Assembly (NCBI GenBank): GCA_965116925.1
Contig: OZ220744.1
Span: 5,632,001 to 5,696,000 of the forward strand
Source: Candidatus Poribacteria bacterium
GTDB taxonomy: Bacteria; Poribacteria; WGA-4E; PCPOR2b
Length of the DNA: 64,000 nt
Reading direction: 5' to 3'
Shown: positions 1-64,000 of the stretch, one piece after another
Layout: every line of letters starts with the position of its first letter
Position numbering within the stretch: the first letter of the stretch is position 1
Made by a program: the position numbers and the translations under genes
Notes under the pieces: generated by a model
What the model saw: only the letters and a program-made list of their open reading frames with translations
Databases searched by the model: none
What the model was told of the DNA's origin: nothing

Positions 1-414
1 CACCCGTTTCGCCCCAAGGGTCTCAAATGCAAAAGTCGTAATAGCTTCCGTTGACTCAGTGATGTAGCCTTGCCCCTGAAAACGCTTTCGACACCAATAA
101 CCAATCTCAAATTTGGGGATATCCCAGTTTATCTGATGCAAGCCACTACCCCCTACCAGTGTATTTGTACCTTTAAGAAAAAGAAGCAGCGTCAAATCCT
201 CCCGCCCCAAAAATTGACACTGTGCACGGCGGACAAAGGCTTCGGATTCCTCCAAAGTAGGCATCTGCTGCGCCCACGGCATCCATATCTTGAGGTCATC
301 GAAGGTTTCCCGAACGGCAGCGTTTATTTCGGCACCATCCCCTACGCGAGGAGCGCGGATAGTCAATCGGTCTGACTCAAATGATTCTGGAAAATCGAGA
401 AGCAATGGATCCAT
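1..414 (-). CDS. GNAT family N-acetyltransferase (RimJ/RimL-like), 3' end runs off the window
   Basis: Hand-translated on the minus strand from ATG 414 (GGAG upstream): MDPLLLDFPESFESDRLTIRAP...FEIGYWCRKRFQGQGYITES...LGAKRV. Contains the acetyl-CoA-binding QGxG motif. Absent from the ORF track because it is truncated. Confidence 0.85.
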   Translation of the reverse strand, partial: MDPLLLDFPESFESDRLTIRAPRVGDGAEINAAVRETFDDLKIWMPWAQQMPTLEESEAFVRRAQCQFLGREDLTLLLFLKGTNTLVGGSGLHQINWDIPKFEIGYWCRKRFQGQGYITESTEAITTFAFETLGAKRV

Positions 415-520
415 CAAATTTTCTCCGTTCATTTCCAACCCAAATTAAAATGACTATAATCCCCCAAGTTGCTACGCATTGAAAATCTATCGGTTTTCTG
501 TTAAAACTGAAGGACTCTGC

Positions 521-620
521 CTTTCGCTCCAGTTTTGAATCCCGATTTATCGGGGAGGAGCGATAGGTCTATAGAAAGACGATAGGGGCAATCATCGTGC
601 TCCAGAGGAGCACAATGTAT
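521..620. repeat. Dispersed double-hairpin repeat (GCTCCAG/AGGAGC units); second copy at 40491-40680
   Basis: ctttcgctccag...aggagcgata..tctataga....gataggggcaat....gctccagaggagc matches 40491-40680. Confidence 0.7.
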
Positions 621-670
621 AAATCAAAGTATAGCAGATTGCGAGCGGTTACGCCACATGAAAAAATGTG

Positions 671-699
671 TTGACATCCACTTAAAATCGGTATAGATT
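671..699 (+). promoter_or_regulatory. sigma70-type promoter
   Basis: TTGACA-N17-TAGATT upstream of the gene at 767. Confidence 0.6.
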
Positions 700-766
700 A
701 TTTAGGTACACAGCAAGTTGAGCATATTACACGAAATAATAAAACAGGGATATTCGGAGGCAAAAA

Positions 767-1807
767 ATGAGTGATATGAATGTTGGTATTGTTGGACTGG
801 GTTGGGTCGCCGGGGCGCATATTGAAACCTTTAAGGCGGTTCAAGGTGGAAACGTTACAGCGATCTGCTCCCGACGCGAACACGATGAAGCGGCATTGGA
901 AGCAGAGTTTGGCACACCGCTGAAAGCCTATACGGACTATGAGGCGATGATAGCAAATCCAGACATACACATCATAGACATCTGCACCCCCCACCCGTTT
1001 CACGCGGATCAGGCTATCGCCGCTGCAGAAGCAGGGAAACATCTGATCATCGAAAAACCGATCTGCCTGACCTATCAGGACGCCAAACGGGTGCGCGATG
1101 CAATACGAAAAGCAGGCGTGGGTGTATGTGTCTGCTTCGAGTGCCGATACAGCGCACACTTCACGATGATCCGTTCAGTCATTGACGAAGGCTTGCTCGG
1201 CGATCTGCACTACAGCGAGGTGGATTATTATCACGGCATCGGCCCTTGGTACGGTCAATACGACTGGAACATCAAAAAAGACTTCGCCGGCAGCAGCCTG
1301 TTGACAGCAGGTTGCCACGCACTTGATGCCTTGCTGTTCTTCATGGATGAGAAGGTCGAGGAGGTCACCAGCTACCACACGCAATCGACGGGGAAGGATT
1401 TCGTCCCGTATGAATACGAAACCACCAGCGTCACGATTCTCAAGTTTGAGGGTGGGAACAAAATTGCGAAGGTCACTTCCTGTGTGGACTGCCTCCAACC
1501 TTACTACTTCCATATCCATCTGGTCGGCAGCGAAGGCAGCCTGTTAGACAACCGGATCTACTCTGCGAAATTGAAGGGCATGGACAAGAGCCAGTGGAGC
1601 ACGCTTGAAACTTCGCTCATTGATTCGGGGGATGTGAGTGATCATCCGTATGAACCACAGTTCCAAGCGTTTATTGATAGCATCGGTACAGGCGAACCGA
1701 TGCCCCTGACCGATTTCGATACAGCATTTGAATCGCACCGCGTTGTCTTCGCTGCAGACCTCTCGGCAGCAGAAGGACGACCTGTCAAACTGTCCGAATT
1801 CGATTAA
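767..1807 (+). CDS. Gfo/Idh/MocA family oxidoreductase
   Basis: GIVGLGWVA Rossmann motif, EKP motif, GGAGG RBS. Confidence 0.9.
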
Positions 1808-1819
1808 CGGAAAACTCCT

Positions 1820-2488
1820 ATGTTCATTCGGTATTCACTTCTCTGTTTATTTTTAACAGTGGCGGTCAGCGGCTGGGCGGCTGAGGACAAATTTCAACTC
1901 AAGCCGTTACAGCCGAAACGACCAACCTCCACCGCCCCTACCTGAAGCGCGTGACCCGGCGAAGGGGCACCGCTTCGGGGAAGCGGCATTCAGACCAAAT
2001 GGGCGATATCTCTGCGTTATGTGGATACGGAGAAGGAACGTCCGCGCTGGCGGACAACGTTGAATTACCGATTGATAGACAGACTGCAAGTCGGCATTGA
2101 GTATAATCCTGTGGCTTCGGAAATATCGCCGCTTTTTAGCCTATTCCTGTTCACAGAAACGGATATCCGCCCTGGGCTATTTCTCGGCACAAGCTCCGAC
2201 CGCATCGGCTCTCCCGCGGGCGAACAAGCCTACTTTTTCACTGCTACCAAACGACTACCGTATATCCCACTCTCAGTGTATGGGACTGTGAATTATTCTG
2301 AGTGGGATGATGAACTCAATTTTCCTTTTGGTGCCAGCGTTGACTTTGGCAAAGGTTTTTCTGTGCGTGGGATGTATGATGGAAAAGAGCCTCACCTGAT
2401 GTTCAACTATTTCTATAGACAGCACGGCGTTAGTCTGATGTACGTGTGGTTTGAAACATTTGGATTCGCGATGTCCACGACGTTTTGA
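1820..2488 (+). CDS. Secreted/outer-membrane beta-barrel-like protein, candidate selenoprotein (UxxU; in-frame TGA at 1943 and 1952)
   Basis: ATG 1820 gives a signal peptide (MFIRYSLLCLFLTVAVSGWA) and continues ...TAPT-TGA-SA-TGA-PGEG... in frame into ORF 2021..2488. Hairpins follow the TGAs. Amphipathic strands and a C-terminal Phe. Confidence 0.65.
1946..1986 (+). promoter_or_regulatory. Candidate bacterial SECIS hairpin(s)
   Basis: CCGCTTC-GGG-GAAGCGG (1970-1986), with the loop starting 22 nt after the second TGA. Alternative hairpin AGCG.GTGACCC-GGCGAA-GGGGCAC.CGCT (1946-1974) follows the first TGA. Confidence 0.5.
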
Positions 2489-2523
2489 CCCGATCTAGTT
2501 GCAGTGATTCGAGAGCTAGCAAT

Positions 2524-2554
2524 AAAAAAGGCGAATGGATAGAACCATTCGCCT
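2524..2554 (-). terminator. Rho-independent terminator (array family copy 1)
   Basis: AGGCGAATGG-loop-CCATTCGCCT followed by a T-run on the minus strand. Confidence 0.85.
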
Positions 2555-2582
2555 AATGAATTTTTGGAGATAGATTTGCAGG

Positions 2583-4049
2583 CTAGTGGGGCCACTCTCG
2601 CACCTCCGACATCGCACTGTCATAATCGACCGCTTTGTCATAAACTCGCCAAGCACTATTCTCTTTACGCATCTTAACAAGCTGATATCCGGACGAGATA
2701 AAAATTGATGTCGAATGATCCGATGAAATATTCGGCATCTCCGGTGCCGGTGTTCTCAACCGGAAGTGAAATTCATCGCCTACATATTCGCTGCTCACAA
2801 CCTCCGCCTGACTTATCGTTTCACGGATTGACTCACCCAGCACTGGTTTAAACTGATGTATAATTTCGACGACGTCATCCGGTGCATCATCTGACACATC
2901 TACGGAAATCTCAGAGCCTACGGAAATCTCAGAGCCATCACCATAATAACCATGGTTGCTACGCATGTACTCCTCTGTCCCTAACAAGCTCATTGCCCCA
3001 AAATCAGAATCCCTAAACGCCTCCACGTAAGCATACATCACGTCTTCAGCAGACTGATTTGTGCTTTCTGATGAAACAGATGTGTCAGTAGTGAAATCCC
3101 ACTCTGTGTCTAGATCAAATTCCGTTTCTGTCGCGAATTGTGCCAGATCCGTTTCGTCGAGTTCAGCGTACAAATCGTCAATCAGTTCTTTCTCTTCAGC
3201 AGATGCTGCTGAAGCAATTTGTGGCGGATTATCCCGAACTTCCATATCTTGAGTAGAATCAGCAGTTTGGGCAGCCAAGCCTTCCGGGCTACTTTGTGGG
3301 CGCGCCGTGCCATCTTCCCATGGCGACAGATACACGCGTTCCGCAACTGTGGGTGCATTCAACTGACGTATCCCAATGTAACCGATAAAAATAAGCACAA
3401 TCAGTGCTGCCGCACCAACCGTTATTTTAGATGCCGTTCCAACTTTCATGACAGTTAGACCTCCCGTATAAAGTTTTTTTAGTGTCATTGTGGGAGAAAC
3501 GAAGATGCCTGTCAGAAGGTATTGCAACCGTTTGGAGAGTTGTCGCTTCGCACGCGACAGCCGAAACGCAATTGCGTTGTATGACAGTCCATGCGTACTC
3601 GTCAGTTCATCGTAACTCGCACCCTCCAGATAGAAAGCACGCGCAATGTCCCTGTCTTTCTGCGGAAGCGTCTCCATGGTCCGGCGAATCAATTCCCTCT
3701 GCTCTAACCGTGCCAATCGCTCATCAGGTGAATCCTCCGTTTGCAACAGATGTTCACTCACGTCATCAAGGGATACGGTCTCACCCTGTTGTTTACGGAG
3801 CCAGTTTCGGGCGCGATTTCGCGTAATCTCTGCCAACCAACTTTTGAATTTGGTCGCATCCTCAAGCTGGCTTAACCCTTGATACGCGTTGAGAAAGGCA
3901 TCCTGCACGACCTCTTCAGCATCATGGGAATTGTCCACAACCCCGACAACAATTGCATAAACGAAGGCGTGGTACGACCGCATCAGGTCAGCAAATGCTC
4001 CTTCATCCCCACTTTGGGCACGATAGATAAGCGTATTCTCTTTAGTCAT
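2583..4049 (-). CDS. ECF sigma factor fused to TM helix and extracytoplasmic (NTF2-like?) domain, copy 1
   Basis: sigma2 (DAEEVVQDAF...FKSWL..I.RN), sigma4 (LPQKDR...LEGASYDEL...RLSRAKRQL), TM ITVGAAALIVLIFIGYIGI, acidic linker, C-terminal EDVMYAY...EFHFRL...KMRKENSAWRVYD. Confidence 0.88.
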   Translation of the reverse strand: MTKENTLIYRAQSGDEGAFADLMRSYHAFVYAIVVGVVDNSHDAEEVVQDAFLNAYQGLSQLEDATKFKSWLAEITRNRARNWLRKQQGETVSLDDVSEHLLQTEDSPDERLARLEQRELIRRTMETLPQKDRDIARAFYLEGASYDELTSTHGLSYNAIAFRLSRAKRQLSKRLQYLLTGIFVSPTMTLKKLYTGGLTVMKVGTASKITVGAAALIVLIFIGYIGIRQLNAPTVAERVYLSPWEDGTARPQSSPEGLAAQTADSTQDMEVRDNPPQIASAASAEEKELIDDLYAELDETDLAQFATETEFDLDTEWDFTTDTSVSSESTNQSAEDVMYAYVEAFRDSDFGAMSLLGTEEYMRSNHGYYGDGSEISVGSEISVDVSDDAPDDVVEIIHQFKPVLGESIRETISQAEVVSSEYVGDEFHFRLRTPAPEMPNISSDHSTSIFISSGYQLVKMRKENSAWRVYDKAVDYDSAMSEVREWPH

Positions 4050-4078
4050 AGCACTTCATTCCTCCCTTACACCCTACC

Positions 4079-4108
4079 AAGACACAGTTCCGAGATTTTT
4101 TTTAGCAC
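4079..4108 (-). promoter_or_regulatory. Putative ECF promoter GTGCTA-N17-GTGTCTT
   Basis: Conserved bipartite motif ~30 bp upstream of the sigma start; one of 11 copies. Confidence 0.7.
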
Positions 4109-4167
4109 TTTTTTGTGCTGAGAGATATTTTATCCATTTTTTCGAGAGCAAGCAATAAAAAAGGCGA

Positions 4168-4299
4168 GGTTCATGTAAAAAGAAAGTGCAAAACACGAAG
4201 CGAAATCGTAGGGGCAGGGTCTCCCCGCCCGCCGTAAGGGTTGGGGGACCCAACCCCTACGAATATTCGGTTTCTTTGCACTAAATCTTAACATGAGCG
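4168..4299. mobile_element. MITE-like element (GGCTCATG TIR family, 132 bp) carrying a GTAG REP doublet
   Basis: Imperfect TIRs; 8-bp TSD AAAGGCGA at 4160-4167 and 4300-4307; inserted into the array terminator. Confidence 0.8.
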
Positions 4300-4327
4300 A
4301 AAGGCGAATGGACAAAACCATTCGCCT
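4300..4327 (-). terminator. Array terminator copy 2 (T-tail displaced by the MITE)
   Basis: AGGCGAATGG...CCATTCGCCT stem. Confidence 0.7.
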
Positions 4328-4355
4328 CGTGAAGTCTTGGGGATAGGTTTGCGAT

Positions 4356-5747
4356 CTAGTGAGAGTGGGGCATCTCCGGCAGCTCTGACTGCATCCTGTC
4401 CAAATCGAACACAGTGTCATAAATTAGCCACACCCCATTCTCCTCTCGCATCTTAATAAGCTCGTATGAGGCACCGATAAAAACCGTTATGCCCCGATCC
4501 GAGACAATCGGCGGCCTATCTAATGCCGGTGCTGCTAATTGGAAGTGGAATTCATCGCCGACATATTTGCTGCTCTCAATCTCTGCTTGACTGTTCCTTT
4601 CATACATCAATTCAGCTATCTTGTCGACAATTTCAAGCGGTAGTTCACCAGCATTATCACGGTAGCTATGCCTGTACTCCTCTGTCATTAACGATTCCAG
4701 CGCGTCACTGTCGAAATTTCTATACGCCTCCAAATAAGCATACATTACATCTTCAGCCGATTGACCTATGCTTTCTGATGAGGCAGATATGTCGGTAGTA
4801 AAGTCCGGCTCTGCGTCTAGATCAAAGTCCGTTTCTATTGGGAATTGTGCCATATCTGTTTCGTCGGATTGATCGGAGAAATCGTCAATTGGCTCTATTC
4901 CTGCTGCGGATTCTGCTGTGGTAATTTGTGGCTGAACGCCTCCGCTTTCCGCATCTTGAGTCGTACCAGCTGGGAGTTCTTCAGGGATGTTTCGTGGGCG
5001 TTCAGTGCCATCCTCCCACGGCGACAAATACACACGCTCCTCGACTGTAGGCGCATTCATCCGGCGAACTCCAACGAAACCGATGAAAATGACTGCAATT
5101 AACGCTGCTGCACCAATTGTGACTTTAGGCACCGTTTCAATTTTCATGACGGTTAGCCCCCCCGAATAAATTTTCTTTAGCGTCAGTCCGGGAGAAACGA
5201 AGATACCAGTCAGAAGGTATTGCAACCGTTTGGAGAGTTTCTGCTTGATGCGAAAAAGCCGCAACCCTATTGCGTTGTATGATAGCCCATGCGTGTTAGT
5301 CAGTTCGTCGTAGCTTGCACCCTCCAGATAGAAGGCACGGGCAATCTCCCTGTCCTTTTGTGGAAGCGTCTCCATGGTCCGGCGAATCAACTCTCTCTGC
5401 TCCTGTCGTGTCAGTTGCTCATCAGGAGAATCCTCCGTTTGAAGTATCCCTTCACTCACTTCATTAAGGGGTACGGTCTCGCCCCGCTGTTTTCGGAGCC
5501 ATTGCCGGGCACAGTTTCGCGCAATCTCTGCTAACCAACTCTTGAATTTGGTTGTATCCTCAAGCTGTGTCAACCCTCGATAGGCACTGAGGAAGGTATC
5601 TTGCACCACCTCTTCGGCATCATGGGGATTATTCACACCTCCGATAACAATTGTATAGACAAAGGGATAGTATTCCCGCATTAGGTCGGCAAATGCCCCT
5701 TCATCCCCAGTTTGGGCGCGATAGATGAGCTTATCCTCCTTAGCCAT
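4356..5747 (-). CDS. ECF sigma-TM-extracytoplasmic domain fusion, copy 2
   Basis: Paralog of 2583..4049; start set at MAKED by alignment with the paralogs. Confidence 0.88.
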   Translation of the reverse strand: MAKEDKLIYRAQTGDEGAFADLMREYYPFVYTIVIGGVNNPHDAEEVVQDTFLSAYRGLTQLEDTTKFKSWLAEIARNCARQWLRKQRGETVPLNEVSEGILQTEDSPDEQLTRQEQRELIRRTMETLPQKDREIARAFYLEGASYDELTNTHGLSYNAIGLRLFRIKQKLSKRLQYLLTGIFVSPGLTLKKIYSGGLTVMKIETVPKVTIGAAALIAVIFIGFVGVRRMNAPTVEERVYLSPWEDGTERPRNIPEELPAGTTQDAESGGVQPQITTAESAAGIEPIDDFSDQSDETDMAQFPIETDFDLDAEPDFTTDISASSESIGQSAEDVMYAYLEAYRNFDSDALESLMTEEYRHSYRDNAGELPLEIVDKIAELMYERNSQAEIESSKYVGDEFHFQLAAPALDRPPIVSDRGITVFIGASYELIKMREENGVWLIYDTVFDLDRMQSELPEMPHSH

Positions 5748-5775
5748 GACTCTTCGTTCCCCCCAACATCCTATC

Positions 5776-5805
5776 AAAATACAGTTCTGAATTTTTTTCT
5801 AGCAC
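5776..5805 (-). promoter_or_regulatory. Putative ECF promoter GTGCTA-N17-GTATTT
   Basis: Same motif and position as in the paralogs. Confidence 0.65.
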
Positions 5806-5876
5806 TCTTTCGCATTGAAGCGAAGGGTAGTACAACTCAAGGAAGTTTTCCGTCCCCCGATTGGTGTTTCAAACTG

Positions 5877-6951
5877 TCACTGCCTTTCCAATTTCATACG
5901 TCCCCAAAGGGTGGCCTGATTACTTGACACCTCCACCGACAGAGAAGGATCACGAATCACCCACGTCGGGTCAGTATCTGAACCCGGATCCTCAGTAAGT
6001 TGCGCCCGATTACCCCCGTTGGCATCCATCACATAAATGTCTGGCTGCTGACCAACCTGAAATGCGTGGAACGCAATCCACCTCCCACTGGGAGACCACG
6101 CAGGCGCACGGTCTTCCCATGGGTGGCGGGTCAGGTTCACGACGTCCGCTCCATCCGGGTTCATTACATAGATATCGTCCTGACCCCCGATTGGACTGAA
6201 ACGCTATCTGTGTCCCATCGGGAGACCATGTAGGCGCAGCGTCTAGGGCAGGGTGGTTGGTTAAATTGACCTGCTTTCTACCATTTGAACCCATCACATA
6301 GATCTCCCCATTCCCATCCCGATTGGAAAAGAACACAATTTTTGAACCGTCAGGAGACCAAGAACCAACCTCATCAATTCCCGGCGACCATGTTAAATTT
6401 TTCAACACGATCCCTTCGATATCGATAACACAAACGTCAGTCATACCATCTGGTGACCCATCAGTGCTGGTGAGAGCTAACCGCTTCCCATCGGGAGACC
6501 ATTTTGGCGATAGGTACGTTTGACCACCAAACTGTTTAGTCACCTCTTTGATTTGACGGATTTGATGACGAGGCCCCGAAAATTCAGGAAGAATAACAGG
6601 AGTCTCCAAATATATAAAAGTGACAAATGGGTCCTGTGGATCATGCACATGGTAAGCAATATACTTTCCATCCGGTGACCAAGCAATTGGACCGTATCTA
6701 CGATTACTAAACCGCCAAGGTATTTCAGGTATTTCAAATAGTGGTATGTCAACCGGTATTTCAAATCTGAATCCATCGGCATCAATCAAATAAACTGCCG
6801 TCTGAAAAAGGGGGTCTCGATCTCGATCGGATAAAAACGTGATGGTGCCGGTCCACTTGTCGGCGGCAGCCTGTTTAATAAACAGGCTCCATGAAAGTAG
6901 GAGTATTATGGCACCAAAAATCTTTTGATGCACTGCGAGTTGCTTCAACAT
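5877..6951 (-). pseudogene. PD40/TolB-like beta-propeller protein, frameshifted
   Basis: ORFs 6010..6984 and 5877..6164 together match paralog 25217..26296; 5 nt shorter near 6183-6188. Confidence 0.8.
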
Positions 6952-7046
6952 GTATAATCCTCCTTGAATTTGTTTGGCACCCATGCTTAACTATGGTGAA
7001 TTCCAAAAATAAATAGACACTTTCGCCCCTCGGTTTCGATCCCGAT

Positions 7047-7904
7047 TTATCGGGACCGGTAGGTGCGGTTTCCAACCGCACCGGTATGGAAGTTACCCTT
7101 TACCTCTCCCCAAGTGGTCGTGAGTTGCCTTCGGGGCTGCACTGAAAGAGCCTCGTATTGAACCTCAAAATCATCGAAGTGGACACGGTTCCCCCTTCCT
7201 GACGACAGGTAAATTCCCCCTGCCGTGTAGGTATCGTCAAGAAAATCTAGCATTTTTGTGTCATCAATAAAGCATTGAAACCGATTCCCTTTGGCAATAA
7301 CCTTCAACCGATACCACTTGTGCAGCTTGAAATCAAATTCCCGAAATGCGAGTAGGTTGTCCCCTAAAAAGATTGTCGGGAATCCGTCTTTTGTCACAGA
7401 AACCTTCATAAGTTGAATGGTCGCTGCAAGACCTCCTCTTATATCGTGATTATTATTACCTAGGACGAACCTGTAAGATCGCTTGTCCAGAAGTTGAATC
7501 GCCTTGTTCTTCTCGTCTCTCTCCATCCCCTCGGTCCTCTCAAAATATTCAGTGAGCAGCTCAACGTGGTGCGGATCCAGTGGATCCATATGAGCGCGCA
7601 GCCCAATGGCTGCACCATCGCTACTATTCCTAGCTAGCTTGCTGATTTTTAGGGACACCGACACCTCGTAGTCGCTTGCGATTATACCATCAGGCACGAT
7701 GATAACCTCCGACTCAAGCTGCACTTCATCCACCACTTTAGGAGAACCGAGAACCAATTCACCATTTTCAATACCACCATCTTCAGCACCTTGCAAAAAC
7801 GTCCATCCCTGTAAGTCCCCATCGTTAAAATTATCGCGAAATATCTCTGCCCATGCTGATGACACAAACAAAGTAAGTGTCAACATAACTATTGTATGCT
7901 TCAT
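7047..7904 (-). CDS. Secreted concanavalin/DUF1080-like lectin-fold protein with TWG-K tail
   Basis: Signal peptide MKHTIVML...SSAWA; FRDNFNDGDLQGW; KWYRLKVIAKGNRFQCFIDD; FDDFEV; LSVQPRRQLTTTWGEVK. Confidence 0.7.
   Translation of the reverse strand: MKHTIVMLTLTLFVSSAWAEIFRDNFNDGDLQGWTFLQGAEDGGIENGELVLGSPKVVDEVQLESEVIIVPDGIIASDYEVSVSLKISKLARNSSDGAAIGLRAHMDPLDPHHVELLTEYFERTEGMERDEKNKAIQLLDKRSYRFVLGNNNHDIRGGLAATIQLMKVSVTKDGFPTIFLGDNLLAFREFDFKLHKWYRLKVIAKGNRFQCFIDDTKMLDFLDDTYTAGGIYLSSGRGNRVHFDDFEVQYEALSVQPRRQLTTTWGEVKGNFHTGAVGNRTYRSR
7059..7084. repeat. GTAG-type REP palindrome (inverted copy at 40594-40619)
   Basis: GTAGGTGCGGTTTCCAACCGCACCGG. Confidence 0.75.
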
Positions 7905-8069
7905 GAGATATCTCCTTTCTTTTCTGCTATAAGTCAATTTAGAGTTTGTGTCTAAGTTCAACCCTTATGAATCTCTTACAGCGGCGCTTTTCACATGTCG
8001 CTTGAATCCATCAGGATAACCCTTATAAATTGCCCTCTCTATGTTCTCAATGAATCTCTTACAGCGTAC

Positions 8070-8304
8070 TAGGGCGTGTTCACATTTTGATCCTGCTCAT
8101 TCGACAAACGCTGTAATCATCAGGCAATCTGCCATAAGTAGCGCGAACTGTTAGTGGGATCACAATCTAACAGATCGTGGTACAAAAGTTCGAAATGGCC
8201 CCTGACGTGCGAATAAAGGGTTGGGAGCCCCAACCCCTACGAAGGATTATGCGTTTGTGCTCCCTCTTGATGGTCTGGTTGCGATGAAATGTCAACAGAA
8301 CCTA
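8070..8304. mobile_element. MITE-like element with imperfect TIRs, contains a REP
   Basis: TAGGGCGTGTTCACATTT ... AAATGTCAACAGAACCTA; internal GGGTTGGGAGCCCAACCCCTACG; internal segment shared with 21880-21952. Confidence 0.55.
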
Positions 8305-8350
8305 ATTGGTTGATACCTTAGTCCTGATTCGTTCCTCTCCAGATGTTACC

Positions 8351-8380
8351 AAGATGCAGTCCCGAGATTTTTTTTACCAC
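8351..8380 (-). promoter_or_regulatory. Putative ECF promoter variant GTGGTA-N17-GCATCTT
   Basis: Follows terminator copy 3, same context as the other copies. Confidence 0.6.
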
Positions 8381-8483
8381 TTTTTTGCTTTCAAATAAAA
8401 AAAATACGGCTATCCGCCAAGTCCTCCTCAAATTTACCTTACCCTCAGAGATATTTTACCTGTTTTTTCGCAGAGCAACCAAT

Positions 8484-8515
8484 AAAAAAAGGCGAATGGA
8501 TAAATCCATTCGCCT
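8484..8515 (-). terminator. Array terminator copy 3
   Basis: AGGCGAATGG...CCATTCGCCT + T-run. Confidence 0.85.
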
Positions 8516-8551
8516 CATGAATTCTTGGAAGTAGCTTTGTGAGCTAGGGAC

Positions 8552-9925
8552 CTACCTACTCACACGATCGAACAGAACGACATAAATTCGCCACACCCCA
8601 TTCTCTTTTCGCATTTTAGCCTGCTGATATAGGCAGGTAAACATTGGCATTCTTTGGTCTGAAATACCCGGTAGCTCTAGTGCCGGCATTCTCAATCGGA
8701 AGTGAAATTCATCGCCCACATATTCGCTGCTTACAAGCGATGACTGCCCTCGTAGTTCCCGGAATGCCTCAACTAGCATTTGATGCTTAGTTTCGACGAC
8801 TTCGTCTGACATATTTATGGAATCCCCACCAACAAGATCATCATGGACGCTACGCCTATACTGCTCTGTCATTAACGATAGCATCACCTTAGAATCAGCA
8901 TCTCGCCACGCTTCTACGAAAGCATACATCACATCTTCAGCCGACTGACCTGTGTTTTCTGATGACGCGGATATGTTGGTAGTGAATTGCTCTACCTTTA
9001 GATCAAATTCCGTTTCTGTTGCGAACTGTGTCATATCTGTTTCGTCGGATTGATCGAAGAAATCATCAATAGACTCTGTTCCTGCTGTGGACGCAGCAGC
9101 AATCTGTGGCAGGTGGTTCCGGTTTTCTGTATCTTGAGTGGTGTCAGCTAGGAATCCTTCGGGGTTATTTCGTGGGCGTGTCGTTCCATCCTCCCACGGC
9201 GACAGATACACACGCTCCTCGACTGTGGGCGCATTCATCTGGCGTAGCCCAACGAAACCGATGAAAATGACTACAATCAACGCTGCGACCCCCACCGTTA
9301 TTTTGGGGACAGTTCCAACCTTCATAACGTTTAGACCTCCCGAATAAAGCTTTTTGAACGTCAGTCCGGGAGAAACGAAGATGCCTGTCAGAAGATAGCG
9401 CAACCGTTTGGAGAGTTGCCGCTTAATGCGAAAAAGGCGAAACGCAATTGCGTTATATGACAGGCCATGCGCCCTAGTCAGTTCGTCGTAGCTGGCACCC
9501 TCTAGATAGAATGCGCGGGCAATGTCCCTATCCTTTTGTGGAAGCGTCTCCATTGTCCGGCGAATCAGTTCCGTCTGTTCCTGTTGTACCAATTGGTCAT
9601 CAGGTAAGTCCTCTGTTTGAAGTATCCCCTCACTCACTTCATCAAGGGATACGGTCTCGTCCCTCTGTTTGCGGAGCCACTGTCGCACACAGTTCCGCGT
9701 AATCTCTGCCAACCAATTTTTGAATTTGGTTACATCTTCAAGTTGTCTTAACCCTCGATAAGCACTGAGGAAGGTATCTTGTACCACCTCTTCGACATCA
9801 TGGGGATTGTCTACAATTCTTATAACAATCGTATAGACAAAGGGGTAGTATTCCCGCATCAGGTCGGTGAAAGCCCCCTCATCTCCAGCTTGGGCACGAT
9901 AAATGAGCGTATTGTCATTAGCCAC
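8552..9925 (-). CDS. ECF sigma-TM-extracytoplasmic domain fusion, copy 3
   Basis: Paralog; GTG start. Confidence 0.88.
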   Translation of the reverse strand: MANDNTLIYRAQAGDEGAFTDLMREYYPFVYTIVIRIVDNPHDVEEVVQDTFLSAYRGLRQLEDVTKFKNWLAEITRNCVRQWLRKQRDETVSLDEVSEGILQTEDLPDDQLVQQEQTELIRRTMETLPQKDRDIARAFYLEGASYDELTRAHGLSYNAIAFRLFRIKRQLSKRLRYLLTGIFVSPGLTFKKLYSGGLNVMKVGTVPKITVGVAALIVVIFIGFVGLRQMNAPTVEERVYLSPWEDGTTRPRNNPEGFLADTTQDTENRNHLPQIAAASTAGTESIDDFFDQSDETDMTQFATETEFDLKVEQFTTNISASSENTGQSAEDVMYAFVEAWRDADSKVMLSLMTEQYRRSVHDDLVGGDSINMSDEVVETKHQMLVEAFRELRGQSSLVSSEYVGDEFHFRLRMPALELPGISDQRMPMFTCLYQQAKMRKENGVWRIYVVLFDRVSR

Positions 9926-9953
9926 GGATTGTCTGCTCCCTCAGCGTTTTATC

Positions 9954-9982
9954 AAGATATAGTCCTGAGACTTTCCTAGCAC
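9954..9982 (-). promoter_or_regulatory. Putative ECF promoter GTGCTA-N16-ATATCTT
   Basis: Conserved motif upstream of sigma copy 3. Confidence 0.6.
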
Positions 9983-10022
9983 TTTACCTAAACACCTCAT
10001 CAGATTGAGAAGTTCGTCCGGC

Positions 10023-10051
10023 ATTATATCAACCCGTCCAATCCGCGTCAA
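10023..10051 (-). promoter_or_regulatory. sigma70-type promoter for sigma copy 3
   Basis: TTGACG-N17-TATAAT. Confidence 0.75.
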
Positions 10052-10089
10052 GCAGATTGCGGATTGCTATCTTTGCTGAATAAAGGCAG

Positions 10090-11013
10090 TTATTGGTTGA
10101 CCTGTTTGAGCTGTCCCCACATTGTAAACTTTTTGCCGGAGGGAGAAACCGAAAAAGGAGAGTTAAACCATGCAGGATTAGCGTCACCATGCGGATTATT
10201 GGTGAGGTTTTGAGGATTCCCGCCATCGGCATCCATCGCGTAGATTTCAGTATTTTCAATGTCCGCCTCCCTATTAGACCAGAAGACAATGCGCTTGCCG
10301 TCAGGGGACCATGAGGGGTCCTCATCAAAAACGCGATTTTCAGTGAGTCTTTGTTCATTCTGCCCATCAGCATCCATCACGTAGATTTCATAAGTGATTC
10401 CATCCTCGCCTATAAAGTGCCCAGGCCTGCGAGCCCTGAAGACAATCCGTTCACCATCGGGGGACCATGAGGGATCTTTGTCCTCAGTGAGATTTTTAGT
10501 GAGTCTTTGTTGATTCTTCCCATCGGCGTCCATCACATAGATCTCAACATTATGAGCAGCCTCACCCTTACCCATATCCCTATCAGACGAAAAGACAATG
10601 CGTTTGCCGTCGGGGGACCACGAGGGGGTTCTATCATCAGAAGGATTGTTAGTGAGGTTTTGAGGATTGCCTCCATCGTCGTCCATCACGTAGATTTCAG
10701 CAGTGAGCCAACCGTTAGCGTCAACGTGCCCATCCCTATCAGACACGAAGGCAATGCGTTTACCGTCGGGAGACCATGACGGTGAATAGTCACTACTGGG
10801 ATTATTGGTGAGTCTTTGTTGATTCTCCCCATCGTCGTCCATCACGTAGATTTCAGGAGCGGGTATCTCGGGTATATCCTTTCGAAAGTGCCCATCCCTC
10901 TGAGACGCGAAGGCAATCTGTGCCTGTACCTCAACACATACCATCAGCGATGTCAGCACCAAGACTACTACGCCAGCTAAAATCAAATGGGTGAGATTGT
11001 ATCTCCGTTGCAT
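10090..11013 (-). CDS. Secreted PD40/TolB-like beta-propeller protein
   Basis: Signal peptide; four PSWSPDG repeats; EIYVMDADG; tail FSVSPSGKKFTMWGQLK. Confidence 0.88.
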   Translation of the reverse strand: MQRRYNLTHLILAGVVVLVLTSLMVCVEVQAQIAFASQRDGHFRKDIPEIPAPEIYVMDDDGENQQRLTNNPSSDYSPSWSPDGKRIAFVSDRDGHVDANGWLTAEIYVMDDDGGNPQNLTNNPSDDRTPSWSPDGKRIVFSSDRDMGKGEAAHNVEIYVMDADGKNQQRLTKNLTEDKDPSWSPDGERIVFRARRPGHFIGEDGITYEIYVMDADGQNEQRLTENRVFDEDPSWSPDGKRIVFWSNREADIENTEIYAMDADGGNPQNLTNNPHGDANPAWFNSPFSVSPSGKKFTMWGQLKQVNQ

Positions 11014-11080
11014 CTGTTATTCCTCCTCTGTTTCCAAATCAGTTTCTTATCCTTGAACACCGTTCTCTCAATAATTGTAG

Positions 11081-12046
11081 TTATCGATCAATCCGCTTAA
11101 GCTGTCCCCACATTGTAAACTTTTTGCCAGCGGGAGCAACTGAAAGAACAGGGTTAAGCCACGCAGGATCTTCGTCATCGTCGGGATGATTGGTGAGGTT
11201 TAGCACATTCCCCCCATCGGCATCCATCACAAAGATGTCCCGATTCAAATCCCTCGTCCTATTCGATACGAAGGCAATCCGTTTGCTGTCAGGAGACCAG
11301 GAGGGATTCCAGTCGTTATCAGGATGGTGCGTGAGGTTTCGCTGATTATGCCCATCCGCGTCCATCACATAGATTTCCCGGTTTCCCAATTTTCTCAAGG
11401 AAGTAAAAACAATGCGCTTACCGTCGGGGGACCATGAGGGGTCCTCGTCAGTACGGTCATTCCTAGTGAGATTTTGCTGCTTGACTCCATCGGCACCCAT
11501 CACATAGATGTCTTGGTTCCCTCCCCTAATGGAAACAAAGACAATGTGTTTGCTGTCAGGAGACCAAGAGGGATTATCGTCACGCCAGGCATTTTTGGTG
11601 AGTCTTTGTTGGTTACCACCATCGGCATCCATCACGTAGATTTCACTGGCCCCATCCCTACCAGACGTGAAGACAATGCGTTTGCTGTCAGGAGACCAAG
11701 AGGGATCCCAGTCATCAAAGTCATTGTTAGAGAGATTTCGCTGATTGCCCCCATCGGCGTCCATCATGTAGATTTGCCGGTGCCCACCTATATCATTCTT
11801 ATCAGAGCTAAAGGCAATCCGTTTGCCGTCCGGAGACCATGAGGGATACTTATCATCACCGGGATTGTTAGAGAGGTTTTGCTGATTACCTCCATCGTTG
11901 TCCATCACGTAGATTTCCCAGTGCCAATTCCTATCAGATTCAAAGGCAATCCGTGCCTGCACATCAACGCATACTATCAGTGGTGTCAGACCCAAGGCTA
12001 TAACGCTAGCTAAAATCAAATGTGCAAGAGTGTATCTCCGTTGCAT
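11081..12046 (-). CDS. Secreted PD40/TolB-like beta-propeller protein
   Basis: Five WSPD repeats; tail LSVAPAGKKFTMWGQLK. Confidence 0.88.
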   Translation of the reverse strand: MQRRYTLAHLILASVIALGLTPLIVCVDVQARIAFESDRNWHWEIYVMDNDGGNQQNLSNNPGDDKYPSWSPDGKRIAFSSDKNDIGGHRQIYMMDADGGNQRNLSNNDFDDWDPSWSPDSKRIVFTSGRDGASEIYVMDADGGNQQRLTKNAWRDDNPSWSPDSKHIVFVSIRGGNQDIYVMGADGVKQQNLTRNDRTDEDPSWSPDGKRIVFTSLRKLGNREIYVMDADGHNQRNLTHHPDNDWNPSWSPDSKRIAFVSNRTRDLNRDIFVMDADGGNVLNLTNHPDDDEDPAWLNPVLSVAPAGKKFTMWGQLKRIDR

Positions 12047-12071
12047 CTGCCTTTCCTCCTCTGACTTTATT

Positions 12072-12101
12072 AAGATACAACTCCGAGATTTTTTTTAGCA
12101 C
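12072..12101 (-). promoter_or_regulatory. Putative ECF promoter GTGCTA-N17-GTATCTT
   Basis: Directly upstream of the PD40 gene starting at 12046. Confidence 0.7.
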
Positions 12102-12203
12102 TTTTTTGCTTTCAATCAAAAAAATACGACTATCTACTAAGTTCTCTTCAAATTTATCCTACCCTCAGAGATACTTTACCTATTTTTTAGCGGAGCAACT
12201 AAT

Positions 12204-12234
12204 AAAAAAAGGCGAATGGAAGAACCATTCGCCT
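12204..12234 (-). terminator. Array terminator copy 4
   Basis: AGGCGAATGG...CCATTCGCCT + T-run. Confidence 0.85.
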
Positions 12235-12269
12235 CGTGAAGTTCTGAAAATAGGTTTGCGAGTAGCGAC

Positions 12270-13664
12270 CTACCTGCTCATACGATCGTACACAGTGTCA
12301 TAAATTCGCCACATCCCATTCTCTTTTTCCATCTTAACCTGGTGATATGAGATGCGGATAGCTATTGGCATTATATGATCTGAAACACCCTGTAGCTCTG
12401 AATCCGGTATTCTCAATCGGAAGTGAAATTCGTCACCGGCATATTCGCTGCTTATAAGTACTGCCTGCTTATGTAGTTCGCGGATTGTCTCCTCCAAGAT
12501 TTGAAGCCCAGTTTGGACGACCTCATCATGTTCATGTGCTTCATCTGGCGTGGGGGCCCTATTAGCAGGATTGTTGTGGATGCTACGCCTATACTGCTCT
12601 GTCCTTAACGAATCTATCATCTTATAATCGTAGTTCCTATACGCCTCTAAGTAAGCATACATCACATCTTCCGCGGACTGACCTGCGCTTTCTGATGACA
12701 CAGATGTGTCAATAGCGAAGTCTTGCTCTATGTCTAGCTCAAATTCCGTTTCTGTTGCGAATTGTGTCGTATCTGTTTCGTCGGGCAGATCGAAAAAATC
12801 ATCAATCAACTCTGTTCCTACTGTGTACGTTGTCGTAGCAATTTGTGGCAGATTGTTCCAGTTTTCTGTATCCTGAGTGACGTCGGTTGAGAGCCCTTCG
12901 GGGGTATATCGTGGGCGTACCGTTCCATCCTCCCACGGTGACAGATACACACGCTCCTCGACTATAGGCGCGTTCATCTGGCGCAGTCCAATGAAACCGA
13001 TGAAAATCAGCGCAATCAACCCTATCGCTCCAACCGTCATTTTGGAGGGAGTTCCAACTTTCATGGCGGTTAGACCGCCCGAATAAAGCTTTTTCAACGT
13101 CAGTCCGGGAGAAACGAACACACCTGTCAGAAGGTATTGCAACCGTTTGGAGAGTTGCCGCTTGATGCGGAAAAGCCGAAACGCAATGGCGTTATATGAC
13201 AGTCCATGCGTGCTTGTCAATTCGTCGTAACTTGCACCCTCCAGATAGAAGGCGCGGGCAATGTCCCTGTCCTTTTGCGGAAGCATCTCCATGGTCCGGC
13301 GAATCAACTCCCTCTGCTCCTGTCGTGCCAATCGCTCATCAGGAGAATCCTCCGTTTGCAGCACACCTTCGCCCACTTCATCAAGGGATACGGTCTTGCC
13401 CCTCTGTTTTCGGAGCCACTGTCGCGCACAATTCCGCGCAATCTCTGCCAACCAGCTTTTGAACTTCACTGTATCCTCAAGCTGTGTCAACCCTTGATAG
13501 GCGCTGAGGAAGGTGTCTTGTACCACCTCTTCGACATCATGGGGATTGTCCACAATTCTTATAACAATCGTATAGACAAAAGGGTAGTATTCCCGCATCA
13601 GGTCGGTGAAAGCCCTCTCATCTCCAGCTTGGGCGCGATAAATGAGCGTACTGTTATTAGCCAT
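12270..13664 (-). CDS. ECF sigma-TM-extracytoplasmic domain fusion, copy 4
   Basis: Paralog. Confidence 0.88.
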   Translation of the reverse strand: MANNSTLIYRAQAGDERAFTDLMREYYPFVYTIVIRIVDNPHDVEEVVQDTFLSAYQGLTQLEDTVKFKSWLAEIARNCARQWLRKQRGKTVSLDEVGEGVLQTEDSPDERLARQEQRELIRRTMEMLPQKDRDIARAFYLEGASYDELTSTHGLSYNAIAFRLFRIKRQLSKRLQYLLTGVFVSPGLTLKKLYSGGLTAMKVGTPSKMTVGAIGLIALIFIGFIGLRQMNAPIVEERVYLSPWEDGTVRPRYTPEGLSTDVTQDTENWNNLPQIATTTYTVGTELIDDFFDLPDETDTTQFATETEFELDIEQDFAIDTSVSSESAGQSAEDVMYAYLEAYRNYDYKMIDSLRTEQYRRSIHNNPANRAPTPDEAHEHDEVVQTGLQILEETIRELHKQAVLISSEYAGDEFHFRLRIPDSELQGVSDHIMPIAIRISYHQVKMEKENGMWRIYDTVYDRMSR

Positions 13665-13693
13665 AGATCCTCGTTCCCCCTCAGCATTTTATC

Positions 13694-13722
13694 AAGATAC
13701 AGTCCTGAAGTTTTTCTGACAC
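13694..13722 (-). promoter_or_regulatory. Putative ECF promoter variant GTGTCA-N16-GTATCTT
   Basis: Conserved position upstream of sigma copy 4. Confidence 0.55.
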
Positions 13723-13762
13723 TTTATGTGAACATCTCATCGGATTGAGAGGTTCGTCCGGA

Positions 13763-13792
13763 ATTATATCAACCCGTCCAAATCCACGTCAA
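13763..13792 (-). promoter_or_regulatory. sigma70-type promoter for sigma copy 4
   Basis: TTGACG-N18-TATAAT. Confidence 0.7.
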
Positions 13793-13870
13793 GCATATTG
13801 CGGATTGCTATCTGTGCTGAATAGTTCAGTGAAAGGAAACGGCAAATACCGTTCCCTCAATAAAGGCAGT

Positions 13871-13961
13871 GGCTCATGTTAAGAAATAGTGCAAAGAAAC
13901 CGAGTTTTCAAGAAAAAACTCGGTTTCTATTCGCATTTTACACTTTCTTTTGATATGAACC
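13871..13961. mobile_element. MITE-like element (GGCTCATG TIR family, 91 bp)
   Basis: 8-bp TSD AAGGCAGT (13863-13870 / 13962-13969); the empty site is visible in the paralogous unit at ~10083-10090. Confidence 0.85.
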
Positions 13962-13968
13962 AAGGCAG

Positions 13969-14988
13969 TTATCGGTCGAGTTGTTTGAGTTGTCCCCACA
14001 TCGCGAATTGTTTGCCTGCGGGAGAAACCGAAAAAGGAGAGTTCAACCACGCAGGACTAGCGTCACTATTGGTATGATTGGTGAGGTTCTGTTGATTACC
14101 CCCATCGGCGTCCATCACGTAGATTTCAGCGTTTCCATCCCTATTAGAATAGAAAGCAATGCGCTTGCTGTCGGGTGACCATGAGGGAGACCCATCCCAA
14201 GCGCGATGATTGGTGAGTTTTTGTTCATTGCCCCCATCAGCATCCATTACATAGATGTCAAATTTTACAAGGTCCCCCCTCCTATCAGATTGGAACGCAA
14301 TGCGTTTACCGTCGGGTGACCATGAGGGATTCCGGTCATGATTGCGATTTTCAGTGAGTCTTTGTTCATTGCCCCCATCGGCGTCCATCACGTAGATTTC
14401 AGAAGTGATGTTTAAGTTGTTTTTAAAGTGCCCATCCCTAACGGCACTGAAGACAATGCGTTTACCATCCGGAGACCATGAGGGATGCCTGTCCTCATCG
14501 CGATTTTCGGTAAGTCGTTGTTCATTGCCCCCATCGGCGTCCATCACGTAGATTTCATAGTCATGAGGATTATCCCAATCCCTATTAGTCGAGAAGGCAA
14601 TTCGTGTGCCATCCGGTGACCATGAGGGAGAGCTGTCATGAAAAGGATTGTTAGTGAGATTTTGAGGATTGCCCCCATCGGCGTCCATCACGTAGATTTC
14701 AGAAGTGTGCCAACCACGTTTAGCGTGAACGTGCCCATCCCTATTAGACACGAAGGCAATCCGTTTGCCGTCCGGTGACCATGAGGGCCTCCAGTCTCCA
14801 TCGGGATGATTGGTGAGGTTTCGCTGATTATCCCCATCGGTGTCCATCACGTAGATTTCCCCGTTCCCATCCCTCTGAGACACGAAGAGAATCTGTGCCT
14901 GTGCATCAATGCATACCATCAGCGGCATTATACCCAAGACTACAACGCTAGCTAAAATGAAATGTGCGAGATTGTATCTCCGTTGCAT
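13969..14988 (-). CDS. Secreted PD40/TolB-like beta-propeller protein
   Basis: Five WSPD repeats; tail FSVSPAGKQFAMWGQLK. Confidence 0.88.
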   Translation of the reverse strand: MQRRYNLAHFILASVVVLGIMPLMVCIDAQAQILFVSQRDGNGEIYVMDTDGDNQRNLTNHPDGDWRPSWSPDGKRIAFVSNRDGHVHAKRGWHTSEIYVMDADGGNPQNLTNNPFHDSSPSWSPDGTRIAFSTNRDWDNPHDYEIYVMDADGGNEQRLTENRDEDRHPSWSPDGKRIVFSAVRDGHFKNNLNITSEIYVMDADGGNEQRLTENRNHDRNPSWSPDGKRIAFQSDRRGDLVKFDIYVMDADGGNEQKLTNHRAWDGSPSWSPDSKRIAFYSNRDGNAEIYVMDADGGNQQNLTNHTNSDASPAWLNSPFSVSPAGKQFAMWGQLKQLDR

Positions 14989-15017
14989 CTGTTATTCCTC
15001 CTCTGTTCTCGAAGCAG

Positions 15018-15983
15018 TTATCGGTCAACCTGTTTGAGCCAACCCCACATTGTAAACTTTTTGCCGGCGGGAGAAACCGAAAAAGGAGAGTGAAACCATG
15101 CAGCAGCAGTGTCATCATCGGGATGATTGGTCAGGTTTTGAGGATTACTTCCATCAGCGTTTATCACGAAGATTTCAGGGTTCCCATCCGCCTCCCTATC
15201 AGAGGTAAAGGCAATCCGTTTACCGTCAGGGGACCAGGAGGGATCCCAATCCTTAAAGGGATTCTGAGTCAGTCTTCGCTGATTGTCTCCATCGGCGTCC
15301 ATCACATAGATGTCCCGGTTTCCCCCATCCCTCAAGGAAGTAAAAGCAATGCGCTTACCGTCAGGGGACCAGGAGGGATCCTCGTCACTACGGTTACTAT
15401 TGGTGAGGTTTCGCCGATTGCCACCATCGGCGTCCATCACGAAGATATCAAAGTCCCCAGCCCCAATGGAAATAAAGACAATGCGTTTACCGTCGGGAGA
15501 CCATGAGGGGTTCAGATCAGGAAAGGGATTGTTAGAGAGGTTTTTAGGGTTGCCCCCATCAGTGTCCATCACGTAGATTTCACCGGCTCTATCCCTGTCA
15601 GACACGAAGGCAATCCGTTTACTGTCCGGAGACCATGAGGGGGCCCATTCATCAAAATCATTGTTAGAAAGGTTTTGCTGATTATCCCCATTGTCATCCA
15701 TCACGTAGATTTGTCGATTCCCACCCCTATCATCCCTATCAGAGGTAAAGGCAATCCATTGACCGTCAGGGGACCATGAAGGGTCCATATCCTCACCAGG
15801 ATTGTTAGAAAGATTTCGCGGATTGCCCCCATCGTTGTCCATTACGTAGATTTCCCAGTGCCAATCCCTATCAGACATGAAGGCAATCCGTGCCTGTGCG
15901 TCAACGTCTATCATCATCAGCGTTAAACCCAACACTATAACGACAACTAAAATGAAATGTGCGAGATTGTATCTTTGGTGCAT
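15018..15983 (-). CDS. Secreted PD40/TolB-like beta-propeller protein
   Basis: WSPD repeats; tail FSVSPAGKKFTMWGWLK. Confidence 0.88.
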   Translation of the reverse strand: MHQRYNLAHFILVVVIVLGLTLMMIDVDAQARIAFMSDRDWHWEIYVMDNDGGNPRNLSNNPGEDMDPSWSPDGQWIAFTSDRDDRGGNRQIYVMDDNGDNQQNLSNNDFDEWAPSWSPDSKRIAFVSDRDRAGEIYVMDTDGGNPKNLSNNPFPDLNPSWSPDGKRIVFISIGAGDFDIFVMDADGGNRRNLTNSNRSDEDPSWSPDGKRIAFTSLRDGGNRDIYVMDADGDNQRRLTQNPFKDWDPSWSPDGKRIAFTSDREADGNPEIFVINADGSNPQNLTNHPDDDTAAAWFHSPFSVSPAGKKFTMWGWLKQVDR

Positions 15984-16039
15984 GGGCTATGCCTCCTCTG
16001 TTTTCAAAGCGATTTCTTATCCTTCAATAATGGCAGCTA

Positions 16040-17029
16040 TCAGTCGATCTGTTTGAGCCACCCCCACATCATGAGTTTTCTACCTGTAGGATTAACCGCA
16101 AAAGGAGCAACTTCAACTGCAAAAGCAGGGTCAAACCACGCAGGATCCGCGTCTCCATTGTGATTTTTAGTGCGTCTGCGTATCTGGCGGGCGCCATCGG
16201 CATCCATCACATAGATATCGAAGTTCCCAACCCCCTCAGACGCGAAGGTAATCCGTCTACCATCGGGAGACCATGAAGGATACCTGTCGTCAAAATCATT
16301 GTTAGAGAGGTTTCGCAGATTCCCCCCATCAGCGTCTATCACGTAGATATCATGGTTTTTCCAAGCCCCCGACACAAAAGCAATGCGTCTACCATCGGGG
16401 GACCATGAGGGATCCCAATCATCGAAGTCATTGTTGGTAAGTATTCGTTGATTCCCCCCATCGATGTCCATCACGTGGATATCACTGTCCCAACCATCCT
16501 TCCCCCTAAAGGAAACAAAGGCGATGCGTTTACCATCTGGAGACCATGAGGGATCCCTGCCCATCTGCTCATCTTGACTGAGTCTTCGCAGATTCCTCCC
16601 ATTGGGGTCTATCACATAGATGTTCGTGTGCTCATTCACAGTAGCAGTAAAGGCAATCCGTTTACCGTCAGGAGACCATGAAGGATTCCATTCAGGAAAG
16701 GGATTTTTAGTGAGTCTTCGCAGATTCCCCCCATCGGCATCCATCACGTAGATTTGTGGGTGCTGATCCACAATCCTATCCTCGCTAGCAGTAAAGGCAA
16801 TCCGTTTACCGTCGGGTGACCATGAGGGTTCCCATTCATCCAAGGGGTTGTGAGTGAGTCTTCGCAGATTCTTCCCATCGGTGTCCATCACGTAGATTTC
16901 CCAGTTCCCATCCCTATGAGACGAGAAAACGATCTGTGCCCGTGGGACAGCATCTACCATCGGTGGTGTTAGACCCAAGACTACAACGATAGACAAAATC
17001 AAATGTGCGAGATTGTATCTTTGGTGCAT
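16040..17029 (-). CDS. Secreted PD40/TolB-like beta-propeller protein
   Basis: WSPD repeats; tail FAVNPTGRKLMMWGWLK. Confidence 0.88.
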   Translation of the reverse strand: MHQRYNLAHLILSIVVVLGLTPPMVDAVPRAQIVFSSHRDGNWEIYVMDTDGKNLRRLTHNPLDEWEPSWSPDGKRIAFTASEDRIVDQHPQIYVMDADGGNLRRLTKNPFPEWNPSWSPDGKRIAFTATVNEHTNIYVIDPNGRNLRRLSQDEQMGRDPSWSPDGKRIAFVSFRGKDGWDSDIHVMDIDGGNQRILTNNDFDDWDPSWSPDGRRIAFVSGAWKNHDIYVIDADGGNLRNLSNNDFDDRYPSWSPDGRRITFASEGVGNFDIYVMDADGARQIRRRTKNHNGDADPAWFDPAFAVEVAPFAVNPTGRKLMMWGWLKQID

Positions 17030-17293
17030 ACGCTATGCCTCCTCTGTTTTCAAGTCGGTTTCTTATCCTTTGGGTTTGATAGAGGTCAGATTGGGTTGGC
17101 AAGCCCTTTACAATTAAGGTGAGAGGTTGCACAAATAAAGTTGACATCATCAGTCAAAGGGCGGTTCTTATTGTTCACGCAAGTTGCTCGTTGCTGAAAA
17201 TCCCTCGGTTCGCTAATGAACGATTTCCTCTTTATCCTCAATGAATCCCTGACAGCATATCGGTTGATTGACATCTTAACCCCAGGTTTTGTT

Positions 17294-17323
17294 AAGATGC
17301 AATTCTGAGATTTTTTTTAGCAC
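17294..17323 (-). promoter_or_regulatory. Putative ECF promoter GTGCTA-N17-GCATCTT
   Basis: Conserved motif after terminator copy 5. Confidence 0.65.
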
Positions 17324-17427
17324 TTTTTTTGTTTTTAAGGGAAAAAATATGGCTTCCTGTCGAAACACTCTCTAAATCCACGCTATCCTTAGCGGTATTT
17401 TGCTTTTTCCTTCGTGGAGCAAGCAAT

Positions 17428-17458
17428 AAAAAAGGCGAATGGTATGAACCATTCGCCT
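17428..17458 (-). terminator. Array terminator copy 5
   Basis: AGGCGAATGG...CCATTCGCCT + T-run. Confidence 0.85.
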
Positions 17459-17513
17459 AATGAATTCTTGAAAGTAGGATTGCAAGCTAGTCTAACATCT
17501 CACCCTCATACAT

Positions 17514-19256
17514 TCACCGCGCCTTCTCCTCTTTTCGCATCTTGGTAACAGTATCTGGTGAAGGTGTGGCAGACATTTCTATTCCATGCTCTCCACCATC
17601 CGGCATCTTTGGGGCAGGCATTCTCAATCGGGAGTGAAATTCATCGCCCACATATTCGCCGTTTATAGCCGATGCCTGACGCTGCATCTCACGAAACGAC
17701 TCATTCAGCATTGGTTCAAACTGATGGCTAGTGTTGACGATCTCATCCGGTATGCGATCTGATGACTCATGTTGTACTTCCCTTATCTCTATCGGAATCC
17801 CAGAATCATCATGGCTACTACGTCCCATATCGCTTCTTATATTTGCCGCCGGCACCTCCGCCATCGTATTTTCGATTGAGGTCATAGCGTCATAAACTCG
17901 CCACATCCCATTCTCTTGTCGCATCTTAATAAGGCTATATACGGTGTAGGTACACTTTGGCATTCCCTGATCTGTAATACTTGGTGGCTGTTTCAATCGG
18001 AAGTGAAATTCATCACCAACATATTCGCTGCTCACAAGCAATGCCTGCTTTCGTCCTTCACGGACTCTTTCCTCAATCGCCATTCGTTCAAACTGAGACA
18101 TAGTTTCGACAACCTCAGCCGGTGATTCATCTGACGTATCTATGGAATCCTCATCGTCAGGATCTTCATGGCCCTCGCGCCGATACTGCTCTGTCATTAA
18201 TGAGCCCATTGCCTTAAAATCAAGGTTCCGCCACGCCTCGAAGTAAGCGTACATCACATCTTCAGCGGACTGCCCTGTGCTTTCTGATGACGCAGATGTG
18301 CCGGTTGTGAACCCCCGCACTATGTCTAGATTAAATTCCCCGTCTGTTGTGAATTGTGACAGATCCGTTTCCTCAGGTTCACCGACGAAATCGTCAACTG
18401 GCTCTGTGCTTGCTGTGGACGCCATCGCAGCAATTTGCGGCAGATTGTTCCAGCTTGCTGTATCTTGAGCGGTATCAGTTGGGAATCTTTCGGGATTGTT
18501 TCGCAGGCGTGCCGTTCCATCCTCCCACGGCGACAAATACACACGCTCCTCGACTATAGGCGCGTTCATCTGGCGTAGCCCAATGAAACCGATCAAAACC
18601 AGCGCAATCAACCCTATCCCTCCAACCACCATTTTGGGGGTAGTTCCAACTTTTATGGCGGTTAGACCTCTCGTATAAAGTTTCTTCAGCGTCAGCCCGG
18701 GAGTGACGAACACACCGGTCAGAAGGTATCGCAATCGTTTGGAGAGTTGTTGCTTCGCACGTGACAGCCGAAACGAAATCGCCTTGTCTGACAACCCGTG
18801 TGTGCTCGTCAGTTCATTGTAGCTTGCACCCTCAAAGTAGAAAGCACGGGCGATGTCCCTATCCTTTTGCGGAAGTGCCTCCATTGCCCGGCGGATTAGT
18901 TCTCTCTGTTCCTGTCGGGTCAATTGTTCATCAGGCGGGTCTTGTGTCTGTAGTACCCCTTCATCCACGTCATCAAGGGGTACAGTGTTGATCCTTCGTT
19001 TTCGGACCCATTGTCGTGCACAATTTCGCGCAATCTCCGCCAGCCAGCTTTTGAACTTTACCGCATCCTCAAGCTGCCTCAGTCCTCGATAGGCGTTGAG
19101 GAAGGTGTCTTGTATCACCTCTTCGACATCATGGGAATTGTCCACGATTCTTATAACAATCGTATAGACAAAGGGGTAATATTCCCGCATCAGGTCGGTG
19201 AAAGCCCCCTCATCTCCAGCTTGAACGCGATAAATGAGCGTATTGTCATTAGCCAT
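17514..19256 (-). CDS. ECF sigma-TM-extracytoplasmic domain fusion, copy 5 (partially duplicated C-terminal domain)
   Basis: Start MANDNTL by alignment; EYVGDEFH motif occurs twice. Confidence 0.85.
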   Translation of the reverse strand: MANDNTLIYRVQAGDEGAFTDLMREYYPFVYTIVIRIVDNSHDVEEVIQDTFLNAYRGLRQLEDAVKFKSWLAEIARNCARQWVRKRRINTVPLDDVDEGVLQTQDPPDEQLTRQEQRELIRRAMEALPQKDRDIARAFYFEGASYNELTSTHGLSDKAISFRLSRAKQQLSKRLRYLLTGVFVTPGLTLKKLYTRGLTAIKVGTTPKMVVGGIGLIALVLIGFIGLRQMNAPIVEERVYLSPWEDGTARLRNNPERFPTDTAQDTASWNNLPQIAAMASTASTEPVDDFVGEPEETDLSQFTTDGEFNLDIVRGFTTGTSASSESTGQSAEDVMYAYFEAWRNLDFKAMGSLMTEQYRREGHEDPDDEDSIDTSDESPAEVVETMSQFERMAIEERVREGRKQALLVSSEYVGDEFHFRLKQPPSITDQGMPKCTYTVYSLIKMRQENGMWRVYDAMTSIENTMAEVPAANIRSDMGRSSHDDSGIPIEIREVQHESSDRIPDEIVNTSHQFEPMLNESFREMQRQASAINGEYVGDEFHSRLRMPAPKMPDGGEHGIEMSATPSPDTVTKMRKEEKAR

Positions 19257-19284
19257 GGACTCTCGTTCCTCCCAACATTTTATC

Positions 19285-19313
19285 AAGATACAGTCCCGAG
19301 ATCTGTCTGGCAC
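19285..19313 (-). promoter_or_regulatory. Putative ECF promoter variant GTGCCA-N16-GTATCTT
   Basis: Conserved position upstream of sigma copy 5. Confidence 0.55.
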
Positions 19314-19353
19314 TTTATGTGAACATCTCATCAGATTGAAAGGTTCGTCCGGC

Positions 19354-19382
19354 ATTATATCCACTTGTCAAATCCGCGTCAA
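19354..19382 (-). promoter_or_regulatory. sigma70-type promoter for sigma copy 5
   Basis: TTGACG-N17-TATAAT. Confidence 0.75.
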
Positions 19383-19457
19383 GCAAATTATAGTGAAACT
19401 GGAAGCGGAAAAGCGTGGATCCGGACCTCGGCAACGCCGTTCTTTCAATAGTGGAGG

Positions 19458-20492
19458 CTATCGGTCAATCTGTTTGAGCCAACCCCACATTGTGAATTGT
19501 TTGCCGGTGGGAGAAACCGAAAAAGGAGAGTTCAACCAGACAGGATCGCCGTCACGATGCAGATTATTGGTGAGTTTTTGAGGATTAGCCCCATTATTGT
19601 CCATCACGTAGATTTCACTGTTTCCATTCCCATCCCTCTCCGACATGAAGGCAATGCGTTCACCGTCCGGAGACCATGAGGGCGAACTGTCATCACCGCG
19701 ATTATTGGTCAGTTTTTGTTGATTCCCACCATCGACGTCCATCACGTAGATTTCAAAGTTTTCAAAGTCACCCTTCCTATCAGATGCGTAGACAATCCGT
19801 TCACCGTCAGGAGACCAGGAGGGAAACCAGTCAGTTTGACGATTTTCAGTAAGTCTCTGTTGATTACCTCCATCGACATCCATTACATAGATTTCAGTAG
19901 TGATTCCAGCTTTGCCTCTAAAGTGCCCAGGCCTCTCAGATACAAAGACGATCCGTTTGCCATCGGGGGACCAAGAGGGATACCTGTCGTCACTGGGATT
20001 GTTAGTCAGGTTTTGAAGATTCCCACCATCGGCGTCCATCACGTAGATTTCATAAGTAGGAGCAAAATCTATAATGTGCCCATCCCTCATAGACATGAAG
20101 ACGATCTGTGTGCCGTCAGGAGACCAGGAGGGGCCCCTGTCATCAGCGGGATTTTCAGTGAGTCTTTGCGGATTCTTCCCATCGGCGTCCATCACGTAGA
20201 TTTCATAAGTAAACCAACCGGGTACAAAGTGAGGGTGGCCATCTCTATCCGACACGAAGACAATCCGTTTACCGTCCGGAGACCAGGAGGGATCCCAGTC
20301 CTTAGCGGGATTATTGGTGAGTCTTCGCTGATTCTTCCCATCAACATCCATCACATAAATTTCAGGGTTGCCATCCCTCTGAGACACGAAGGCAATCTGC
20401 GCTTGTGAATTGACGACTACCATCAGCAGCGTTAGAACCATGATTACAACACCAGTTAAAATCAAATGGGCGAGATTATATCTTCGGTGCAT
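19458..20492 (-). CDS. Secreted PD40/TolB-like beta-propeller protein
   Basis: Start MHRRYNL after GAGGA RBS; WSPDG repeats; tail FSVSPTGKQFTMWGWLK. Confidence 0.88.
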   Translation of the reverse strand: MHRRYNLAHLILTGVVIMVLTLLMVVVNSQAQIAFVSQRDGNPEIYVMDVDGKNQRRLTNNPAKDWDPSWSPDGKRIVFVSDRDGHPHFVPGWFTYEIYVMDADGKNPQRLTENPADDRGPSWSPDGTQIVFMSMRDGHIIDFAPTYEIYVMDADGGNLQNLTNNPSDDRYPSWSPDGKRIVFVSERPGHFRGKAGITTEIYVMDVDGGNQQRLTENRQTDWFPSWSPDGERIVYASDRKGDFENFEIYVMDVDGGNQQKLTNNRGDDSSPSWSPDGERIAFMSERDGNGNSEIYVMDNNGANPQKLTNNLHRDGDPVWLNSPFSVSPTGKQFTMWGWLKQIDR

Positions 20493-20525
20493 CTGTCTTT
20501 CCTCCTCTGTTCTCAAATCATTTTT

Positions 20526-20657
20526 GGCTCATGTAAAAAGAAAGTGCAAAATATGAACGAAATCGTAGGGGCGGGGTTGCCCCGCCCGCAATAAGGGTTG
20601 GGTGACCCAACCCCTACGAAAACTCGGTCGCTGTTGCCCGCTTTCTTAACGGGACCC
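20526..20657. mobile_element. MITE-like element (GGCTCATG TIR family, 132 bp) with REP doublet
   Basis: TSD TCATTTTT / TCGTTTTT; near-inverted copy of 22128-22259. Confidence 0.75.
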
Positions 20658-20700
20658 TCGTTTTTTTTATCCTTAAACACTGTTCTCTCAATAATGACAG

Positions 20701-21699
20701 TTATCGGTCAACCCGCTTGAGCCAGCCCCACCTCGTGAGTATCTTACCTGTCGGAGCAACTGAAAGAACGGGGTTAGACCATGCAGGAACAGTGTCATCA
20801 TCGGGATGATTGGTCAGGTTTCGAGGATTATTCCCATCGGTGTTTATCACGAAGATTTCATGGTTCCCATCATTCTCCCTATCAGACACGAAGACAATCT
20901 GTTTACCGTCCGGAGACCAGGAGGGGTTCCAATCCCTAAAGGGATTTTGAGTCACTCTTTGCTGATTGCCTCCATCGGCGTCCATCACATAGATATCCCG
21001 GTTTCCCCCTGGCCCATTCCTAAAGGAATCAAAGGCAATGCGCTTACCGTCTGGAGACCATGACGGATTTTGATCATGCTTGGCATTATTGGTGAGGTTC
21101 TGCTTATTACCCCCATCGGCATCCATCACGAAGATCTCAAAGTTCCCACCCTCAACGGAATTAAAGGCAATCCGTTGACCGTCGGGAGACCATGACGGAT
21201 CGCTCTCATCAGAAAAAGGATCGTTGGAGAGGTTTTGCACATTACCCCCATCGGCATCCATCACATAGATTTGCCAAACTCCACCCGCAACGTTCCAGTG
21301 CTCACTAGAAGTAAAGACAATCCGTTGACCGTCGGGAGACCATGACGGTTCCCATTCAGAAAAGTCACTGTTAGTGAGTTTTTGCTTATTCCCCCCATCG
21401 GCGTCCATCACGAAGATTTGCCGGTTCTCATCCCTAGCTCCTTCTCCAGCCCTACTGGTAACAAAGGCAATCCGTTGACCGTCCGGTGACCATGTGGGTT
21501 CCGATTCATCCAAGGGATTGTTAGTGAGTCTTCGCAGATTCCCCCCATCGGTGTCTATCACATAGATTTCCAAGTTCCAATCCCTATCAGACACGAAGGC
21601 AATCTGTGCCTGTGCGTCAACGCATACCATCAGCAGCGTTAGACCCAAGACTACCATGCTAGTTAAAATCAAATATCCGGGATTATATCTCCGTCGCAT
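20701..21699 (-). CDS. Secreted PD40/TolB-like beta-propeller protein
   Basis: Start MRRRYNP after GAGGA RBS; tail LSVAPTGKILTRWGWLK. Confidence 0.88.
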   Translation of the reverse strand: MRRRYNPGYLILTSMVVLGLTLLMVCVDAQAQIAFVSDRDWNLEIYVIDTDGGNLRRLTNNPLDESEPTWSPDGQRIAFVTSRAGEGARDENRQIFVMDADGGNKQKLTNSDFSEWEPSWSPDGQRIVFTSSEHWNVAGGVWQIYVMDADGGNVQNLSNDPFSDESDPSWSPDGQRIAFNSVEGGNFEIFVMDADGGNKQNLTNNAKHDQNPSWSPDGKRIAFDSFRNGPGGNRDIYVMDADGGNQQRVTQNPFRDWNPSWSPDGKQIVFVSDRENDGNHEIFVINTDGNNPRNLTNHPDDDTVPAWSNPVLSVAPTGKILTRWGWLKRVDR

Positions 21700-21974
21700 C
21701 TGTCTTTCCTCCTCTGTTTTCAAATCAGTTTTTGATCCTTTGAGTTGATAGTGGTCAACTGGTGTTGGCAATCTCCTTCAAATTATAGTAGATTTTAGAA
21801 TTAATTGGACGCTATGAACGAGCACGGCAGAAACCTGTTGGCACGGTTACGGCACACGGTATACGCTTCCGATGTAAAGGGCAATCTGCCATAAGTAGCG
21901 CAAACTGTTAGTTTGCGGCTTGGGATCACAATCTAACAGATTGTGGTACAAAAAACTATCTACTTTTAATGTCT

Positions 21975-22113
21975 TAGGACTTACGCAGTTGAATGGTCAA
22001 ACCCTTGTAGTTCGGTGATTCATCGCCCGTCCCCCCCTCTATCCCCCGCAAGCAGGGGGAGGGAAGAACGCGCAATGAATTGCGCTACTACAAACTGAAG
22101 TGCGTAACTCCTA
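21975..22113. mobile_element. MITE-like element, TAGGACTTACGCA TIR, with REP cargo
   Basis: TAGGACTTACGCA ... TGCGTAACTCCTA; 5-bp TSD TGTCT at 21970-21974 and 22114-22118. Confidence 0.75.
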
Positions 22114-22127
22114 TGTCTATTTATTTT

Positions 22128-22259
22128 GGCTCATGTTAAGAAAGCGTGCAACAGCAACCGAGTTTTCGTAGGGGTTGGGTCACCCAACCCTTACTGCGGG
22201 CGGGGAAACCCCGCCCCTACGATTTCGTTCATATTTTGCACTTTCTTTTTACATGAGCC
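22128..22259. mobile_element. MITE-like element (GGCTCATG TIR family, 132 bp) with REP doublet
   Basis: GGCTCATGT...ACATGAGCC; 8-bp TSD TTTATTTT. Confidence 0.85.
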
Positions 22260-22377
22260 TTTATTTTTAGAATTCACTATAAACGGACAATTCGGTTTAT
22301 TATCGCATGAAGTCTTCAGCCCTTCCTTGGCGTTTATGACCCAACCTCAACGAACACTGTTTTCTCAATAATCCCAC

Positions 22378-23379
22378 TCATCGGTTGACCTGTTTGAGCC
22401 ACCCCCACATTGTAAGCTTTTTGCCCACGGGAGAGACCGAAAAAGGTGAATTCAACCATGCAGGACTAACGTCATCATGGGGATTATTGGTGAGTCTTTG
22501 CGGATTCTTCCCATCGGCGTCCATCACGTAGATTTCAGGGTTCCCATCCCTCCAAGACACGAAGGCAATGCGTTTACTGTCAGGAGACCATGTGGGCTGC
22601 AGATCAGAACGGCGATTTTCAGTGAGTTTTTGTTGATTCCCTCCATCGGCATCCATCACGTAGATTTCAGGGTTTTCAAAATCCCCCTTCCTATCAGCCT
22701 CAAAGGCAATCCGTTCTCCGTCGGGAGACCATGAGGGATAGAAGTCATTCTGGCGGTTTTCAGTCAGTCTCTGTTCATTCTGCCCATCAGCAGCCATCAC
22801 GTAGATTTCATAAGTGATTAGAAACTTGCTTTTAAAGTGCCCAGGCCTCTGGGACACAAAGACAATGCGTTGACTATCGGGAGCCCATGAAGGATACCTG
22901 TCATCATTGGGATCGTTAGTGAGGTTTTGAGGATTCTTCCCATCAGCGTCCATCACGTAGATTTCAAAAGTGGGTGCAGCGTCTACAATGTGCCCATCCC
23001 GCAAAGTCATGAAGGCAATCCGTTTACCGTCGGGAGCCCATACGGGATACCAGTCCTCATTGGGATTATTGGTGAGTCTACGTGGATTCTCTCCATCGGC
23101 ATCCATCACGTAGATTTCACGGTTCCCATCTCGTTCGGAAACAAAGACAATGCGCTTGCCATCGGGGGACCATGAGGGCCACCAGTCATTATCGCGATTA
23201 TCGGTGAGTCTTTGTTGATTCTTCCCATCAATGTCCATCACGTAGATTTCATCGTTCCCATCCCTATCAGACACAAAGGCAATCTGTGCCTGTGTATCAA
23301 CACATACCACCAGCGGCGTTACACCTAGGACTGCTACGATAGCTAAAATCAAATGTGTGGGACTGTATTTCTGTCGCAT
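22378..23379 (-). CDS. Secreted PD40/TolB-like beta-propeller protein
   Basis: W(S/A)PD repeats; tail [17 protein letters not shown]. Confidence 0.88.
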
Positions 23380-23404
23380 CTGTCTTTCCTCCCCAGACTT
23401 TATT

Positions 23405-23434
23405 AAGATACAATTCTGAGATTTTTTCTAGCAC
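23405..23434 (-). promoter_or_regulatory. Putative ECF promoter GTGCTA-N17-GTATCTT
   Basis: Directly upstream of the PD40 gene starting at 23379. Confidence 0.7.
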
Positions 23435-23537
23435 TTTTTTCGTTTTTAAGGAAAAAATATGACTTCCTGTTGGAACGCTCCCTAAATCCACACTATCCTA
23501 AGAGGTATTTTGCCTCTTTCTTCGCGGAGTAAGCAAT

Positions 23538-23568
23538 AAAAAAGGCGAATGGAATGAACCATTCGCCT
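23538..23568 (-). terminator. Array terminator copy 6
   Basis: AGGCGAATGG...CCATTCGCCT + T-run. Confidence 0.85.
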
Positions 23569-23596
23569 TGTGAACTCTTGGGGATAGGATTATAAA

Positions 23597-25033
23597 CTAG
23601 CGGTGAAACATCTCTGACAACTCTGCCTGCGCCCTGTCTGAATCGAACACACTGTCATAAATTCGCCACGCGCCCTCCTCTTTTCGCATCTTAATAAGCC
23701 TCTCTTCGGACGGAAAAACCACTGTTTCCCCCTGATCTGAAATATCCGGTATCTCCGATGCCGGCGTTCTGAATCGGAAGTGAAATTCATCGCCGACATA
23801 CTTGTTACTCACAACCTCAGCTTGACTTCGCCTTTTTTGGCTTAACTGCTCTAACAACGGTTCAAGCTGCCTACTCTTTTCTTCTACATCTTCCACATCT
23901 GGCTGTCCGCCTACTGTCGCCACACCGATTACTGTTGTCTCATCAAGACCACTATGTCCGATATCCTCTGCGAATAATGGGCGCATTGCCTTATAGTCAA
24001 AGTTTCGCCATGCTTCTACATAAGCGTCCATCACATCTTCAGCAGACTGATTTGTGCTTTCTGATGACACAGATGTGTCAGCAGTGAAATCTTGCTCTGT
24101 ATCTAGCTCAAATTCCGCTTCCGTTGCGAATTGCGCCATATCCGTTTCGTCGAGTTCAGCGAAGAAATCGTCAATTGGCTCCATTCCTGCTGCAGATTCT
24201 GCCGGAGCAGTTTGTGGCTGAGTGTCTCCGCTTTCCGCATCTTGAGTGGTGTCAGCTAGGAGTTCTTCAGTGCTGTTTCGTGGACGTGCAGTGCCATCCT
24301 CCCACGGCGACAAATACACCCGCTCCTCAACTGTGGGCGCATTCATCTGACGGACTCCGATATAACCGATGAAAATCAGTCCAATCAGTGCTATCGCGCT
24401 TACTGTTATTTTAGGTGCCATTCCAACCTTCATGGCAGCTAGACCTCCCGAATAGATTTTTTTGAGTGTTAATCCGGGAGGAACAAAGATGCCAGTCAGC
24501 AGATATTGCAACCGTTTGGAGAGTTGTCGCCTCGCACGCGATAGCCGGAACGAAATCGCCTTATCTGACAGTCCGTGCGTGCTAGTCAACTCGTTGTAAC
24601 TTGCACCTTCCAGATAGAATGCGCGGACAATATCCCTGTCTTTCTGCGGAAGTGTCTCCATTATACGGCGAATCAGCTCGCTCTGTTCCTGTCGCGTCAA
24701 TCGCTCATCAGGTGAATCTTCCATTTGAAGCAGGTGTTCACTCACTTCGTCGATAGACACGGTATCGCCTCTCTGTTTACGGAGCCAGTTTCGCGCCCGA
24801 TTTCGCGCTATCTCTGCCAACCAGCTTTTGAATTTCGCGTTATCCTCAAGCTGTTTCAAACCTCGATAGGCACTGAGAAAGGTATCTTGCACAACCTCTT
24901 CGGCGTCATGGGAATTTTTCACGATTCCGATTACGATTGCATAAACATAGGCGTGGTATGACCGCATCAGGGCAGCAAACGCTTGTTCATCGCCAGCTTG
25001 GGCGTGATGGATGAGTGTATTCTCCTTAGCCAT
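23597..25033 (-). CDS. ECF sigma-TM-extracytoplasmic domain fusion, copy 6
   Basis: Paralog. Confidence 0.88.
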   Translation of the reverse strand: MAKENTLIHHAQAGDEQAFAALMRSYHAYVYAIVIGIVKNSHDAEEVVQDTFLSAYRGLKQLEDNAKFKSWLAEIARNRARNWLRKQRGDTVSIDEVSEHLLQMEDSPDERLTRQEQSELIRRIMETLPQKDRDIVRAFYLEGASYNELTSTHGLSDKAISFRLSRARRQLSKRLQYLLTGIFVPPGLTLKKIYSGGLAAMKVGMAPKITVSAIALIGLIFIGYIGVRQMNAPTVEERVYLSPWEDGTARPRNSTEELLADTTQDAESGDTQPQTAPAESAAGMEPIDDFFAELDETDMAQFATEAEFELDTEQDFTADTSVSSESTNQSAEDVMDAYVEAWRNFDYKAMRPLFAEDIGHSGLDETTVIGVATVGGQPDVEDVEEKSRQLEPLLEQLSQKRRSQAEVVSNKYVGDEFHFRFRTPASEIPDISDQGETVVFPSEERLIKMRKEEGAWRIYDSVFDSDRAQAELSEMFHR

Positions 25034-25062
25034 GGCTCTTCGTTCCTCCCTTACACCCTACC

Positions 25063-25092
25063 AAGACACAGTTTCGAGATTTTTTCTAGCAC
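25063..25092 (-). promoter_or_regulatory. Putative ECF promoter GTGCTA-N17-GTGTCTT
   Basis: Upstream of sigma copy 6; nearly identical to 4079-4108. Confidence 0.7.
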
Positions 25093-25141
25093 TTTTTTAT
25101 TTTAAGAAACATTTTACCCGTTTCTTCACAAAGCAAGCAAT

Positions 25142-25172
25142 AAAAAAGGCGAATGGAGGGGACCATTCGCCT
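25142..25172 (-). terminator. Array terminator copy 7
   Basis: AGGCGAATGG...CCATTCGCCT + T-run. Confidence 0.85.
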
Positions 25173-25216
25173 AATTCTAAAGAGGTCTTCTATTCCATAA
25201 TTGGTGTTTCAAATTG

Positions 25217-26296
25217 TCACTGCCTCCCCAATTTTATGCGTCCCCAAAGGGTAGTTTGATTATCTGATACCTCCACCGATAAAGAGCGGTCAGGAATGAC
25301 CCACGTCGGGTTAGTGTCCGCCCGCGGATCCCCAGTGAGCTGTTTCTGATTATCCCCGTTGGCATCCATGACATAAATATCTGAACGCTTCCCGACCCGA
25401 AATGCGTGGTAAGCTATCCACCTACCATCGGGAGACCATGCAGGCGCCTGGTCTTCCCATGGGTGGCGGGTTAGGTTGACGACATTCGCTCCATCAGGGT
25501 TCATCGCATAGATATCGTCCTGCTCCCCTTCCCGATTGGAATGAAACGCTATCTTTGTCCCATCGGGAGACCATGTGGGTGCAGCGTCGCGGGCGGGGTG
25601 GTTGGTCAAATTGATTTGGTTGTTCCCATTTGCGTCCATCACATAGATTTCCCCGTTTCCATCCCGATTGGAAAAGAATACGATTTTTGAGCCATCAGGA
25701 GACCAAGAACCGACCTCATCTACTCCTGGCGACTGTGTTAAGTTCTTCAACTGATTGCCCTCAATATCCATGACACAAACATCCGTCATACCATCTGGTG
25801 ACCCGTCAGTGCTGGTGAGAGCTAACCACTTCCCATCCGGGGACCATTTTGGCGATAGGTACGTTTGACCGCCAAACTGTTCGGTTATGCTTTTGTGCTG
25901 TTTCGGAGGATCAATAATTGCTACTTGGACTGCCCGATTTTCAAATTTCGGACCTAAATGATTCTTCAGCACTTCAGGAAGAAGAACAGGAGTCTCCAAA
26001 TATATATGAGCACGATGTTGGTCCTGCAGGTGGAAGGCAATATATTTGCCATCAAGGGACCAGGCGATTGGACCATATTTGAAGGTACTAGCCCTCCAAC
26101 TTTCTTCATTTAATCCATCCGCATCAATCACATAAACTACTATCTCATCCTCAAAAGGGTGGCGCTTCCGATCGGATACAAACACAATGGTGCCGGTCCG
26201 CTCGTCGGCAAAAGCCTGTTCGGTAAACAGAATCCATGTAAATAAAGGTATCATGACACCAAGAATCCTCCGGGACACTGAGAGTTGCTTCAACAT
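25217..26296 (-). CDS. Secreted PD40/TolB-like beta-propeller protein (subtype of 5877..6951)
   Basis: Start MLKQLS after GGAGG; WSPDG repeats; tail LSVEVSDNQTTLWGRIK. Confidence 0.85.
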   Translation of the reverse strand: MLKQLSVSRRILGVMIPLFTWILFTEQAFADERTGTIVFVSDRKRHPFEDEIVVYVIDADGLNEESWRASTFKYGPIAWSLDGKYIAFHLQDQHRAHIYLETPVLLPEVLKNHLGPKFENRAVQVAIIDPPKQHKSITEQFGGQTYLSPKWSPDGKWLALTSTDGSPDGMTDVCVMDIEGNQLKNLTQSPGVDEVGSWSPDGSKIVFFSNRDGNGEIYVMDANGNNQINLTNHPARDAAPTWSPDGTKIAFHSNREGEQDDIYAMNPDGANVVNLTRHPWEDQAPAWSPDGRWIAYHAFRVGKRSDIYVMDANGDNQKQLTGDPRADTNPTWVIPDRSLSVEVSDNQTTLWGRIKLGRQ

Positions 26297-26449
26297 GTGT
26301 AATCCTCCTTGCATTCGTTTGGTAATCATGTGTGACCGAATTCCGTCGGGACAGTAACGAACGGCGTCCCCCATATCCTCAATAAGCCCCTCGCTGCACA
26401 TGAGCTCATCGACACCTTAGCCCAGATTTGTTCTTCACCAATATCTACC

Positions 26450-26479
26450 AAGACACACCTTTGAGATTTTTTCTAGCAC
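26450..26479 (-). promoter_or_regulatory. Putative ECF promoter GTGCTA-N17-GTGTCTT
   Basis: Heads the array. Confidence 0.7.
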
Positions 26480-26890
26480 TTTTTTATGTGGTAGCCCTTC
26501 ACTAAAGTGTGGTAGGGTCATTTAATTCTCCCATATTATTGCTGAATCACGGATAGACGCGGATTAACAGATTACAGGGATAAAAGATGCTATCGACAGT
26601 TGGCACAAGAACGCGCAATGAACGCGCTACTACAAACTGTGGGGAGACCGGCTGCGCCGCCTGCGGATTCGTGTCATTCCGAAATCGCTCAAAAAATGGA
26701 AAACTAAATAGCCCTAAAAGTGTGGAGTTATGACTTGACAATCAGGGGATCCACTGACTACCTTTATGTATCCCAACAATAAGGAGAGTCAGCACATGGA
26801 TCCCCAACAGAATCTTGCCTAAGAAGCCGTTGCAATTAACAGCGGGACTATGGTTTCAAACGATAAACGCAATTATCAGGTCTAAAAATT

Positions 26891-27556
26891 CTAATTGGCA
26901 TAGTCTAGCACATAGATCTGATTTGTCTGGGGCAGATCTGATTTACTCACCTCAATCTGTGATTGACCCTGATAATGGACAACTTCCGCCGGAAAGCGTG
27001 CGGTGAAATCATCTACAGGCAAGATTCGAGTGAGCGTGACTTTGTCGGTTAGGTAGTGCATCGGAATCGTCACCTTTGGCTGAATCGCATCAATGACTTC
27101 ATCAAGATCGTTCAGTTCAATAGTTGGAGGACCGCCTGTTAGCACAAGCAGGATATCGACGCCCTTGAAAAATTCGAGTTGTGTCTCGCTCAGAGGGTTT
27201 CCCACATCGCCCATGTGCCCGATTTCGATGCCCTCAACGCCAAATCGATACATTGCATTCTGATCCGGATCGCTTTTATGTACTATGCTCTCCATAGCCG
27301 GCACAGATAAGAAGCGAATCCCTTTGACCTCCGCACCGGTTTCTGTAATATCGAGCGCATTAATCACGATAGGATCGCCCGCCACCATATCCGCACAACT
27401 GTGAAACCGGTCAGTCGCTGAGCTCATAATCACGATATCCACCGGTTCGTCGATCGGGTCATAGCCAGCGACTTCGGGGGTATACGGATCGGTTACAATT
27501 CGAGTCCCGTTTCCTTCTAGCAAAAACGTAGCGTGTCCACACCATCTGATTTTCAT
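26891..27556 (-). CDS. MBL-fold metallo-hydrolase (Lactamase_B_3-like)
   Basis: MKIRWCGHATF, TDPY, HMGD, IPMHY motifs. Confidence 0.85.
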   Translation of the reverse strand: MKIRWCGHATFLLEGNGTRIVTDPYTPEVAGYDPIDEPVDIVIMSSATDRFHSCADMVAGDPIVINALDITETGAEVKGIRFLSVPAMESIVHKSDPDQNAMYRFGVEGIEIGHMGDVGNPLSETQLEFFKGVDILLVLTGGPPTIELNDLDEVIDAIQPKVTIPMHYLTDKVTLTRILPVDDFTARFPAEVVHYQGQSQIEVSKSDLPQTNQIYVLDYAN

Positions 27557-27603
27557 AATAATTCCCTCCTGTTACCAACGGTTATGCAACCTGTTTCAAA
27601 AAT

Positions 27604-27734
27604 GACTCATGTTAAGAGATCGTGCAATAGAATTAGGACTTCATACCTCGACTGCACCAATGAACAAATTATTTTCACGTTTCACGCATCACGTTTCACG
27701 CTTTTGCACCCTGTACTTTCTTTTGGCATGAGGC
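27604..27734. mobile_element. Degenerate MITE-like element (GGCTCATG TIR family) with different cargo
   Basis: GACTCATGTTAAGAGATCGTGCAA ... ACTTTCTTTTGGCATGAGGC; internal (TTTCACG)n repeats; TSD eroded. Confidence 0.55.
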
Positions 27735-27760
27735 TTAGGATTTTTCCCACCATGTTTCCC

Positions 27761-29581
27761 TTATCGTTCGATAATAGGTAAAACTACGTGCGACGGGTGC
27801 CCAGGCTCATGATAAATCGTCTGCTCTGCAATCTCAAGCCGCCGCTCAACCCCCAAATCACCACCCGTGTTCGGATTCACATCAAAGCGAGGCCAATTGC
27901 TGCTGGAAATATCTAAGCGAATTCGGTGCCCCTTCTTGAAAATGTTGGAGGTTGGATAAAGTTCAAAGACAAACTCGTAGACCTTCCCCGGCTCTAGTAA
28001 CTCTGGAGTGTCCCAACCATTTCGGTAACGCGCACGGATAATGGAGTCTGTCAGGTTGATAGCGAGCCCATCAGGATAATCATCGCTCAATGGACAGACA
28101 TCAATCAGTTTGGCTGTAAAGTCGGTATCGTGGGCAGATGATGAGGCGTGGAGTTTGACCGTAATTGGTCCCGTAACCTCCACATCGCTCTCCAACGGAG
28201 GCGTCTGGAACGTCAGCACATCGCTGCGGGCATTGAGGGGAAGGGTGTCTTGGCAACCAAAGAATCTTGAGTTCCCACGTTGATCAAACGCGCCAGCACC
28301 CATGATCGGATCTGCAGCGGAGATGCCGCCACCAATGGTTGGGACGGGATCTCGCGGATCAAAGCTAAAGCGACTTGTCGATTCGTCTACCGTTGGTAGC
28401 GTGGTGGACAGATCGCCATCAGCATGAAGATAGTAGGGCGTGAATTGGGTATCGGGCAGGGGAAAGTCCTGCTCATCGCGCCAGTGGCCGCTGTGATGGA
28501 GGCGTCCCTGATAGTTAGGGATCCCTTCGCCGGTGCCCATCACAAAAATCTTGACCGGGGACCAGTCGGAAACCTCCGTGTGCATCCCTTTGAGGAAATG
28601 ATCGAACCACGCCAACCGCAGGTCATTGTAATTGATGAAGGAGTGATTCCCGAAATCAACATCACCTGCATTCGTCACACCCCAGCCACCATGCGTCCAC
28701 GGTCCCATCATAAGTACCTGCCGTGATTTTTTCATCTTGCTGAGCGCGGTATAATTCTCGCATGTTGCCCGTGCATACGAGTCATACCACCCACCGAGGT
28801 AGAGCGTCGGCACATCAGCGTGTTCTTCGTAATACTGGGAGATGGCGTACCCACGTTGCTTCCAATAGTCATCATATTCTCCGTGAGTGAATAGATCGAT
28901 CACCCACTGTTCGTAATTCGGCAGCATCCGTAGTGGCGACGTGCCTTTCTTGAGCGGCGCACGGGACACCCATTCGCCCACGTTTGCAAACGCCCTGTCA
29001 ACCGCAGCTTTGATATTAGCATCAGCAAACGCTTCCTTGCTGGTGGTCGCCATGCGGAAGGCGTAGATCATGAACCGTTGTTCAAGGGCCCCGTTTTGTC
29101 GCATCGAACAGTGATAGTAATTCGACGCACCGACGGCGACGATCATCGTCGAAAGATGTGGTGGGTTGAGCGTTGCTAACGCGGACTGGTCACTGCCGCA
29201 ATACGACGCGCCCATCGTGCCGACCTGTCCATCACTCCACTCTTGGGCGGCGAGCCATTCCACCGTATCGTAACCATCGGGGGCTTCTTTGGCGAAGGGA
29301 TACCACTCCCCCTCGCTGACGAATCTGCCTCGGACATCCTGAATCGCGCAGACGTAGCCGCGCCGGGCGTAGTAGGTCCCATTCGTCACATTTCCCGATC
29401 CCGCCTTGTCGTAGGGGGTACGTTCTAAGATGACCGGAAATTTTCCTGACGCTGGCTGACCATTCAGTGAAGGCAAGTAGATATCGGTTGCTAAGCGGAC
29501 ACCATCGCGCATCGGAATCATCACGTTGGACTGGCAAATCGCATCGTACTGCTGGTATGAACCTTGATATGATTCGGGCAT
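27761..29581 (-). CDS. CocE/NonD family hydrolase
   Basis: MRDGVRLATDIY, RTPY, QDVRGRF.SEG, GASY nucleophile elbow, GPWTHG. Confidence 0.92.
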   Translation of the reverse strand: MPESYQGSYQQYDAICQSNVMIPMRDGVRLATDIYLPSLNGQPASGKFPVILERTPYDKAGSGNVTNGTYYARRGYVCAIQDVRGRFVSEGEWYPFAKEAPDGYDTVEWLAAQEWSDGQVGTMGASYCGSDQSALATLNPPHLSTMIVAVGASNYYHCSMRQNGALEQRFMIYAFRMATTSKEAFADANIKAAVDRAFANVGEWVSRAPLKKGTSPLRMLPNYEQWVIDLFTHGEYDDYWKQRGYAISQYYEEHADVPTLYLGGWYDSYARATCENYTALSKMKKSRQVLMMGPWTHGGWGVTNAGDVDFGNHSFINYNDLRLAWFDHFLKGMHTEVSDWSPVKIFVMGTGEGIPNYQGRLHHSGHWRDEQDFPLPDTQFTPYYLHADGDLSTTLPTVDESTSRFSFDPRDPVPTIGGGISAADPIMGAGAFDQRGNSRFFGCQDTLPLNARSDVLTFQTPPLESDVEVTGPITVKLHASSSAHDTDFTAKLIDVCPLSDDYPDGLAINLTDSIIRARYRNGWDTPELLEPGKVYEFVFELYPTSNIFKKGHRIRLDISSSNWPRFDVNPNTGGDLGVERRLEIAEQTIYHEPGHPSHVVLPIIER

Positions 29582-29786
29582 GGGCTCTCTCCTCAAAAAA
29601 GGCGTGTATAGAGGTATCGGTAAACTCTAATTGTAAGGGGTGCGTTTAACCTACTATCCTAACAGACAAATGGGTGTGCTGCAACAAAAATTCAATATTT
29701 CCTTATTGACATCAGTTCTCAAGTAGGATAATCTAAATGTTGTCCATCTTTTATCTTAGAGCTCGACGACATTTGGAGGAAATACA

Positions 29787-30626
29787 ATGAACACACCACG
29801 TATCGATGACCGTGACTGGTCAGCCTTGACGCTTGGCGAGCAAATTCGCCAGATCGAAGTTGAAGGCTATCTCTTACTACCTGACCTACTATCTCCTGAC
29901 CACGTCGATCGACTCAAGTCGGAGACTGCGAAGTTGGAAACTACACCGGTGGATTACAGCGTACATCAGCGGGGCTGTCCGAACCTCCAATTTAGAGGTG
30001 GGGCTATCACAGAGCTGCTTGCCCATCCCCCAACGCTGTCATTCTTGGGAGAACTTTTTGGCGACGAAATCATCATGATGAGCTACGGCTACGCCCGTTC
30101 CGAGCCAGGACATCCGGGCATCAGTCTGCATACAGACGGACAGCCCTACGGCTCCCAAATTTTCGGTTACGACGGCAGCGTTCCGTTTATGGTCCGGGTG
30201 CTATATTACCTCGACGATCTCACCCCGGAGGTTTCGCCGTTCCGTGTCATCCCGCGATCCCATCTCTCGATGCACGCCGATGCGAATCCCTACAAACGTT
30301 TTGAATCGCACCCCGAAGAGGTGATGGTCCCTGCGAAAGCAGGTTCAGCGGTACTGATTAACCACAAGGTTTTTCACGGGAACTATCCTAATGTTGGTGA
30401 CTATCCCCGTGAAATGCTCGCTATCGCTTACCGTCCGGGCTGGGCAGGGCCCCAAGACAAAGTATCAACTTGGGAGGATGAAGATCTATCGAAATTGCCA
30501 AATTCCGTCAGACCGCTATTCGGTGACCGTAACACCCGTCACTGGGATTATCACGGTGGCAACAAACCGCCAAACATGAAAAAAGAAGCGCCGGGAATGA
30601 ACCCAAGTCGGTGGGAGCGTGCGTAG
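29787..30626 (+). CDS. Phytanoyl-CoA dioxygenase (PhyH) family Fe/2OG dioxygenase
   Basis: HTD...IPRSH...HG..N facial-triad pattern; GGAGG RBS. Confidence 0.85.
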   Translation: MNTPRIDDRDWSALTLGEQIRQIEVEGYLLLPDLLSPDHVDRLKSETAKLETTPVDYSVHQRGCPNLQFRGGAITELLAHPPTLSFLGELFGDEIIMMSYGYARSEPGHPGISLHTDGQPYGSQIFGYDGSVPFMVRVLYYLDDLTPEVSPFRVIPRSHLSMHADANPYKRFESHPEEVMVPAKAGSAVLINHKVFHGNYPNVGDYPREMLAIAYRPGWAGPQDKVSTWEDEDLSKLPNSVRPLFGDRNTRHWDYHGGNKPPNMKKEAPGMNPSRWERA

Positions 30627-30668
30627 GAGAGTGTAGAACAGATTAAAACAGAAAGAAAGGGTAAACTC

Positions 30669-31655
30669 ATGGCAAACATCCACATTCCAAAAACTTGGGA
30701 AATCTCAGAGCAAGAAGTTACGCCGGAAGCCGCTTTTATCAATCGGCGGCGATTCTTGAGAACGCTTGCCGGTGCCGGTTTGAGCATCGCCGGCGGATCC
30801 ATGCTCAGTTATGCAACCGAAGCGGAGGCAAAGAAACCGGAACTAATAGACCCGAATCTGATGAAATTTGAATCGGTCGAACGAAATCCGGCCTTTATGA
30901 AGGTTGACCGCCCCATCACCGACAGAGATGTTGCGGCCAAGTATAACAATTTCTATGAATTCGGCGGCTCAAAATCGATCTGGGAAGCGGCGCAGGCGTT
31001 GCCGACCGAAAATTGGAAGGTAGAGGTCACCGGCTTAGTCCGTAATCCTCGCACCTATGACTTGGATGACCTCAAGAAAAAATTTCCCCTTGAAGAGCGG
31101 GTCTATCGCTTCCGTTGTGTTGAGGCGTGGGCGATGGTTGTTCCGTGGCTCGGTTTTACGATGAAACACATCATTGACGATGTTGAGCCGACCTCTGAGG
31201 CGAGATTTGTTCGCTTCATCTCGTATTACAACCGGCAGATTAACAAAGGACCAGGACGTCGTACGTCTCATCCTTGGCCCTATACAGAGGGGCTCCGCAC
31301 CGACGAAATGGCAAACGAATTGGCGTTTTTTGCCATCGGCATCTACGGTCACGAACTTCCAAAGCAGCACGGTGCCCCCATCCGCCAAGTCATACCGTGG
31401 AAGTATGGGTTCAAAGGTGCTAAGTCTATCGTAAAAATTGAATTTCTCAACTATCAACCGAAGACGTTCTGGAATGAACTTCAACCGCACGAATACGGGT
31501 TTGAGGCGAATGTCGAGCCCGACGTACCACACCCACGATGGTCACAAGCCTCCGAACGGATGATTGGTTCCGGCCCGGCCTTCATGTGGAAAAGACGCGA
31601 TACGCTGCTCTACAACGGTTACGCCGAACAGGTTGCACATCTTTACGATCGATAA
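30669..31655 (+). CDS. msrP: Periplasmic methionine-sulfoxide reductase catalytic subunit (Mo cofactor)
   Basis: Tat motif NRRRFL; YNNFYEFG; RFRCVEAW; PWKYGFKG.KSIVKI; HPRWSQA. Confidence 0.93.
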   Translation: MANIHIPKTWEISEQEVTPEAAFINRRRFLRTLAGAGLSIAGGSMLSYATEAEAKKPELIDPNLMKFESVERNPAFMKVDRPITDRDVAAKYNNFYEFGGSKSIWEAAQALPTENWKVEVTGLVRNPRTYDLDDLKKKFPLEERVYRFRCVEAWAMVVPWLGFTMKHIIDDVEPTSEARFVRFISYYNRQINKGPGRRTSHPWPYTEGLRTDEMANELAFFAIGIYGHELPKQHGAPIRQVIPWKYGFKGAKSIVKIEFLNYQPKTFWNELQPHEYGFEANVEPDVPHPRWSQASERMIGSGPAFMWKRRDTLLYNGYAEQVAHLYDR

Positions 31656-31731
31656 TGCGCTGCGAATCGCGAATTCCCGGCAATCGAAAAATTACAAAAT
31701 GTAAAACGTGCGGAGTTATGTGCTTCAGATT

Positions 31732-31759
31732 GTAGGGAACGCAGATCTGCGTTCCCTAC
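31732..31759. repeat. Perfect 28-bp GTAG-type palindrome between convergent genes (possible bidirectional terminator)
   Basis: GTAGGGAACGCAGATCTGCGTTCCCTAC. Confidence 0.75.
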
Positions 31760-31817
31760 CAGTTGTGCAAGTCCAAAAAAATGTAAAATGTAAGAACGTT
31801 TTAGTGCTTGCTCATCT

Positions 31818-33062
31818 TCAGATCAGTTCCGCAACCCGAGTCGCAACCTTCCGAAAGGCTTCGATGTACTGGTCTAACAGTGCCTTGTTGGGTCTGGAGA
31901 AGACCGGAATAGTAAATAGGTCTTCGCGTGGGTTCTCAGAAACGGGCAGGTCTCCATCCTGATATGTCACTTCCCGTTGATTTTCAGGACGAGTGAAAGC
32001 CGGATGATCCTGCTCTTGGAACACTGCTGATAGGTGATCGCTGCCTCCCGGTGCGCCGCTACTCACGTTCGCGCCTTCTGCCCGTAACGCTTCGATGAAT
32101 TTCTCTTTCGACAATCCGCCAAGTTCTTCGGACGCGTAGCGGACATAGGGACGGCTATAGTAGCCGCGGAAGTTATCGGCTGCAGGCTTGATTGGATAGA
32201 GTCCCGGACACTCTGCAATACCGTCCATCAGATACATCACATTGTCATCACGGCATTTGTTACGCTCATTGAGATGTCGGAGTTGGACACGCGCAATAGC
32301 GGCGGAAATTGGGGCGATACGGTATTTGTATCCGAAGCAGGTCCGAGCATATTTGTGATACTTCTCTTCGGGAAGATCGCGAATCCGTTCATAGTGTCCG
32401 AGACAGATTGCCCGCTCGTAATATTCCAGATTATCTGTGATCATCACCCCACCTTCGCCGCTCGGCAAGAGTTTTCCTCCCTGCATACTGAAACAACCTA
32501 CATCTCCGATGGTCCCGACCTTTTTGCCTTTATAAGTGGCACCGTGAGCGTGTGAACAGTCTTCGATTACGAAGATATTGTGACGCTTTGCAATTTCCAT
32601 AATGGCGTCCATCTCCGCCGGCATCCCACCGAGATGGACAACAATAATCGCTTTCGTGTGACGGGAGATCCGCCGCTCAATATCTTCTGGGGCAGCGCAA
32701 CCGGTGAACGGATCAATATCGCAGAAGACCGGAATCGCCTGACAGGAGAGGATGGGCATATACGTCCCCCAAAATGTTGCAGCAGGCGTGATAACTTCAT
32801 CGCCGGGGCCCACGCCAATCCCGAACAACGCCCCATGAATCGAAGCGGTTCCGTTGTTGTGCGCTAAGGCATATTTGACACCGTGATAAGCGGCAAATTC
32901 CTCCTCGAACTTGTAAATCGTATCTGAGAACGAGATCTCCCCGCTCTGCAATTGGTTGACGACAGCTTCGGTAACTTCATCATCAATAATGGGCCACTCC
33001 GAAGCCTCACTTTGGTCTAAGGTGATGGCTCTATCACCACCCTGAATCGCTAATTTACTCAT
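31818..33062 (-). CDS. DegT/DnrJ/EryC1/StrS family PLP aminotransferase
   Basis: GVGPGDEVI, IEDCSHAHGA, FSMQGGKLLPSGEGG. Confidence 0.92.
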   Translation of the reverse strand: MSKLAIQGGDRAITLDQSEASEWPIIDDEVTEAVVNQLQSGEISFSDTIYKFEEEFAAYHGVKYALAHNNGTASIHGALFGIGVGPGDEVITPAATFWGTYMPILSCQAIPVFCDIDPFTGCAAPEDIERRISRHTKAIIVVHLGGMPAEMDAIMEIAKRHNIFVIEDCSHAHGATYKGKKVGTIGDVGCFSMQGGKLLPSGEGGVMITDNLEYYERAICLGHYERIRDLPEEKYHKYARTCFGYKYRIAPISAAIARVQLRHLNERNKCRDDNVMYLMDGIAECPGLYPIKPAADNFRGYYSRPYVRYASEELGGLSKEKFIEALRAEGANVSSGAPGGSDHLSAVFQEQDHPAFTRPENQREVTYQDGDLPVSENPREDLFTIPVFSRPNKALLDQYIEAFRKVATRVAELI

Positions 33063-33251
33063 GGTCTCCTCCCTCACTACGTCTTTTGGTTCTCAGTTTA
33101 GCACTAAGTCCAATAGGGATCAATATCAAAAAAACGAACCTGCGATCTGATGATCTGCTACAAATATGCGTCATTATAAATAGAAAAACACGATTCAAGG
33201 CTTTAACAGAGCGAGATTCTAAGGCTTGATAATTGTACCGGGGGATAGAGA

Positions 33252-36020
33252 ATGGCACTTCATGACGCTGAGTTGATTCAACGCACGCTAGATGGAGACG
33301 AATCCGCATTCGGGTTTCTGGTGGACAAGTACAAAGGATCTGTCCACGCCTTGGCGTACCGTAAGCTCGGCGATTTCCACACCGCCGAAGAAATCACGCA
33401 GGATACCTTCCTCAAGGCGTACCAGAAACTATCGACGCTCAAAGATCCGGGGCGTTTCCCCGGCTGGCTCTACGTGATTGCCGCACGGTGCTGTATCTCT
33501 TGGTTTCGTCAAAATCGCGTGCAAACCGAATCACTCGATAGCGTTAAGGGAGAGATGGATACACAGTCGTGGACGAAATATATCGATACACGGCTCCGTG
33601 AGGAGGTGCACAATGCGCTCGAAAGTCTCCCCGAAAGTGAGCGAACTGTCTTAACGCTTTACTATATGGCGGGAATGACCAGCGAGGAGATTGGACGGTT
33701 CATCGGTACATCATGCGGTGCCATCAGAGACCGACTCTATCGCGCCAGGATGCACTTAAAGGAGGAATTAACGATGATTGAAGAAACCTTGGGCGGCTTC
33801 CAACTGCCACCAACTTTGACACAAGAGATTATGCGTCGAATCCCCAACGGCTCGCTGAACCCTACACCAACAACAAGCAAACCACTTGCGCCGTGGATTG
33901 TTGCGACCTCGTTGGTTGTAGTTACGTTGTTTATCGGCTTGGGAATTAAACAGGCTACGACATTTCAGCTGCCTTACAGTTTTGATGCGCCTGAATCAGC
34001 CACAATGGTTGAAATTGTTGATGCCCCGATAATCAACATGCCACTATCGACGTTCTCGCCGGTTAGTCGGACAGGAGGGTTGAGTGAAGGAGAATCGGGC
34101 AATGGAAATCGGGAAAATGATTCGGAGCAGGGAACTGTTGCAGATTTGCAGAACGATATAGCATCAGATAATAGTGGCTGGACGCAGACAAACGGACCTT
34201 ACGGTGGAACAATTACAGCCCTGCACGCGACACCAGAAGGAGTACTCTTCGCTGGAACAGAGATAGGCATTTTCCGTTCAGCGGACAGCGGCAAAACATG
34301 GACTCCTGCCAACGAAGGGTTGTGGGTTTCTCCAGACAATATTCTTCCCAACATCCTTGTGCTAACACAGGAGGGAAATACTCTCTACGCCGGTACAAAC
34401 GGTGCCCTTTTCTATTCAACCAACGGCGGCGACTCGTGGCAACAGTTGACTCCCTTTCAGGACGAATTTGGTATTTCGGGAGTTGTAATCATTGACGATA
34501 CGGTTTACATTGGACGAAGTTCACAGGAGAGCGTGTTCTTTTCTAATGATAACGGCAAGTCGTGGACACAAATTGATAACGGCTTGACTGGCCGAGGGGG
34601 CCCCAAGCTGTTTGCGGTTGGAACGACGCTTTTCGCACAAATGCGACGTCGTGTTTTCCGGCTCAAAGCCGGCGAGAATTCATGGACAAAACTCACCATC
34701 GCGGATCCGTGGACAAAAACTACCGTTGAGTCAGATATTACGAAGTTTGCTGTCTCTGGTAAGGCTATCTACGCAGCAACAGCCGATGGTGAACTTGTCC
34801 GCTCAACGGATATGGGCAATTTCTGGAGATCAATCAAACCCAAATTAATGCAGCATTTCGACGGCGAGTTAGCAGTAGTAGAAAACACGGTGTTCTACAT
34901 CGGTTCAGGCTCTGCTGATGGTCGGGTGTTTCGCTCGAATGATGCCGGTAACTCATGGAGGCTGTTCAACACCAGTTTGATTAATAAAACCATCCTCTCC
35001 GTAGAGACTTTATCTGAGAATATGCTTTACGCCGGCACCTATGAGGGGATTTTCCGCTCAATGGATAGTGGGGAATCGTGGGCGAAAACCAACACCGGCA
35101 TCATCAATACATATATTAAGGATCTCGTGTTTTTCAGAAGCGCGCTTTACACGATAATCAGAGGCGATGGTATCTGCAAATCAGCGGATGGTGGGAATTC
35201 GTGGGTGCCGGTGAATGACGGATTGGTTGCTAGCGATGGAGGGACGCTGACGATTTCGGAAGGAAAACTCTATGCAGCGACGAACGAAACCTACTATGGC
35301 AGCCAAAACTTATCAACTGCCGGAGTTTATCGCTTAGCAGATGATGGAAACTCATGGGTGCCGATTCAGACAAACATGCAGTCTGTCAATGACAGGATCT
35401 ACGCCGTTAATCAATTGATAGTTAGCGGAGAAACGTTCTACGTCGTTGGACAGATGGGCGATGGAACGCGGCTTTACCGCTGGAGAGTAGGGGAAGACCT
35501 GTGGACACAGCTCAGACCACAAGATTTGGGTTGGCAACCGTCAGCTGTGTCAGCAGGCCACACTGTTTACATCAGCTCAATGAATCGGAAGCTGTTGCGT
35601 TCCGTTGACGAAGGCGATTCGTGGACGGATGTGAGTCAAAATTTACCAAATTGGAAGCAGCGATTTGAACAGACTTTCCGAACTAATCTCTATAATCTAG
35701 TCTTCGTTGGTGAGACAATTTATGCAAAGTCCGGTGATGGGGTTTTTCGCTCAAGGGATGGCGGCGAAACATGGAGATCAATCGCCGCCGGATTGCCTGA
35801 TAGTAGCATTGATCTGCAGCTTGTTGATGGCACAACGCTCTATGGGACAAACTCTCATGAGATTTTCCGCCTGACGAACAGATCGGATTCATGGGAGAAA
35901 CTTGCTTCAGTGTGGCCGATTGTGCCCTCAACGTATGTCACGGCGTTGGCACTTGATGGAACAACGCTCTACATTGGCACCGAGGCAGAGGGAGTATACC
36001 GGTTTTCGCTGGATGAGTAA
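33252..36020 (+). CDS. ECF sigma factor fused to TM helix and BNR/Asp-box beta-propeller domains
   Basis: sigma2/sigma4 in residues 1-170; TM PWIVATSLVVVTLFIGLGI; repeated S.DGG.SW. Confidence 0.88.
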   Translation: MALHDAELIQRTLDGDESAFGFLVDKYKGSVHALAYRKLGDFHTAEEITQDTFLKAYQKLSTLKDPGRFPGWLYVIAARCCISWFRQNRVQTESLDSVKGEMDTQSWTKYIDTRLREEVHNALESLPESERTVLTLYYMAGMTSEEIGRFIGTSCGAIRDRLYRARMHLKEELTMIEETLGGFQLPPTLTQEIMRRIPNGSLNPTPTTSKPLAPWIVATSLVVVTLFIGLGIKQATTFQLPYSFDAPESATMVEIVDAPIINMPLSTFSPVSRTGGLSEGESGNGNRENDSEQGTVADLQNDIASDNSGWTQTNGPYGGTITALHATPEGVLFAGTEIGIFRSADSGKTWTPANEGLWVSPDNILPNILVLTQEGNTLYAGTNGALFYSTNGGDSWQQLTPFQDEFGISGVVIIDDTVYIGRSSQESVFFSNDNGKSWTQIDNGLTGRGGPKLFAVGTTLFAQMRRRVFRLKAGENSWTKLTIADPWTKTTVESDITKFAVSGKAIYAATADGELVRSTDMGNFWRSIKPKLMQHFDGELAVVENTVFYIGSGSADGRVFRSNDAGNSWRLFNTSLINKTILSVETLSENMLYAGTYEGIFRSMDSGESWAKTNTGIINTYIKDLVFFRSALYTIIRGDGICKSADGGNSWVPVNDGLVASDGGTLTISEGKLYAATNETYYGSQNLSTAGVYRLADDGNSWVPIQTNMQSVNDRIYAVNQLIVSGETFYVVGQMGDGTRLYRWRVGEDLWTQLRPQDLGWQPSAVSAGHTVYISSMNRKLLRSVDEGDSWTDVSQNLPNWKQRFEQTFRTNLYNLVFVGETIYAKSGDGVFRSRDGGETWRSIAAGLPDSSIDLQLVDGTTLYGTNSHEIFRLTNRSDSWEKLASVWPIVPSTYVTALALDGTTLYIGTEAEGVYRFSLDE

Positions 36021-36071
36021 GCCGAGTGCCATATCTCTACCTGTTCCAAGTTGATAATCTCCATCGTTTCA

Positions 36072-36100
36072 GTGCCCATTTTCACAGCATAGATGTATCT
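36072..36100 (+). promoter_or_regulatory. Possible ECF promoter GTGCCC-N17-GTATCT
   Basis: Resembles the array motif; 63 bp upstream of ATG 36164. Confidence 0.4.
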
Positions 36101-36163
36101 CTTGGCTCCGGCAAAACCGCCTACAAACTGAATCATTCGATAACATCAAGGGGAAGATGGAGA

Positions 36164-38886
36164 ATGGCACTTCATGACGCTGAGTTGATTCAACGCACAC
36201 TAGCGGGCGACGAATCCGCATTCGGGTTTCTGGTGGACAAGTACAAAGGGTCTGTCCACGCCTTGGCGTACCGTAAGCTCGGCGATTTCCACACCGCCGA
36301 AGAAATCACGCAAGATACCTTCCTCAAGGCGTACCAGAAACTATCGACGCTCAAAGATCCGGGGCGTTTCCCCGGTTGGCTCTACGTGATTGCCGCACGG
36401 TGCTGTATCTCTTGGTTTCGTCAAAATCGCGTGCAAACCGAATCACTCGATAGCGTTAAGGGAGAGATGGATACACAGTCGTGGACGAAATATACCGATG
36501 CACGCCTCCGTGAGGAGGTGCACAATGCGCTCGAAAGTCTCCCCGAAAGTGAGCGAACTGTCTTAACGCTTTACTATATGGCGGGAATGACCAGCGAGGA
36601 GATTGGACGGTTCATCGGTACATCATGCGGTGCCATCAGAGACCGACTCTATCGCGCCAGGATGCACTTAAAGGAGGAATTAACGATGATTGAAGAAACC
36701 TTGGGCGGCTTCCAACTGCCACCAACTTTGACACAAGAGATTATGCGTCGAATTCCCAACGGCTCGCTGAACCCTACACCAACAACAAGCAAACCACTTG
36801 CGCCGTGGATTGTTGCGACCTCGTTGGTTGTAGTTACGTTGTTTATCGGCTTGGGAATTAAACAGGCTACGACATTTCAGTTGCCTTACAGTTTTGATGC
36901 GCCTGAATCAGCCACAATGGTTGAAATTGTTGATGCCCCGATAATCAACATGCCACTATTGACATTCTCGCCAGTTAGTCAGACAGGGGGGTTGAGTGAA
37001 GGAGAATCGGGCAATGGAAATCGGGAAAATGACTCGGGGCAGGGAACTGTTGCAGATTTGCAGAACGATATAGCATCAGATAATAGTGGCTGGACGCAGA
37101 CAAACGGACCTTACGGTGGAACAATTACAGCCCTGTACGCGACGCCGGAAGGAACGCTTTTCGCCGGAACAAGTGAAGGTGGCATTTTCCGTTCAACAGA
37201 TGGCGGTGACACATGGGTTTCCGCTAGCGTAGGCTTGCGGGGCCCTCCGGACAACAGACTTCCTAGCCTCCTCGTACTGACGCAGGAAGGAGATACCCTC
37301 TACGCCGGCACAAACGGCGGCCTTTTCTCTTTGATCAACGGCGGTGACTCATGGCAACAGTTGACTCATTTTCAGGATGCCTTTGGTATTTCCGGGGTTG
37401 CAATCATTGACGACACGCTTTACATTGGGCGGTATATAGAGGAGAGTGTTTTCTTTTCTAACGATAACGGTAAATCGTGGGCACAAATTGATAGAGGTTT
37501 GACCGGCCGAGGGGGCCCCCGCTTGTTTACAAGTGGAACGACACTTTTTGCACAAATGTGGGATCATGTTTTTTGTCTCAAAGCCGGCGAGAATTCATGG
37601 ACAAAACTTGCCGTCGAAGATCTGTGGAAAAAAAACACCGCCGAGTTAGATATTACAAAGTTCGTAATATCTGGCGAAGTAATCTACACAGCGACAGCTG
37701 ATGGGGGACTTTTCCGCTCAACGGATGTGGGCAATTGGTGGCAGTCAATCAAGCACGAAGCGATGTATGATTTCAAAGGTGAATTGGCGGCGTTGGGAAC
37801 TACGATCTTCTATATCGGTGATGGTCGGGTGTTTCGGTCAACCGATGCTGGTAACTCATGGACGATGTACAACAGCAACTTAGCCAATCAAAACATTTTA
37901 TCCATAACAGTGTTATCCGAAAAGACACTTTACGTTGGGACTGAGGATGGAGTTTTTCGGTCGACGGATGGCGGAGAATCGTGGACGGAAGTCAACACCG
38001 GCATCATCAATACACATATCGAAGCCCTCGTCTTTTTCAGTGACTCGCTCTATACTGTAACGGGTGATGGTATCGTCAAATCGATAGATGCTGGGAATTC
38101 GTGGGTGACGGTGAATGATGGATTGATTGCTAGCGCTGGAGCGACACTGACCGTTTCGGGAGGAAACCTCTACGCAGCAACGAACGAAACTAACGTCAGA
38201 TGGAATCCATCGACTTCTGGGGTTTATCGCTTGGCGGATGATGGAAACTCATGGGTGCCGATTCAGACGAACATGCAGTCTGTCAATAACAGAATCTACA
38301 GTGTTAATCAATTAACGGTTAGTGGGGAAACGTTCTACATCGTTGAACAGACAGGCGACGGAGCGCGTCTGTACCGCTGGAGGGTAGGGGAAGATCTGTG
38401 GACACAGCTCAAGACACGAGATCTTCTCAGTTGGGGAACGTTAGCTGTGTCAGGCAGAACGGTCTACATCAGTGCGACATGTGGGAGACTACTCCGTTCG
38501 GTTGACGAGGGCGATACATGGACGGAGTGAGTCAAAATTTACCAAATTGGGACAAAGAAATCGGCACCTATGATTTGGCTTTCATCGGTGAGACAATTTA
38601 TGCAAAGGCCGGCAGTGGAGGAGGGTGCTCGACAGATGGTGGCGAGACGTGGACACCGATCATCGTCGCCGGATTGCCCGGTGGCTATATTAAGATGCAG
38701 CTAGTCGATGGTACAACGCTTTATGGGACAAGCTCTCATGGGGTCTTCCGCCTGACGCACGGATCCGATTCATGGGAGCGGATCGCCCCGACGCAGCGCG
38801 ATGTCACCTCGCTAGCGTTTGATGGCACGACGTTCTACATCGGCACGAATGCAGAGGGCGTATTCCGGCTTTCGCTGGATGAGTAA
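36164..38886 (+). pseudogene. Second ECF sigma-TM-BNR propeller fusion, frameshifted near 38526
   Basis: Near-identical N-terminus to the gene at 33252. ACGGAGTGAGT vs paralog ACGGATGTGAGT (1-nt loss). ORF 38518..38886 supplies the matching C-terminus ...RLSLDE. Confidence 0.8.
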
Positions 38887-38925
38887 ACCTTCAGCGAAAG
38901 GTCAATCTTCATCTGATGGTGCATA

Positions 38926-39534
38926 CTAATCCGACGACTCCGTTTTGGACTGAGAAGGTTCCGCAATCAGTTTTTCAATCATCGCTTTCAATTCGTCATA
39001 ATCCCGTTCGGCTTCCGTCCGCGTTTCGTCCTCCTCTTTGTAGTACTCACCACCGGGGTGAATATAGCGAATTCTTCCTCGCTTATCAATGAGAAAGCTG
39101 ACCGAAGTCCATCGGTGTCTACCCTTAGCTAGCCAATAACGTCTCAACGTACCCCAGTCCATATCCAGTGCAATAGGGAATTCAAAGCCGAGCTGCTTCA
39201 CCGCCTTTTCAAGCACCTTCTGACGACGCGGCCCGGGCGGTTTCGGATGGTACATCCCAATCACGACCAAACCCTTATCCTTGAAGGTTTCGTGGAATTC
39301 GTTCAGCGCGGGTGCGCTAGCGGCACAGAATGGGCATGTCTCCGTCCACCAGCGGATGAGAACCACTTTGTCCGCTAATTCACTCAACTGGAGTGGCTGC
39401 GAATTCATCCACTTCAGCGTCCCCCATTCCGGAGCCGGTTTCCCAATTAACTCATCGCCTTCCTTTGCGATAAGCCCTTGATTGATAGTTAGCAGCATCA
39501 ACAGGATGATGCTAACTATCCGTAAATTACGCAT
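38926..39534 (-). CDS. TlpA/redoxin family thioredoxin-like protein
   Basis: Signal peptide; WWTETCPFC; SFLIDKRGRIRY. Confidence 0.85.
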   Translation of the reverse strand: MRNLRIVSIILLMLLTINQGLIAKEGDELIGKPAPEWGTLKWMNSQPLQLSELADKVVLIRWWTETCPFCAASAPALNEFHETFKDKGLVVIGMYHPKPPGPRRQKVLEKAVKQLGFEFPIALDMDWGTLRRYWLAKGRHRWTSVSFLIDKRGRIRYIHPGGEYYKEEDETRTEAERDYDELKAMIEKLIAEPSQSKTESSD

Positions 39535-40377
39535 TTAACCCCTCTGAAAAAGCTGCCAACTCCGCCCCGGCAAATCTGCGCGGAAATACTCAACATTGCC
39601 TCGGTCAGCGAGTGTGACATAACAGGTACATCCATCGGAACCGCCGAAAGCTAGGTTAGTACAATCCTTTCCAGCAAGTTCAACCTCTAGCAATACCTCA
39701 CCCTGTGGTGAAACTTTAGCGATTGTGCCCTTGCCGTGGCGCGTTACGTACAGATTGCCTTCAACATCGCAGCGCATCCCATCAAACCCAAAATCGGGGA
39801 ACTGAATCAGTAACCGCTTGTTACTAACCTCTCCAGTTGGGGATAGGTCATACGCCCAGATGTTACGCTGCACGCTTTCATTGACGTAAAGGGTGTTCTC
39901 ATCGGGACTCACTTCAATGCCGTTGGTCGTTCCCATATCCGCCTCAAGCAGTGTGATTGTGCCGTCTGTGTCAATGCACCAGATCTGCCCCGTCGATTCG
40001 GCCCAATTCGGATCACTGGCATAGACGATATCGTTGGAGCCGATGGCGATGTCGTTTGGCTGATTCATGGTTGGCTCATGGGCATAGGTGCTAATCTCCT
40101 GTGTCCCCATATCAACTTTGAGGATGTTGTGGTTGGTATAGTCAGCGATAAGCATGGCACCCGCGCTGTCGAAACGGATGCCGTTTCCGATGCTACCGTT
40201 GGGTAGTTCGACGAATACGCTGCATTTTCCTTCTGGAGTAACCTTCCCGATCGTATGCTGACGGGCGTAATTGACGGCGTAGAGATTGCCCTCTGCATCG
40301 CAGGCGGGCCCTTCAATGCCGGAGGTAAAACCATCCCGTTCTGTGAAGACATGACTGATAAAAAGTTCCTCGATCAT
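39535..40377 (-). CDS. SMP-30/gluconolactonase/LRE family protein
   Basis: EGPA, PND, NGIEVSPD, DGMRCD.EGNLY, TNLAFGG. Confidence 0.9.
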   Translation of the reverse strand: MIEELFISHVFTERDGFTSGIEGPACDAEGNLYAVNYARQHTIGKVTPEGKCSVFVELPNGSIGNGIRFDSAGAMLIADYTNHNILKVDMGTQEISTYAHEPTMNQPNDIAIGSNDIVYASDPNWAESTGQIWCIDTDGTITLLEADMGTTNGIEVSPDENTLYVNESVQRNIWAYDLSPTGEVSNKRLLIQFPDFGFDGMRCDVEGNLYVTRHGKGTIAKVSPQGEVLLEVELAGKDCTNLAFGGSDGCTCYVTLADRGNVEYFRADLPGRSWQLFQRG

Positions 40378-40490
40378 TGTGACAAACTACCTTTCCTGTG
40401 AGATAATATTGCTATAACGTAAACTGCTAGTGTTGAAAATCCATCGATTTTCCTATGGGGGCAGGATCTCCCTGCCTATCAACTAGTCTT

Positions 40491-40680
40491 CTTTCGCTCC
40501 AGAGGAGCGATATGTCTATAGAACCGCGATAGGGGCAATTCCTGCGCTCCAGATGAAGATTAATTTATTAATTGGGTAATTTCCGAGCGATGTCCGGTGC
40601 GGTTGGAAACCGCACCTACCGGGTCTGGGGAAATATAGAATTACCCGTTTAATTTCTTAAAACCCATGAGGAGCGCAATG
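40491..40680. repeat. Nested repeat: double-hairpin repeat > TIR element (~40553-40667) > REP
   Basis: ATGAAGATTAATTTATTAATTGGGTAATT ... AATTACCCGTTTAATTTCTTAAAACCCAT inserted at CTCCAG^AGGAG. Confidence 0.65.
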
Positions 40681-40719
40681 TCTTTTAATCAACCAGTGAA
40701 CTAATAAACCAACATATTA

Positions 40720-42018
40720 CTAAACGAGCGGCGGCATAAATTCATCCTGTGCATCCAACAGCCGATCGATCGTCGTGCGAATCTCTGACAACGTTAATTG
40801 TGCGGCGGTATTTGGATCAACCAATCCCGCGTGATAGGCATATTCTCGATTCTCCTCTAGGATAGCTCGCACCGTCAACCCCTGCATATTGATATTGGTC
40901 TGACAGAGTGCTGCACACTGAGGTGGCAGCGCACCGACGTAGCACGGCTGCAAGCCGGCACGATTAACGAGTGTTGGCACTTCGACGCAACAACCAGTAG
41001 GGAGATTGGTGATGAGATCGGTATTGAGCACGTTCCCGTAAATGTAGGCGGGGGTATCCGTTTCCATTGCGTGAATAATGACCGCTGCATATTCGTGGGA
41101 GCGACTCAGTTCAATCGGTGCCGATTCCGCTTCACGCTTTGCCTGTGCGATTCGCTCCTCCCGATCTGTATGTTGGTTGACAAAGCTTTCAGCGGTACGA
41201 TTTTCAACGTTCAGTCGTTCCATTTCGTCGGGGTTTTGCATAAAGTAAGGCACATACTCTGCCATGTGGCGCGAGGACTCGGTGACAAACCGACCGAAAT
41301 GCTTCAAGATCTCAAAGCGCACCGGGTCACTGCCGACAATCTCAGGATCTTCAAGGCAGGCGTTTAGTCGCGGGTAAAGCGTTTCGCCATCCTGCGAAAG
41401 TTCCAAAAACCACGCCATGTGATTAATCCCCGCGACAAGATAACGGAGGTTATCGTAATCCACACCCATATAGTTCGCTAGCTGTTTGCTGGTGCCTTGT
41501 ACACTGTGGCAAAGCCCCACGCCGGAGATGCTCGTCGCCTCCAACACCGCCCACATAATCATTGCCATCGGGTTGGTATAATTGAGCATTGGAGCGTCCG
41601 GACAGAGCCTCTCCATATCGCGAGCGATATCGAGCATGGCAGGGATCGTGCGCAGCCCCTTCATCAGTCCACCAATACCGACGGTGTCCGAAACCGTCTG
41701 CCGGAGGCCGCCGACCTCAAGTGGAATTTGCACATCCAACGCTTCTGGTCCCATGTTGGCTCCCACCCGAATAGAAACAATGACATAATTGGCACCGTCC
41801 AACGCTGGCTCGCGCTCTGTTGAGGCAGCAATCTGCGTGGGTAGATTCAGCTCGCGCACGATGCGTTGTGCATAGGTATGGGTCAATTCCAGTCGTTCAC
41901 TATCGGGGTCTACAAGATAGATGGTTGAATCTAACAGTTCTGGAAATGAAAGAAGATCCCCGATCAGTCGTCTACCGAAGCCGAAACTCCCTGCACCGAG
42001 AAAAGCGATTTTAGCCAT
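40720..42018 (-). CDS. melA: Glycoside hydrolase family 4 alpha-galactosidase-like
   Basis: KIAFLGAGS, NYTNPM, GLCHSV, AGINH. Confidence 0.85.
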   Translation of the reverse strand: MAKIAFLGAGSFGFGRRLIGDLLSFPELLDSTIYLVDPDSERLELTHTYAQRIVRELNLPTQIAASTEREPALDGANYVIVSIRVGANMGPEALDVQIPLEVGGLRQTVSDTVGIGGLMKGLRTIPAMLDIARDMERLCPDAPMLNYTNPMAMIMWAVLEATSISGVGLCHSVQGTSKQLANYMGVDYDNLRYLVAGINHMAWFLELSQDGETLYPRLNACLEDPEIVGSDPVRFEILKHFGRFVTESSRHMAEYVPYFMQNPDEMERLNVENRTAESFVNQHTDREERIAQAKREAESAPIELSRSHEYAAVIIHAMETDTPAYIYGNVLNTDLITNLPTGCCVEVPTLVNRAGLQPCYVGALPPQCAALCQTNINMQGLTVRAILEENREYAYHAGLVDPNTAAQLTLSEIRTTIDRLLDAQDEFMPPLV

Positions 42019-42217
42019 AACAAACTCCTTGCTTAATCAGATCACACTAAATGGATAGTATCGACTCTATTCTATCACGATTTAGAGGGTAGATCAACAG
42101 GTAGGTCTGATTTTCACTAAAGTCATACCGTGTCCCTACTCAATGGCTCTCTTCTGCAGATGGTCTTTGACGATGCACTTCCATCTACATAAACAGGCAC
42201 TCACTGTAGAAATCAGG

Positions 42218-42246
42218 TTGACAACCACGCGGATCTTTCCTATAAT
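42218..42246 (+). promoter_or_regulatory. sigma70 consensus promoter of glnS
   Basis: TTGACA-N17-TATAAT. Confidence 0.85.
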
Positions 42247-42319
42247 TTCTGGGCCTCTCATTAACGCTTGAGAGGACGTCGGATTGTATACACTACCTTA
42301 ATAAATCGAGGAAAACACC

Positions 42320-44044
42320 ATGAAAGATGAAACAATCGAAACAGAAAAAAACAGTACGAACGATGCAACGCCCACGACTGACTTTATTCGGCAGGCGGTT
42401 CAGGAGGATTTGCGGACAAACCGATTTGATGGTCGTGTGCATACGCGGTTTCCACCAGAGCCAAACGGTTACCTGCATATTGGCCACGCCAAAGCCATCT
42501 GCATTGACTTCGGTGTTGCTGCAGATTTTAATGGGCTTTGCAATTTGCGATTTGATGATACGAATCCAGCTAAGGAGAGCATCGAGTATGTGGAATCACA
42601 GAAGGGAGATATCCGATGGCTCGGATTTGATTGGGAAGATCGGGAGTTTTACGCTTCGGACTATTTTGAACAACTTTACGAATATGCCGTGAAACTTATT
42701 CAGAAAGGGAAGGCATACGTCTGTGATCTGAATCCCGACGAAATACGGGAGCACCGTGGCACGTTGACGGAACCCGGGGTAAACAGCCCGGATCGCGACC
42801 GTTCTGTTGAGGAGAACCTTGACCTTTTCGAGCGCATGAGAGCGGGAGAGTTCTCGGACGGGGCGCGCACACTTCGCGCCAAAATTGATATGGCATCTCC
42901 CAATCTGAACATGCGGGATCCGGTCATGTATCGCATTCGGCGGGCAACGCATTATAGGCAAGGCGACAAATGGTGTATCTACCCGATGTACGACTTCACG
43001 CATGGCCAAAGCGATTCGATAGAGAGTATCACCCACTCGTTGTGTTCGCTTGAATATGAGGACCATCGCCCCTTGTATGATTGGTATCTTGATGAATTGG
43101 AAATCTATCACCCGCAGCAGCTCGAATTTGCTCGACTCAATATCAGCAATACGATATTAAGCAAACGGTGGCTCGTCCAACTCGTGGAATCTGGCTATGT
43201 CAGCGGGTGGGATGATCCGCGTATGCCGACGCTTTCCGGTTTCCGAAGACGTGGCTACACCCCGGAGGCCATCCGAGATTTTTGTGATCGTATCGGTGTG
43301 GCAAAAAGCGATAATTTGGTTGATATTGCGCTGCTTGAGTACTGTCTCCGTCAAGATCTGAATATACGTGCCCCGCGTGTGATGGCTGTCTTGCGTCCAC
43401 TCAAAGTGGTTATTGATAACTATCCGGAGGGTGAGGTGGAAGAGCTAGATGCCGAGAACAATCCAGAGGACGAGAGTATGGGGCATCGGAAGATCCCGTT
43501 TTCGCGTGAGATTTATATTGAACGGGAAGATTTTATGGAAGACCCGCCGCGAAAATATTTTCGTTTGGCACCCGGTCGTGAGGTACGGTTGAAACACGCC
43601 TACTATATCACATGTGTCGATGTGGTTAAGGATGAGGAAACGGGAGAGGTTACTGAGCTACATTGCACTTACGATCCGGAGACACGGGGAGGGTGGTCTG
43701 ACGATGGGCGCAGGGTAAGAGGAACGTTGCACTGGGTTTCCGCACCCCATGCACTTGAAGCCGAAGTCCGCTTATTCGACCATCTCTTTACGGAACCGAA
43801 TCCCAACGTTCTCACGGATGATGATTTCAAAGCGACTTTGAATCCAAACTCGTTGGAGGTGTTGGAATCGTGCCGAGTTGAATCTAGTCTCGCCGGTGCT
43901 GTGCCGGGAACCCAGTACCAGTTCCTAAGAACGGGCTATTTCTGTGTAGACCCCGATTCCTCCGATGAAAAGTTGGTATTCAATCGGGCGGTGACGTTGC
44001 GGGACACTTGGGCAAAGATTCAGAGAGCACAGCAGCGTCAGTGA
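42320..44044 (+). CDS. glnS: Glutamine--tRNA ligase
   Basis: [41 protein letters not shown]. Confidence 0.96.
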
Positions 44045-44063
44045 GGAGATCCGAAAAACGTTA

Positions 44064-45524
44064 TCAGGCTTTCTGAATATGGCGGACGGCCCTGTCTAAT
44101 CGCTCAAGCACCTTTTCTCTGCCGAGCAGGACGATAATATCAAATAAGCCGGGTCCCCCCGCTTCGCCGCTTAGTGCAACTCGTAACGGCTGCATTGCCT
44201 TGATCCGACTGATCTCTTTCGCTTCGATGTGCGCCCAAATTGCTGTTTCAACCGGCTCCATTTCAAACACCTCAACCGTCCCCAAAATATCACGGAGCCC
44301 CTGCAAGATCCCGGCGGGATCGCCTCTCCACCATTTCTTAACCGCTTTGGGATCATAGTCGAAATCGTCGGTGAAAAGGTAACTGTAGGCGGTGATATCC
44401 GCTAGTGTTTCCAGTCGATCTCCAACCGCTGCAACAAATTGCTCCAGCCACGCCCGGCTTTTTTCTTCCTCCAGAAAACCCGCTTTCTGTAAGAAAGGGA
44501 TAACCGCATCGGTACGCGCAGACAGGTCTAACTGTGCAATATAGTGCCCGTTTAACCACTGAAGCTTTTTGATGTCAAACACACTGCCGCTCTTTCCTAC
44601 CCGCTCAAAGTCGAATTTCTCAACCAGTTGATCAACAGAAAAAATCTCTTCCTTGTCGTCGTAGGACCAACCGAGCCGCACGAGGAAATTGATCAACGCC
44701 TCCGATAGATACCCGTCATCACGATACTGTCCCACGGAGGTAGCTCCGTGTCGCTTGCTCAGCTTCTCACCCTTGCTGCTGCCCAGCACCATCGGCAGAT
44801 GTGCACATTGTGGCGGATTAATGCCAAGTGCTTGACAGATTAGGAGCTGCTTGGGTGTGTTGGACAGGTGGTCTGCTCCCCTGATGATATGCGTTATTCC
44901 CATCTCAATATCATCAATAATCGAAGTGAAATTGTAGAGCGGTGAACCGTTGGACCTGACAATAATAAAATCATCAAGTGTGTCGGCTTCAAATTTTACC
45001 ACATCTAGCACGAGATCGCGCACAATGATTGCGCCTTCTGGGATTTTAAGCCGAATCGTTGATTGGCGTCCTTCCGCTTCAAGTTTCTGCCGATCCGTTT
45101 CTGTCAGATGTCTGCACTTTCCGGGGTATCCTTGTGGGCGTTTTTCCACACGGGCAAGCGTTCGCATCTGATCCAATTCTTCGGGGGTGCAGTAGCAGCG
45201 ATATGCGTTACCTGTGTCGAGTAATTGCTGCACGTATTTATGATAGAGATCGCCGCGCTCCGTTTGGATATAGGGCGCGTGGGGACCTCCAACCCTCGGT
45301 CCTTCATCCCAATCGAGTCCAAGCCATTCCATCGAATCGTAAATACCCTGCATTGATTCATCAGTGGATCTGGCTTCATCAGTATCGTCAATCCGAAGAA
45401 TGAATGTTCCGCCATGATGCCTTGCGAAAAGCCAATTAAACAGCGCGGTGCGTGCACCCCCGATATGAAGAAATCCTGTCGGCGATGGCGCGAAGCGAAC
45501 TCGAATGGGTTGGTCCGTTGCCAT
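44064..45524 (-). CDS. gltX: Glutamate--tRNA ligase
   Basis: RVRFAPSPTGFLHIGGARTALFN; KLSKRHG. Confidence 0.96.
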   Translation of the reverse strand: MATDQPIRVRFAPSPTGFLHIGGARTALFNWLFARHHGGTFILRIDDTDEARSTDESMQGIYDSMEWLGLDWDEGPRVGGPHAPYIQTERGDLYHKYVQQLLDTGNAYRCYCTPEELDQMRTLARVEKRPQGYPGKCRHLTETDRQKLEAEGRQSTIRLKIPEGAIIVRDLVLDVVKFEADTLDDFIIVRSNGSPLYNFTSIIDDIEMGITHIIRGADHLSNTPKQLLICQALGINPPQCAHLPMVLGSSKGEKLSKRHGATSVGQYRDDGYLSEALINFLVRLGWSYDDKEEIFSVDQLVEKFDFERVGKSGSVFDIKKLQWLNGHYIAQLDLSARTDAVIPFLQKAGFLEEEKSRAWLEQFVAAVGDRLETLADITAYSYLFTDDFDYDPKAVKKWWRGDPAGILQGLRDILGTVEVFEMEPVETAIWAHIEAKEISRIKAMQPLRVALSGEAGGPGLFDIIVLLGREKVLERLDRAVRHIQKA

Positions 45525-45548
45525 TGTAATATTTACTCCTTTATGTAT

Positions 45549-45638
45549 AGCTCATGTTAAGAAATCGTGCAACAGAAACCGAGTTTTAAAAAAAACTCGG
45601 TTTCTCATAGTATTTTGCATTTTCTTTTTATATGAGCG
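45549..45638. mobile_element. MITE-like element (GGCTCATG TIR family, 90 bp)
   Basis: TSD TTATGTAT / TTGTGTAT; internal AGAAACCGAGTTTT..AAAACTCGGTTTCT hairpin as in the 13871 copy. Confidence 0.8.
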
Positions 45639-46120
45639 TTGTGTATAAGTTTATCGTACTACTTTTGATACATGTTGTTGCGATTGTGAAACACCAATTT
45701 GGCGTTATGGTCTTTGCACAGAAACAGCTCAAATCTTTTCAAGTAACCGGAAGGCGACTGAAAACGTTCTATCAAGTTGGGGAAGATTCCTGAAACTCTG
45801 ATGTTGCACGAAATGGGTCATAGACAGTTGTGCAGCCGCCCGATTTGTTCCATCACTTGTGGCTACTAAAACTCGTTCGGTGATTCAAAGGGCAGTTGAA
45901 ATCAAGGTGTCCCTATATGCAGCGTTAGATTTAATGCCCTCAAAAGTTTAAGGGCAAATATTGGCATTATTATTGCACCTTGAAAATCGATCGATTTGCC
46001 TTCTTGAGGAAAGCCAGTGCCCTCACTGACTTTTCTATTGTTCAAAGTTATAGGATTGTAGAGGATTCACTCAATTCAGTAATCCGAAGTGCCAAAAAAT
46101 CAAGCAGAAAGGAAGTCAAA

Positions 46121-46339
46121 ATGACACACAGTCAAGACGTTCAAAAGAACCGTCAGGATTTTTATGAGCTCGCCCTACTCCTTGCTGATGGGCAAGCCCG
46201 TACAGATAAAGCATACAGTTGGTCAGATTTTATAGACAACCTGTCACAAATCTGTGACCAATTTGCTTATAGTATTCATCCTAAGGAGAAGCCGCGTCGG
46301 GGTGCGTTACAATCTCGCTACCGAACCTATCGGATGTAG
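46121..46339 (+). CDS. Small hypothetical protein
   Basis: AAGGAAG RBS before ATG 46121; fills an intergenic gap; no recognisable motif. Confidence 0.45.
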   Translation: MTHSQDVQKNRQDFYELALLLADGQARTDKAYSWSDFIDNLSQICDQFAYSIHPKEKPRRGALQSRYRTYRM

Positions 46340-46383
46340 TTTCACGATAGGTTTCGTAGCCCCGATCGGATCGGGATTTTTTG

Positions 46384-47190
46384 TTAAATCTCTCCCCGCA
46401 CTCCCGCTGCCAATTCCTCCGCAAATTTCTTCACGTTCGATAAGATTGCCGCTTCGTCTCCCAGATGCTCTTCCATAACGTTGATGATGGCACTAGCAAC
46501 GATGACACCATCCGCAAGCCGCGCAACTGCCCTCACTTGCTCACTTGTTGAGATCCCGAACCCAACACAAACCGGTTTCTGGGTCTGCTTTTTCAACTCA
46601 GTGATCATCGGTTGAAGCTCATCCGAAAGTGATGAACGCGCTCCTGTGACGCCGGTAACCGAGACGCAATAAATAAACCCTGTGCTAACCGACGCGATGA
46701 AACGCATTCGCTCAGGCGGACTTGTGGGCGCAGCGAGGAAGATTGTGGCAAGATCATACGCTGGAGCGACCTCCAACAGTGTAGAGGCTTCCTCCGGCGG
46801 CAGGTCTGGAATAATTACCCCATCTACACCTACCTCGCGTGCCGCAGCACAAAAATCTGCTTCCCCCATCCGAAAGATTAGATTGTAGTAAGTCATCAGC
46901 ACAATTGGAATTTGCGTTTCCTGCCGAAGGGTCTCAACCATATCAAGAACATCTCGAAGTGAGATTTTATCCGTTAATGCCCGTTCACTCGCCTTCTGGA
47001 TGGTTGGTCCGTCTGCGATGGGGTCGGAAAACGGTACGCCAAGTTCAATAATGTCAGCCCCCGCCTCTTCAAGCGTTAAGAGCAGTTTTCGGCTCATCTC
47101 TTGGGTTGGATCGCCGGCACAAACGTACGGCATAAACGCGCTCCGACCTTCTGCACGTAACTGCTCAAATTTTGCTTCAATTCGATTCAA
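46384..47190 (-). CDS. trpA: Tryptophan synthase alpha chain
   Basis: IELGVPFSDPIADGPTIQ; YCVSVTGVTGAR; VGFGIS. Confidence 0.96.
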   Translation of the reverse strand: MNRIEAKFEQLRAEGRSAFMPYVCAGDPTQEMSRKLLLTLEEAGADIIELGVPFSDPIADGPTIQKASERALTDKISLRDVLDMVETLRQETQIPIVLMTYYNLIFRMGEADFCAAAREVGVDGVIIPDLPPEEASTLLEVAPAYDLATIFLAAPTSPPERMRFIASVSTGFIYCVSVTGVTGARSSLSDELQPMITELKKQTQKPVCVGFGISTSEQVRAVARLADGVIVASAIINVMEEHLGDEAAILSNVKKFAEELAAGVRGEI

Positions 47191-47801
47191 TATAACACCT
47201 CGTTATAACTATTATTTTTATCTTCATGTTCCTCAATCTGATGTAGCGTCTCACTCACATAGCGGCGCAGCCACTCGCTGTCGGTCGTCCTTGCCAACTC
47301 ATTAAGCGGCTCAATAGCTCGCCGAGACCCAATTTTGCCCAAAGCAATAACCGTCGCCGAACAGACAGACCGATCCGGATCATTTAATGCTGCAATCAAC
47401 GGTTCAACCGAGTGGGTAGCTCTCAGATCGCCCAACGCGACAGCAGCGGCACAACGCATATCCGGCTCCACATCGTTCAGAAAAGGAATCAACGACTCAA
47501 CCGCCCGCACATCCCGCAGTGCCCCCAGCGATGAAATTGCAAAACGACGCACAGTGCTATCCGTATCCTGTAGGGTTGTAATGAGCGGTAGTACGGCTTG
47601 TGCATCGCCCATCGATTCCAACGCTTGTGCGGCATAAGATCGCATTTCCGCCGAATCCGACTTCAACTTGGGTAGAAGAATCCATCGTGTCGTTGCATAC
47701 TTCAGCGGAGGGAGCATTCGCTCCCACAGATTTTTTAGCGGCTTGAATAAAATGTATGTGTCTTGCATAACAGTGCACCAATATGTTGCAAGAGAAAGCA
47801 T
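47187..47801 (-). CDS. HEAT/PBS-lyase repeat protein (start uncertain)
   Basis: Repeated R..AA.ALG.L.D..AV.PLI..L.D. Confidence 0.8.
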   Translation of the reverse strand: MLSLATYWCTVMQDTYILFKPLKNLWERMLPPLKYATTRWILLPKLKSDSAEMRSYAAQALESMGDAQAVLPLITTLQDTDSTVRRFAISSLGALRDVRAVESLIPFLNDVEPDMRCAAAVALGDLRATHSVEPLIAALNDPDRSVCSATVIALGKIGSRRAIEPLNELARTTDSEWLRRYVSETLHQIEEHEDKNNSYNEVLY

Positions 47802-47908
47802 TCAAAACCAGTTGTGAGCCCTTTGGCACTAACATCATTTTTCTGCCCGCTGCTGTAGCGTTCGTAGCATTTCCCCTAATTTTCGGGGTGCGGATGTGTC
47901 CCTCAATA

Positions 47909-48337
47909 CTACACCTGAGGCACCAGAAATCGGTTTGTAAATTCGGGCTTTGTGCATTTGTCCATCACGACTTGTAAGCCGTGAGAACGGGCTTTGGCTG
48001 CGGCGTTTTCGTGGATAATTCCTAGCTGCATCCAGACAACCTTTGCCCCAATTTCGATAGCTTGATCAACAATCTCTGGCACATATTCGGTACGCCGAAA
48101 AATATCAACAATTTCAATGGGCTGACCTTTCGGCACGTCAAGCAGGCTTGGATATGCCTTTTCGCCTAAAACCTGATCGTAGGTTGGAGTCACGGGGATA
48201 ATCCGGTAGCCCTGCTCTTTCAAAAACTTCGCGACACGATAACTAGGGCGATCTAGCTTTGCAGAGAGCCCAACCACCGCGATTGTTTTGTATTGAACGA
48301 ACATATCATAAATTGGATCAGATGCGTGTGCAGACAT
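47909..48337 (-). CDS. CoA-binding protein (YccU-like)
   Basis: TIAVVGLS...RPSY.VA; IVDIFR; VWMQLGI. Confidence 0.9.
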   Translation of the reverse strand: MSAHASDPIYDMFVQYKTIAVVGLSAKLDRPSYRVAKFLKEQGYRIIPVTPTYDQVLGEKAYPSLLDVPKGQPIEIVDIFRRTEYVPEIVDQAIEIGAKVVWMQLGIIHENAAAKARSHGLQVVMDKCTKPEFTNRFLVPQV

Positions 48338-48366
48338 TTGGTTCTCCTTTCTAAATCCATTATTGT

Positions 48367-49044
48367 TTAGACCAAGCCTAAACTTTCGCGAAAGTAATCA
48401 TGAAACTCCTCTAGTCCCTCAAAAATTTTGTGCACAAAAGCGAGGCTTTTCTCTGAGGGTGGTTTTATGTCCGGAATCATAACAGGTGTCATCCCGGCGT
48501 TGTAGGCTGCCTGAATGCCGGCGTCTGAATCTTCCAAGACCAGACAACGCTTCGGGAGAATATCCAATCGCGCAGCGGCAGCAAGGAAAATATCGGGAGC
48601 AGGTTTACCTTTTTCTATCTGATCGCCAGCAATCACCACGGGAAAATGGTTTAACAGATTTGTGAGTGCTAGTTTGTAAATCGCTCGCTCATATTCTGTA
48701 GACGTTGCCACTGCCTTCGGCATTGAAATTTCGTCTAGGAAATCTAACAATTCCAGCAGCCCGGACTTAATGACTAACTTACCCTCATCAATCCAGCCAT
48801 CAACGTAGGTCCGATACCTTTTTCGCACAGCATCAACGGGGAAATCGGAGCCAAAAATTTCAACTAAAGTGCGGTCCGAATCCCAGCGATTTCGACCCAC
48901 CATAGTAATAAAAATGTCATCGCTGATAGGAAATCCAAAATCAGCACCCGCGAGCTGCCACGCTTTGAGCGCGAGTCTTTCGGTGTCGATCATCAATCCA
49001 TCCATATCAAAGATGATCGCTTTGCATTCATTTATTGACCGCAT
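48367..49044 (-). CDS. HAD family phosphatase (beta-phosphoglucomutase-like)
   Basis: FDMDGLMIDTE; GKPAPDIF; EDSDAG. Confidence 0.9.
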   Translation of the reverse strand: MRSINECKAIIFDMDGLMIDTERLALKAWQLAGADFGFPISDDIFITMVGRNRWDSDRTLVEIFGSDFPVDAVRKRYRTYVDGWIDEGKLVIKSGLLELLDFLDEISMPKAVATSTEYERAIYKLALTNLLNHFPVVIAGDQIEKGKPAPDIFLAAAARLDILPKRCLVLEDSDAGIQAAYNAGMTPVMIPDIKPPSEKSLAFVHKIFEGLEEFHDYFRESLGLV

Positions 49045-49072
49045 AATTATTTCTATTCACAGACATAGTTGT

Positions 49073-50260
49073 TTACCAATTTGCTGACCGGTTTTCCCAC
49101 AGATGTTTTTTGACTTCCGCCTCATTCAGGTCAGTTCCCCATCCCGGCTTCGTGGGAGTCGTCATGTAGCCATCAATGATCTCCGGTGGATCCGTGACGA
49201 GATCATCTTTCCACGGCACATCGTCAATGTCGATTTCCATGATGCGAACATTGGGCAGGACGGCACATAGGCTCGCGCTCATGTACGTCGCTATATGGCT
49301 GTAGTAGTTGTGGGGTGCGATATTGGTCTGGTACACCTCCGCAAGGTCTCCTATCTTCTTGGATTGCGTGAACCCATTCCACGCCACGTCAATCATCATT
49401 ACGTCTGCGGCATGCAGCTCAAAATAGGGGATAAACTCCCGCATGTAGAACAGGTTTTCGCCGGTACAGATGCGGGTGGTTGTGGACTCTTTAATCTGCA
49501 AGATCGCTTCTGGGTCGTACATATCAATTTCGAGCCACTGGAGATCGAAGGGTTCTAAGACTTTAGCAATCCGTAGGCACGCTTCTGTTTTGAAGTTGAA
49601 ATTAAGGTCTAGGCAGAGTCCAACATCAGGACCAATCGCCTCCCGAAACGTTCCTATCAGCGTCTCAATGTGTCGCAATAATGCAGGTGTGACTACCTGA
49701 TCTGTGGTCCCTGAACCGCCCCCGAACCCACTGAAGTACACTGATGCCGGCTCACCGGGAATCACGATGTTGGTCTTGAGAGCAGTGAAGCCACGCTCCA
49801 CCACTTCCCGTCCCAATGCCGTGATGTCGTCCATCGTTTTGAGCGGCGGCGCACCTATCAGTTCATGATGTCTAGCGCGGCTTGTCCCGCAATGAGACCA
49901 GTACACTCGAACATTATCCCGTGTTGGTCCCCCGAATAACTCGACGACAGAGATACCGAGTGCCTTCGCCTTAATGTCTATGAGGGCGCACTCAATGCCA
50001 GCGATAGCTTTGGCAGCGATGCCGCCGGGGCTTTGGCGCGTGCCCCGAATCATGTCCCAGAACCGCATCTCGAATGCCCTTGGATCCGTACCAATCAGCA
50101 CCCGTTCTAAATCCTTGATCGTCCCAACGATTCCGTGAGGGGATCTGCCATCGCTGCATTCACCGTAACCGGTGATACCCTCATCGGTCTCAACCTTGAC
50201 AACTGTCCAAGGACGCCAGCCTGCGTCCACAATAAAGGTTTCAATGTTCGTAATTTTCAT
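49073..50260 (-). CDS. Mandelate racemase/muconate lactonizing (enolase superfamily) dehydratase
   Basis: VETDEGITGYGE; DIKAKALG; GFTALK; TGEN; APHN; KPGWG. Confidence 0.88.
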   Translation of the reverse strand: MKITNIETFIVDAGWRPWTVVKVETDEGITGYGECSDGRSPHGIVGTIKDLERVLIGTDPRAFEMRFWDMIRGTRQSPGGIAAKAIAGIECALIDIKAKALGISVVELFGGPTRDNVRVYWSHCGTSRARHHELIGAPPLKTMDDITALGREVVERGFTALKTNIVIPGEPASVYFSGFGGGSGTTDQVVTPALLRHIETLIGTFREAIGPDVGLCLDLNFNFKTEACLRIAKVLEPFDLQWLEIDMYDPEAILQIKESTTTRICTGENLFYMREFIPYFELHAADVMMIDVAWNGFTQSKKIGDLAEVYQTNIAPHNYYSHIATYMSASLCAVLPNVRIMEIDIDDVPWKDDLVTDPPEIIDGYMTTPTKPGWGTDLNEAEVKKHLWENRSANW

Positions 50261-50303
50261 ATAATCCAACCTCTATTTCGTAAATATCAAATGCTGTTAT
50301 TTC

Positions 50304-51317
50304 TTATAAATGCTGCGGCTGACCTGTCCGAATCGACTCGATCATCTTGATCCCGATTTTTGTCGCTCGCAGCCCATCCTTCACCTTCGCTGCATTCACG
50401 GGATCGATATCTTTCCCCACCCAATCAATCAGGGCTTGCATCTCATCAACATACCCATGAGCCGCACTACCGTTGCGATAATCGGCTGGCAGATCCTCCA
50501 TCGTGAAATCAGCGGGCTCTACGCCCCAAAACTTAATCGCAGGTTCACCATAATAACCGTAGAGCGTTGCGGTCTTTGTTCCACCAAACAACTCATAGAA
50601 CGCCTTACCAGCCAACGCTGGAGAACCAAAATCCCCGTTAATTGCGCTCGCTACGCAGCCGTTGGCAAACCGAATCGTGGCAACGACGCTATCGGTGATT
50701 TTGGGAATCTTCGGATGGGTAAGGTTACCTCCCTCTGCATAGACAGTGACAGGTTCGGCTCCGGCAAGCCAACACATTGCATCAAACAGGTGACACCCTT
50801 GCGAAAGAACGTTACCGCCACCTTCAACCGGATCGTTTGCCCAACTATCATCGCCCCACCGTGGATCCACGAGCTGCCCGACAATCACAAGCGGCGTTGG
50901 GATCACCTCTTTGAGCTTAGCAATGAAGGGTGAAAATCGCGCTTGAAATCCAGCCATCAACTTGACACCTGCACGTTCTACCGCTGCCTCGATCTGCTCG
51001 CACCCTTCAATCGTCAGTGCTAACGGCTTTTCGACAAAGATCTGTTTACCGGCTTCTGTGGCTTCAATTGCGAGGGGTACATGCAGGTCGTGATGGGTGC
51101 AGATTAACACGACGTCAACCAAGTCGTCGTTAAAGAGATCTTGTGGATCGGTTGTGCAATAGTCACAGCCGACTTCGGTCTGCAACTGTTGAGCAGCTTC
51201 ACTGCGGACATCGGCGAATCCGCGTAAATGTGCTCCCTCGATTTCAGCAAGATTCCGCGCATGATGGGATCCCATCCCACCACAGCCGATAAGCCCAACT
51301 CCCACCTTGTCCGACAT
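50304..51317 (-). CDS. Gfo/Idh/MocA family oxidoreductase
   Basis: GLIGCGGMG; EKPLA. Confidence 0.9.
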   Translation of the reverse strand: MSDKVGVGLIGCGGMGSHHARNLAEIEGAHLRGFADVRSEAAQQLQTEVGCDYCTTDPQDLFNDDLVDVVLICTHHDLHVPLAIEATEAGKQIFVEKPLALTIEGCEQIEAAVERAGVKLMAGFQARFSPFIAKLKEVIPTPLVIVGQLVDPRWGDDSWANDPVEGGGNVLSQGCHLFDAMCWLAGAEPVTVYAEGGNLTHPKIPKITDSVVATIRFANGCVASAINGDFGSPALAGKAFYELFGGTKTATLYGYYGEPAIKFWGVEPADFTMEDLPADYRNGSAAHGYVDEMQALIDWVGKDIDPVNAAKVKDGLRATKIGIKMIESIRTGQPQHL

Positions 51318-51453
51318 AGCCCTTCTCCTTCATCTAATTTTCATGGTATTATGACGTTATTGGCATATTTTACCTGTTTTGCTGCACTATTGCAAGGTCA
51401 GTTGTTATTGCAGCTGTCAAGGTGACCATTTCAGGCGGGTGACGTTGCTGTGG

Positions 51454-52914
51454 TCACCAGTAGGTATACAGCGTGACCTCAAATAGAACCAATTGCAGAC
51501 ACGATAGTCCAGCAACCCAATAGAAATCAGCTAGACCCCGTTGACTGAGATGTTTCGCTACAGGGATAACAATAAAAGGTGCCATAAAGATCCAGACTCG
51601 CTCGACCTCCATTGTGAAGAGTGTAGAAAAGGCAATCGCCAACAATGAGATCAGATAGCCAACGATGTAGATATCGACTGATTCACCACCTCGCTTGTCT
51701 CGAATCGTTCGTACAACCTGCCGAAGCCACACGGTCGTCATCGGTATCCCAATTCCAATCAGAAAAGCAAACAGATTTCCAAGGCTCAAGTGAAGGTATA
51801 GCCCAATCGTTTCGTATCCCGTTCCCAGTGCCGCCTTGTCTTTTCTTATTGATGCTTGCAAAGCCTCAAGCAGATTAAATCCTGTAAACAGAAACATGAG
51901 CAGATAAAATGCGATGAAAGTAATGCAGGCGATCAATAATAGCGTTAATATGCGTCTAAATTCCTTCCGATCCACGATTAAGGTGAGCAGCATGACGACA
52001 CTAAAAAATAAGCCGATGAACACTGTTGAGTATGTCATCAGCATCCCACAACTAAATGAGATTCCCGTTAAGAACCCGTAGTGTATCGCTCGCTCCGCGC
52101 TTTTTCCCTTGTAAAATAGGTGGAGACTCAAGATTGGGAAAAGGCTGAACGGTCCATCCATCGATGTCCCTGTAAACATAACGAAGTTGGGAGTAATGAG
52201 GAACAGCGCAAGGGTGTATCGTCCGATCGATTCACCGTACAGTTTTTTTGCCAGCAGGTAGATTGGTATCACCGTTAAGCTCGTGAAGACAACCGATCCG
52301 AGTGATGCCACTAACAGATTATATCCGAAGAGTTTGCTGATAATCCACAGGAACAGTATACCGCCGGGCGGATGGGTTTGTGCGTGCCCCGATAACGTTG
52401 AGAACAGTTCCGGCTTGGCGTAATCTCGCATGAATGACAAGAGACCGACTTGATCAACCTTTGGCACATTACCGTAGTATTCGTATCTTGTTCGCGTATA
52501 CGGTTCAAGGAAGGCAGGTAAATGTCGTCCGTTTACTTCTCGGTAGCCGTCAATCATGGCAACGCTGATACTGATGGCAAGAAAGAACCCAATCGAGATG
52601 AGAAAAAGCCAAGTAGATGATACAGACCGCTGGAGGAAAATCTTGCGACACAGGAGGAGGAATACTATTAGAACAACTAGCGCAGGAAGCAGCCAGAGAC
52701 TCAAATCGGTTTGTGGCTGCGCGTAGAGGGGAACCACATGGCGATGAAATTTGACCGCCCCAAGATTAACGGAAGCCGTTCGCATCCAGTAGGCGAGGAG
52801 ATTGTGGTAAAGCAGAAAGAAACATGCGAGACAGAAGCATTGGATTGGAATAAGATTAAGGAAGGGGAAAATCCGTATAGGAGAGTGATTTGGCTGATTG
52901 AGAGAGGAGTCCAC
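51454..52914 (-). CDS. Polytopic membrane glycosyltransferase (GT-C, PMT/ArnT-like)
   Basis: Many TM helices; THPPG motif; YLLAKKLYG. Confidence 0.7.
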   Translation of the reverse strand: MDSSLNQPNHSPIRIFPFLNLIPIQCFCLACFFLLYHNLLAYWMRTASVNLGAVKFHRHVVPLYAQPQTDLSLWLLPALVVLIVFLLLCRKIFLQRSVSSTWLFLISIGFFLAISISVAMIDGYREVNGRHLPAFLEPYTRTRYEYYGNVPKVDQVGLLSFMRDYAKPELFSTLSGHAQTHPPGGILFLWIISKLFGYNLLVASLGSVVFTSLTVIPIYLLAKKLYGESIGRYTLALFLITPNFVMFTGTSMDGPFSLFPILSLHLFYKGKSAERAIHYGFLTGISFSCGMLMTYSTVFIGLFFSVVMLLTLIVDRKEFRRILTLLLIACITFIAFYLLMFLFTGFNLLEALQASIRKDKAALGTGYETIGLYLHLSLGNLFAFLIGIGIPMTTVWLRQVVRTIRDKRGGESVDIYIVGYLISLLAIAFSTLFTMEVERVWIFMAPFIVIPVAKHLSQRGLADFYWVAGLSCLQLVLFEVTLYTYW

Positions 52915-52922
52915 TTAATATC

Positions 52923-54074
52923 CTATGAAACCGCGAATTCCGATCTCTGATCGGGACTTGCCTCAGACATACTCAAACCTTCACGGGCAATCTGGCGTCC
53001 ATGTTCGGTCAATATCAGGTCACCTGCATCGGATTGGATGGTGCCCTGCTTTTCTGCATATCTCACAACCCGCTCCGCGAAAGCAGAAGTCCAGCGCAGA
53101 TGTTCATCTAGGTGTTCAATGCGACGTTCTTGTTGGGCTTCGGGAGACCCCTCATGATTCAGCAGGTGGATGGTGAGCATTGTCTGAGCGAACTGCCATC
53201 GCTGTCTCAGCCGTCGTCGAGCGATAGCAATGAGACCACGGGCTGGTGCAAGCAGGAAGGTTAAAAGGAAAAAGACACCACTCATTGTTGCCATAGCCCC
53301 GGCGATGGACGCATCCAACCAACGCGCCAGCCAGTAGCCAGTGATAGCACTCGCAATACCGCTCAATGCACTTAGTCCAAGCAGATAGGATAGTCGATCA
53401 GCCAGCAGATAGGCGGTCGCTGGTGGGGCAATCATCAGGGCAACAACCAAGATGGATCCCACCGCATCAAACGCTCCAACGGCGGTTACTGAAACCAACG
53501 TCATTAAACCGTAGTGCACGAGGGCGGGTGAAAATCCAAGCGCAGCGGCAAGTCCGGCGTCAAAGGTTGCTAGTTTTAGCTCCTTGTAAAACAGTGTAAT
53601 GAAAACGAGGTTGATTAGCAGGATCCCGCCCATCACCCAGAGCGATTTGGGTAGGTCGTATCCGAAAAAGGTTGATCGCTCCATCCAAGCAAACGCCAAC
53701 TCTCCTAGCAGGACAGCGTGAGTATCTAGATGGACACTTCCCGCATAGCGAGAGATGAGAATCACACCGCCGCTGAATAGCGCAGGAAATACAATTCCGA
53801 TGGCAGCATCCTCACGCACGAGACCAGTACCGTGCAAGAGTTCCACGAGTGCCACCGTAATTACACCGGTGATCGCAGCTGCAATAATGAGGAATGGTGA
53901 AGCAAGATCTTCAACAATAAAAAACGCTAAAACGATACCTAGAAGGATTGCATGGCTGATAGCATCACTCATCAGTGCCATACGACGGAGTACCAGAAAT
54001 ACCCCCGGCAAAGCGCAGGCAACAGCGACGACCGCAGCGATAATTTGAATCTCTATCTGTGGTGAGAGGTTCAT
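52923..54074 (-). CDS. troD: Mn/Zn ABC transporter permease (TroD-like)
   Basis: FLVLRRMALMSDAISHA; KELKLATFD; C-terminal extension. Confidence 0.85.
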   Translation of the reverse strand: MNLSPQIEIQIIAAVVAVACALPGVFLVLRRMALMSDAISHAILLGIVLAFFIVEDLASPFLIIAAAITGVITVALVELLHGTGLVREDAAIGIVFPALFSGGVILISRYAGSVHLDTHAVLLGELAFAWMERSTFFGYDLPKSLWVMGGILLINLVFITLFYKELKLATFDAGLAAALGFSPALVHYGLMTLVSVTAVGAFDAVGSILVVALMIAPPATAYLLADRLSYLLGLSALSGIASAITGYWLARWLDASIAGAMATMSGVFFLLTFLLAPARGLIAIARRRLRQRWQFAQTMLTIHLLNHEGSPEAQQERRIEHLDEHLRWTSAFAERVVRYAEKQGTIQSDAGDLILTEHGRQIAREGLSMSEASPDQRSEFAVS

Positions 54075-55196
54075 CTAATTCCCCCGCATTTCCGCCAAGC
54101 GTTCCGCCTCAGCCAATCCCTTCGGAGTCAGTGCCCATTCTGTGCCAACTCGATGTGCCCACCCACGAGCCTCTAGTTCTTCGAGGCTACGTTTAACGCC
54201 GCCCCGTCCAGCACTCATTGCATTTAAGACCCTCACAGAATGCCGGTGTTCTAAATCTTCATGCTGCAATGTCAGTGCGTGGAGGTCATCCAAAACCATT
54301 TCGACCCGTAGTTGCCGACGGTTGCGTTGATGTCGTATCCAATTCCAGACCAACCCCCGATTCGGTGCCAGAGTCATTGAGACGAGAACGATCGCGCTGA
54401 TACAGAGCACGATGGTTGGACCGGTGGGAATCCGTGCGGTGCTGCTGCTAATGAGTGCACCACTCACGCCGGCAACCGCGCCAAACAGAGCTGCCAGAAT
54501 AACCATTACACCAAGACGATCTGTCCATTGCCGCGCCGCTGCCGCAGGCGCGACAACCATCGCACTCATCAGCACCACACCGACAGTTTGCAGTCCTAGT
54601 ACGATAGCAATGACAATGAGTGTGGTTAGCAACACGTCAAGCCAGCGCATACGAAAACCGAGGCTAGCTCCGAAGTCAGGGTCAAAACTGAGAAGTTTGA
54701 AATCCTTCCAGAAGACCATCATTATCAATAGCGCAATGATACCCAGCAACGCCATCGTCTTGACATCTCGTTCCATTAGTGCCGCCGCCTGGCCAAAGAG
54801 GAATTTGTCAAGACCAGCTTGATTAGCGTTGGGCATCTTCTGAATGAATGCGGTCAGCAGGACAAGACCGAACCCAAAAAATACAGAGAGCACCAATCCT
54901 AATGCACTATCCTCCTTAATGCGGGTTGTATTGACAATGCCCATCACAAAAAGCGTACCTATCCAACCGGCGGCAGCAGCACCCAACACCAATACAAGCG
55001 GGGTTTTGCTGCCCGTTAGCAGAAATGCTAGAGCAATACCGGGCCACGCTGCATGAGAAATTGCGTCTCCTAGCAGACTCTGCTTCCGTAGGACCGCGTA
55101 TGTTCCCAAAGCACCACTGACAATTCCCAGTGTGGCAGAACCCTGTGCGACTGTACGTAGGGTATAATCGAAGAAGAGATTATGTAGCAATTCCAT
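54075..55196 (-). CDS. troC: Mn/Zn ABC transporter permease (TroC-like)
   Basis: VLRKQSLLGDAISHA; LLSFDPDF; AAARQWT. Confidence 0.85.
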   Translation of the reverse strand: MELLHNLFFDYTLRTVAQGSATLGIVSGALGTYAVLRKQSLLGDAISHAAWPGIALAFLLTGSKTPLVLVLGAAAAGWIGTLFVMGIVNTTRIKEDSALGLVLSVFFGFGLVLLTAFIQKMPNANQAGLDKFLFGQAAALMERDVKTMALLGIIALLIMMVFWKDFKLLSFDPDFGASLGFRMRWLDVLLTTLIVIAIVLGLQTVGVVLMSAMVVAPAAAARQWTDRLGVMVILAALFGAVAGVSGALISSSTARIPTGPTIVLCISAIVLVSMTLAPNRGLVWNWIRHQRNRRQLRVEMVLDDLHALTLQHEDLEHRHSVRVLNAMSAGRGGVKRSLEELEARGWAHRVGTEWALTPKGLAEAERLAEMRGN

Positions 55197-55285
55197 TCAC
55201 TGCCCCATTTTGATGTAGGTTGCCACCCAAAGTCCCCGCGGGCAATCGGTTATTTTAAGCTGGTCATCTGTTGGACAGATGTAAA

Positions 55286-55393
55286 GTAGGTCGAGATTCA
55301 CATCTCGATACAAAGCCGTCGATTTTGGAAAATCGACCTACTCTAGCCCTGTAATTTGTACAGGGATTACGGCATACGGAGTATGCCTACTAC
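55286..55393. repeat. Cluster of GTAG-type REP palindromes (inverted doublet plus singlet)
   Basis: GTAGGTCGAGATTCACATCTCGA...GTCGATTTTGGAAAATCGACCTAC; CGGCATACGGAGTATGCCTACTAC. Confidence 0.7.
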
Positions 55394-55407
55394 TTTGGTA
55401 ACTTGCG

Positions 55408-58113
55408 TTATTTTAGGATGATCATCCGCTTGACATCCGTGAAGTCGCTAGCTTGTAGATGGTAAAAATAGAGGCCACTACTGACTAGCTCGCCACGTCC
55501 GTTGCGACCATCCCAATAAGCTGCGCGTCCTTTGGTAAGATATGAGCCAGCAGCTTGATCGCCTATCGGAATTGTACGTATCCGTTCACCTGACTGGTTG
55601 TAGATAATGATAGCCACATCCGCATCAGAGGCGAGTTGATAGGGGATCCACGTCTCTGGATTGAACGGATTTGGATAATTCTGAAGCAGCTGGGTGTGCA
55701 TCGGGGCGATACTATCGAAGGTTAGGTGAAGCGTTGTATACGCTTTCCGAATATCATCGGCTGTAATGGCATAGTCTATTTTTCCGATAGATTTATCTGA
55801 AGCTGCATCGGTAAGCGTCAAACGCAAAGTATCGCCGACTTTGACAACTGGGGTTCGATTCAAATCAGCATAGCCTATAGTAAATCTATCACCTGCTTCC
55901 GCTAATCCTTTTGTCAACCGATTACCTGTCTTCAGATTGTCAACGCTAATTTGGTAAGATCCTTGGAATCCTTCACGGTCCATCACCCCATCAACAACGA
56001 ATGCCCAGAGCGTTCCGCTAGCGGAGGGTGCGCTCGCCGCTTCAGCGGCTTGCGTCGCTTCGGAATCGTCCCAAGGGTCTCCTGTGAATGTGACTGCCCC
56101 ACCTTCCGGAGTATTGACAATATACCCCCGTCCGCCTTCAATCGGGAAGCCATCCCCAGGTGTTGTGTCGGTATGAGATACGAACTCGCCGTCATCGGCA
56201 GCGATAATAACCGTTGATCCTACCATCTCCATAAAGCTGCTCGCTGTCAGCGGCGTCTCTGGACGTAGTGGCGGTGAAATGATATTTAATCCGTTATCCA
56301 GATGCACGGTATAAGTATAAATGCGTTCTTCCTCGGGTTCATCTTCAGTGGGCAGCCTAACATCTTCAGGTGAACCATCAAGGGTGCTGGTTACCGTTGC
56401 CAAGTTGTTTGCGGCACGACGAAAGAAGGGAGCCCAGTAAAGTCTGACAGCCTCGACTTTGTCGATTTCGTCGGGAGTGGGTCCATCTTCACCCATGGCA
56501 AGCAGGATAAATGCAGTCCGAAAGTCTTTCTGAGAAGATTCAGCATCGGGGATTCGCACCCCGTTTACCGCAATAATATCTTCAACTCTTATCTCTTGCC
56601 TATCACCCCGAAAATTAACGTCCCCTAAGGAATACGAACTCTGTAGCTGATCTGCAGATATAATCTGTTGATTATAAGGCGGTGGAATATCCAAATCATG
56701 GGGGTCGGTCACCAAAAAGGTTGGCGGTACATCTTCCGGCTTGAGTAAACCCATTAGATATAAATCGAGTGGGCTATAAATATCTTTGGGAGCCAAGGTA
56801 GTGAACGTACCATCCCCGTTATCTTGGATGTCATTGCCGCCCAGAAGCGATCCACTGGTATGCAGGAAAAAATTCCAATGTGCCCGGTCCCGAGTTAACA
56901 ATACAGGGGGATCGATGAAAGCTAGCCACGTATGCCCAAATTCGTGCGCGAGGACACTTAGCGTGGATGTTGCTGAACCAAACGTATTCTCTAAGGGATC
57001 ATCCTCCCATACCTTCAAGTTTTTCATGGTGAGGAAGCTCTTGAGTTTTCCTTGGCTGCCGTACTCGGAGGTATGATCAAATTGCGGAAAGATTTCTGAT
57101 CTGTTGGGATTGCCAATACCCAGAACATCATTCTGAACGTTAATAGCAAAGGCGAGGACTCCTACTAGATCTAGGTTTGATTCAAAATTGGTGAAGAGAA
57201 CCAAACTATCAAAATCGTCGTTATGCGTTCGGTAGAACTCACGTGCAACGTTCTGCAGGTTGACAGTTGGTAGGTCCACGAAAACTTCCGCAATGGCACC
57301 CGTTGTTCCCTCAAACGGCAAATCGTCTGAATAGTCCACTAAATTCACTTGAAAGGCATCATCAAGTCCACCGGGGGATACGCCAACAATACCTGTCCTC
57401 ACATCAGATTTCTCAAAAGCGATATCAATGACGCCTGTATCAAACAAGATGACCTGCATTGTTAGGGATGCCGCGCTACCGAAGAAATCGTCGCTGAACG
57501 CCTCAACATTGAACCAAGTGACAGTCACTTGCTTTGAAGATTGCTTCACTTCAACGGTTGGGGTCTCTCCACCACCGCCGAATGGGTCAGGAAATGGGTC
57601 AAACGGGTTCAGGTCAGTGTACAGTACGCCGATACGAGGTGATTCCGCCAAAAATCGCTGCAGGTCTCGCGCCCATGAAGCGGCATCCCCTTTGCCGAAT
57701 GTCAAGTTCCCATCTGAATTAACAAAAAACTCCGTATATTCCTCACCAAAAAATGGGAAATCGAACTCGATTTCGACCTTCTTACTGTCGTCATCACTCA
57801 ACTGCAATACATCACCAAAAGCTTGGACAAACTCAACATCTTCTGGCATGGATACATCGTATCCGCCTAGGTCATTGGGTGTGAAGCGTAAATTTTGTCC
57901 CGCCAAATCGAAGGTGTTCTTGGGTTGGACGATGTGCTCGTTGCCGTTGATGACCACCAAATTTCCGACATCAGCAGATGTCGATTCAAAGGTGACTGCT
58001 CCCGCCGTGTTTAGCTGTAGCCTTTGATGTGGTTCATCGCCAGATTTGGCTTGGGCCTGTAGAGAAAAGATAACCAAAAGTGTAGCAGTAACAACCAACA
58101 ATTTTCGTGTCAT
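55408..58113 (-). CDS. Large secreted putative zinc metalloprotease with C-terminal FlgD-Ig/T9SS-like domain
   Basis: Signal peptide; nidogen-like FDFPFFG...NSDGNLTFG; AHEFGH (HExxH); LLQNYPNPFNPETWIPYQL...WDGRN..GE.VSSG.YFY. Confidence 0.75.
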   Translation of the reverse strand: MTRKLLVVTATLLVIFSLQAQAKSGDEPHQRLQLNTAGAVTFESTSADVGNLVVINGNEHIVQPKNTFDLAGQNLRFTPNDLGGYDVSMPEDVEFVQAFGDVLQLSDDDSKKVEIEFDFPFFGEEYTEFFVNSDGNLTFGKGDAASWARDLQRFLAESPRIGVLYTDLNPFDPFPDPFGGGGETPTVEVKQSSKQVTVTWFNVEAFSDDFFGSAASLTMQVILFDTGVIDIAFEKSDVRTGIVGVSPGGLDDAFQVNLVDYSDDLPFEGTTGAIAEVFVDLPTVNLQNVAREFYRTHNDDFDSLVLFTNFESNLDLVGVLAFAINVQNDVLGIGNPNRSEIFPQFDHTSEYGSQGKLKSFLTMKNLKVWEDDPLENTFGSATSTLSVLAHEFGHTWLAFIDPPVLLTRDRAHWNFFLHTSGSLLGGNDIQDNGDGTFTTLAPKDIYSPLDLYLMGLLKPEDVPPTFLVTDPHDLDIPPPYNQQIISADQLQSSYSLGDVNFRGDRQEIRVEDIIAVNGVRIPDAESSQKDFRTAFILLAMGEDGPTPDEIDKVEAVRLYWAPFFRRAANNLATVTSTLDGSPEDVRLPTEDEPEEERIYTYTVHLDNGLNIISPPLRPETPLTASSFMEMVGSTVIIAADDGEFVSHTDTTPGDGFPIEGGRGYIVNTPEGGAVTFTGDPWDDSEATQAAEAASAPSASGTLWAFVVDGVMDREGFQGSYQISVDNLKTGNRLTKGLAEAGDRFTIGYADLNRTPVVKVGDTLRLTLTDAASDKSIGKIDYAITADDIRKAYTTLHLTFDSIAPMHTQLLQNYPNPFNPETWIPYQLASDADVAIIIYNQSGERIRTIPIGDQAAGSYLTKGRAAYWDGRNGRGELVSSGLYFYHLQASDFTDVKRMIILK

Positions 58114-58219
58114 TAAAAAAATAACCTCCTAATGGAGTTGTGTTTTTGGATTGATAATTAACAAATTGCAAAGCGTAAAAAATACGGTTTTTACGCTTTA
58201 TACATAAGGTAAATTCACT

Positions 58220-59080
58220 CTAAGATGGACGGAGTGAAGTGTCCATCGGTTTGTCAACCTGTACAGTTGTGGTTTCGCTAACTGGCTGAGATAATTTTGC
58301 ATCAGGTTGCCCTGTGTTTCCATCGCCCTGATCATTTCGACTGAGGAAAGCGACGCGGCCACCATATGCTAATCGGAGATTCTGTTCTGTAAATACTTCC
58401 TTCACTGGACCGCTAGCGATTCGACGCACGTTCAGCAGTGTTACGGAATCAAAGTAATCTGCCACCGTTTGTAAATCGTGATGAACAGCAACGACGGTCT
58501 TACCGGCAGCACGCAGGTCTTGCAAAAGTGCAACGATTGCTCGCTCGGTTGTCGCATCAACACCTTGAAACGGTTCGTCCATGAAGTACACTTGGGCGTC
58601 CTGCACCAACGCCCGTGCCAAGAAGACCCGCTGCTGTTGTCCGCCAGAGAGTTGGCTAATCTGCCGGTCTGCAAAGTCATGCATCCCAACATTTTCAAGT
58701 GCTTTCATTCCCCGTGCACGTTCTCGACGCCCCGGCCGACGTCCCCAGCCCAAGGTGCCATAACAACCCATCATGACTACATCCAACACGCTTGTCGGAA
58801 AATCCCAGTCAACGCTCCCGCGTTGGGGTACGTATCCTACGAGTTGGCGCTGATCGGTGTATGGTTGACCGTAGATTAATACCCGCCCTGCTGCCGCTGC
58901 CACTAGCCCCAAGATTGCCTTGATGAGCGTCGTTTTGCCGGCACCGTTGGGACCGACGATCGCCATGAGGACTCCCGATGGCACGTTAAGGTCTACATCC
59001 CACAACACTGGTTGATCCCGGTAAGCTACGGTCAAATCCGCTACCTCGGTAGCCAATGGCGCATTCAAGGATTTTGTCAT
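58220..59080 (-). CDS. troB: Mn/Zn ABC transporter ATP-binding protein (TroB-like)
   Basis: [25 protein letters not shown]. Confidence 0.9.
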
Positions 59081-59132
59081 GTCATCCGCCCCCTCTCGCA
59101 CACCAACACTCGCTCGCCTATCTGTTGCTTTT

Positions 59133-60098
59133 TTAGTTCGTCACTGTTTGCAAAAGCGATGCTACGATTGTATCAATGTTATGACGTACCATTCCAATGT
59201 ACGTGCCTTCTGGCGTTCCTGACGGTCCCATCGCATCCGAGAAAAGCTGCCCACCAATTTCTACAGAGAATCCTTTCGCCTTCACAGCGGCTTGTACTGC
59301 CTCAATGCTACGGCGGGGCACAGATGTTTCGACAAACATGGCGGGGATGCGGCGTTCAACGATAAACTGAACTAACGCTTGCACATCAGCTGTGCCCGCT
59401 TCAGTCGCCGTACTAATTCCCTGAAGCCCACGCACCTCGAACCCGTAAGCGCGACCAAAGTAATTGAAGGCATCATGGGCTGTAACAAGGACTCTTTGGT
59501 CGGGAGACACTCGCTCCGCCTGCCGCATCACATAATTGTGCAGCTCCTCTAACTTCGCTAGGTAATTCTTCGTATTCGTCCGGTATAACTCCGCACTGTC
59601 CTTATCTACCTCAATCAGCGTATCCCGTACGCGCTCAACCACCTTTATCCAGAGGGTTACGTCGAACCAGACATGTGGATCGTATGCTCCCTCGAACTCC
59701 GGCGGTGCCAACAGGGCTGCCCTATCAATGTCCTGTGTGACAGTAACCGTCTTTACTTGATCCTGCATCCTTTCGAGAACGCCTGCCATTTTCCCTTCCA
59801 GATGCAAGCCGTTGTAAAAGATAAGATCCGCCCCCGCTAGCCGAGCAACATCACCTTCACTCGCTTTGTACAGGTGGGGGTCAATACCGGGTCCCATCAA
59901 ACCGGTCGCATTGACACGATCGCCCCCAACATTCTGAACAATATCGGTAATCATGCCGATTGTCGTCACCACGCGAATCGGTTTTTGGCTAGATATCCCT
60001 GTTGCACTTGATGTCTTTTCATTAGCCTTATCCGACTGCTGGTCACAAGCGACAAACAGTATCATCACGAAAACCAATGATCCATAGATTATGCGCAT
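59133..60098 (-). CDS. troA: Mn/Zn ABC transporter substrate-binding lipoprotein (TroA-like)
   Basis: Lipobox FVAC; DPHLY; DPHVW; HDAF; SDAMG. Confidence 0.9.
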
Positions 60099-60164
60099 AC
60101 TTTTCCTTACCCTTTCTTAAGATTGGCATCACACGGATTTCTATCGGTGTAAGTTTTATGAAGA

Positions 60165-60824
60165 TTATGTTGTCTGAGGACTTACAAACACATTTCCTGC
60201 AACTTCACGACCAACAAAGTGCTCGGTCTGATCAATCCTCAAACGCAACGGTCCGTTAAACGGTTCTTTCGCTACAACATGAACAACGGTGCCCGGCAGG
60301 ATGCCCAACTGATCGAGGTAACGCAGCATTTCGGAATCATTATCATTGACATGCTGAACGGTGGCAGAACTGCCCGCATCAACCTCTGCTAGCGTTTCAT
60401 AAGCGACCTCTTGGAGTGCGCCATCCTTTGCTGGGATGGCGTGTCCGTGGGGGTCGGTTGTCGGATGTCCTAACGCCTCGCTCATCCTTTCCTCAAACTC
60501 CTCGGAAATAACATGTTCCAGTTTATCCGCTTCATCGTGCACTTTGTCCCAAGTAAATCCCATGATTTGAACGAGATAAAGTTCTAGTAACCGGTGATGG
60601 CGAATAATCTCTTGAGCGATTTTCTTCCCACCCTCTGTCAATTCAACGCCTTGATAAGAGGCGTACTCCAGCAATCCCATCGCCGCCAGTTTTCGGATCA
60701 TACCGGTGACAGATGCGGCAGAAACCTCCATTTGCTGGGCAATGGCAGAGGTGGAGACCTTCTCCTGACCCTCCTGCAGCAGGTAGACCGTCTTCAGATA
60801 ATCTTCCATCGCATGGGTTATCAT
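60165..60824 (-). CDS. DtxR/MntR/TroR family metal-dependent repressor with FeoA domain
   Basis: EDYLK; HRLLE; EADKLEH; DPHGHAIP. Confidence 0.93.
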   Translation of the reverse strand: MITHAMEDYLKTVYLLQEGQEKVSTSAIAQQMEVSAASVTGMIRKLAAMGLLEYASYQGVELTEGGKKIAQEIIRHHRLLELYLVQIMGFTWDKVHDEADKLEHVISEEFEERMSEALGHPTTDPHGHAIPAKDGALQEVAYETLAEVDAGSSATVQHVNDNDSEMLRYLDQLGILPGTVVHVVAKEPFNGPLRLRIDQTEHFVGREVAGNVFVSPQTT

Positions 60825-60846
60825 TCTTGACCATCCAAAAATTAGA

Positions 60847-60862
60847 TTTAGACATTCCTAAA
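60847..60862. promoter_or_regulatory. Putative DtxR/TroR operator
   Basis: TTTAG-ACATTC-CTAAA inverted repeat between the promoter and the repressor start. Confidence 0.65.
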
Positions 60863-60876
60863 ATTTTAATTAGTAT

Positions 60877-60906
60877 ATGATAACCCATTTTTTAGGAGGT
60901 TGTCAA
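60877..60906 (-). promoter_or_regulatory. sigma70-type promoter of the tro operon
   Basis: TTGACA-N18-TATCAT. Confidence 0.6.
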
Positions 60907-61122
60907 CCTTATTTTTGAGGAAGGGGGCAGGATATGAGGAAAACAAACGCAAAGTGAGTTACAAGCTACGTAGGAGCGATAGCTGACACTTGAATCCAAT
61001 CAATTTTTCCCAAGACTTGCACATAAATATTTGGACAGATTCACCGTTTTGTGCTAAAGTGGAGACTCGCCTCGCTCTATAAGCACTACGCAATATTTTT
61101 CGTGTATCAGGAGGGATTTACG

Positions 61123-62208
61123 TTGAAGACATATCGAGCAGCGGTTATCGGATGCAGTCGCATGGGAGCGTTTATCGACAATGAGGTTGTTGGGGCACCG
61201 GGGCATGTGCCTCCCTACTCGCACACGGCAGTATTCACAGCCTGCGCGCGGACAGACCTGATTGCGTGCTCAGATCTGCGTCCAGAGGTTATGGCTGAAG
61301 TCGGGCTGCAGTTTAATATTCCGAAAGAAAAGCAGTATACTGACTATAAAGAATTAATTGACAAGGAGCAGCCGGACATCGTCAGTGTTGCTACGCAGCC
61401 GGAGCATCGTGCCGAGATTGTTATCTACGCTGCCGAGCACGGTGCCAAAGCAATCTATGCTGAAAAGGCGATGGCGGCATCAATGGCGGAAGCTGACGCA
61501 ATGGTTGAAACCTGTGAGCATAACGGGATCTTTTTTAACCTCGGCACCCAGCGGCGGTGGCATCCCGGCTTCACCAAAATGAAGGAAATCATCGACAGTG
61601 GCAAGCTGGGTGCTCCGAAGACAATTATCTTCAACGGCAGTACGTTGTTTAATGGGGCAAGCCATTACTACGATAACCTGTTGTTCCTCAACAGCGACCG
61701 GCGTGCAGTCTGGGTCCAAGCGCATCTGACGGAGGGCAATTGGCGGGTTGAAGGGGAGCGATTGACTGAAGACCCAATTGGACACGGTATTATTCATTTT
61801 GAGAACGATGTGACGGCGTATGCTGTAACCCCCAGCCGTGAAATTGAGTGGGAAGTCAACTGTGAGAAAGGGAGCTTGACCGCCTTGCCCGACAGCGTTT
61901 ATCGAATGCGAGAAGAGGGACCACCGGGCTACCGAGGGCAGCCGACGATTGTGGACGCAGCGTTTCCCGACTATGAGCCTGCCAGTCCAAACCTGCGGCT
62001 TGTGGAAGACCTCGTCCATTCGCTTGACACCAGCGAGCCTCCCCGCGGTGGGGTTCGGGCGGCATACGCCGGCACAGAACTGATCTTTGCAACCATCGAG
62101 TCACATCTGCGTGGCGGGGCACGGGTCGAATTGCCGTTGAAGGGCCGTCCAATCCGGCTCCTGAGAGACCGCACACCTCGACAACCGAGGTATAGTCCCC
62201 AGACCTGA
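61123..62208 (+). CDS. Gfo/Idh/MocA family oxidoreductase
   Basis: TTG start after GGAGG; AAVIGCSRMG; EKAMA. Confidence 0.85.
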   Translation: MKTYRAAVIGCSRMGAFIDNEVVGAPGHVPPYSHTAVFTACARTDLIACSDLRPEVMAEVGLQFNIPKEKQYTDYKELIDKEQPDIVSVATQPEHRAEIVIYAAEHGAKAIYAEKAMAASMAEADAMVETCEHNGIFFNLGTQRRWHPGFTKMKEIIDSGKLGAPKTIIFNGSTLFNGASHYYDNLLFLNSDRRAVWVQAHLTEGNWRVEGERLTEDPIGHGIIHFENDVTAYAVTPSREIEWEVNCEKGSLTALPDSVYRMREEGPPGYRGQPTIVDAAFPDYEPASPNLRLVEDLVHSLDTSEPPRGGVRAAYAGTELIFATIESHLRGGARVELPLKGRPIRLLRDRTPRQPRYSPQT

Positions 62209-62240
62209 TAGGTGGTTATGATGGAAAGGAAAACAGGGCA

Positions 62241-63959
62241 ATGCAGAAGACGATATCAATCGAGAACACCGCCCAAGGCTATCTTGAGCTACTGCGTGAA
62301 AGGGGTATCAAATACTTCTTCGGCAACGCCGGCACCGATTTCGCCTCATTGGTGGATGCCTTCGCCAAGTTTGCGGAAGAGGGGAAGCAATACCCGCGTC
62401 CCATCACGGTGCCACACGAGTTCGTCGCGGTGAGTATGGCACACGGCTACTATATGGTTACGGGCGAACCGCAGGTTGTGATGGTCCACGTGATCGTTGG
62501 GACCGCCAATGCCTCTGGTGCCATCATCAACGCAGCGCGCGCCCATGTTCCTATCATCTTCAGTGCGGGACGTACCCCCTTGACCGAAGCCGGTTTCACC
62601 GGTTCGCGGAACGTGCTTATCCATTGGGCGCAGGAATCGTTTGATCAGGCAAGTCTTGTGCGGGAATTTGTTAAGTGGGATTATGAGCTGCGGAATTTCG
62701 CACAGTTGGAGACGGTAGTGGATAGAGCGTTAGCAATTGCTACCTCAGAGCCGGGTGGTCCTGTGTATCTGACGCTTCCGCGGGAGGTGCTTGCCGAATC
62801 CCACGAAGCCCTGACCATCAGCACTGTGCCAAGACAGCGGGCACACCGAGTAACCATCCCCGATGCCTCTCAGGTGAAGGAGGTTGCCAAACTCATTGCT
62901 CAGGCAACAAACCCCCTCATTATCACATCGGGAGTGGGGAGAGATCCGCAAGCCGTAGAGGCACTGATTGCATTTGCCGAATCTTTTGCGATTCCGGTCG
63001 TCGTAGGGGTGGGCAAGACGCACATGAATTTCCCCACATCTCACCCATTGCACCTCGGTTATGATGCAACCCCATATCTGAGGGAAGCGGATGTTGTGTT
63101 GGTCATTGATACCGATGTCCCTTGGTTACCCACGGTGGTTAGCCCCAAAGAGACAGCACATGTTATTCAACTGGGGCATGAGCCGCTCTACAATCGCTAT
63201 CCGATTCGAGGACATGCCGCAGACATTGCGTTGGCTGCTCAGCCAACAGCGACACTCCGCCTGCTGACCGAAGAGATGTTACCGTATCAGGAGCAGGCGG
63301 CGCAAAAGATTGCCAACCGCTTTGAAACAGTGAGAGCAGAACATAAGCAGCAGCGAGAGGCTTGGAGCGCAGAGGCGGAGGCGGTCAAAGGGGATAAGCC
63401 GATTGATCCGACGTGGCTATCCGCCTGTATTAACCAAGTCTTGGATGCGGAGACTGTATTGATCAATGAATACGACTTGGTGCCAACACAGGTTGATCTG
63501 ACTGTCCCCGGCAGCTTCTTTGGTCCTTCACCTGCTGCGGGACTTGGGTGGGGCATAGGCGCAGCGTTAGGAGCAAAATTGGCTGCACCGGAGAAAACCG
63601 TCATCGCCACGGTAGGCGACGGCAGCTACCTCTTTAACGTTCCTACCTCCTGCCATTTTGTATCCCAAGCGTATAATTTGCCAATTCTGGTGGTCGTCTT
63701 TAATAACCGATGTTGGGGAGCGGTAAGAGGGGCAGCCGCGTCGATTCACCCAGAGGGTTGGGCGGTGAAAACTAACCATTTTCCCCTCAGTGAGCTTTCA
63801 CCTACTCCCGCCTACGAGGTGATTTGTCAGGCGAATGGTGGATACGGGGAACGGGTCGAGGAACCCGATGCGGTGTTGCCGGCACTTAAGCGTGCGCTGC
63901 ACGCGGTAAAGAAAGAAGGACGACAAGCGGTGCTTAATGTAATCTGCAAGCACCCGTAA
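62241..63959 (+). CDS. Thiamine pyrophosphate-requiring enzyme (acetolactate synthase/benzoylformate decarboxylase-like)
   Basis: GNAGTDF; PHE; GPVYL; GDGS...NN TPP motif. Confidence 0.9.
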   Translation: MQKTISIENTAQGYLELLRERGIKYFFGNAGTDFASLVDAFAKFAEEGKQYPRPITVPHEFVAVSMAHGYYMVTGEPQVVMVHVIVGTANASGAIINAARAHVPIIFSAGRTPLTEAGFTGSRNVLIHWAQESFDQASLVREFVKWDYELRNFAQLETVVDRALAIATSEPGGPVYLTLPREVLAESHEALTISTVPRQRAHRVTIPDASQVKEVAKLIAQATNPLIITSGVGRDPQAVEALIAFAESFAIPVVVGVGKTHMNFPTSHPLHLGYDATPYLREADVVLVIDTDVPWLPTVVSPKETAHVIQLGHEPLYNRYPIRGHAADIALAAQPTATLRLLTEEMLPYQEQAAQKIANRFETVRAEHKQQREAWSAEAEAVKGDKPIDPTWLSACINQVLDAETVLINEYDLVPTQVDLTVPGSFFGPSPAAGLGWGIGAALGAKLAAPEKTVIATVGDGSYLFNVPTSCHFVSQAYNLPILVVVFNNRCWGAVRGAAASIHPEGWAVKTNHFPLSELSPTPAYEVICQANGGYGERVEEPDAVLPALKRALHAVKKEGRQAVLNVICKHP

Positions 63960-64000
63960 AGTAACAAGGTCAGGTCTTGTGCCTGCCCAACCCCCGGTCA

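Follow-up and report, generated by a model that had tools for sequence, protein, structure and literature searches.

Bacterial proteins with two selenocysteine (Sec) residues in a UxxU motif have been catalogued among Prx-like proteins (PF00578), NF041115 metal-binding proteins and FmdB-family proteins (TIGR02605) (PMC13188914), and the motif also occurs in Group 4 [NiFeSe] hydrogenases, for which a single downstream SECIS has been proposed to serve both codons (PMC13582414). Sec proteins assigned to the outer membrane include GSU2204 of the MtrB-PioB family (NF041027) and the TonB-dependent receptor FCYXU (NF049945), each with one Sec. Among transporters, where Sec was described as 'extremely uncommon', the ABC permease SaoP, an inner-membrane helical protein mostly of Firmicutes, carries one Sec per monomer, and two such residues are predicted to meet at the transporter gate as a diselenide or a metal ligand (bioRxiv 10.1101/2022.07.06.499078). 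Twelve-stranded barrels with a lumenal N-terminal plug are known from FapF (5O65) and the COG4313 channel Pput2725 (4RL8), which have amyloid or hydrophobic-substrate genes as neighbours. On the functional side, the periplasmic thioredoxin TlpA keeps the metal-binding Cys pair of ScoI and CoxB reduced, and thiol ligands act in the outer-membrane copper transporter OprC (PMC7558416); PcoB is a further copper channel.

We analysed a gene in a 64,000-nucleotide window (the whole stretch of Candidatus Poribacteria DNA under study). Homolog comparison and structural models identify its product as a genuine, widespread and routinely truncated outer-membrane barrel with two predicted Sec residues. 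Like the catalogued UxxU proteins and the hydrogenases, it would carry two Sec in a CxxC-derived motif and has Cys homologs, and its two codons would, like those of the hydrogenases, share one SECIS lying downstream; unlike it, none of them is a membrane barrel, and none matched it in sequence. GSU2204 and FCYXU likewise belong to other families, the NF041027 and NF049945 models matching none of the 112 aligned members of the present family, and in contrast to SaoP both Sec would lie in one chain. The likeness to COG4313, FapF and SphA proteins lies at the level of the fold (12-stranded barrel, lumenal N-terminal plug): identity to FapF and Pput2725 is 8-13 %, the barrel of about 160 residues has much shorter loops, and here the plug is predicted to carry a Sec/Cys pair and the partners are TlpA and YHS proteins. 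The parallel with TlpA/ScoI/CoxB, OprC and PcoB is one of functional analogy only, the partner here being a soluble YHS-TlpA fusion; PcoB was a weak fold match (Z 8.6) and OprC is TonB-dependent.

Searches with the 222-aa protein returned no Pfam match at E up to 1, no matching family in NCBIfam (June 2026; any match in one of 112 members), nothing better than E 0.69 in the PDB by sequence, and no match to HMMs of double-Sec families (NF041115, TIGR02605, PF00578, MbdU, TsoB and others). YjbH (E 0.005, one fusion) and YaiO TIGR04390 (E 0.004, one of 112 members) were considered and set aside as too weak for membership. The family was absent from a 2026 table of 119 selenoprotein families (PMC13188914), and was not met in the available portions of PMC9312934, PMC12013277, PMC13326102 and the Haft and Gwadz preprint. 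The BSepDB supplement text also gave no match, which is weak evidence as that file may not include the family table. We found no description of the family in the literature, and other selenoprotein catalogues could include it. Among the lists checked, two predicted Sec on the plug of an outer-membrane channel thus appear to be a new selenoprotein architecture, in keeping with an earlier note on this DNA that had suspected an unusual selenoprotein type.

Reading frame, homologs and the two TGA codons

That note had proposed a hidden ORF with two in-frame TGA codons, and a single frame from 1820 to 2488 contains both, at 1943 and 1952. Opened by the ATG at 1820, it has TGA at 1943-1945 and 1952-1954 (codons 42 and 45), passes into the called ORF 2021-2488 and ends with Phe followed by a TGA stop at 2486-2488. 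The residues around the TGAs read T-U-S-A-U-P-G-E-G and follow a Pro/Thr linker and a hydrophobic leader, judged by eye to be a putative signal peptide. The features discussed below are as follows, in window positions.

671..699, plus strand: sigma-70-like promoter match (10/12 consensus) before a probable two-gene unit
767..1807, plus strand: Gfo/Idh/MocA oxidoreductase gene (Pfam PF01408, E 3e-27), ending 12 nt upstream of the barrel gene
1820..2488, plus strand: full gene, 222 aa, closed by a TGA stop, with two UGA codons predicted to be recoded (from frame, homologs and substitution pattern)
1820..1879, plus strand: putative signal peptide, 20 aa, with an A-x-A-like end (by eye; stand-alone homologs have similar hydrophobic leaders)
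1880..1942, plus strand: Pro/Thr-rich linker plus the predicted opening arm of the plug hairpin (site of YHS and/or TlpA fusion in relatives)
1943..1954, plus strand: predicted U-S-A-U motif (Sec42, Sec45), followed by a conserved PGEG (TGA/TGA or Cys/Cys in homologs)
1970..1986, plus strand: predicted bacterial SECIS hairpin, 7 bp, GGG loop at 1977-1979 (from pairing, covariation and an invariant loop G)
2000..2485, plus strand: predicted 12-stranded outer-membrane beta-barrel, residues 61-222, with terminal Phe (from AlphaFold2, fold matches and hydrophobicity)
2529..2554, no strand assigned: 10-bp hairpin, terminator-like on both strands, between convergent genes (from terminator scoring)

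The CxxC-like spacing of the two TGAs had been thought unlikely to result from random decay, and the arrangement does exceed chance. Genome-wide, TGA-NNN-NNN-TGA occurred at 6,299 sites, of which 77 were backed by a G-loop hairpin of at least 7 bp; open frames on both sides (at least 25 codons before and at least 60 after) were present at two of these 77, so that 2 of 6,299 sites matched on hairpin and frames together, one of them being the gene under study. Among 14 same-genus homologs, codons 21-41 showed 76 synonymous versus 25 non-synonymous changes, a ratio like that of the barrel part (495 versus 191), indicating that the stretch before the TGAs evolves as coding sequence under purifying selection. 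Conservation upstream of 2021, on which the original proposal had been staked, is accordingly present.

The expectation that read-through homologs would have TGA or Cys at both positions was borne out in DNA, where no other residue was encoded: 137 of 146 homologous loci (a number that includes near-duplicates) were TGA/TGA, nine were Cys/Cys with TGY/TGY codons, and none was mixed. Matches were found in 29 of 41 related genomes, with both TGAs in all 26 full-length matches and short C-terminal fragments making up the rest. More distant loci from genome and metagenome collections were scored TGA/TGA by script in 89 of 90 cases, the last having both TGAs in a shifted frame, and both TGAs were retained down to about 36 % identity. 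Close relatives (88-92 % identity) were titled Candidatus Poribacteria; beyond Poribacteria, the family extends to genomes labelled Acidobacteriota, Armatimonadota, Latescibacteria, Eisenbacteria and Chloroflexota, its members being almost always annotated as hypothetical proteins in truncated form. Within the phylum of one Armatimonadota-titled locus, 50 of 301 genomes matched, some with stop-free copies, and five genomes held a 2-TGA copy plus a stop-free copy. Three loci (L054, L055 and L056, in G010, G011 and G022) and second matches in G005 and G018 comprised short C-terminal fragments only, which suggests gene loss or remnant copies. The gene was not found in any of the six genomes of genome family f2, though selA was present in all six.

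Truncation by gene callers, also anticipated earlier, was evident in protein databases: among the best 120 of 338 homologs, nearly all start past the second TGA. CxxC occupied the motif site in 11 database proteins. Trp stood at one or both sites in six, including four of the best 120 with Trp at both, as might be expected if UGA were read as Trp; P0015 matches the TGA locus L051 and P0047 the TGA locus L053, so these Trp calls look like code-4 artefacts of gene calling. In this genome TGA is an ordinary stop, ending 823 of 2,750 long ORFs, which argues against genome-wide recoding of UGA to Trp or Gly, as conservation of both TGAs to about 36 % identity and purifying selection upstream argue against a pseudogene. 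The possibility that the TGAs are sequencing errors, raised at the outset, was not borne out either, both codons being kept across homologs; a contig from a public run, which may be the source sample, is also identical to 1723-1963. The chance that any of these three explanations applies is negligible, and we regard them as refuted by the conservation of both TGAs. Related sequence was present in RNA-library runs, with one contig spanning the gene, although contigs cannot show transcription; most such runs had a small share of words only.

In a quick, midpoint-rooted tree of 76 rows, Cys forms fell in two spots nested among Sec forms. The root was untried, so the direction of change is a hint only that the Cys forms derive from Sec forms by reversion, a step called rare in bacteria (PMC13188914). 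The database protein P0125, with C-V-G-W at the motif, was nested among UxxU forms in the same tree and is probably a CxxU intermediate called with TGA as Trp.

SECIS hairpin and Sec machinery of the host

The hairpin first noted behind the second TGA, CCGCTTC-GGG-GAAGCGG, was located as described at 1970-1986, with arms at 1970-1976 and 1980-1986 and its loop 22 nt past the second UGA and 31 nt past the first. A 3-nt GGG loop, 7 bp, these two distances and an energy of -9.1 kcal/mol agree with the bSECIS consensus (loop of 3-9 nt, stem of 4-16 bp, G in the first two loop positions, 16-37 nt from the UGA and energy of at most -7.5 kcal/mol; PMC13188914). The stability of the hairpin alone was ordinary (z about -0.6 to -0.7), so the case for it as a SECIS is covariation. 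Among 70 of 105 distinct sequences, picked by hand for spread, its stem was 90.6 % paired, compared with at most 59.6 % in slid controls, and two-sided (compensatory) changes were seen in six of seven pairs. These amounted to 89 cells with two-sided changes versus 22.5 in shuffles, and the covariation score was reached by none of 500 shuffles. Stem pairs made up three of the top four mutual-information pairs, the stem persisted under 32 different amino-acid words, and the first loop G was unchanged in 122 of 122 distinct sequences. The best hairpin had its loop at +22 in 82 of 115 TGA sequences versus none of seven Cys sequences; in the other 33 TGA sequences, belonging to some subfamilies, it was weaker or elsewhere.

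An alternative hairpin behind the first TGA (about 1944-1976), suggested at the same time, does fold in this sequence (-19.7 kcal/mol, z -2.05) yet is not conserved: at 63.3 % paired it was no better than its -1 slide control, and a second SECIS for the first UGA was ruled out. Since the loop at 1977-1979 lies within 16-37 nt of both UGAs and only one hairpin is conserved, a single SECIS is the simplest arrangement, and probably serves both codons.

The search for Sec genes called for by the proposal found a complete set in this genome (one contig, 99 % complete). selA, selB, selD and tRNA-Sec (selC) all scored above curated cut-offs, with selA, selB and selC clustered and selD elsewhere (G000:C1:2373929-2377461 and 6018631-6019551); selD carries an in-frame TGA of its own with a hairpin at +17. 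selA was also present in 41 of 41 related genomes and in five of five distant hosts tested. Within the phylum of the Armatimonadota-titled locus, 37 of 39 carriers of the 2-TGA gene had selA (the two lacking a selA match being fragmented assemblies), as did three of five matching genomes without a 2-TGA gene, versus 80 of 151 genomes sampled from that phylum; this comparison covers 44 of the 50 genomes with a match, six whose match was partial or weak having been left out, and kin among them are not independent.

A SECIS is likewise required by tRNA-ReC (SelC*-type) systems, by which one or both UGAs could be read as Cys to give CxxC, CxxU or UxxC, and tRNA-ReC turns up preferentially in genomes that have UXXU hydrogenases, five of five Armatimonadota among them (PMC13582414). 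The extra SelC*-type tRNA and dedicated SelB* of such a system were not found in this genome, which has one tRNA-Sec, one ordinary tRNA-Cys and one selB over cut-off, with no second tRNA-Sec-like match above the cut-off. Its sole UCA tRNA is a 94-nt tRNA-Sec beside selA and selB, whose unbulged 8-bp acceptor stem and G discriminator, set against what we take to be the identity features of tRNA-ReC, argue against UGA-to-Cys recoding in this host. We consider a Cys reading very improbable; on the comparative evidence, both UGAs are almost certainly read as Sec.

Two Prx-like genes elsewhere in the genome also contain in-frame TGAs. The one near G000:C1 996,697 (W-U-G-S-C) is followed at +21 by the GGA loop of an 8-bp hairpin, and directly before the gene lies a TlpA gene (about 995,000) whose product is a candidate for reducing the barrel. 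Behind the TGA of the other, near G000:C1 1,526,837 (W-U-P-N-S), no simple hairpin was found.

Predicted barrel and plug

AlphaFold2 modelling of residues 21-222 (112 sequences, Sec entered as Cys) produced twelve barrel strands with a pLDDT of 94.1 and a pTM of 0.85. The ten residues around the motif had a pLDDT of about 90, and residues 38-39 and 52-53 flank it as bridges. A model of a natural CxxC homolog (pLDDT 89.8) displayed the same barrel and plug hairpin. The best fold matches included FapF (Z 16.9, rmsd 2.4, 165 aligned), Pput2725 (Z 16.4, rmsd 2.5, 164 aligned) and KdgM. Hydrophobicity alternated clearly in most strands and weakly in three, and Phe222 was conserved in 88 % of sequences; the model is thus an even-stranded (12), amphipathic barrel with a C-terminal aromatic residue, matching the alternating beta-strands and terminal Phe picked out earlier. 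Judging from these models, the protein is very likely a 12-stranded outer-membrane barrel.

UxxU had at first been pictured on a beta-barrel. The barrel was upheld, and the models show the motif inside it, on an ordered plug hairpin, rather than as a free arm. In both models the FapF alignment runs upstream of the motif along the FapF plug, the N terminus of which loops back to the periplasm (PMC5557850), and the Pput2725 alignments start at residue 2, which is lumenal (PMC4493636) and is where the motif aligns. Residues 38-53 probably form a hairpin plug that enters the pore from the periplasm and returns, with UxxU close to its tip, a position derived from the first and last aligned residues only, in models that have Cys at the Sec sites. 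Coevolution analysis (324 rows, effective number about 171) picked up several pairs between neighbouring strands; no plug-barrel contact was among its top 40 pairs, the highest Sec-barrel pairs coming at ranks 111 and 123.

The fold also resembles autotransporter beta-domains (Z 13-15), and domains fused to family members are always N-terminal of the barrel, as they might be if the motif threaded the pore and placed UxxU with fused TlpA/YHS on the cell surface. In both models, however, the autotransporter alignments begin at the motif and extend no further upstream (EspP 1023/1024, NalP 802-805), whereas the upstream residues track the FapF hairpin with its N terminus back to the periplasm. 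A passenger linker through the pore is a type Va trait; the hairpin returning to the periplasm is seen in the models, as a prediction only. The TlpA/YHS partner is, moreover, more often a separate exported protein. We find an autotransporter-like arrangement improbable and retain the lumenal plug.

Genomic partners and proposed function

At 85 of 116 non-Poribacteria loci, and at 52 of 64 with long flanks, a TlpA thioredoxin (CxxC), a YHS domain or both either precede the motif in the same protein or are encoded on the barrel gene's strand no more than 1.5 kb away. TlpA was present at 72 and YHS at 69 of the 116. Most commonly, the partner was an exported YHS-TlpA protein with a gene of its own, whose start lies a few bases at most from the barrel stop. 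PF00578 matched only the separate TlpA domain of fusion proteins, and YHS domains with extra Cys pairs were co-conserved and fused. Widely recurring copper-specific neighbours were not found, MerR being near five of 128 loci and PCYCGC near three. No TlpA/YHS partner was present at any of 27 Poribacteria loci, and the genome under study, 99 % complete, had no YHS match; because the YHS-TlpA partner is missing here, one of its unlinked TlpA-like genes would have to serve.

Two further arrangements were observed among the relatives. In a fusion subfamily (L117:3107-4585 and related loci), the chain runs from a signal peptide through an unnamed domain bearing two pairs of Cys to TlpA, U-P-L-U and finally the barrel; the gene before it often encodes an exported, Met/His-rich protein of 500 aa, likewise unnamed and without a Pfam match. 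At L069, L070 and L086, a TonB-dependent receptor gene directly precedes the barrel gene and YHS-TlpA follows it.

Locally, the Gfo/Idh/MocA gene adjoins the barrel gene in 16 of 16 same-genus loci, and the two are probably co-transcribed. Promoter matches numbered three versus 2.3 expected, so promoter evidence is weak. At 11 other Poribacteria loci no adjacent Gfo/Idh/MocA ortholog was found (one distant 21 % match), and since the pairing does not extend beyond the genus, we rejected it as a core partner. Downstream, the terminator-like hairpin is probably a repeated element (2519-2560, 4145-4330): a second copy is split between sites near 4150 and at 4303-4330, and the hairpin attracts many extra contigs. 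Three paralogous ECF sigma factors, each with a long extension at the C terminus, lie at 2583-4049, 4356-5777 and 8552-9925 (minus strand), interleaved with W-S-P-D-G repeat proteins; of the three, only 2583-4049 was scanned.

We propose that the protein is an outer-membrane channel with a di-selenol plug that binds soft metals or gates by redox, and that TlpA keeps reduced. We put the probability of this whole account at roughly 0.6, Sec, barrel and partner linkage being drawn from comparison and the function being what we infer. SelB, acting on the single SECIS, would deliver Sec at both codons, and the product would be exported to the outer membrane, where the di-selenol/diselenide pair would sit at the pore constriction. 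There it may bind a soft metal such as copper, or switch the plug by its oxidation state; a periplasmic TlpA thioredoxin would re-reduce the pair, and YHS domains would handle metal. A metal or redox role is suggested by analogy with TlpA, established as a reductant of copper-binding Cys pairs (PMC7558416), and with the thiol ligands of OprC. A more specific version, which also takes in a dominant Sec form, apparently derived Cys forms and one SECIS for two UGAs, is an envelope system not described before: a pore gated by an intrachain diselenide/di-selenol pair on the lumenal plug, reset by periplasmic YHS-TlpA and moving soft metals or electrons over the outer membrane; we hold this tentatively, at a little under even odds.

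The main rival is a purely redox role, in which UxxU is a catalytic oxidoreductase or electron relay that passes TlpA electrons via the pore to extracellular acceptors (disulfides, peroxides or metalloid oxyanions), with no transport. TlpA matches YHS in its frequency as a partner, redox enzymes make up the majority of selenoproteins (PMC13188914), and a conserved polar set (R66, R78, E94, D127, R128, K144, D187 and H192) could form an active site. Against this, the co-conservation and fusion of YHS domains with extra Cys pairs suggest metal handling, and UxxU here lacks a surrounding thioredoxin fold. We therefore view a purely redox role as rather unlikely, and favour the channel with a metal-binding or redox-gated plug.

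The Sec form of this family is apparently commoner than the Cys form, contrary to the usual pattern, and the family offers a compact case for whether one SECIS decodes two close UGAs. Transporters are described as very rarely containing Sec, and if the proposed function is true, the family would represent a new path for metal or redox traffic over the outer membrane.

Follow-up and report, generated by a model that had tools for sequence, protein, structure and literature searches.

What does a run of sigma factor genes interleaved with genes for PD40 propellers do: are the propellers dedicated partners of the sigma factors, or genes that came to lie behind a promoter the sigma factors may read? 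The locus in question supplies candidates for a promoter, its regulator and a small set of regulated genes in Candidatus Poribacteria, a phylum without cultured members that PMC3909097 describes as sponge-associated and rich in WD40-type repeat proteins. We analysed a window of 64,000 nucleotides (the whole stretch of DNA under study) together with 25 related genomes. The original prediction had proposed an expanding sensor-effector array, in which each tethered sigma factor switches on its own set of diversified propellers.

Extent and content of the array

Positions 2524–26479 of the window hold six sigma fusion genes, ten PD40 propeller genes and one PF06439 gene, all on the minus strand, as are all features given with window coordinates below; the leading motif starts at 26485, slightly outside these limits as first delimited. 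The array is real, and an assembly artefact was excluded because its sigma genes are only 70–84% identical to one another at the DNA level, both public sequencing runs (which may represent the source sample, and in which no single contig spans the whole) cover 30/30 bins of positions 2000–21900, and 13 further genomes have such an array next to the same flanking sequence. Joints listed for these runs involve repeats and paralogues and were left out of account. As had been stated, no anti-sigma, tol-pal or TonB ORF was found within 2524–26479 by inspection of the ORF list and domain profile searches. REP-like hairpins occupy several spacers of the array.

The count of ten propellers held at the level of PD40 ORFs, but one is frameshifted, they are of two types (eight PA, two PB), and an eleventh cargo gene had been missed. 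The PB propellers are P10 (25217–26296), which is intact, and P1 (5877–6951), which is frameshifted near 6185, where it lacks 5 nt that intact PB copies have, with its C-terminal tag in the second frame (5877–6164); in run X2, one contig spans this site with zero differences, and another, of low depth, has the in-frame form. The PA propellers are P2 (10090–11013; one repeat shorter, with a signal-peptide-like N-terminus and the C-terminal tag), P3 (11081–12046), P4 (13969–14988), P5 (15018–15983), P6 (16040–17029), P7 (19458–20492), P8 (20701–21699) and P9 (22378–23379). The additional cargo gene, X (7047–7904), encodes a predicted secreted PF06439 protein (3-keto-disaccharide hydrolase family) with a signal-peptide-like N-terminus and the C-terminal WGxxK tag that is common to 120 proteins of the genome, and it recurs in arrays of relatives. 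The propellers share PD40 repeats with TolB (TIGR02800), but the five of ten that were scanned scored 139–279 bits against a cut-off of 343 bits, they carry the WGxxK tag, and the TolB N-terminal domain and tol-pal genes are absent from the array propellers and their neighbourhood, respectively; among 120 of 246 candidates scored, there was no TolB match above the cut-off in the genome.

Sigma factors with a predicted NTF2-like outer domain

The sigma proteins are S1 (2583–4049, 488 aa), S2 (4356–5747, 463 aa), S3 (8552–9925, 457 aa), S4 (12270–13664, 464 aa), S5 (17514–19256, 580 aa, with an extra partial C-domain) and S6 (23597–25033, 478 aa), each comprising an ECF sigma part (sigma2 and sigma4), a linker, a TM segment, an acidic linker and a predicted NTF2-like domain, the fold in S1 being taken from the S6 model. 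Sigma70_r2 (PF04542) and Sigma70_r4_2 (PF08281) were identified in 6/6 (for r4_2, S2 falls marginally short, with 25.4 against a cut-off of 25.7), TIGR02937 was above cut-off in 6/6, and all six have sigma2 and sigma4 without sigma3, as expected of ECF (group IV sigma70) factors. Each protein has a single hydrophobic segment at residues 209–227 (Kyte-Doolittle 19-mer mean 2.39–2.84; runner-up ≤1.38), with 4–5 K/R before and 3–5 after it, such that orientation is not set by charge, followed by 92–97 aa of acidic linker. The six one-polypeptide tethered sigma paralogues of the original prediction were recovered in full. Paralogue identity fell from 79% in the sigma part to 51% in the C-domain (15 pairs), as anticipated for conserved sigma domains and diverging outer domains. 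Diversifying selection on the outer domain was not found: dN/dS was 0.13–0.51 across all parts of the sigma proteins, indicating purifying selection, and the C-domain value of 0.51, relaxed but still purifying, led us to reject positive selection there.

The C-domain had no Pfam or NCBIfam match at the sequence level. Modelling predicts an NTF2-like fold: the S6 C-domain model (pLDDT 84) matched NTF2/SnoaL folds with Z 8.0–9.3 and rmsd 2.4–4.0 over 92–114 residues (best seven matches), where a Z of 8–9 on a model shows a fold and not a function. The full-length model was of low confidence (pLDDT 54) and matched sigma factors only.

The one-piece sigma-TM-outer-domain architecture is already known from IutY and ECF48/52/53/57; a predicted NTF2-like domain across the membrane from a one-piece ECF has no counterpart among the groups covered by the literature consulted. 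IutY of Pseudomonas putida, an ECF243 sigma/anti-sigma hybrid activated via Prc and RseP (PMC5411451, PMC8999054), likewise links, in a single chain, an ECF in the cytosol through one TM to a domain in the periplasm and offers the best activation model, whereas the array proteins have an NTF2-like outer domain without a FecR Pfam match, no TonB-dependent receptor ORF in the array, and multiple tandem copies with their own motif. ECF57 (Planctomycetes, PMC7826278) and duplicated planctomycetal ECFs, for which capture of downstream genes was proposed (PMC7671368), resemble the array in that sigma2 and sigma4 are conserved while the C-terminal extensions vary and contain membrane segments. ECF57 is, however, defined by a Cys pair (one in sigma2, one in sigma4), about two TMs and a WD40 or homeodomain-like extension (PMC7826278), while the array sigmas occur in Ca. 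Poribacteria and have one TM, an NTF2-like domain and no conserved Cys pair (two Cys in the sigma part in 0/6 array copies and 3/101 family members); moreover, the propellers are separate genes here, and the array motif is conserved whereas ECF57 promoters are reported not to be. In PMC7826278, the word 'Poribacteria' does not occur in the main text or in the part of the supplement consulted.

SnoaL- or NTF2-like C-terminal extensions are fused to ECF41/56/205/294/295 (PMC7826278, PMC8999054), a likeness that for the array comes from model and fold searches. The extensions of ECF56/205/294/295 are short (120–150 aa), and that of ECF41 contacts the sigma core, whereas in the array proteins the TM and an acidic linker of roughly 95 residues intervene, and because these separate the two domains, direct inhibition of sigma by the C-domain would not be possible. 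ECF48/52/53 of Actinobacteria (SCO4117, PMC8999054) are also sigma-TM-extracellular fusions, with activation predicted by proteolysis, but the array sigmas are without the zinc-finger (ZAS) domain, the stretch from sigma4 to the TM being free of Cys and His in all six copies, and phylum and outer domain differ. RsgI9 of Clostridium thermocellum (PDB 7SJY, PMC12203970) is a membrane anti-sigma with an extracellular NTF2-like domain and RseP-type processing, although it is a separate protein of the SigI class; the S6 C-domain aligned to its ectodomain with Z 7.2 and rmsd 3.7 over 100 residues, a Z within the range of a common fold. A published description of the one-piece Poribacteria sigma family was not found in the literature searched, mostly without subscription journals.

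A shared upstream motif and its probable targets

A weight matrix trained exclusively on other genera (three of them, with 39 regions upstream of sigma genes) gave 14 strong matches (>20 bits) in the 6.47-Mb genome, compared with 0 in one shuffled genome: 8 before family sigmas, 1 before a sigma remnant and 5 before array cargo. The motif consists of an A-tract, GTGCTAGAAAAAA, a fixed distance to GTCTT and a short gap to the RBS, a layout kept in four genera while the flanks diverged. Reading the element as GGAAC...GTAA instead was dismissed on visual inspection, as GTAA is not conserved in other genera and the start would land in the RBS. Array copies precede S1 (4079–4114, 45.7 bits), S2 (5776–5811, 32.9 bits), X and P1 (8351–8386, 39.1 bits), P3 and P2 (12072–12107, 36.3 bits), P6, P5 and P4 (17294–17329, 38.8 bits), P9 (23405–23440, 45.6 bits; distance to the start codon the same as in sigmas), S6 (25063–25098, 51.2 bits) and P10 (26450–26485, 45.6 bits). 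Upstream of the remaining sigmas lie sigma70-type sites: TTGACG-17-TATAAT before S3 (10023–10051) and S5 (19354–19382), where the family motif has decayed, and TTGACG-18-TATAAT before S4 (13763–13792), where it scores 18.2 bits. A terminator-like hairpin follows 6/6 array sigmas; the copy after S1 is at 2530–2553, others are at 4303–4326, 8491–8514, 12211–12233, 17434–17457, 23544–23567 and 25148–25171, and all 13 in the genome adjoin family genes. The modular layout of promoter, propellers, promoter, sigma and terminator held for the terminator, and the strong upstream copies do share one motif, but there are two promoter types rather than a uniform one.

Relatives belonged to Ca. Poribacteria at 41/41 loci. 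Sigma-propeller linkage was found at 14/14 orthologous loci of the genus, whose genomes are not independent of one another, but in 0/11 regions from three other genera, so that conservation of the linkage stops at the genus. The 14 loci hold 2–6 sigmas and 1–12 propellers, a pattern of gain and loss that fits the expanding array first proposed. In 15 same-genus regions, 49/101 motif matches were before cargo, with class medians mostly at 39–50 bits; sigma copies after a terminator had a median of 44 bits and cargo copies were similar, whereas sigmas after PA blocks had a decayed motif (median 17 bits), and 22/66 same-genus sigmas had a TTGACG...TATAAT-type site. In 11 regions of other genera, 43/45 matches were before sigma or ECF genes and 0 before PD40 or PF06439 genes. 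Among cargo motif copies, −35/−10 conservation was 0.90–0.96 vs 0.57–0.67 in the flanks, a partly circular comparison since copies were chosen by pattern; the spacer, the sole part free of that constraint, was conserved at 0.88. Cargo need not all use the motif, as P8 retains its native PA-family leader and sigma70-like sites occur at 4/12 first genes inspected in other PA arrays.

Judged from this distribution, the bipartite motif is likely an autoregulated ECF promoter read by the family sigmas themselves, and its presence before both sigmas and adjoining cargo fits the expected autoregulation with local targets. Across the related genomes, targets were likely gained by promoter capture within one genus.

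Candidate mechanism, possible internal start and alternatives

The analyses above show the architecture, the predicted fold, where motif and terminator occur and a linkage limited to the genus. Our preferred reading, which we regard as probable by a modest measure, is that a tandem-expanded one-piece ECF family has the motif as its own promoter, that in one genus genes for predicted secreted proteins came to lie behind copies of it, and that the system is switched on by proteolytic release of sigma. The duplicating unit appears to be terminator-promoter-sigma, with cargo inserting between the promoter and the next sigma. S3, S4 and S5, behind sigma70-type sites, would be constitutive, standing sensors, and S1, S2, S6 and the cargo an inducible, self-amplifying tier. 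The NTF2-like domain may bind a small ligand or report envelope state, upon which, by analogy with IutY, a Prc/RseP-type cleavage would release sigma from the membrane to turn on the cargo (the predicted secreted propellers and PF06439 protein). The genome encodes an M50 protease and three S41 proteases, M50 proteases being near-universal (14/14 controls). If all paralogues read one promoter, several outer domains would therefore feed one output, as in an OR gate.

A strong form of the original prediction would instead give each sigma its own propeller set, with propellers as ligands or co-receptors of the outer domain in a dedicated, co-evolving system. Sigmas and propellers are indeed interleaved at every one of the same-genus loci, both outer domain and propellers are predicted to be extracytoplasmic, and the propeller loops do diverge fast (two classes of loop have a dN/dS of about 1 among paralogues, vs 0.22 in scaffold). 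We nevertheless consider this very unlikely: PD40 genes are missing from all sigma-array regions of the three other genera, four more full-length family sigmas in the genome have no propeller directly adjoining, and orthologous sigmas carry different cargo in different genomes (the sigma tree was made by a quick tree method). A single motif serves all, and because all strong copies share it, cross-talk is more likely than sigma-specific target sets. Since linkage is confined to one genus and 45/53 PA propellers of the genome lie outside the array, in 12 other clusters, without a strong motif match, and given that array propellers do not form one clade, they have the look of targets captured within this genus and not of partners dedicated to the sigmas. 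Co-folding of the S6 C-domain with its neighbour P9 (score 0.00, mark 0.32) was counted neither for nor against binding. Those outlying PA propellers would also suit a duplication or recombination hotspot, in which the terminator-promoter spacer is copied with sigma and propellers land there without regulatory value, as would the best matches of 5/8 array PAs outside the array, the REP-like hairpins, the frameshifted P1, broken sigma copies in relatives and the entirely different cargo of other genera. Passive copying does not readily account for cargo motifs that score like sigma copies while copies gaining a sigma70-type site decayed, for a motif common to three unrelated cargo types, or for strong motifs before a leading cargo gene with no sigma preceding (12 same-genus cases, median 46–50 bits), and we judge it unlikely.

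Transcription might also proceed without proteolysis, through a soluble member of the family (a sigma-PurC fusion or truncated copies) or a sigma tethered in place, with an internal-start TM-NTF2 product titrating or pairing with the full-length protein. One member of the family, a sigma-PurC fusion with no TM, lies behind a 48.9-bit copy of the motif and could drive it without a membrane signal, but it is patchy and its junctions differ. In S6, GGAGG and an in-frame ATG precede the TM (24431–24448, codons 196–201); both are also intact in S1 (3447–3464) and S3 (9323–9340). By an alignment-based count, GGAGG precedes codon 201 in 69/101 family genes, compared with 29/1268 for the remaining internal Met codons; 99/101 genes have ATG or GTG at codon 201 and 95/101 have GGA, GAA or AGA at codon 196, and relatives have sigma-less genes beginning at the codon-201 Met. 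Against this, the pair is kept in only 3/6 array copies (S5 has lost the start codon, and in S2 and S4 the signal is weaker), a bias just as strong (0.90–0.95) is seen at four more four-fold sites of family genes, and the signal may be left over from a gene that was captured (scenario d of PMC7671368). We hold this explanation to be improbable, somewhat less credible than passive copying, and continue to favour proteolytic release.

Use of the internal start would let a single gene yield a receptor and its own sigma-less counterpart. A broader speculation, which we think doubtful as a whole, is that terminator-promoter-sigma is a self-amplifying cassette that captures secreted genes at its promoter and swaps C-terminal partners (TM-NTF2, PurC, WD40) at an internal Shine-Dalgarno-ATG behind sigma4, one gene giving a sigma receptor together with a decoy or co-receptor that lacks sigma. 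Paralogues of both kinds, constitutive and inducible, with differing NTF2 pockets would in that case act as a switch with several inputs that controls a variable repertoire of surface proteins in this sponge-associated phylum. Programmed slippage at an A-run near codons 191–192 was rejected, as run length varies from 2 to 8 across 101 genes. Among the 25 of at least 120 protein-set matches that were inspected, most forms of 195–211 aa terminate in a shifted frame, as errors or pseudogenes would.

Composition of the array and divergence of its proteins

The array (window 2524–26479, minus strand) comprised six ECF genes (S1–S6), ten PD40 propeller genes (P1–P10; eight of type PA and two of type PB) and one PF06439 gene (X); the original prediction had counted the sigma and PD40 genes correctly but overlooked X. 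The sigma copies were only 70–84% alike in DNA and the array was found again in relatives, and it is therefore real and not an assembly artefact. P1 carried a frameshift near 6185, at a site bridged by a zero-difference contig of run X2, which may be the source sample. REP-like GTAG hairpin elements occurred in the spacers at 4050–4355, 7905–8551, 20493–20700 and 21700–22377 (~120 genome copies per pattern).

Each of S1–S6 contained sigma2 and sigma4 within residues 1–176, a single hydrophobic helix at residues 209–227, an acidic linker of 92–97 residues (18–26 D/E, 3–5 K/R) and an outer C-domain of ~150 residues. As predicted, the sigma domain was conserved and the outer domain diverged: across 15 paralogue pairs, identity was 79% for sigma, 73% for linker plus TM, 65% for the acidic linker and 51% for the C-domain, with pooled dN/dS of 0.15, 0.24, 0.40 and 0.51, respectively (0.13, 0.28, 0.44 and 0.51 in eleven orthologue pairs). 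A C-domain model built from 39 sequences (pLDDT 84) resembled NTF2/SnoaL-like folds in both structure searches (top Z 9.3, rmsd 2.4, 93 residues; Foldseek E 1e-4 to 1e-3), with the NTF2 domain of the anti-sigma factor RsgI9 among the matches (Z 7.2). This modelling shows an NTF2-like fold and says nothing of a ligand.

The source genome encoded 53 PA propellers in 13 clusters, and the eight in the array were dispersed over the PA tree, five of them with their best match elsewhere. Array propellers shared a C-terminal WGxxK tag, and the pattern V.P..K..T.WG..K closed 120 proteins of several domain types genome-wide, 71 of them PD40 (0 matches at mid-protein positions); most of the tagged proteins sampled had signal-peptide-like starts, and the tag is likely a sorting signal. 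The expected loop divergence was also evident, as paralogue dN/dS was 0.95 and 1.10 in two loop classes and 0.58 in a third vs 0.22 in the scaffold (15 orthologue-like pairs: loops 0.44–0.66 vs scaffold 0.18). The propellers are thus a genome-wide, loop-diversified family sampled by the array locus. An assignment as TolB was rejected by TolB profile scoring of five of the ten array propellers (139–279 bits, cut-off 343) and of 120 of 246 candidates genome-wide, none of which exceeded the cut-off. Poribacteria have been described as abundant in WD40 proteins (PMC3909097); the word 'sigma' does not occur in the available portion of that paper.

A candidate promoter and its distribution

A bipartite motif (A-tract, GTGCTAGAAAAAA, spacer, GTCTT) lay upstream of family sigmas, i.e. 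one-piece ECF sigma–TM–acidic linker–NTF2-like proteins of Poribacteria, in four genera. With a matrix built only from 39 regions upstream of sigmas in the three other genera, we found 14 sites >20 bits in the source genome vs none in one shuffled copy: eight preceded family sigmas, one a sigma remnant, and five array cargo (P10, P9, P6, P3 and X). No site >20 bits preceded the remaining PA clusters of this genome, where sigma70-like sites were present at 4 of 12 first genes inspected. At sigmas downstream of PA blocks (S3, S4, S5) the motif had decayed and a TTGACG-17/18-TATAAT site was present, of a type shared by 22 of 66 same-genus sigmas. One terminator-like hairpin had 13 genome copies, seven in the array, all adjoining family genes. 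The predicted units, 5' to 3', are P10; S6; P9-P8-P7 then S5; P6-P5-P4 then S4; P3-P2 then S3; X-P1 then S2; and S1.

All 41 loci returned by a sigma alignment search were titled Ca. Poribacteria. S6 was matched in 34 of 61 genomes, including 17 of the 19 from its own genus, and the C-domain profile in 59 of the phylum's 151 genomes and 5 of its 22 genera, with 102 matching representatives among 1.84 billion. Besides ten full-length members, the source genome held a fusion of sigma to PurC, a C-domain standing alone and a remnant. Genus-level clades emerged from a quick tree of 101 sigma-TM regions, and within the genus of the source genome copies clustered largely by array position; the array is therefore older than speciation, with copies still gained and lost.

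Sigma-propeller linkage was compared in 25 regions from related genomes and the source genome. The predicted linkage in relatives held within the genus, where all 14 loci with the same downstream flank (source included) had 2–6 sigmas and 1–12 PD40 genes, but not beyond it: PD40 genes were absent from the sigma arrays of all 11 regions from three other genera, in which other genes occupied the inter-sigma positions. A further same-genus region at a different locus (G014) also had no PD40 genes. The putatively new features, judged from sequence, are a candidate family promoter, genus-limited capture of secreted cargo and a two-tier promoter layout.

A proposed release mechanism and its alternatives

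We consider it on balance probable that the motif serves as an autoregulated promoter of the family, that S3–S5 would act as constitutive sensors, and that a signal at the NTF2-like domain would free sigma by proteolysis to drive transcription of the captured secreted genes along with S1, S2 and S6; we infer both that the motif works as a promoter and that sensing leads to cleavage. Proteolytic sigma release has been described for IutY, a P. putida ECF sigma/anti-sigma hybrid (available portion of PMC5411451), and M50 and S41 proteases, both common types, are encoded in the source genome. The array sigmas would act like IutY or ECF48/52/53/57, yet do not share the features that define these: they lacked FecR and ZAS domains and the ECF57 cysteine pair as defined in the available part of PMC7826278. 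Unlike in ECF41/56/205/294/295, as described in the accessible parts of PMC7826278 and PMC8999054, their SnoaL-like domain lies across the membrane from sigma. No published description of the family was found in the literature searched.

A passenger arrangement, which we regard as unlikely, has to be weighed against 15 same-genus regions in which 49 of 101 motif matches lay upstream of cargo, with scores like those of sigma copies. In 11 other-genus regions, 43 of 45 matches stood before a sigma or ECF gene, a partly circular count because the matrix was trained on these regions, and none before a PD40 or PF06439 gene. Slightly less probable is a soluble family member as driver, or control via a sigma-less product; relatives do carry sigma-less genes beginning at the internal Met at codon 201. 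A GGAGG stood no more than 20 nt upstream of this codon in 69 of the 101 family genes, compared with 29 of 1268 for the remaining internal Met codons, and codon 201 was ATG or GTG in 99 of 101; only S1, S3 and S6 in the array had both, and four other silent sites were biased to the same degree. The cell may use this signal, or it may have been left behind by gene capture of the kind suggested for Planctomycetes (in the available part of PMC7671368). A dedicated sigma-propeller partnership, to which the linkage within the genus would point and the other genera would not, seems improbable.

Related loci and flanking genes

At L102 (G000:C1:6346760–6348286, plus strand, source genome), a family sigma continued in frame, right behind the internal Met, into a second copy of PurC (97% protein and 93% DNA identity to native PurC), with the family motif upstream and the family terminator flanking. 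Among 11 genomes inspected, PurC fusions were of the family-sigma type in eight and of another ECF type in two, with differing junctions. Elsewhere in this genome, a truncated sigma remnant with an intact motif (G000:C1:2619700–2620039, minus strand) lay upstream of a gene labelled TolC-like by eye, and a stand-alone C-domain (L104, 359592–360065, minus strand) adjoined an insertion-sequence-like ORF. Three 543-aa family sigmas of genus g11 (L092, L093 and L095) had no obvious TM and continued into WD40-like repeats from the same linker position.

The array's upstream flank (26891–33077; a metallo-beta-lactamase-fold gene, an S15 peptidase and others) differed from that of same-genus loci, where fetched, which suggests a rearrangement at this end. 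Beyond it, a separate pair of ECF fusions (33252–36020 and 36026–38530, plus strand) had propeller ectodomains of the BNR/Sortilin type, and the genome-wide matrix scan found no array motif upstream of them. On the other side, an ORF at 1820–2488 (plus strand) with a signal-peptide-like start contained a pair of in-frame TGA codons spaced three codons apart in a UxxU-like arrangement. A conserved stretch resembling a hairpin came next; the two TGAs were retained in 12 of 12 genomes inspected, and the ORF is a candidate selenoprotein.
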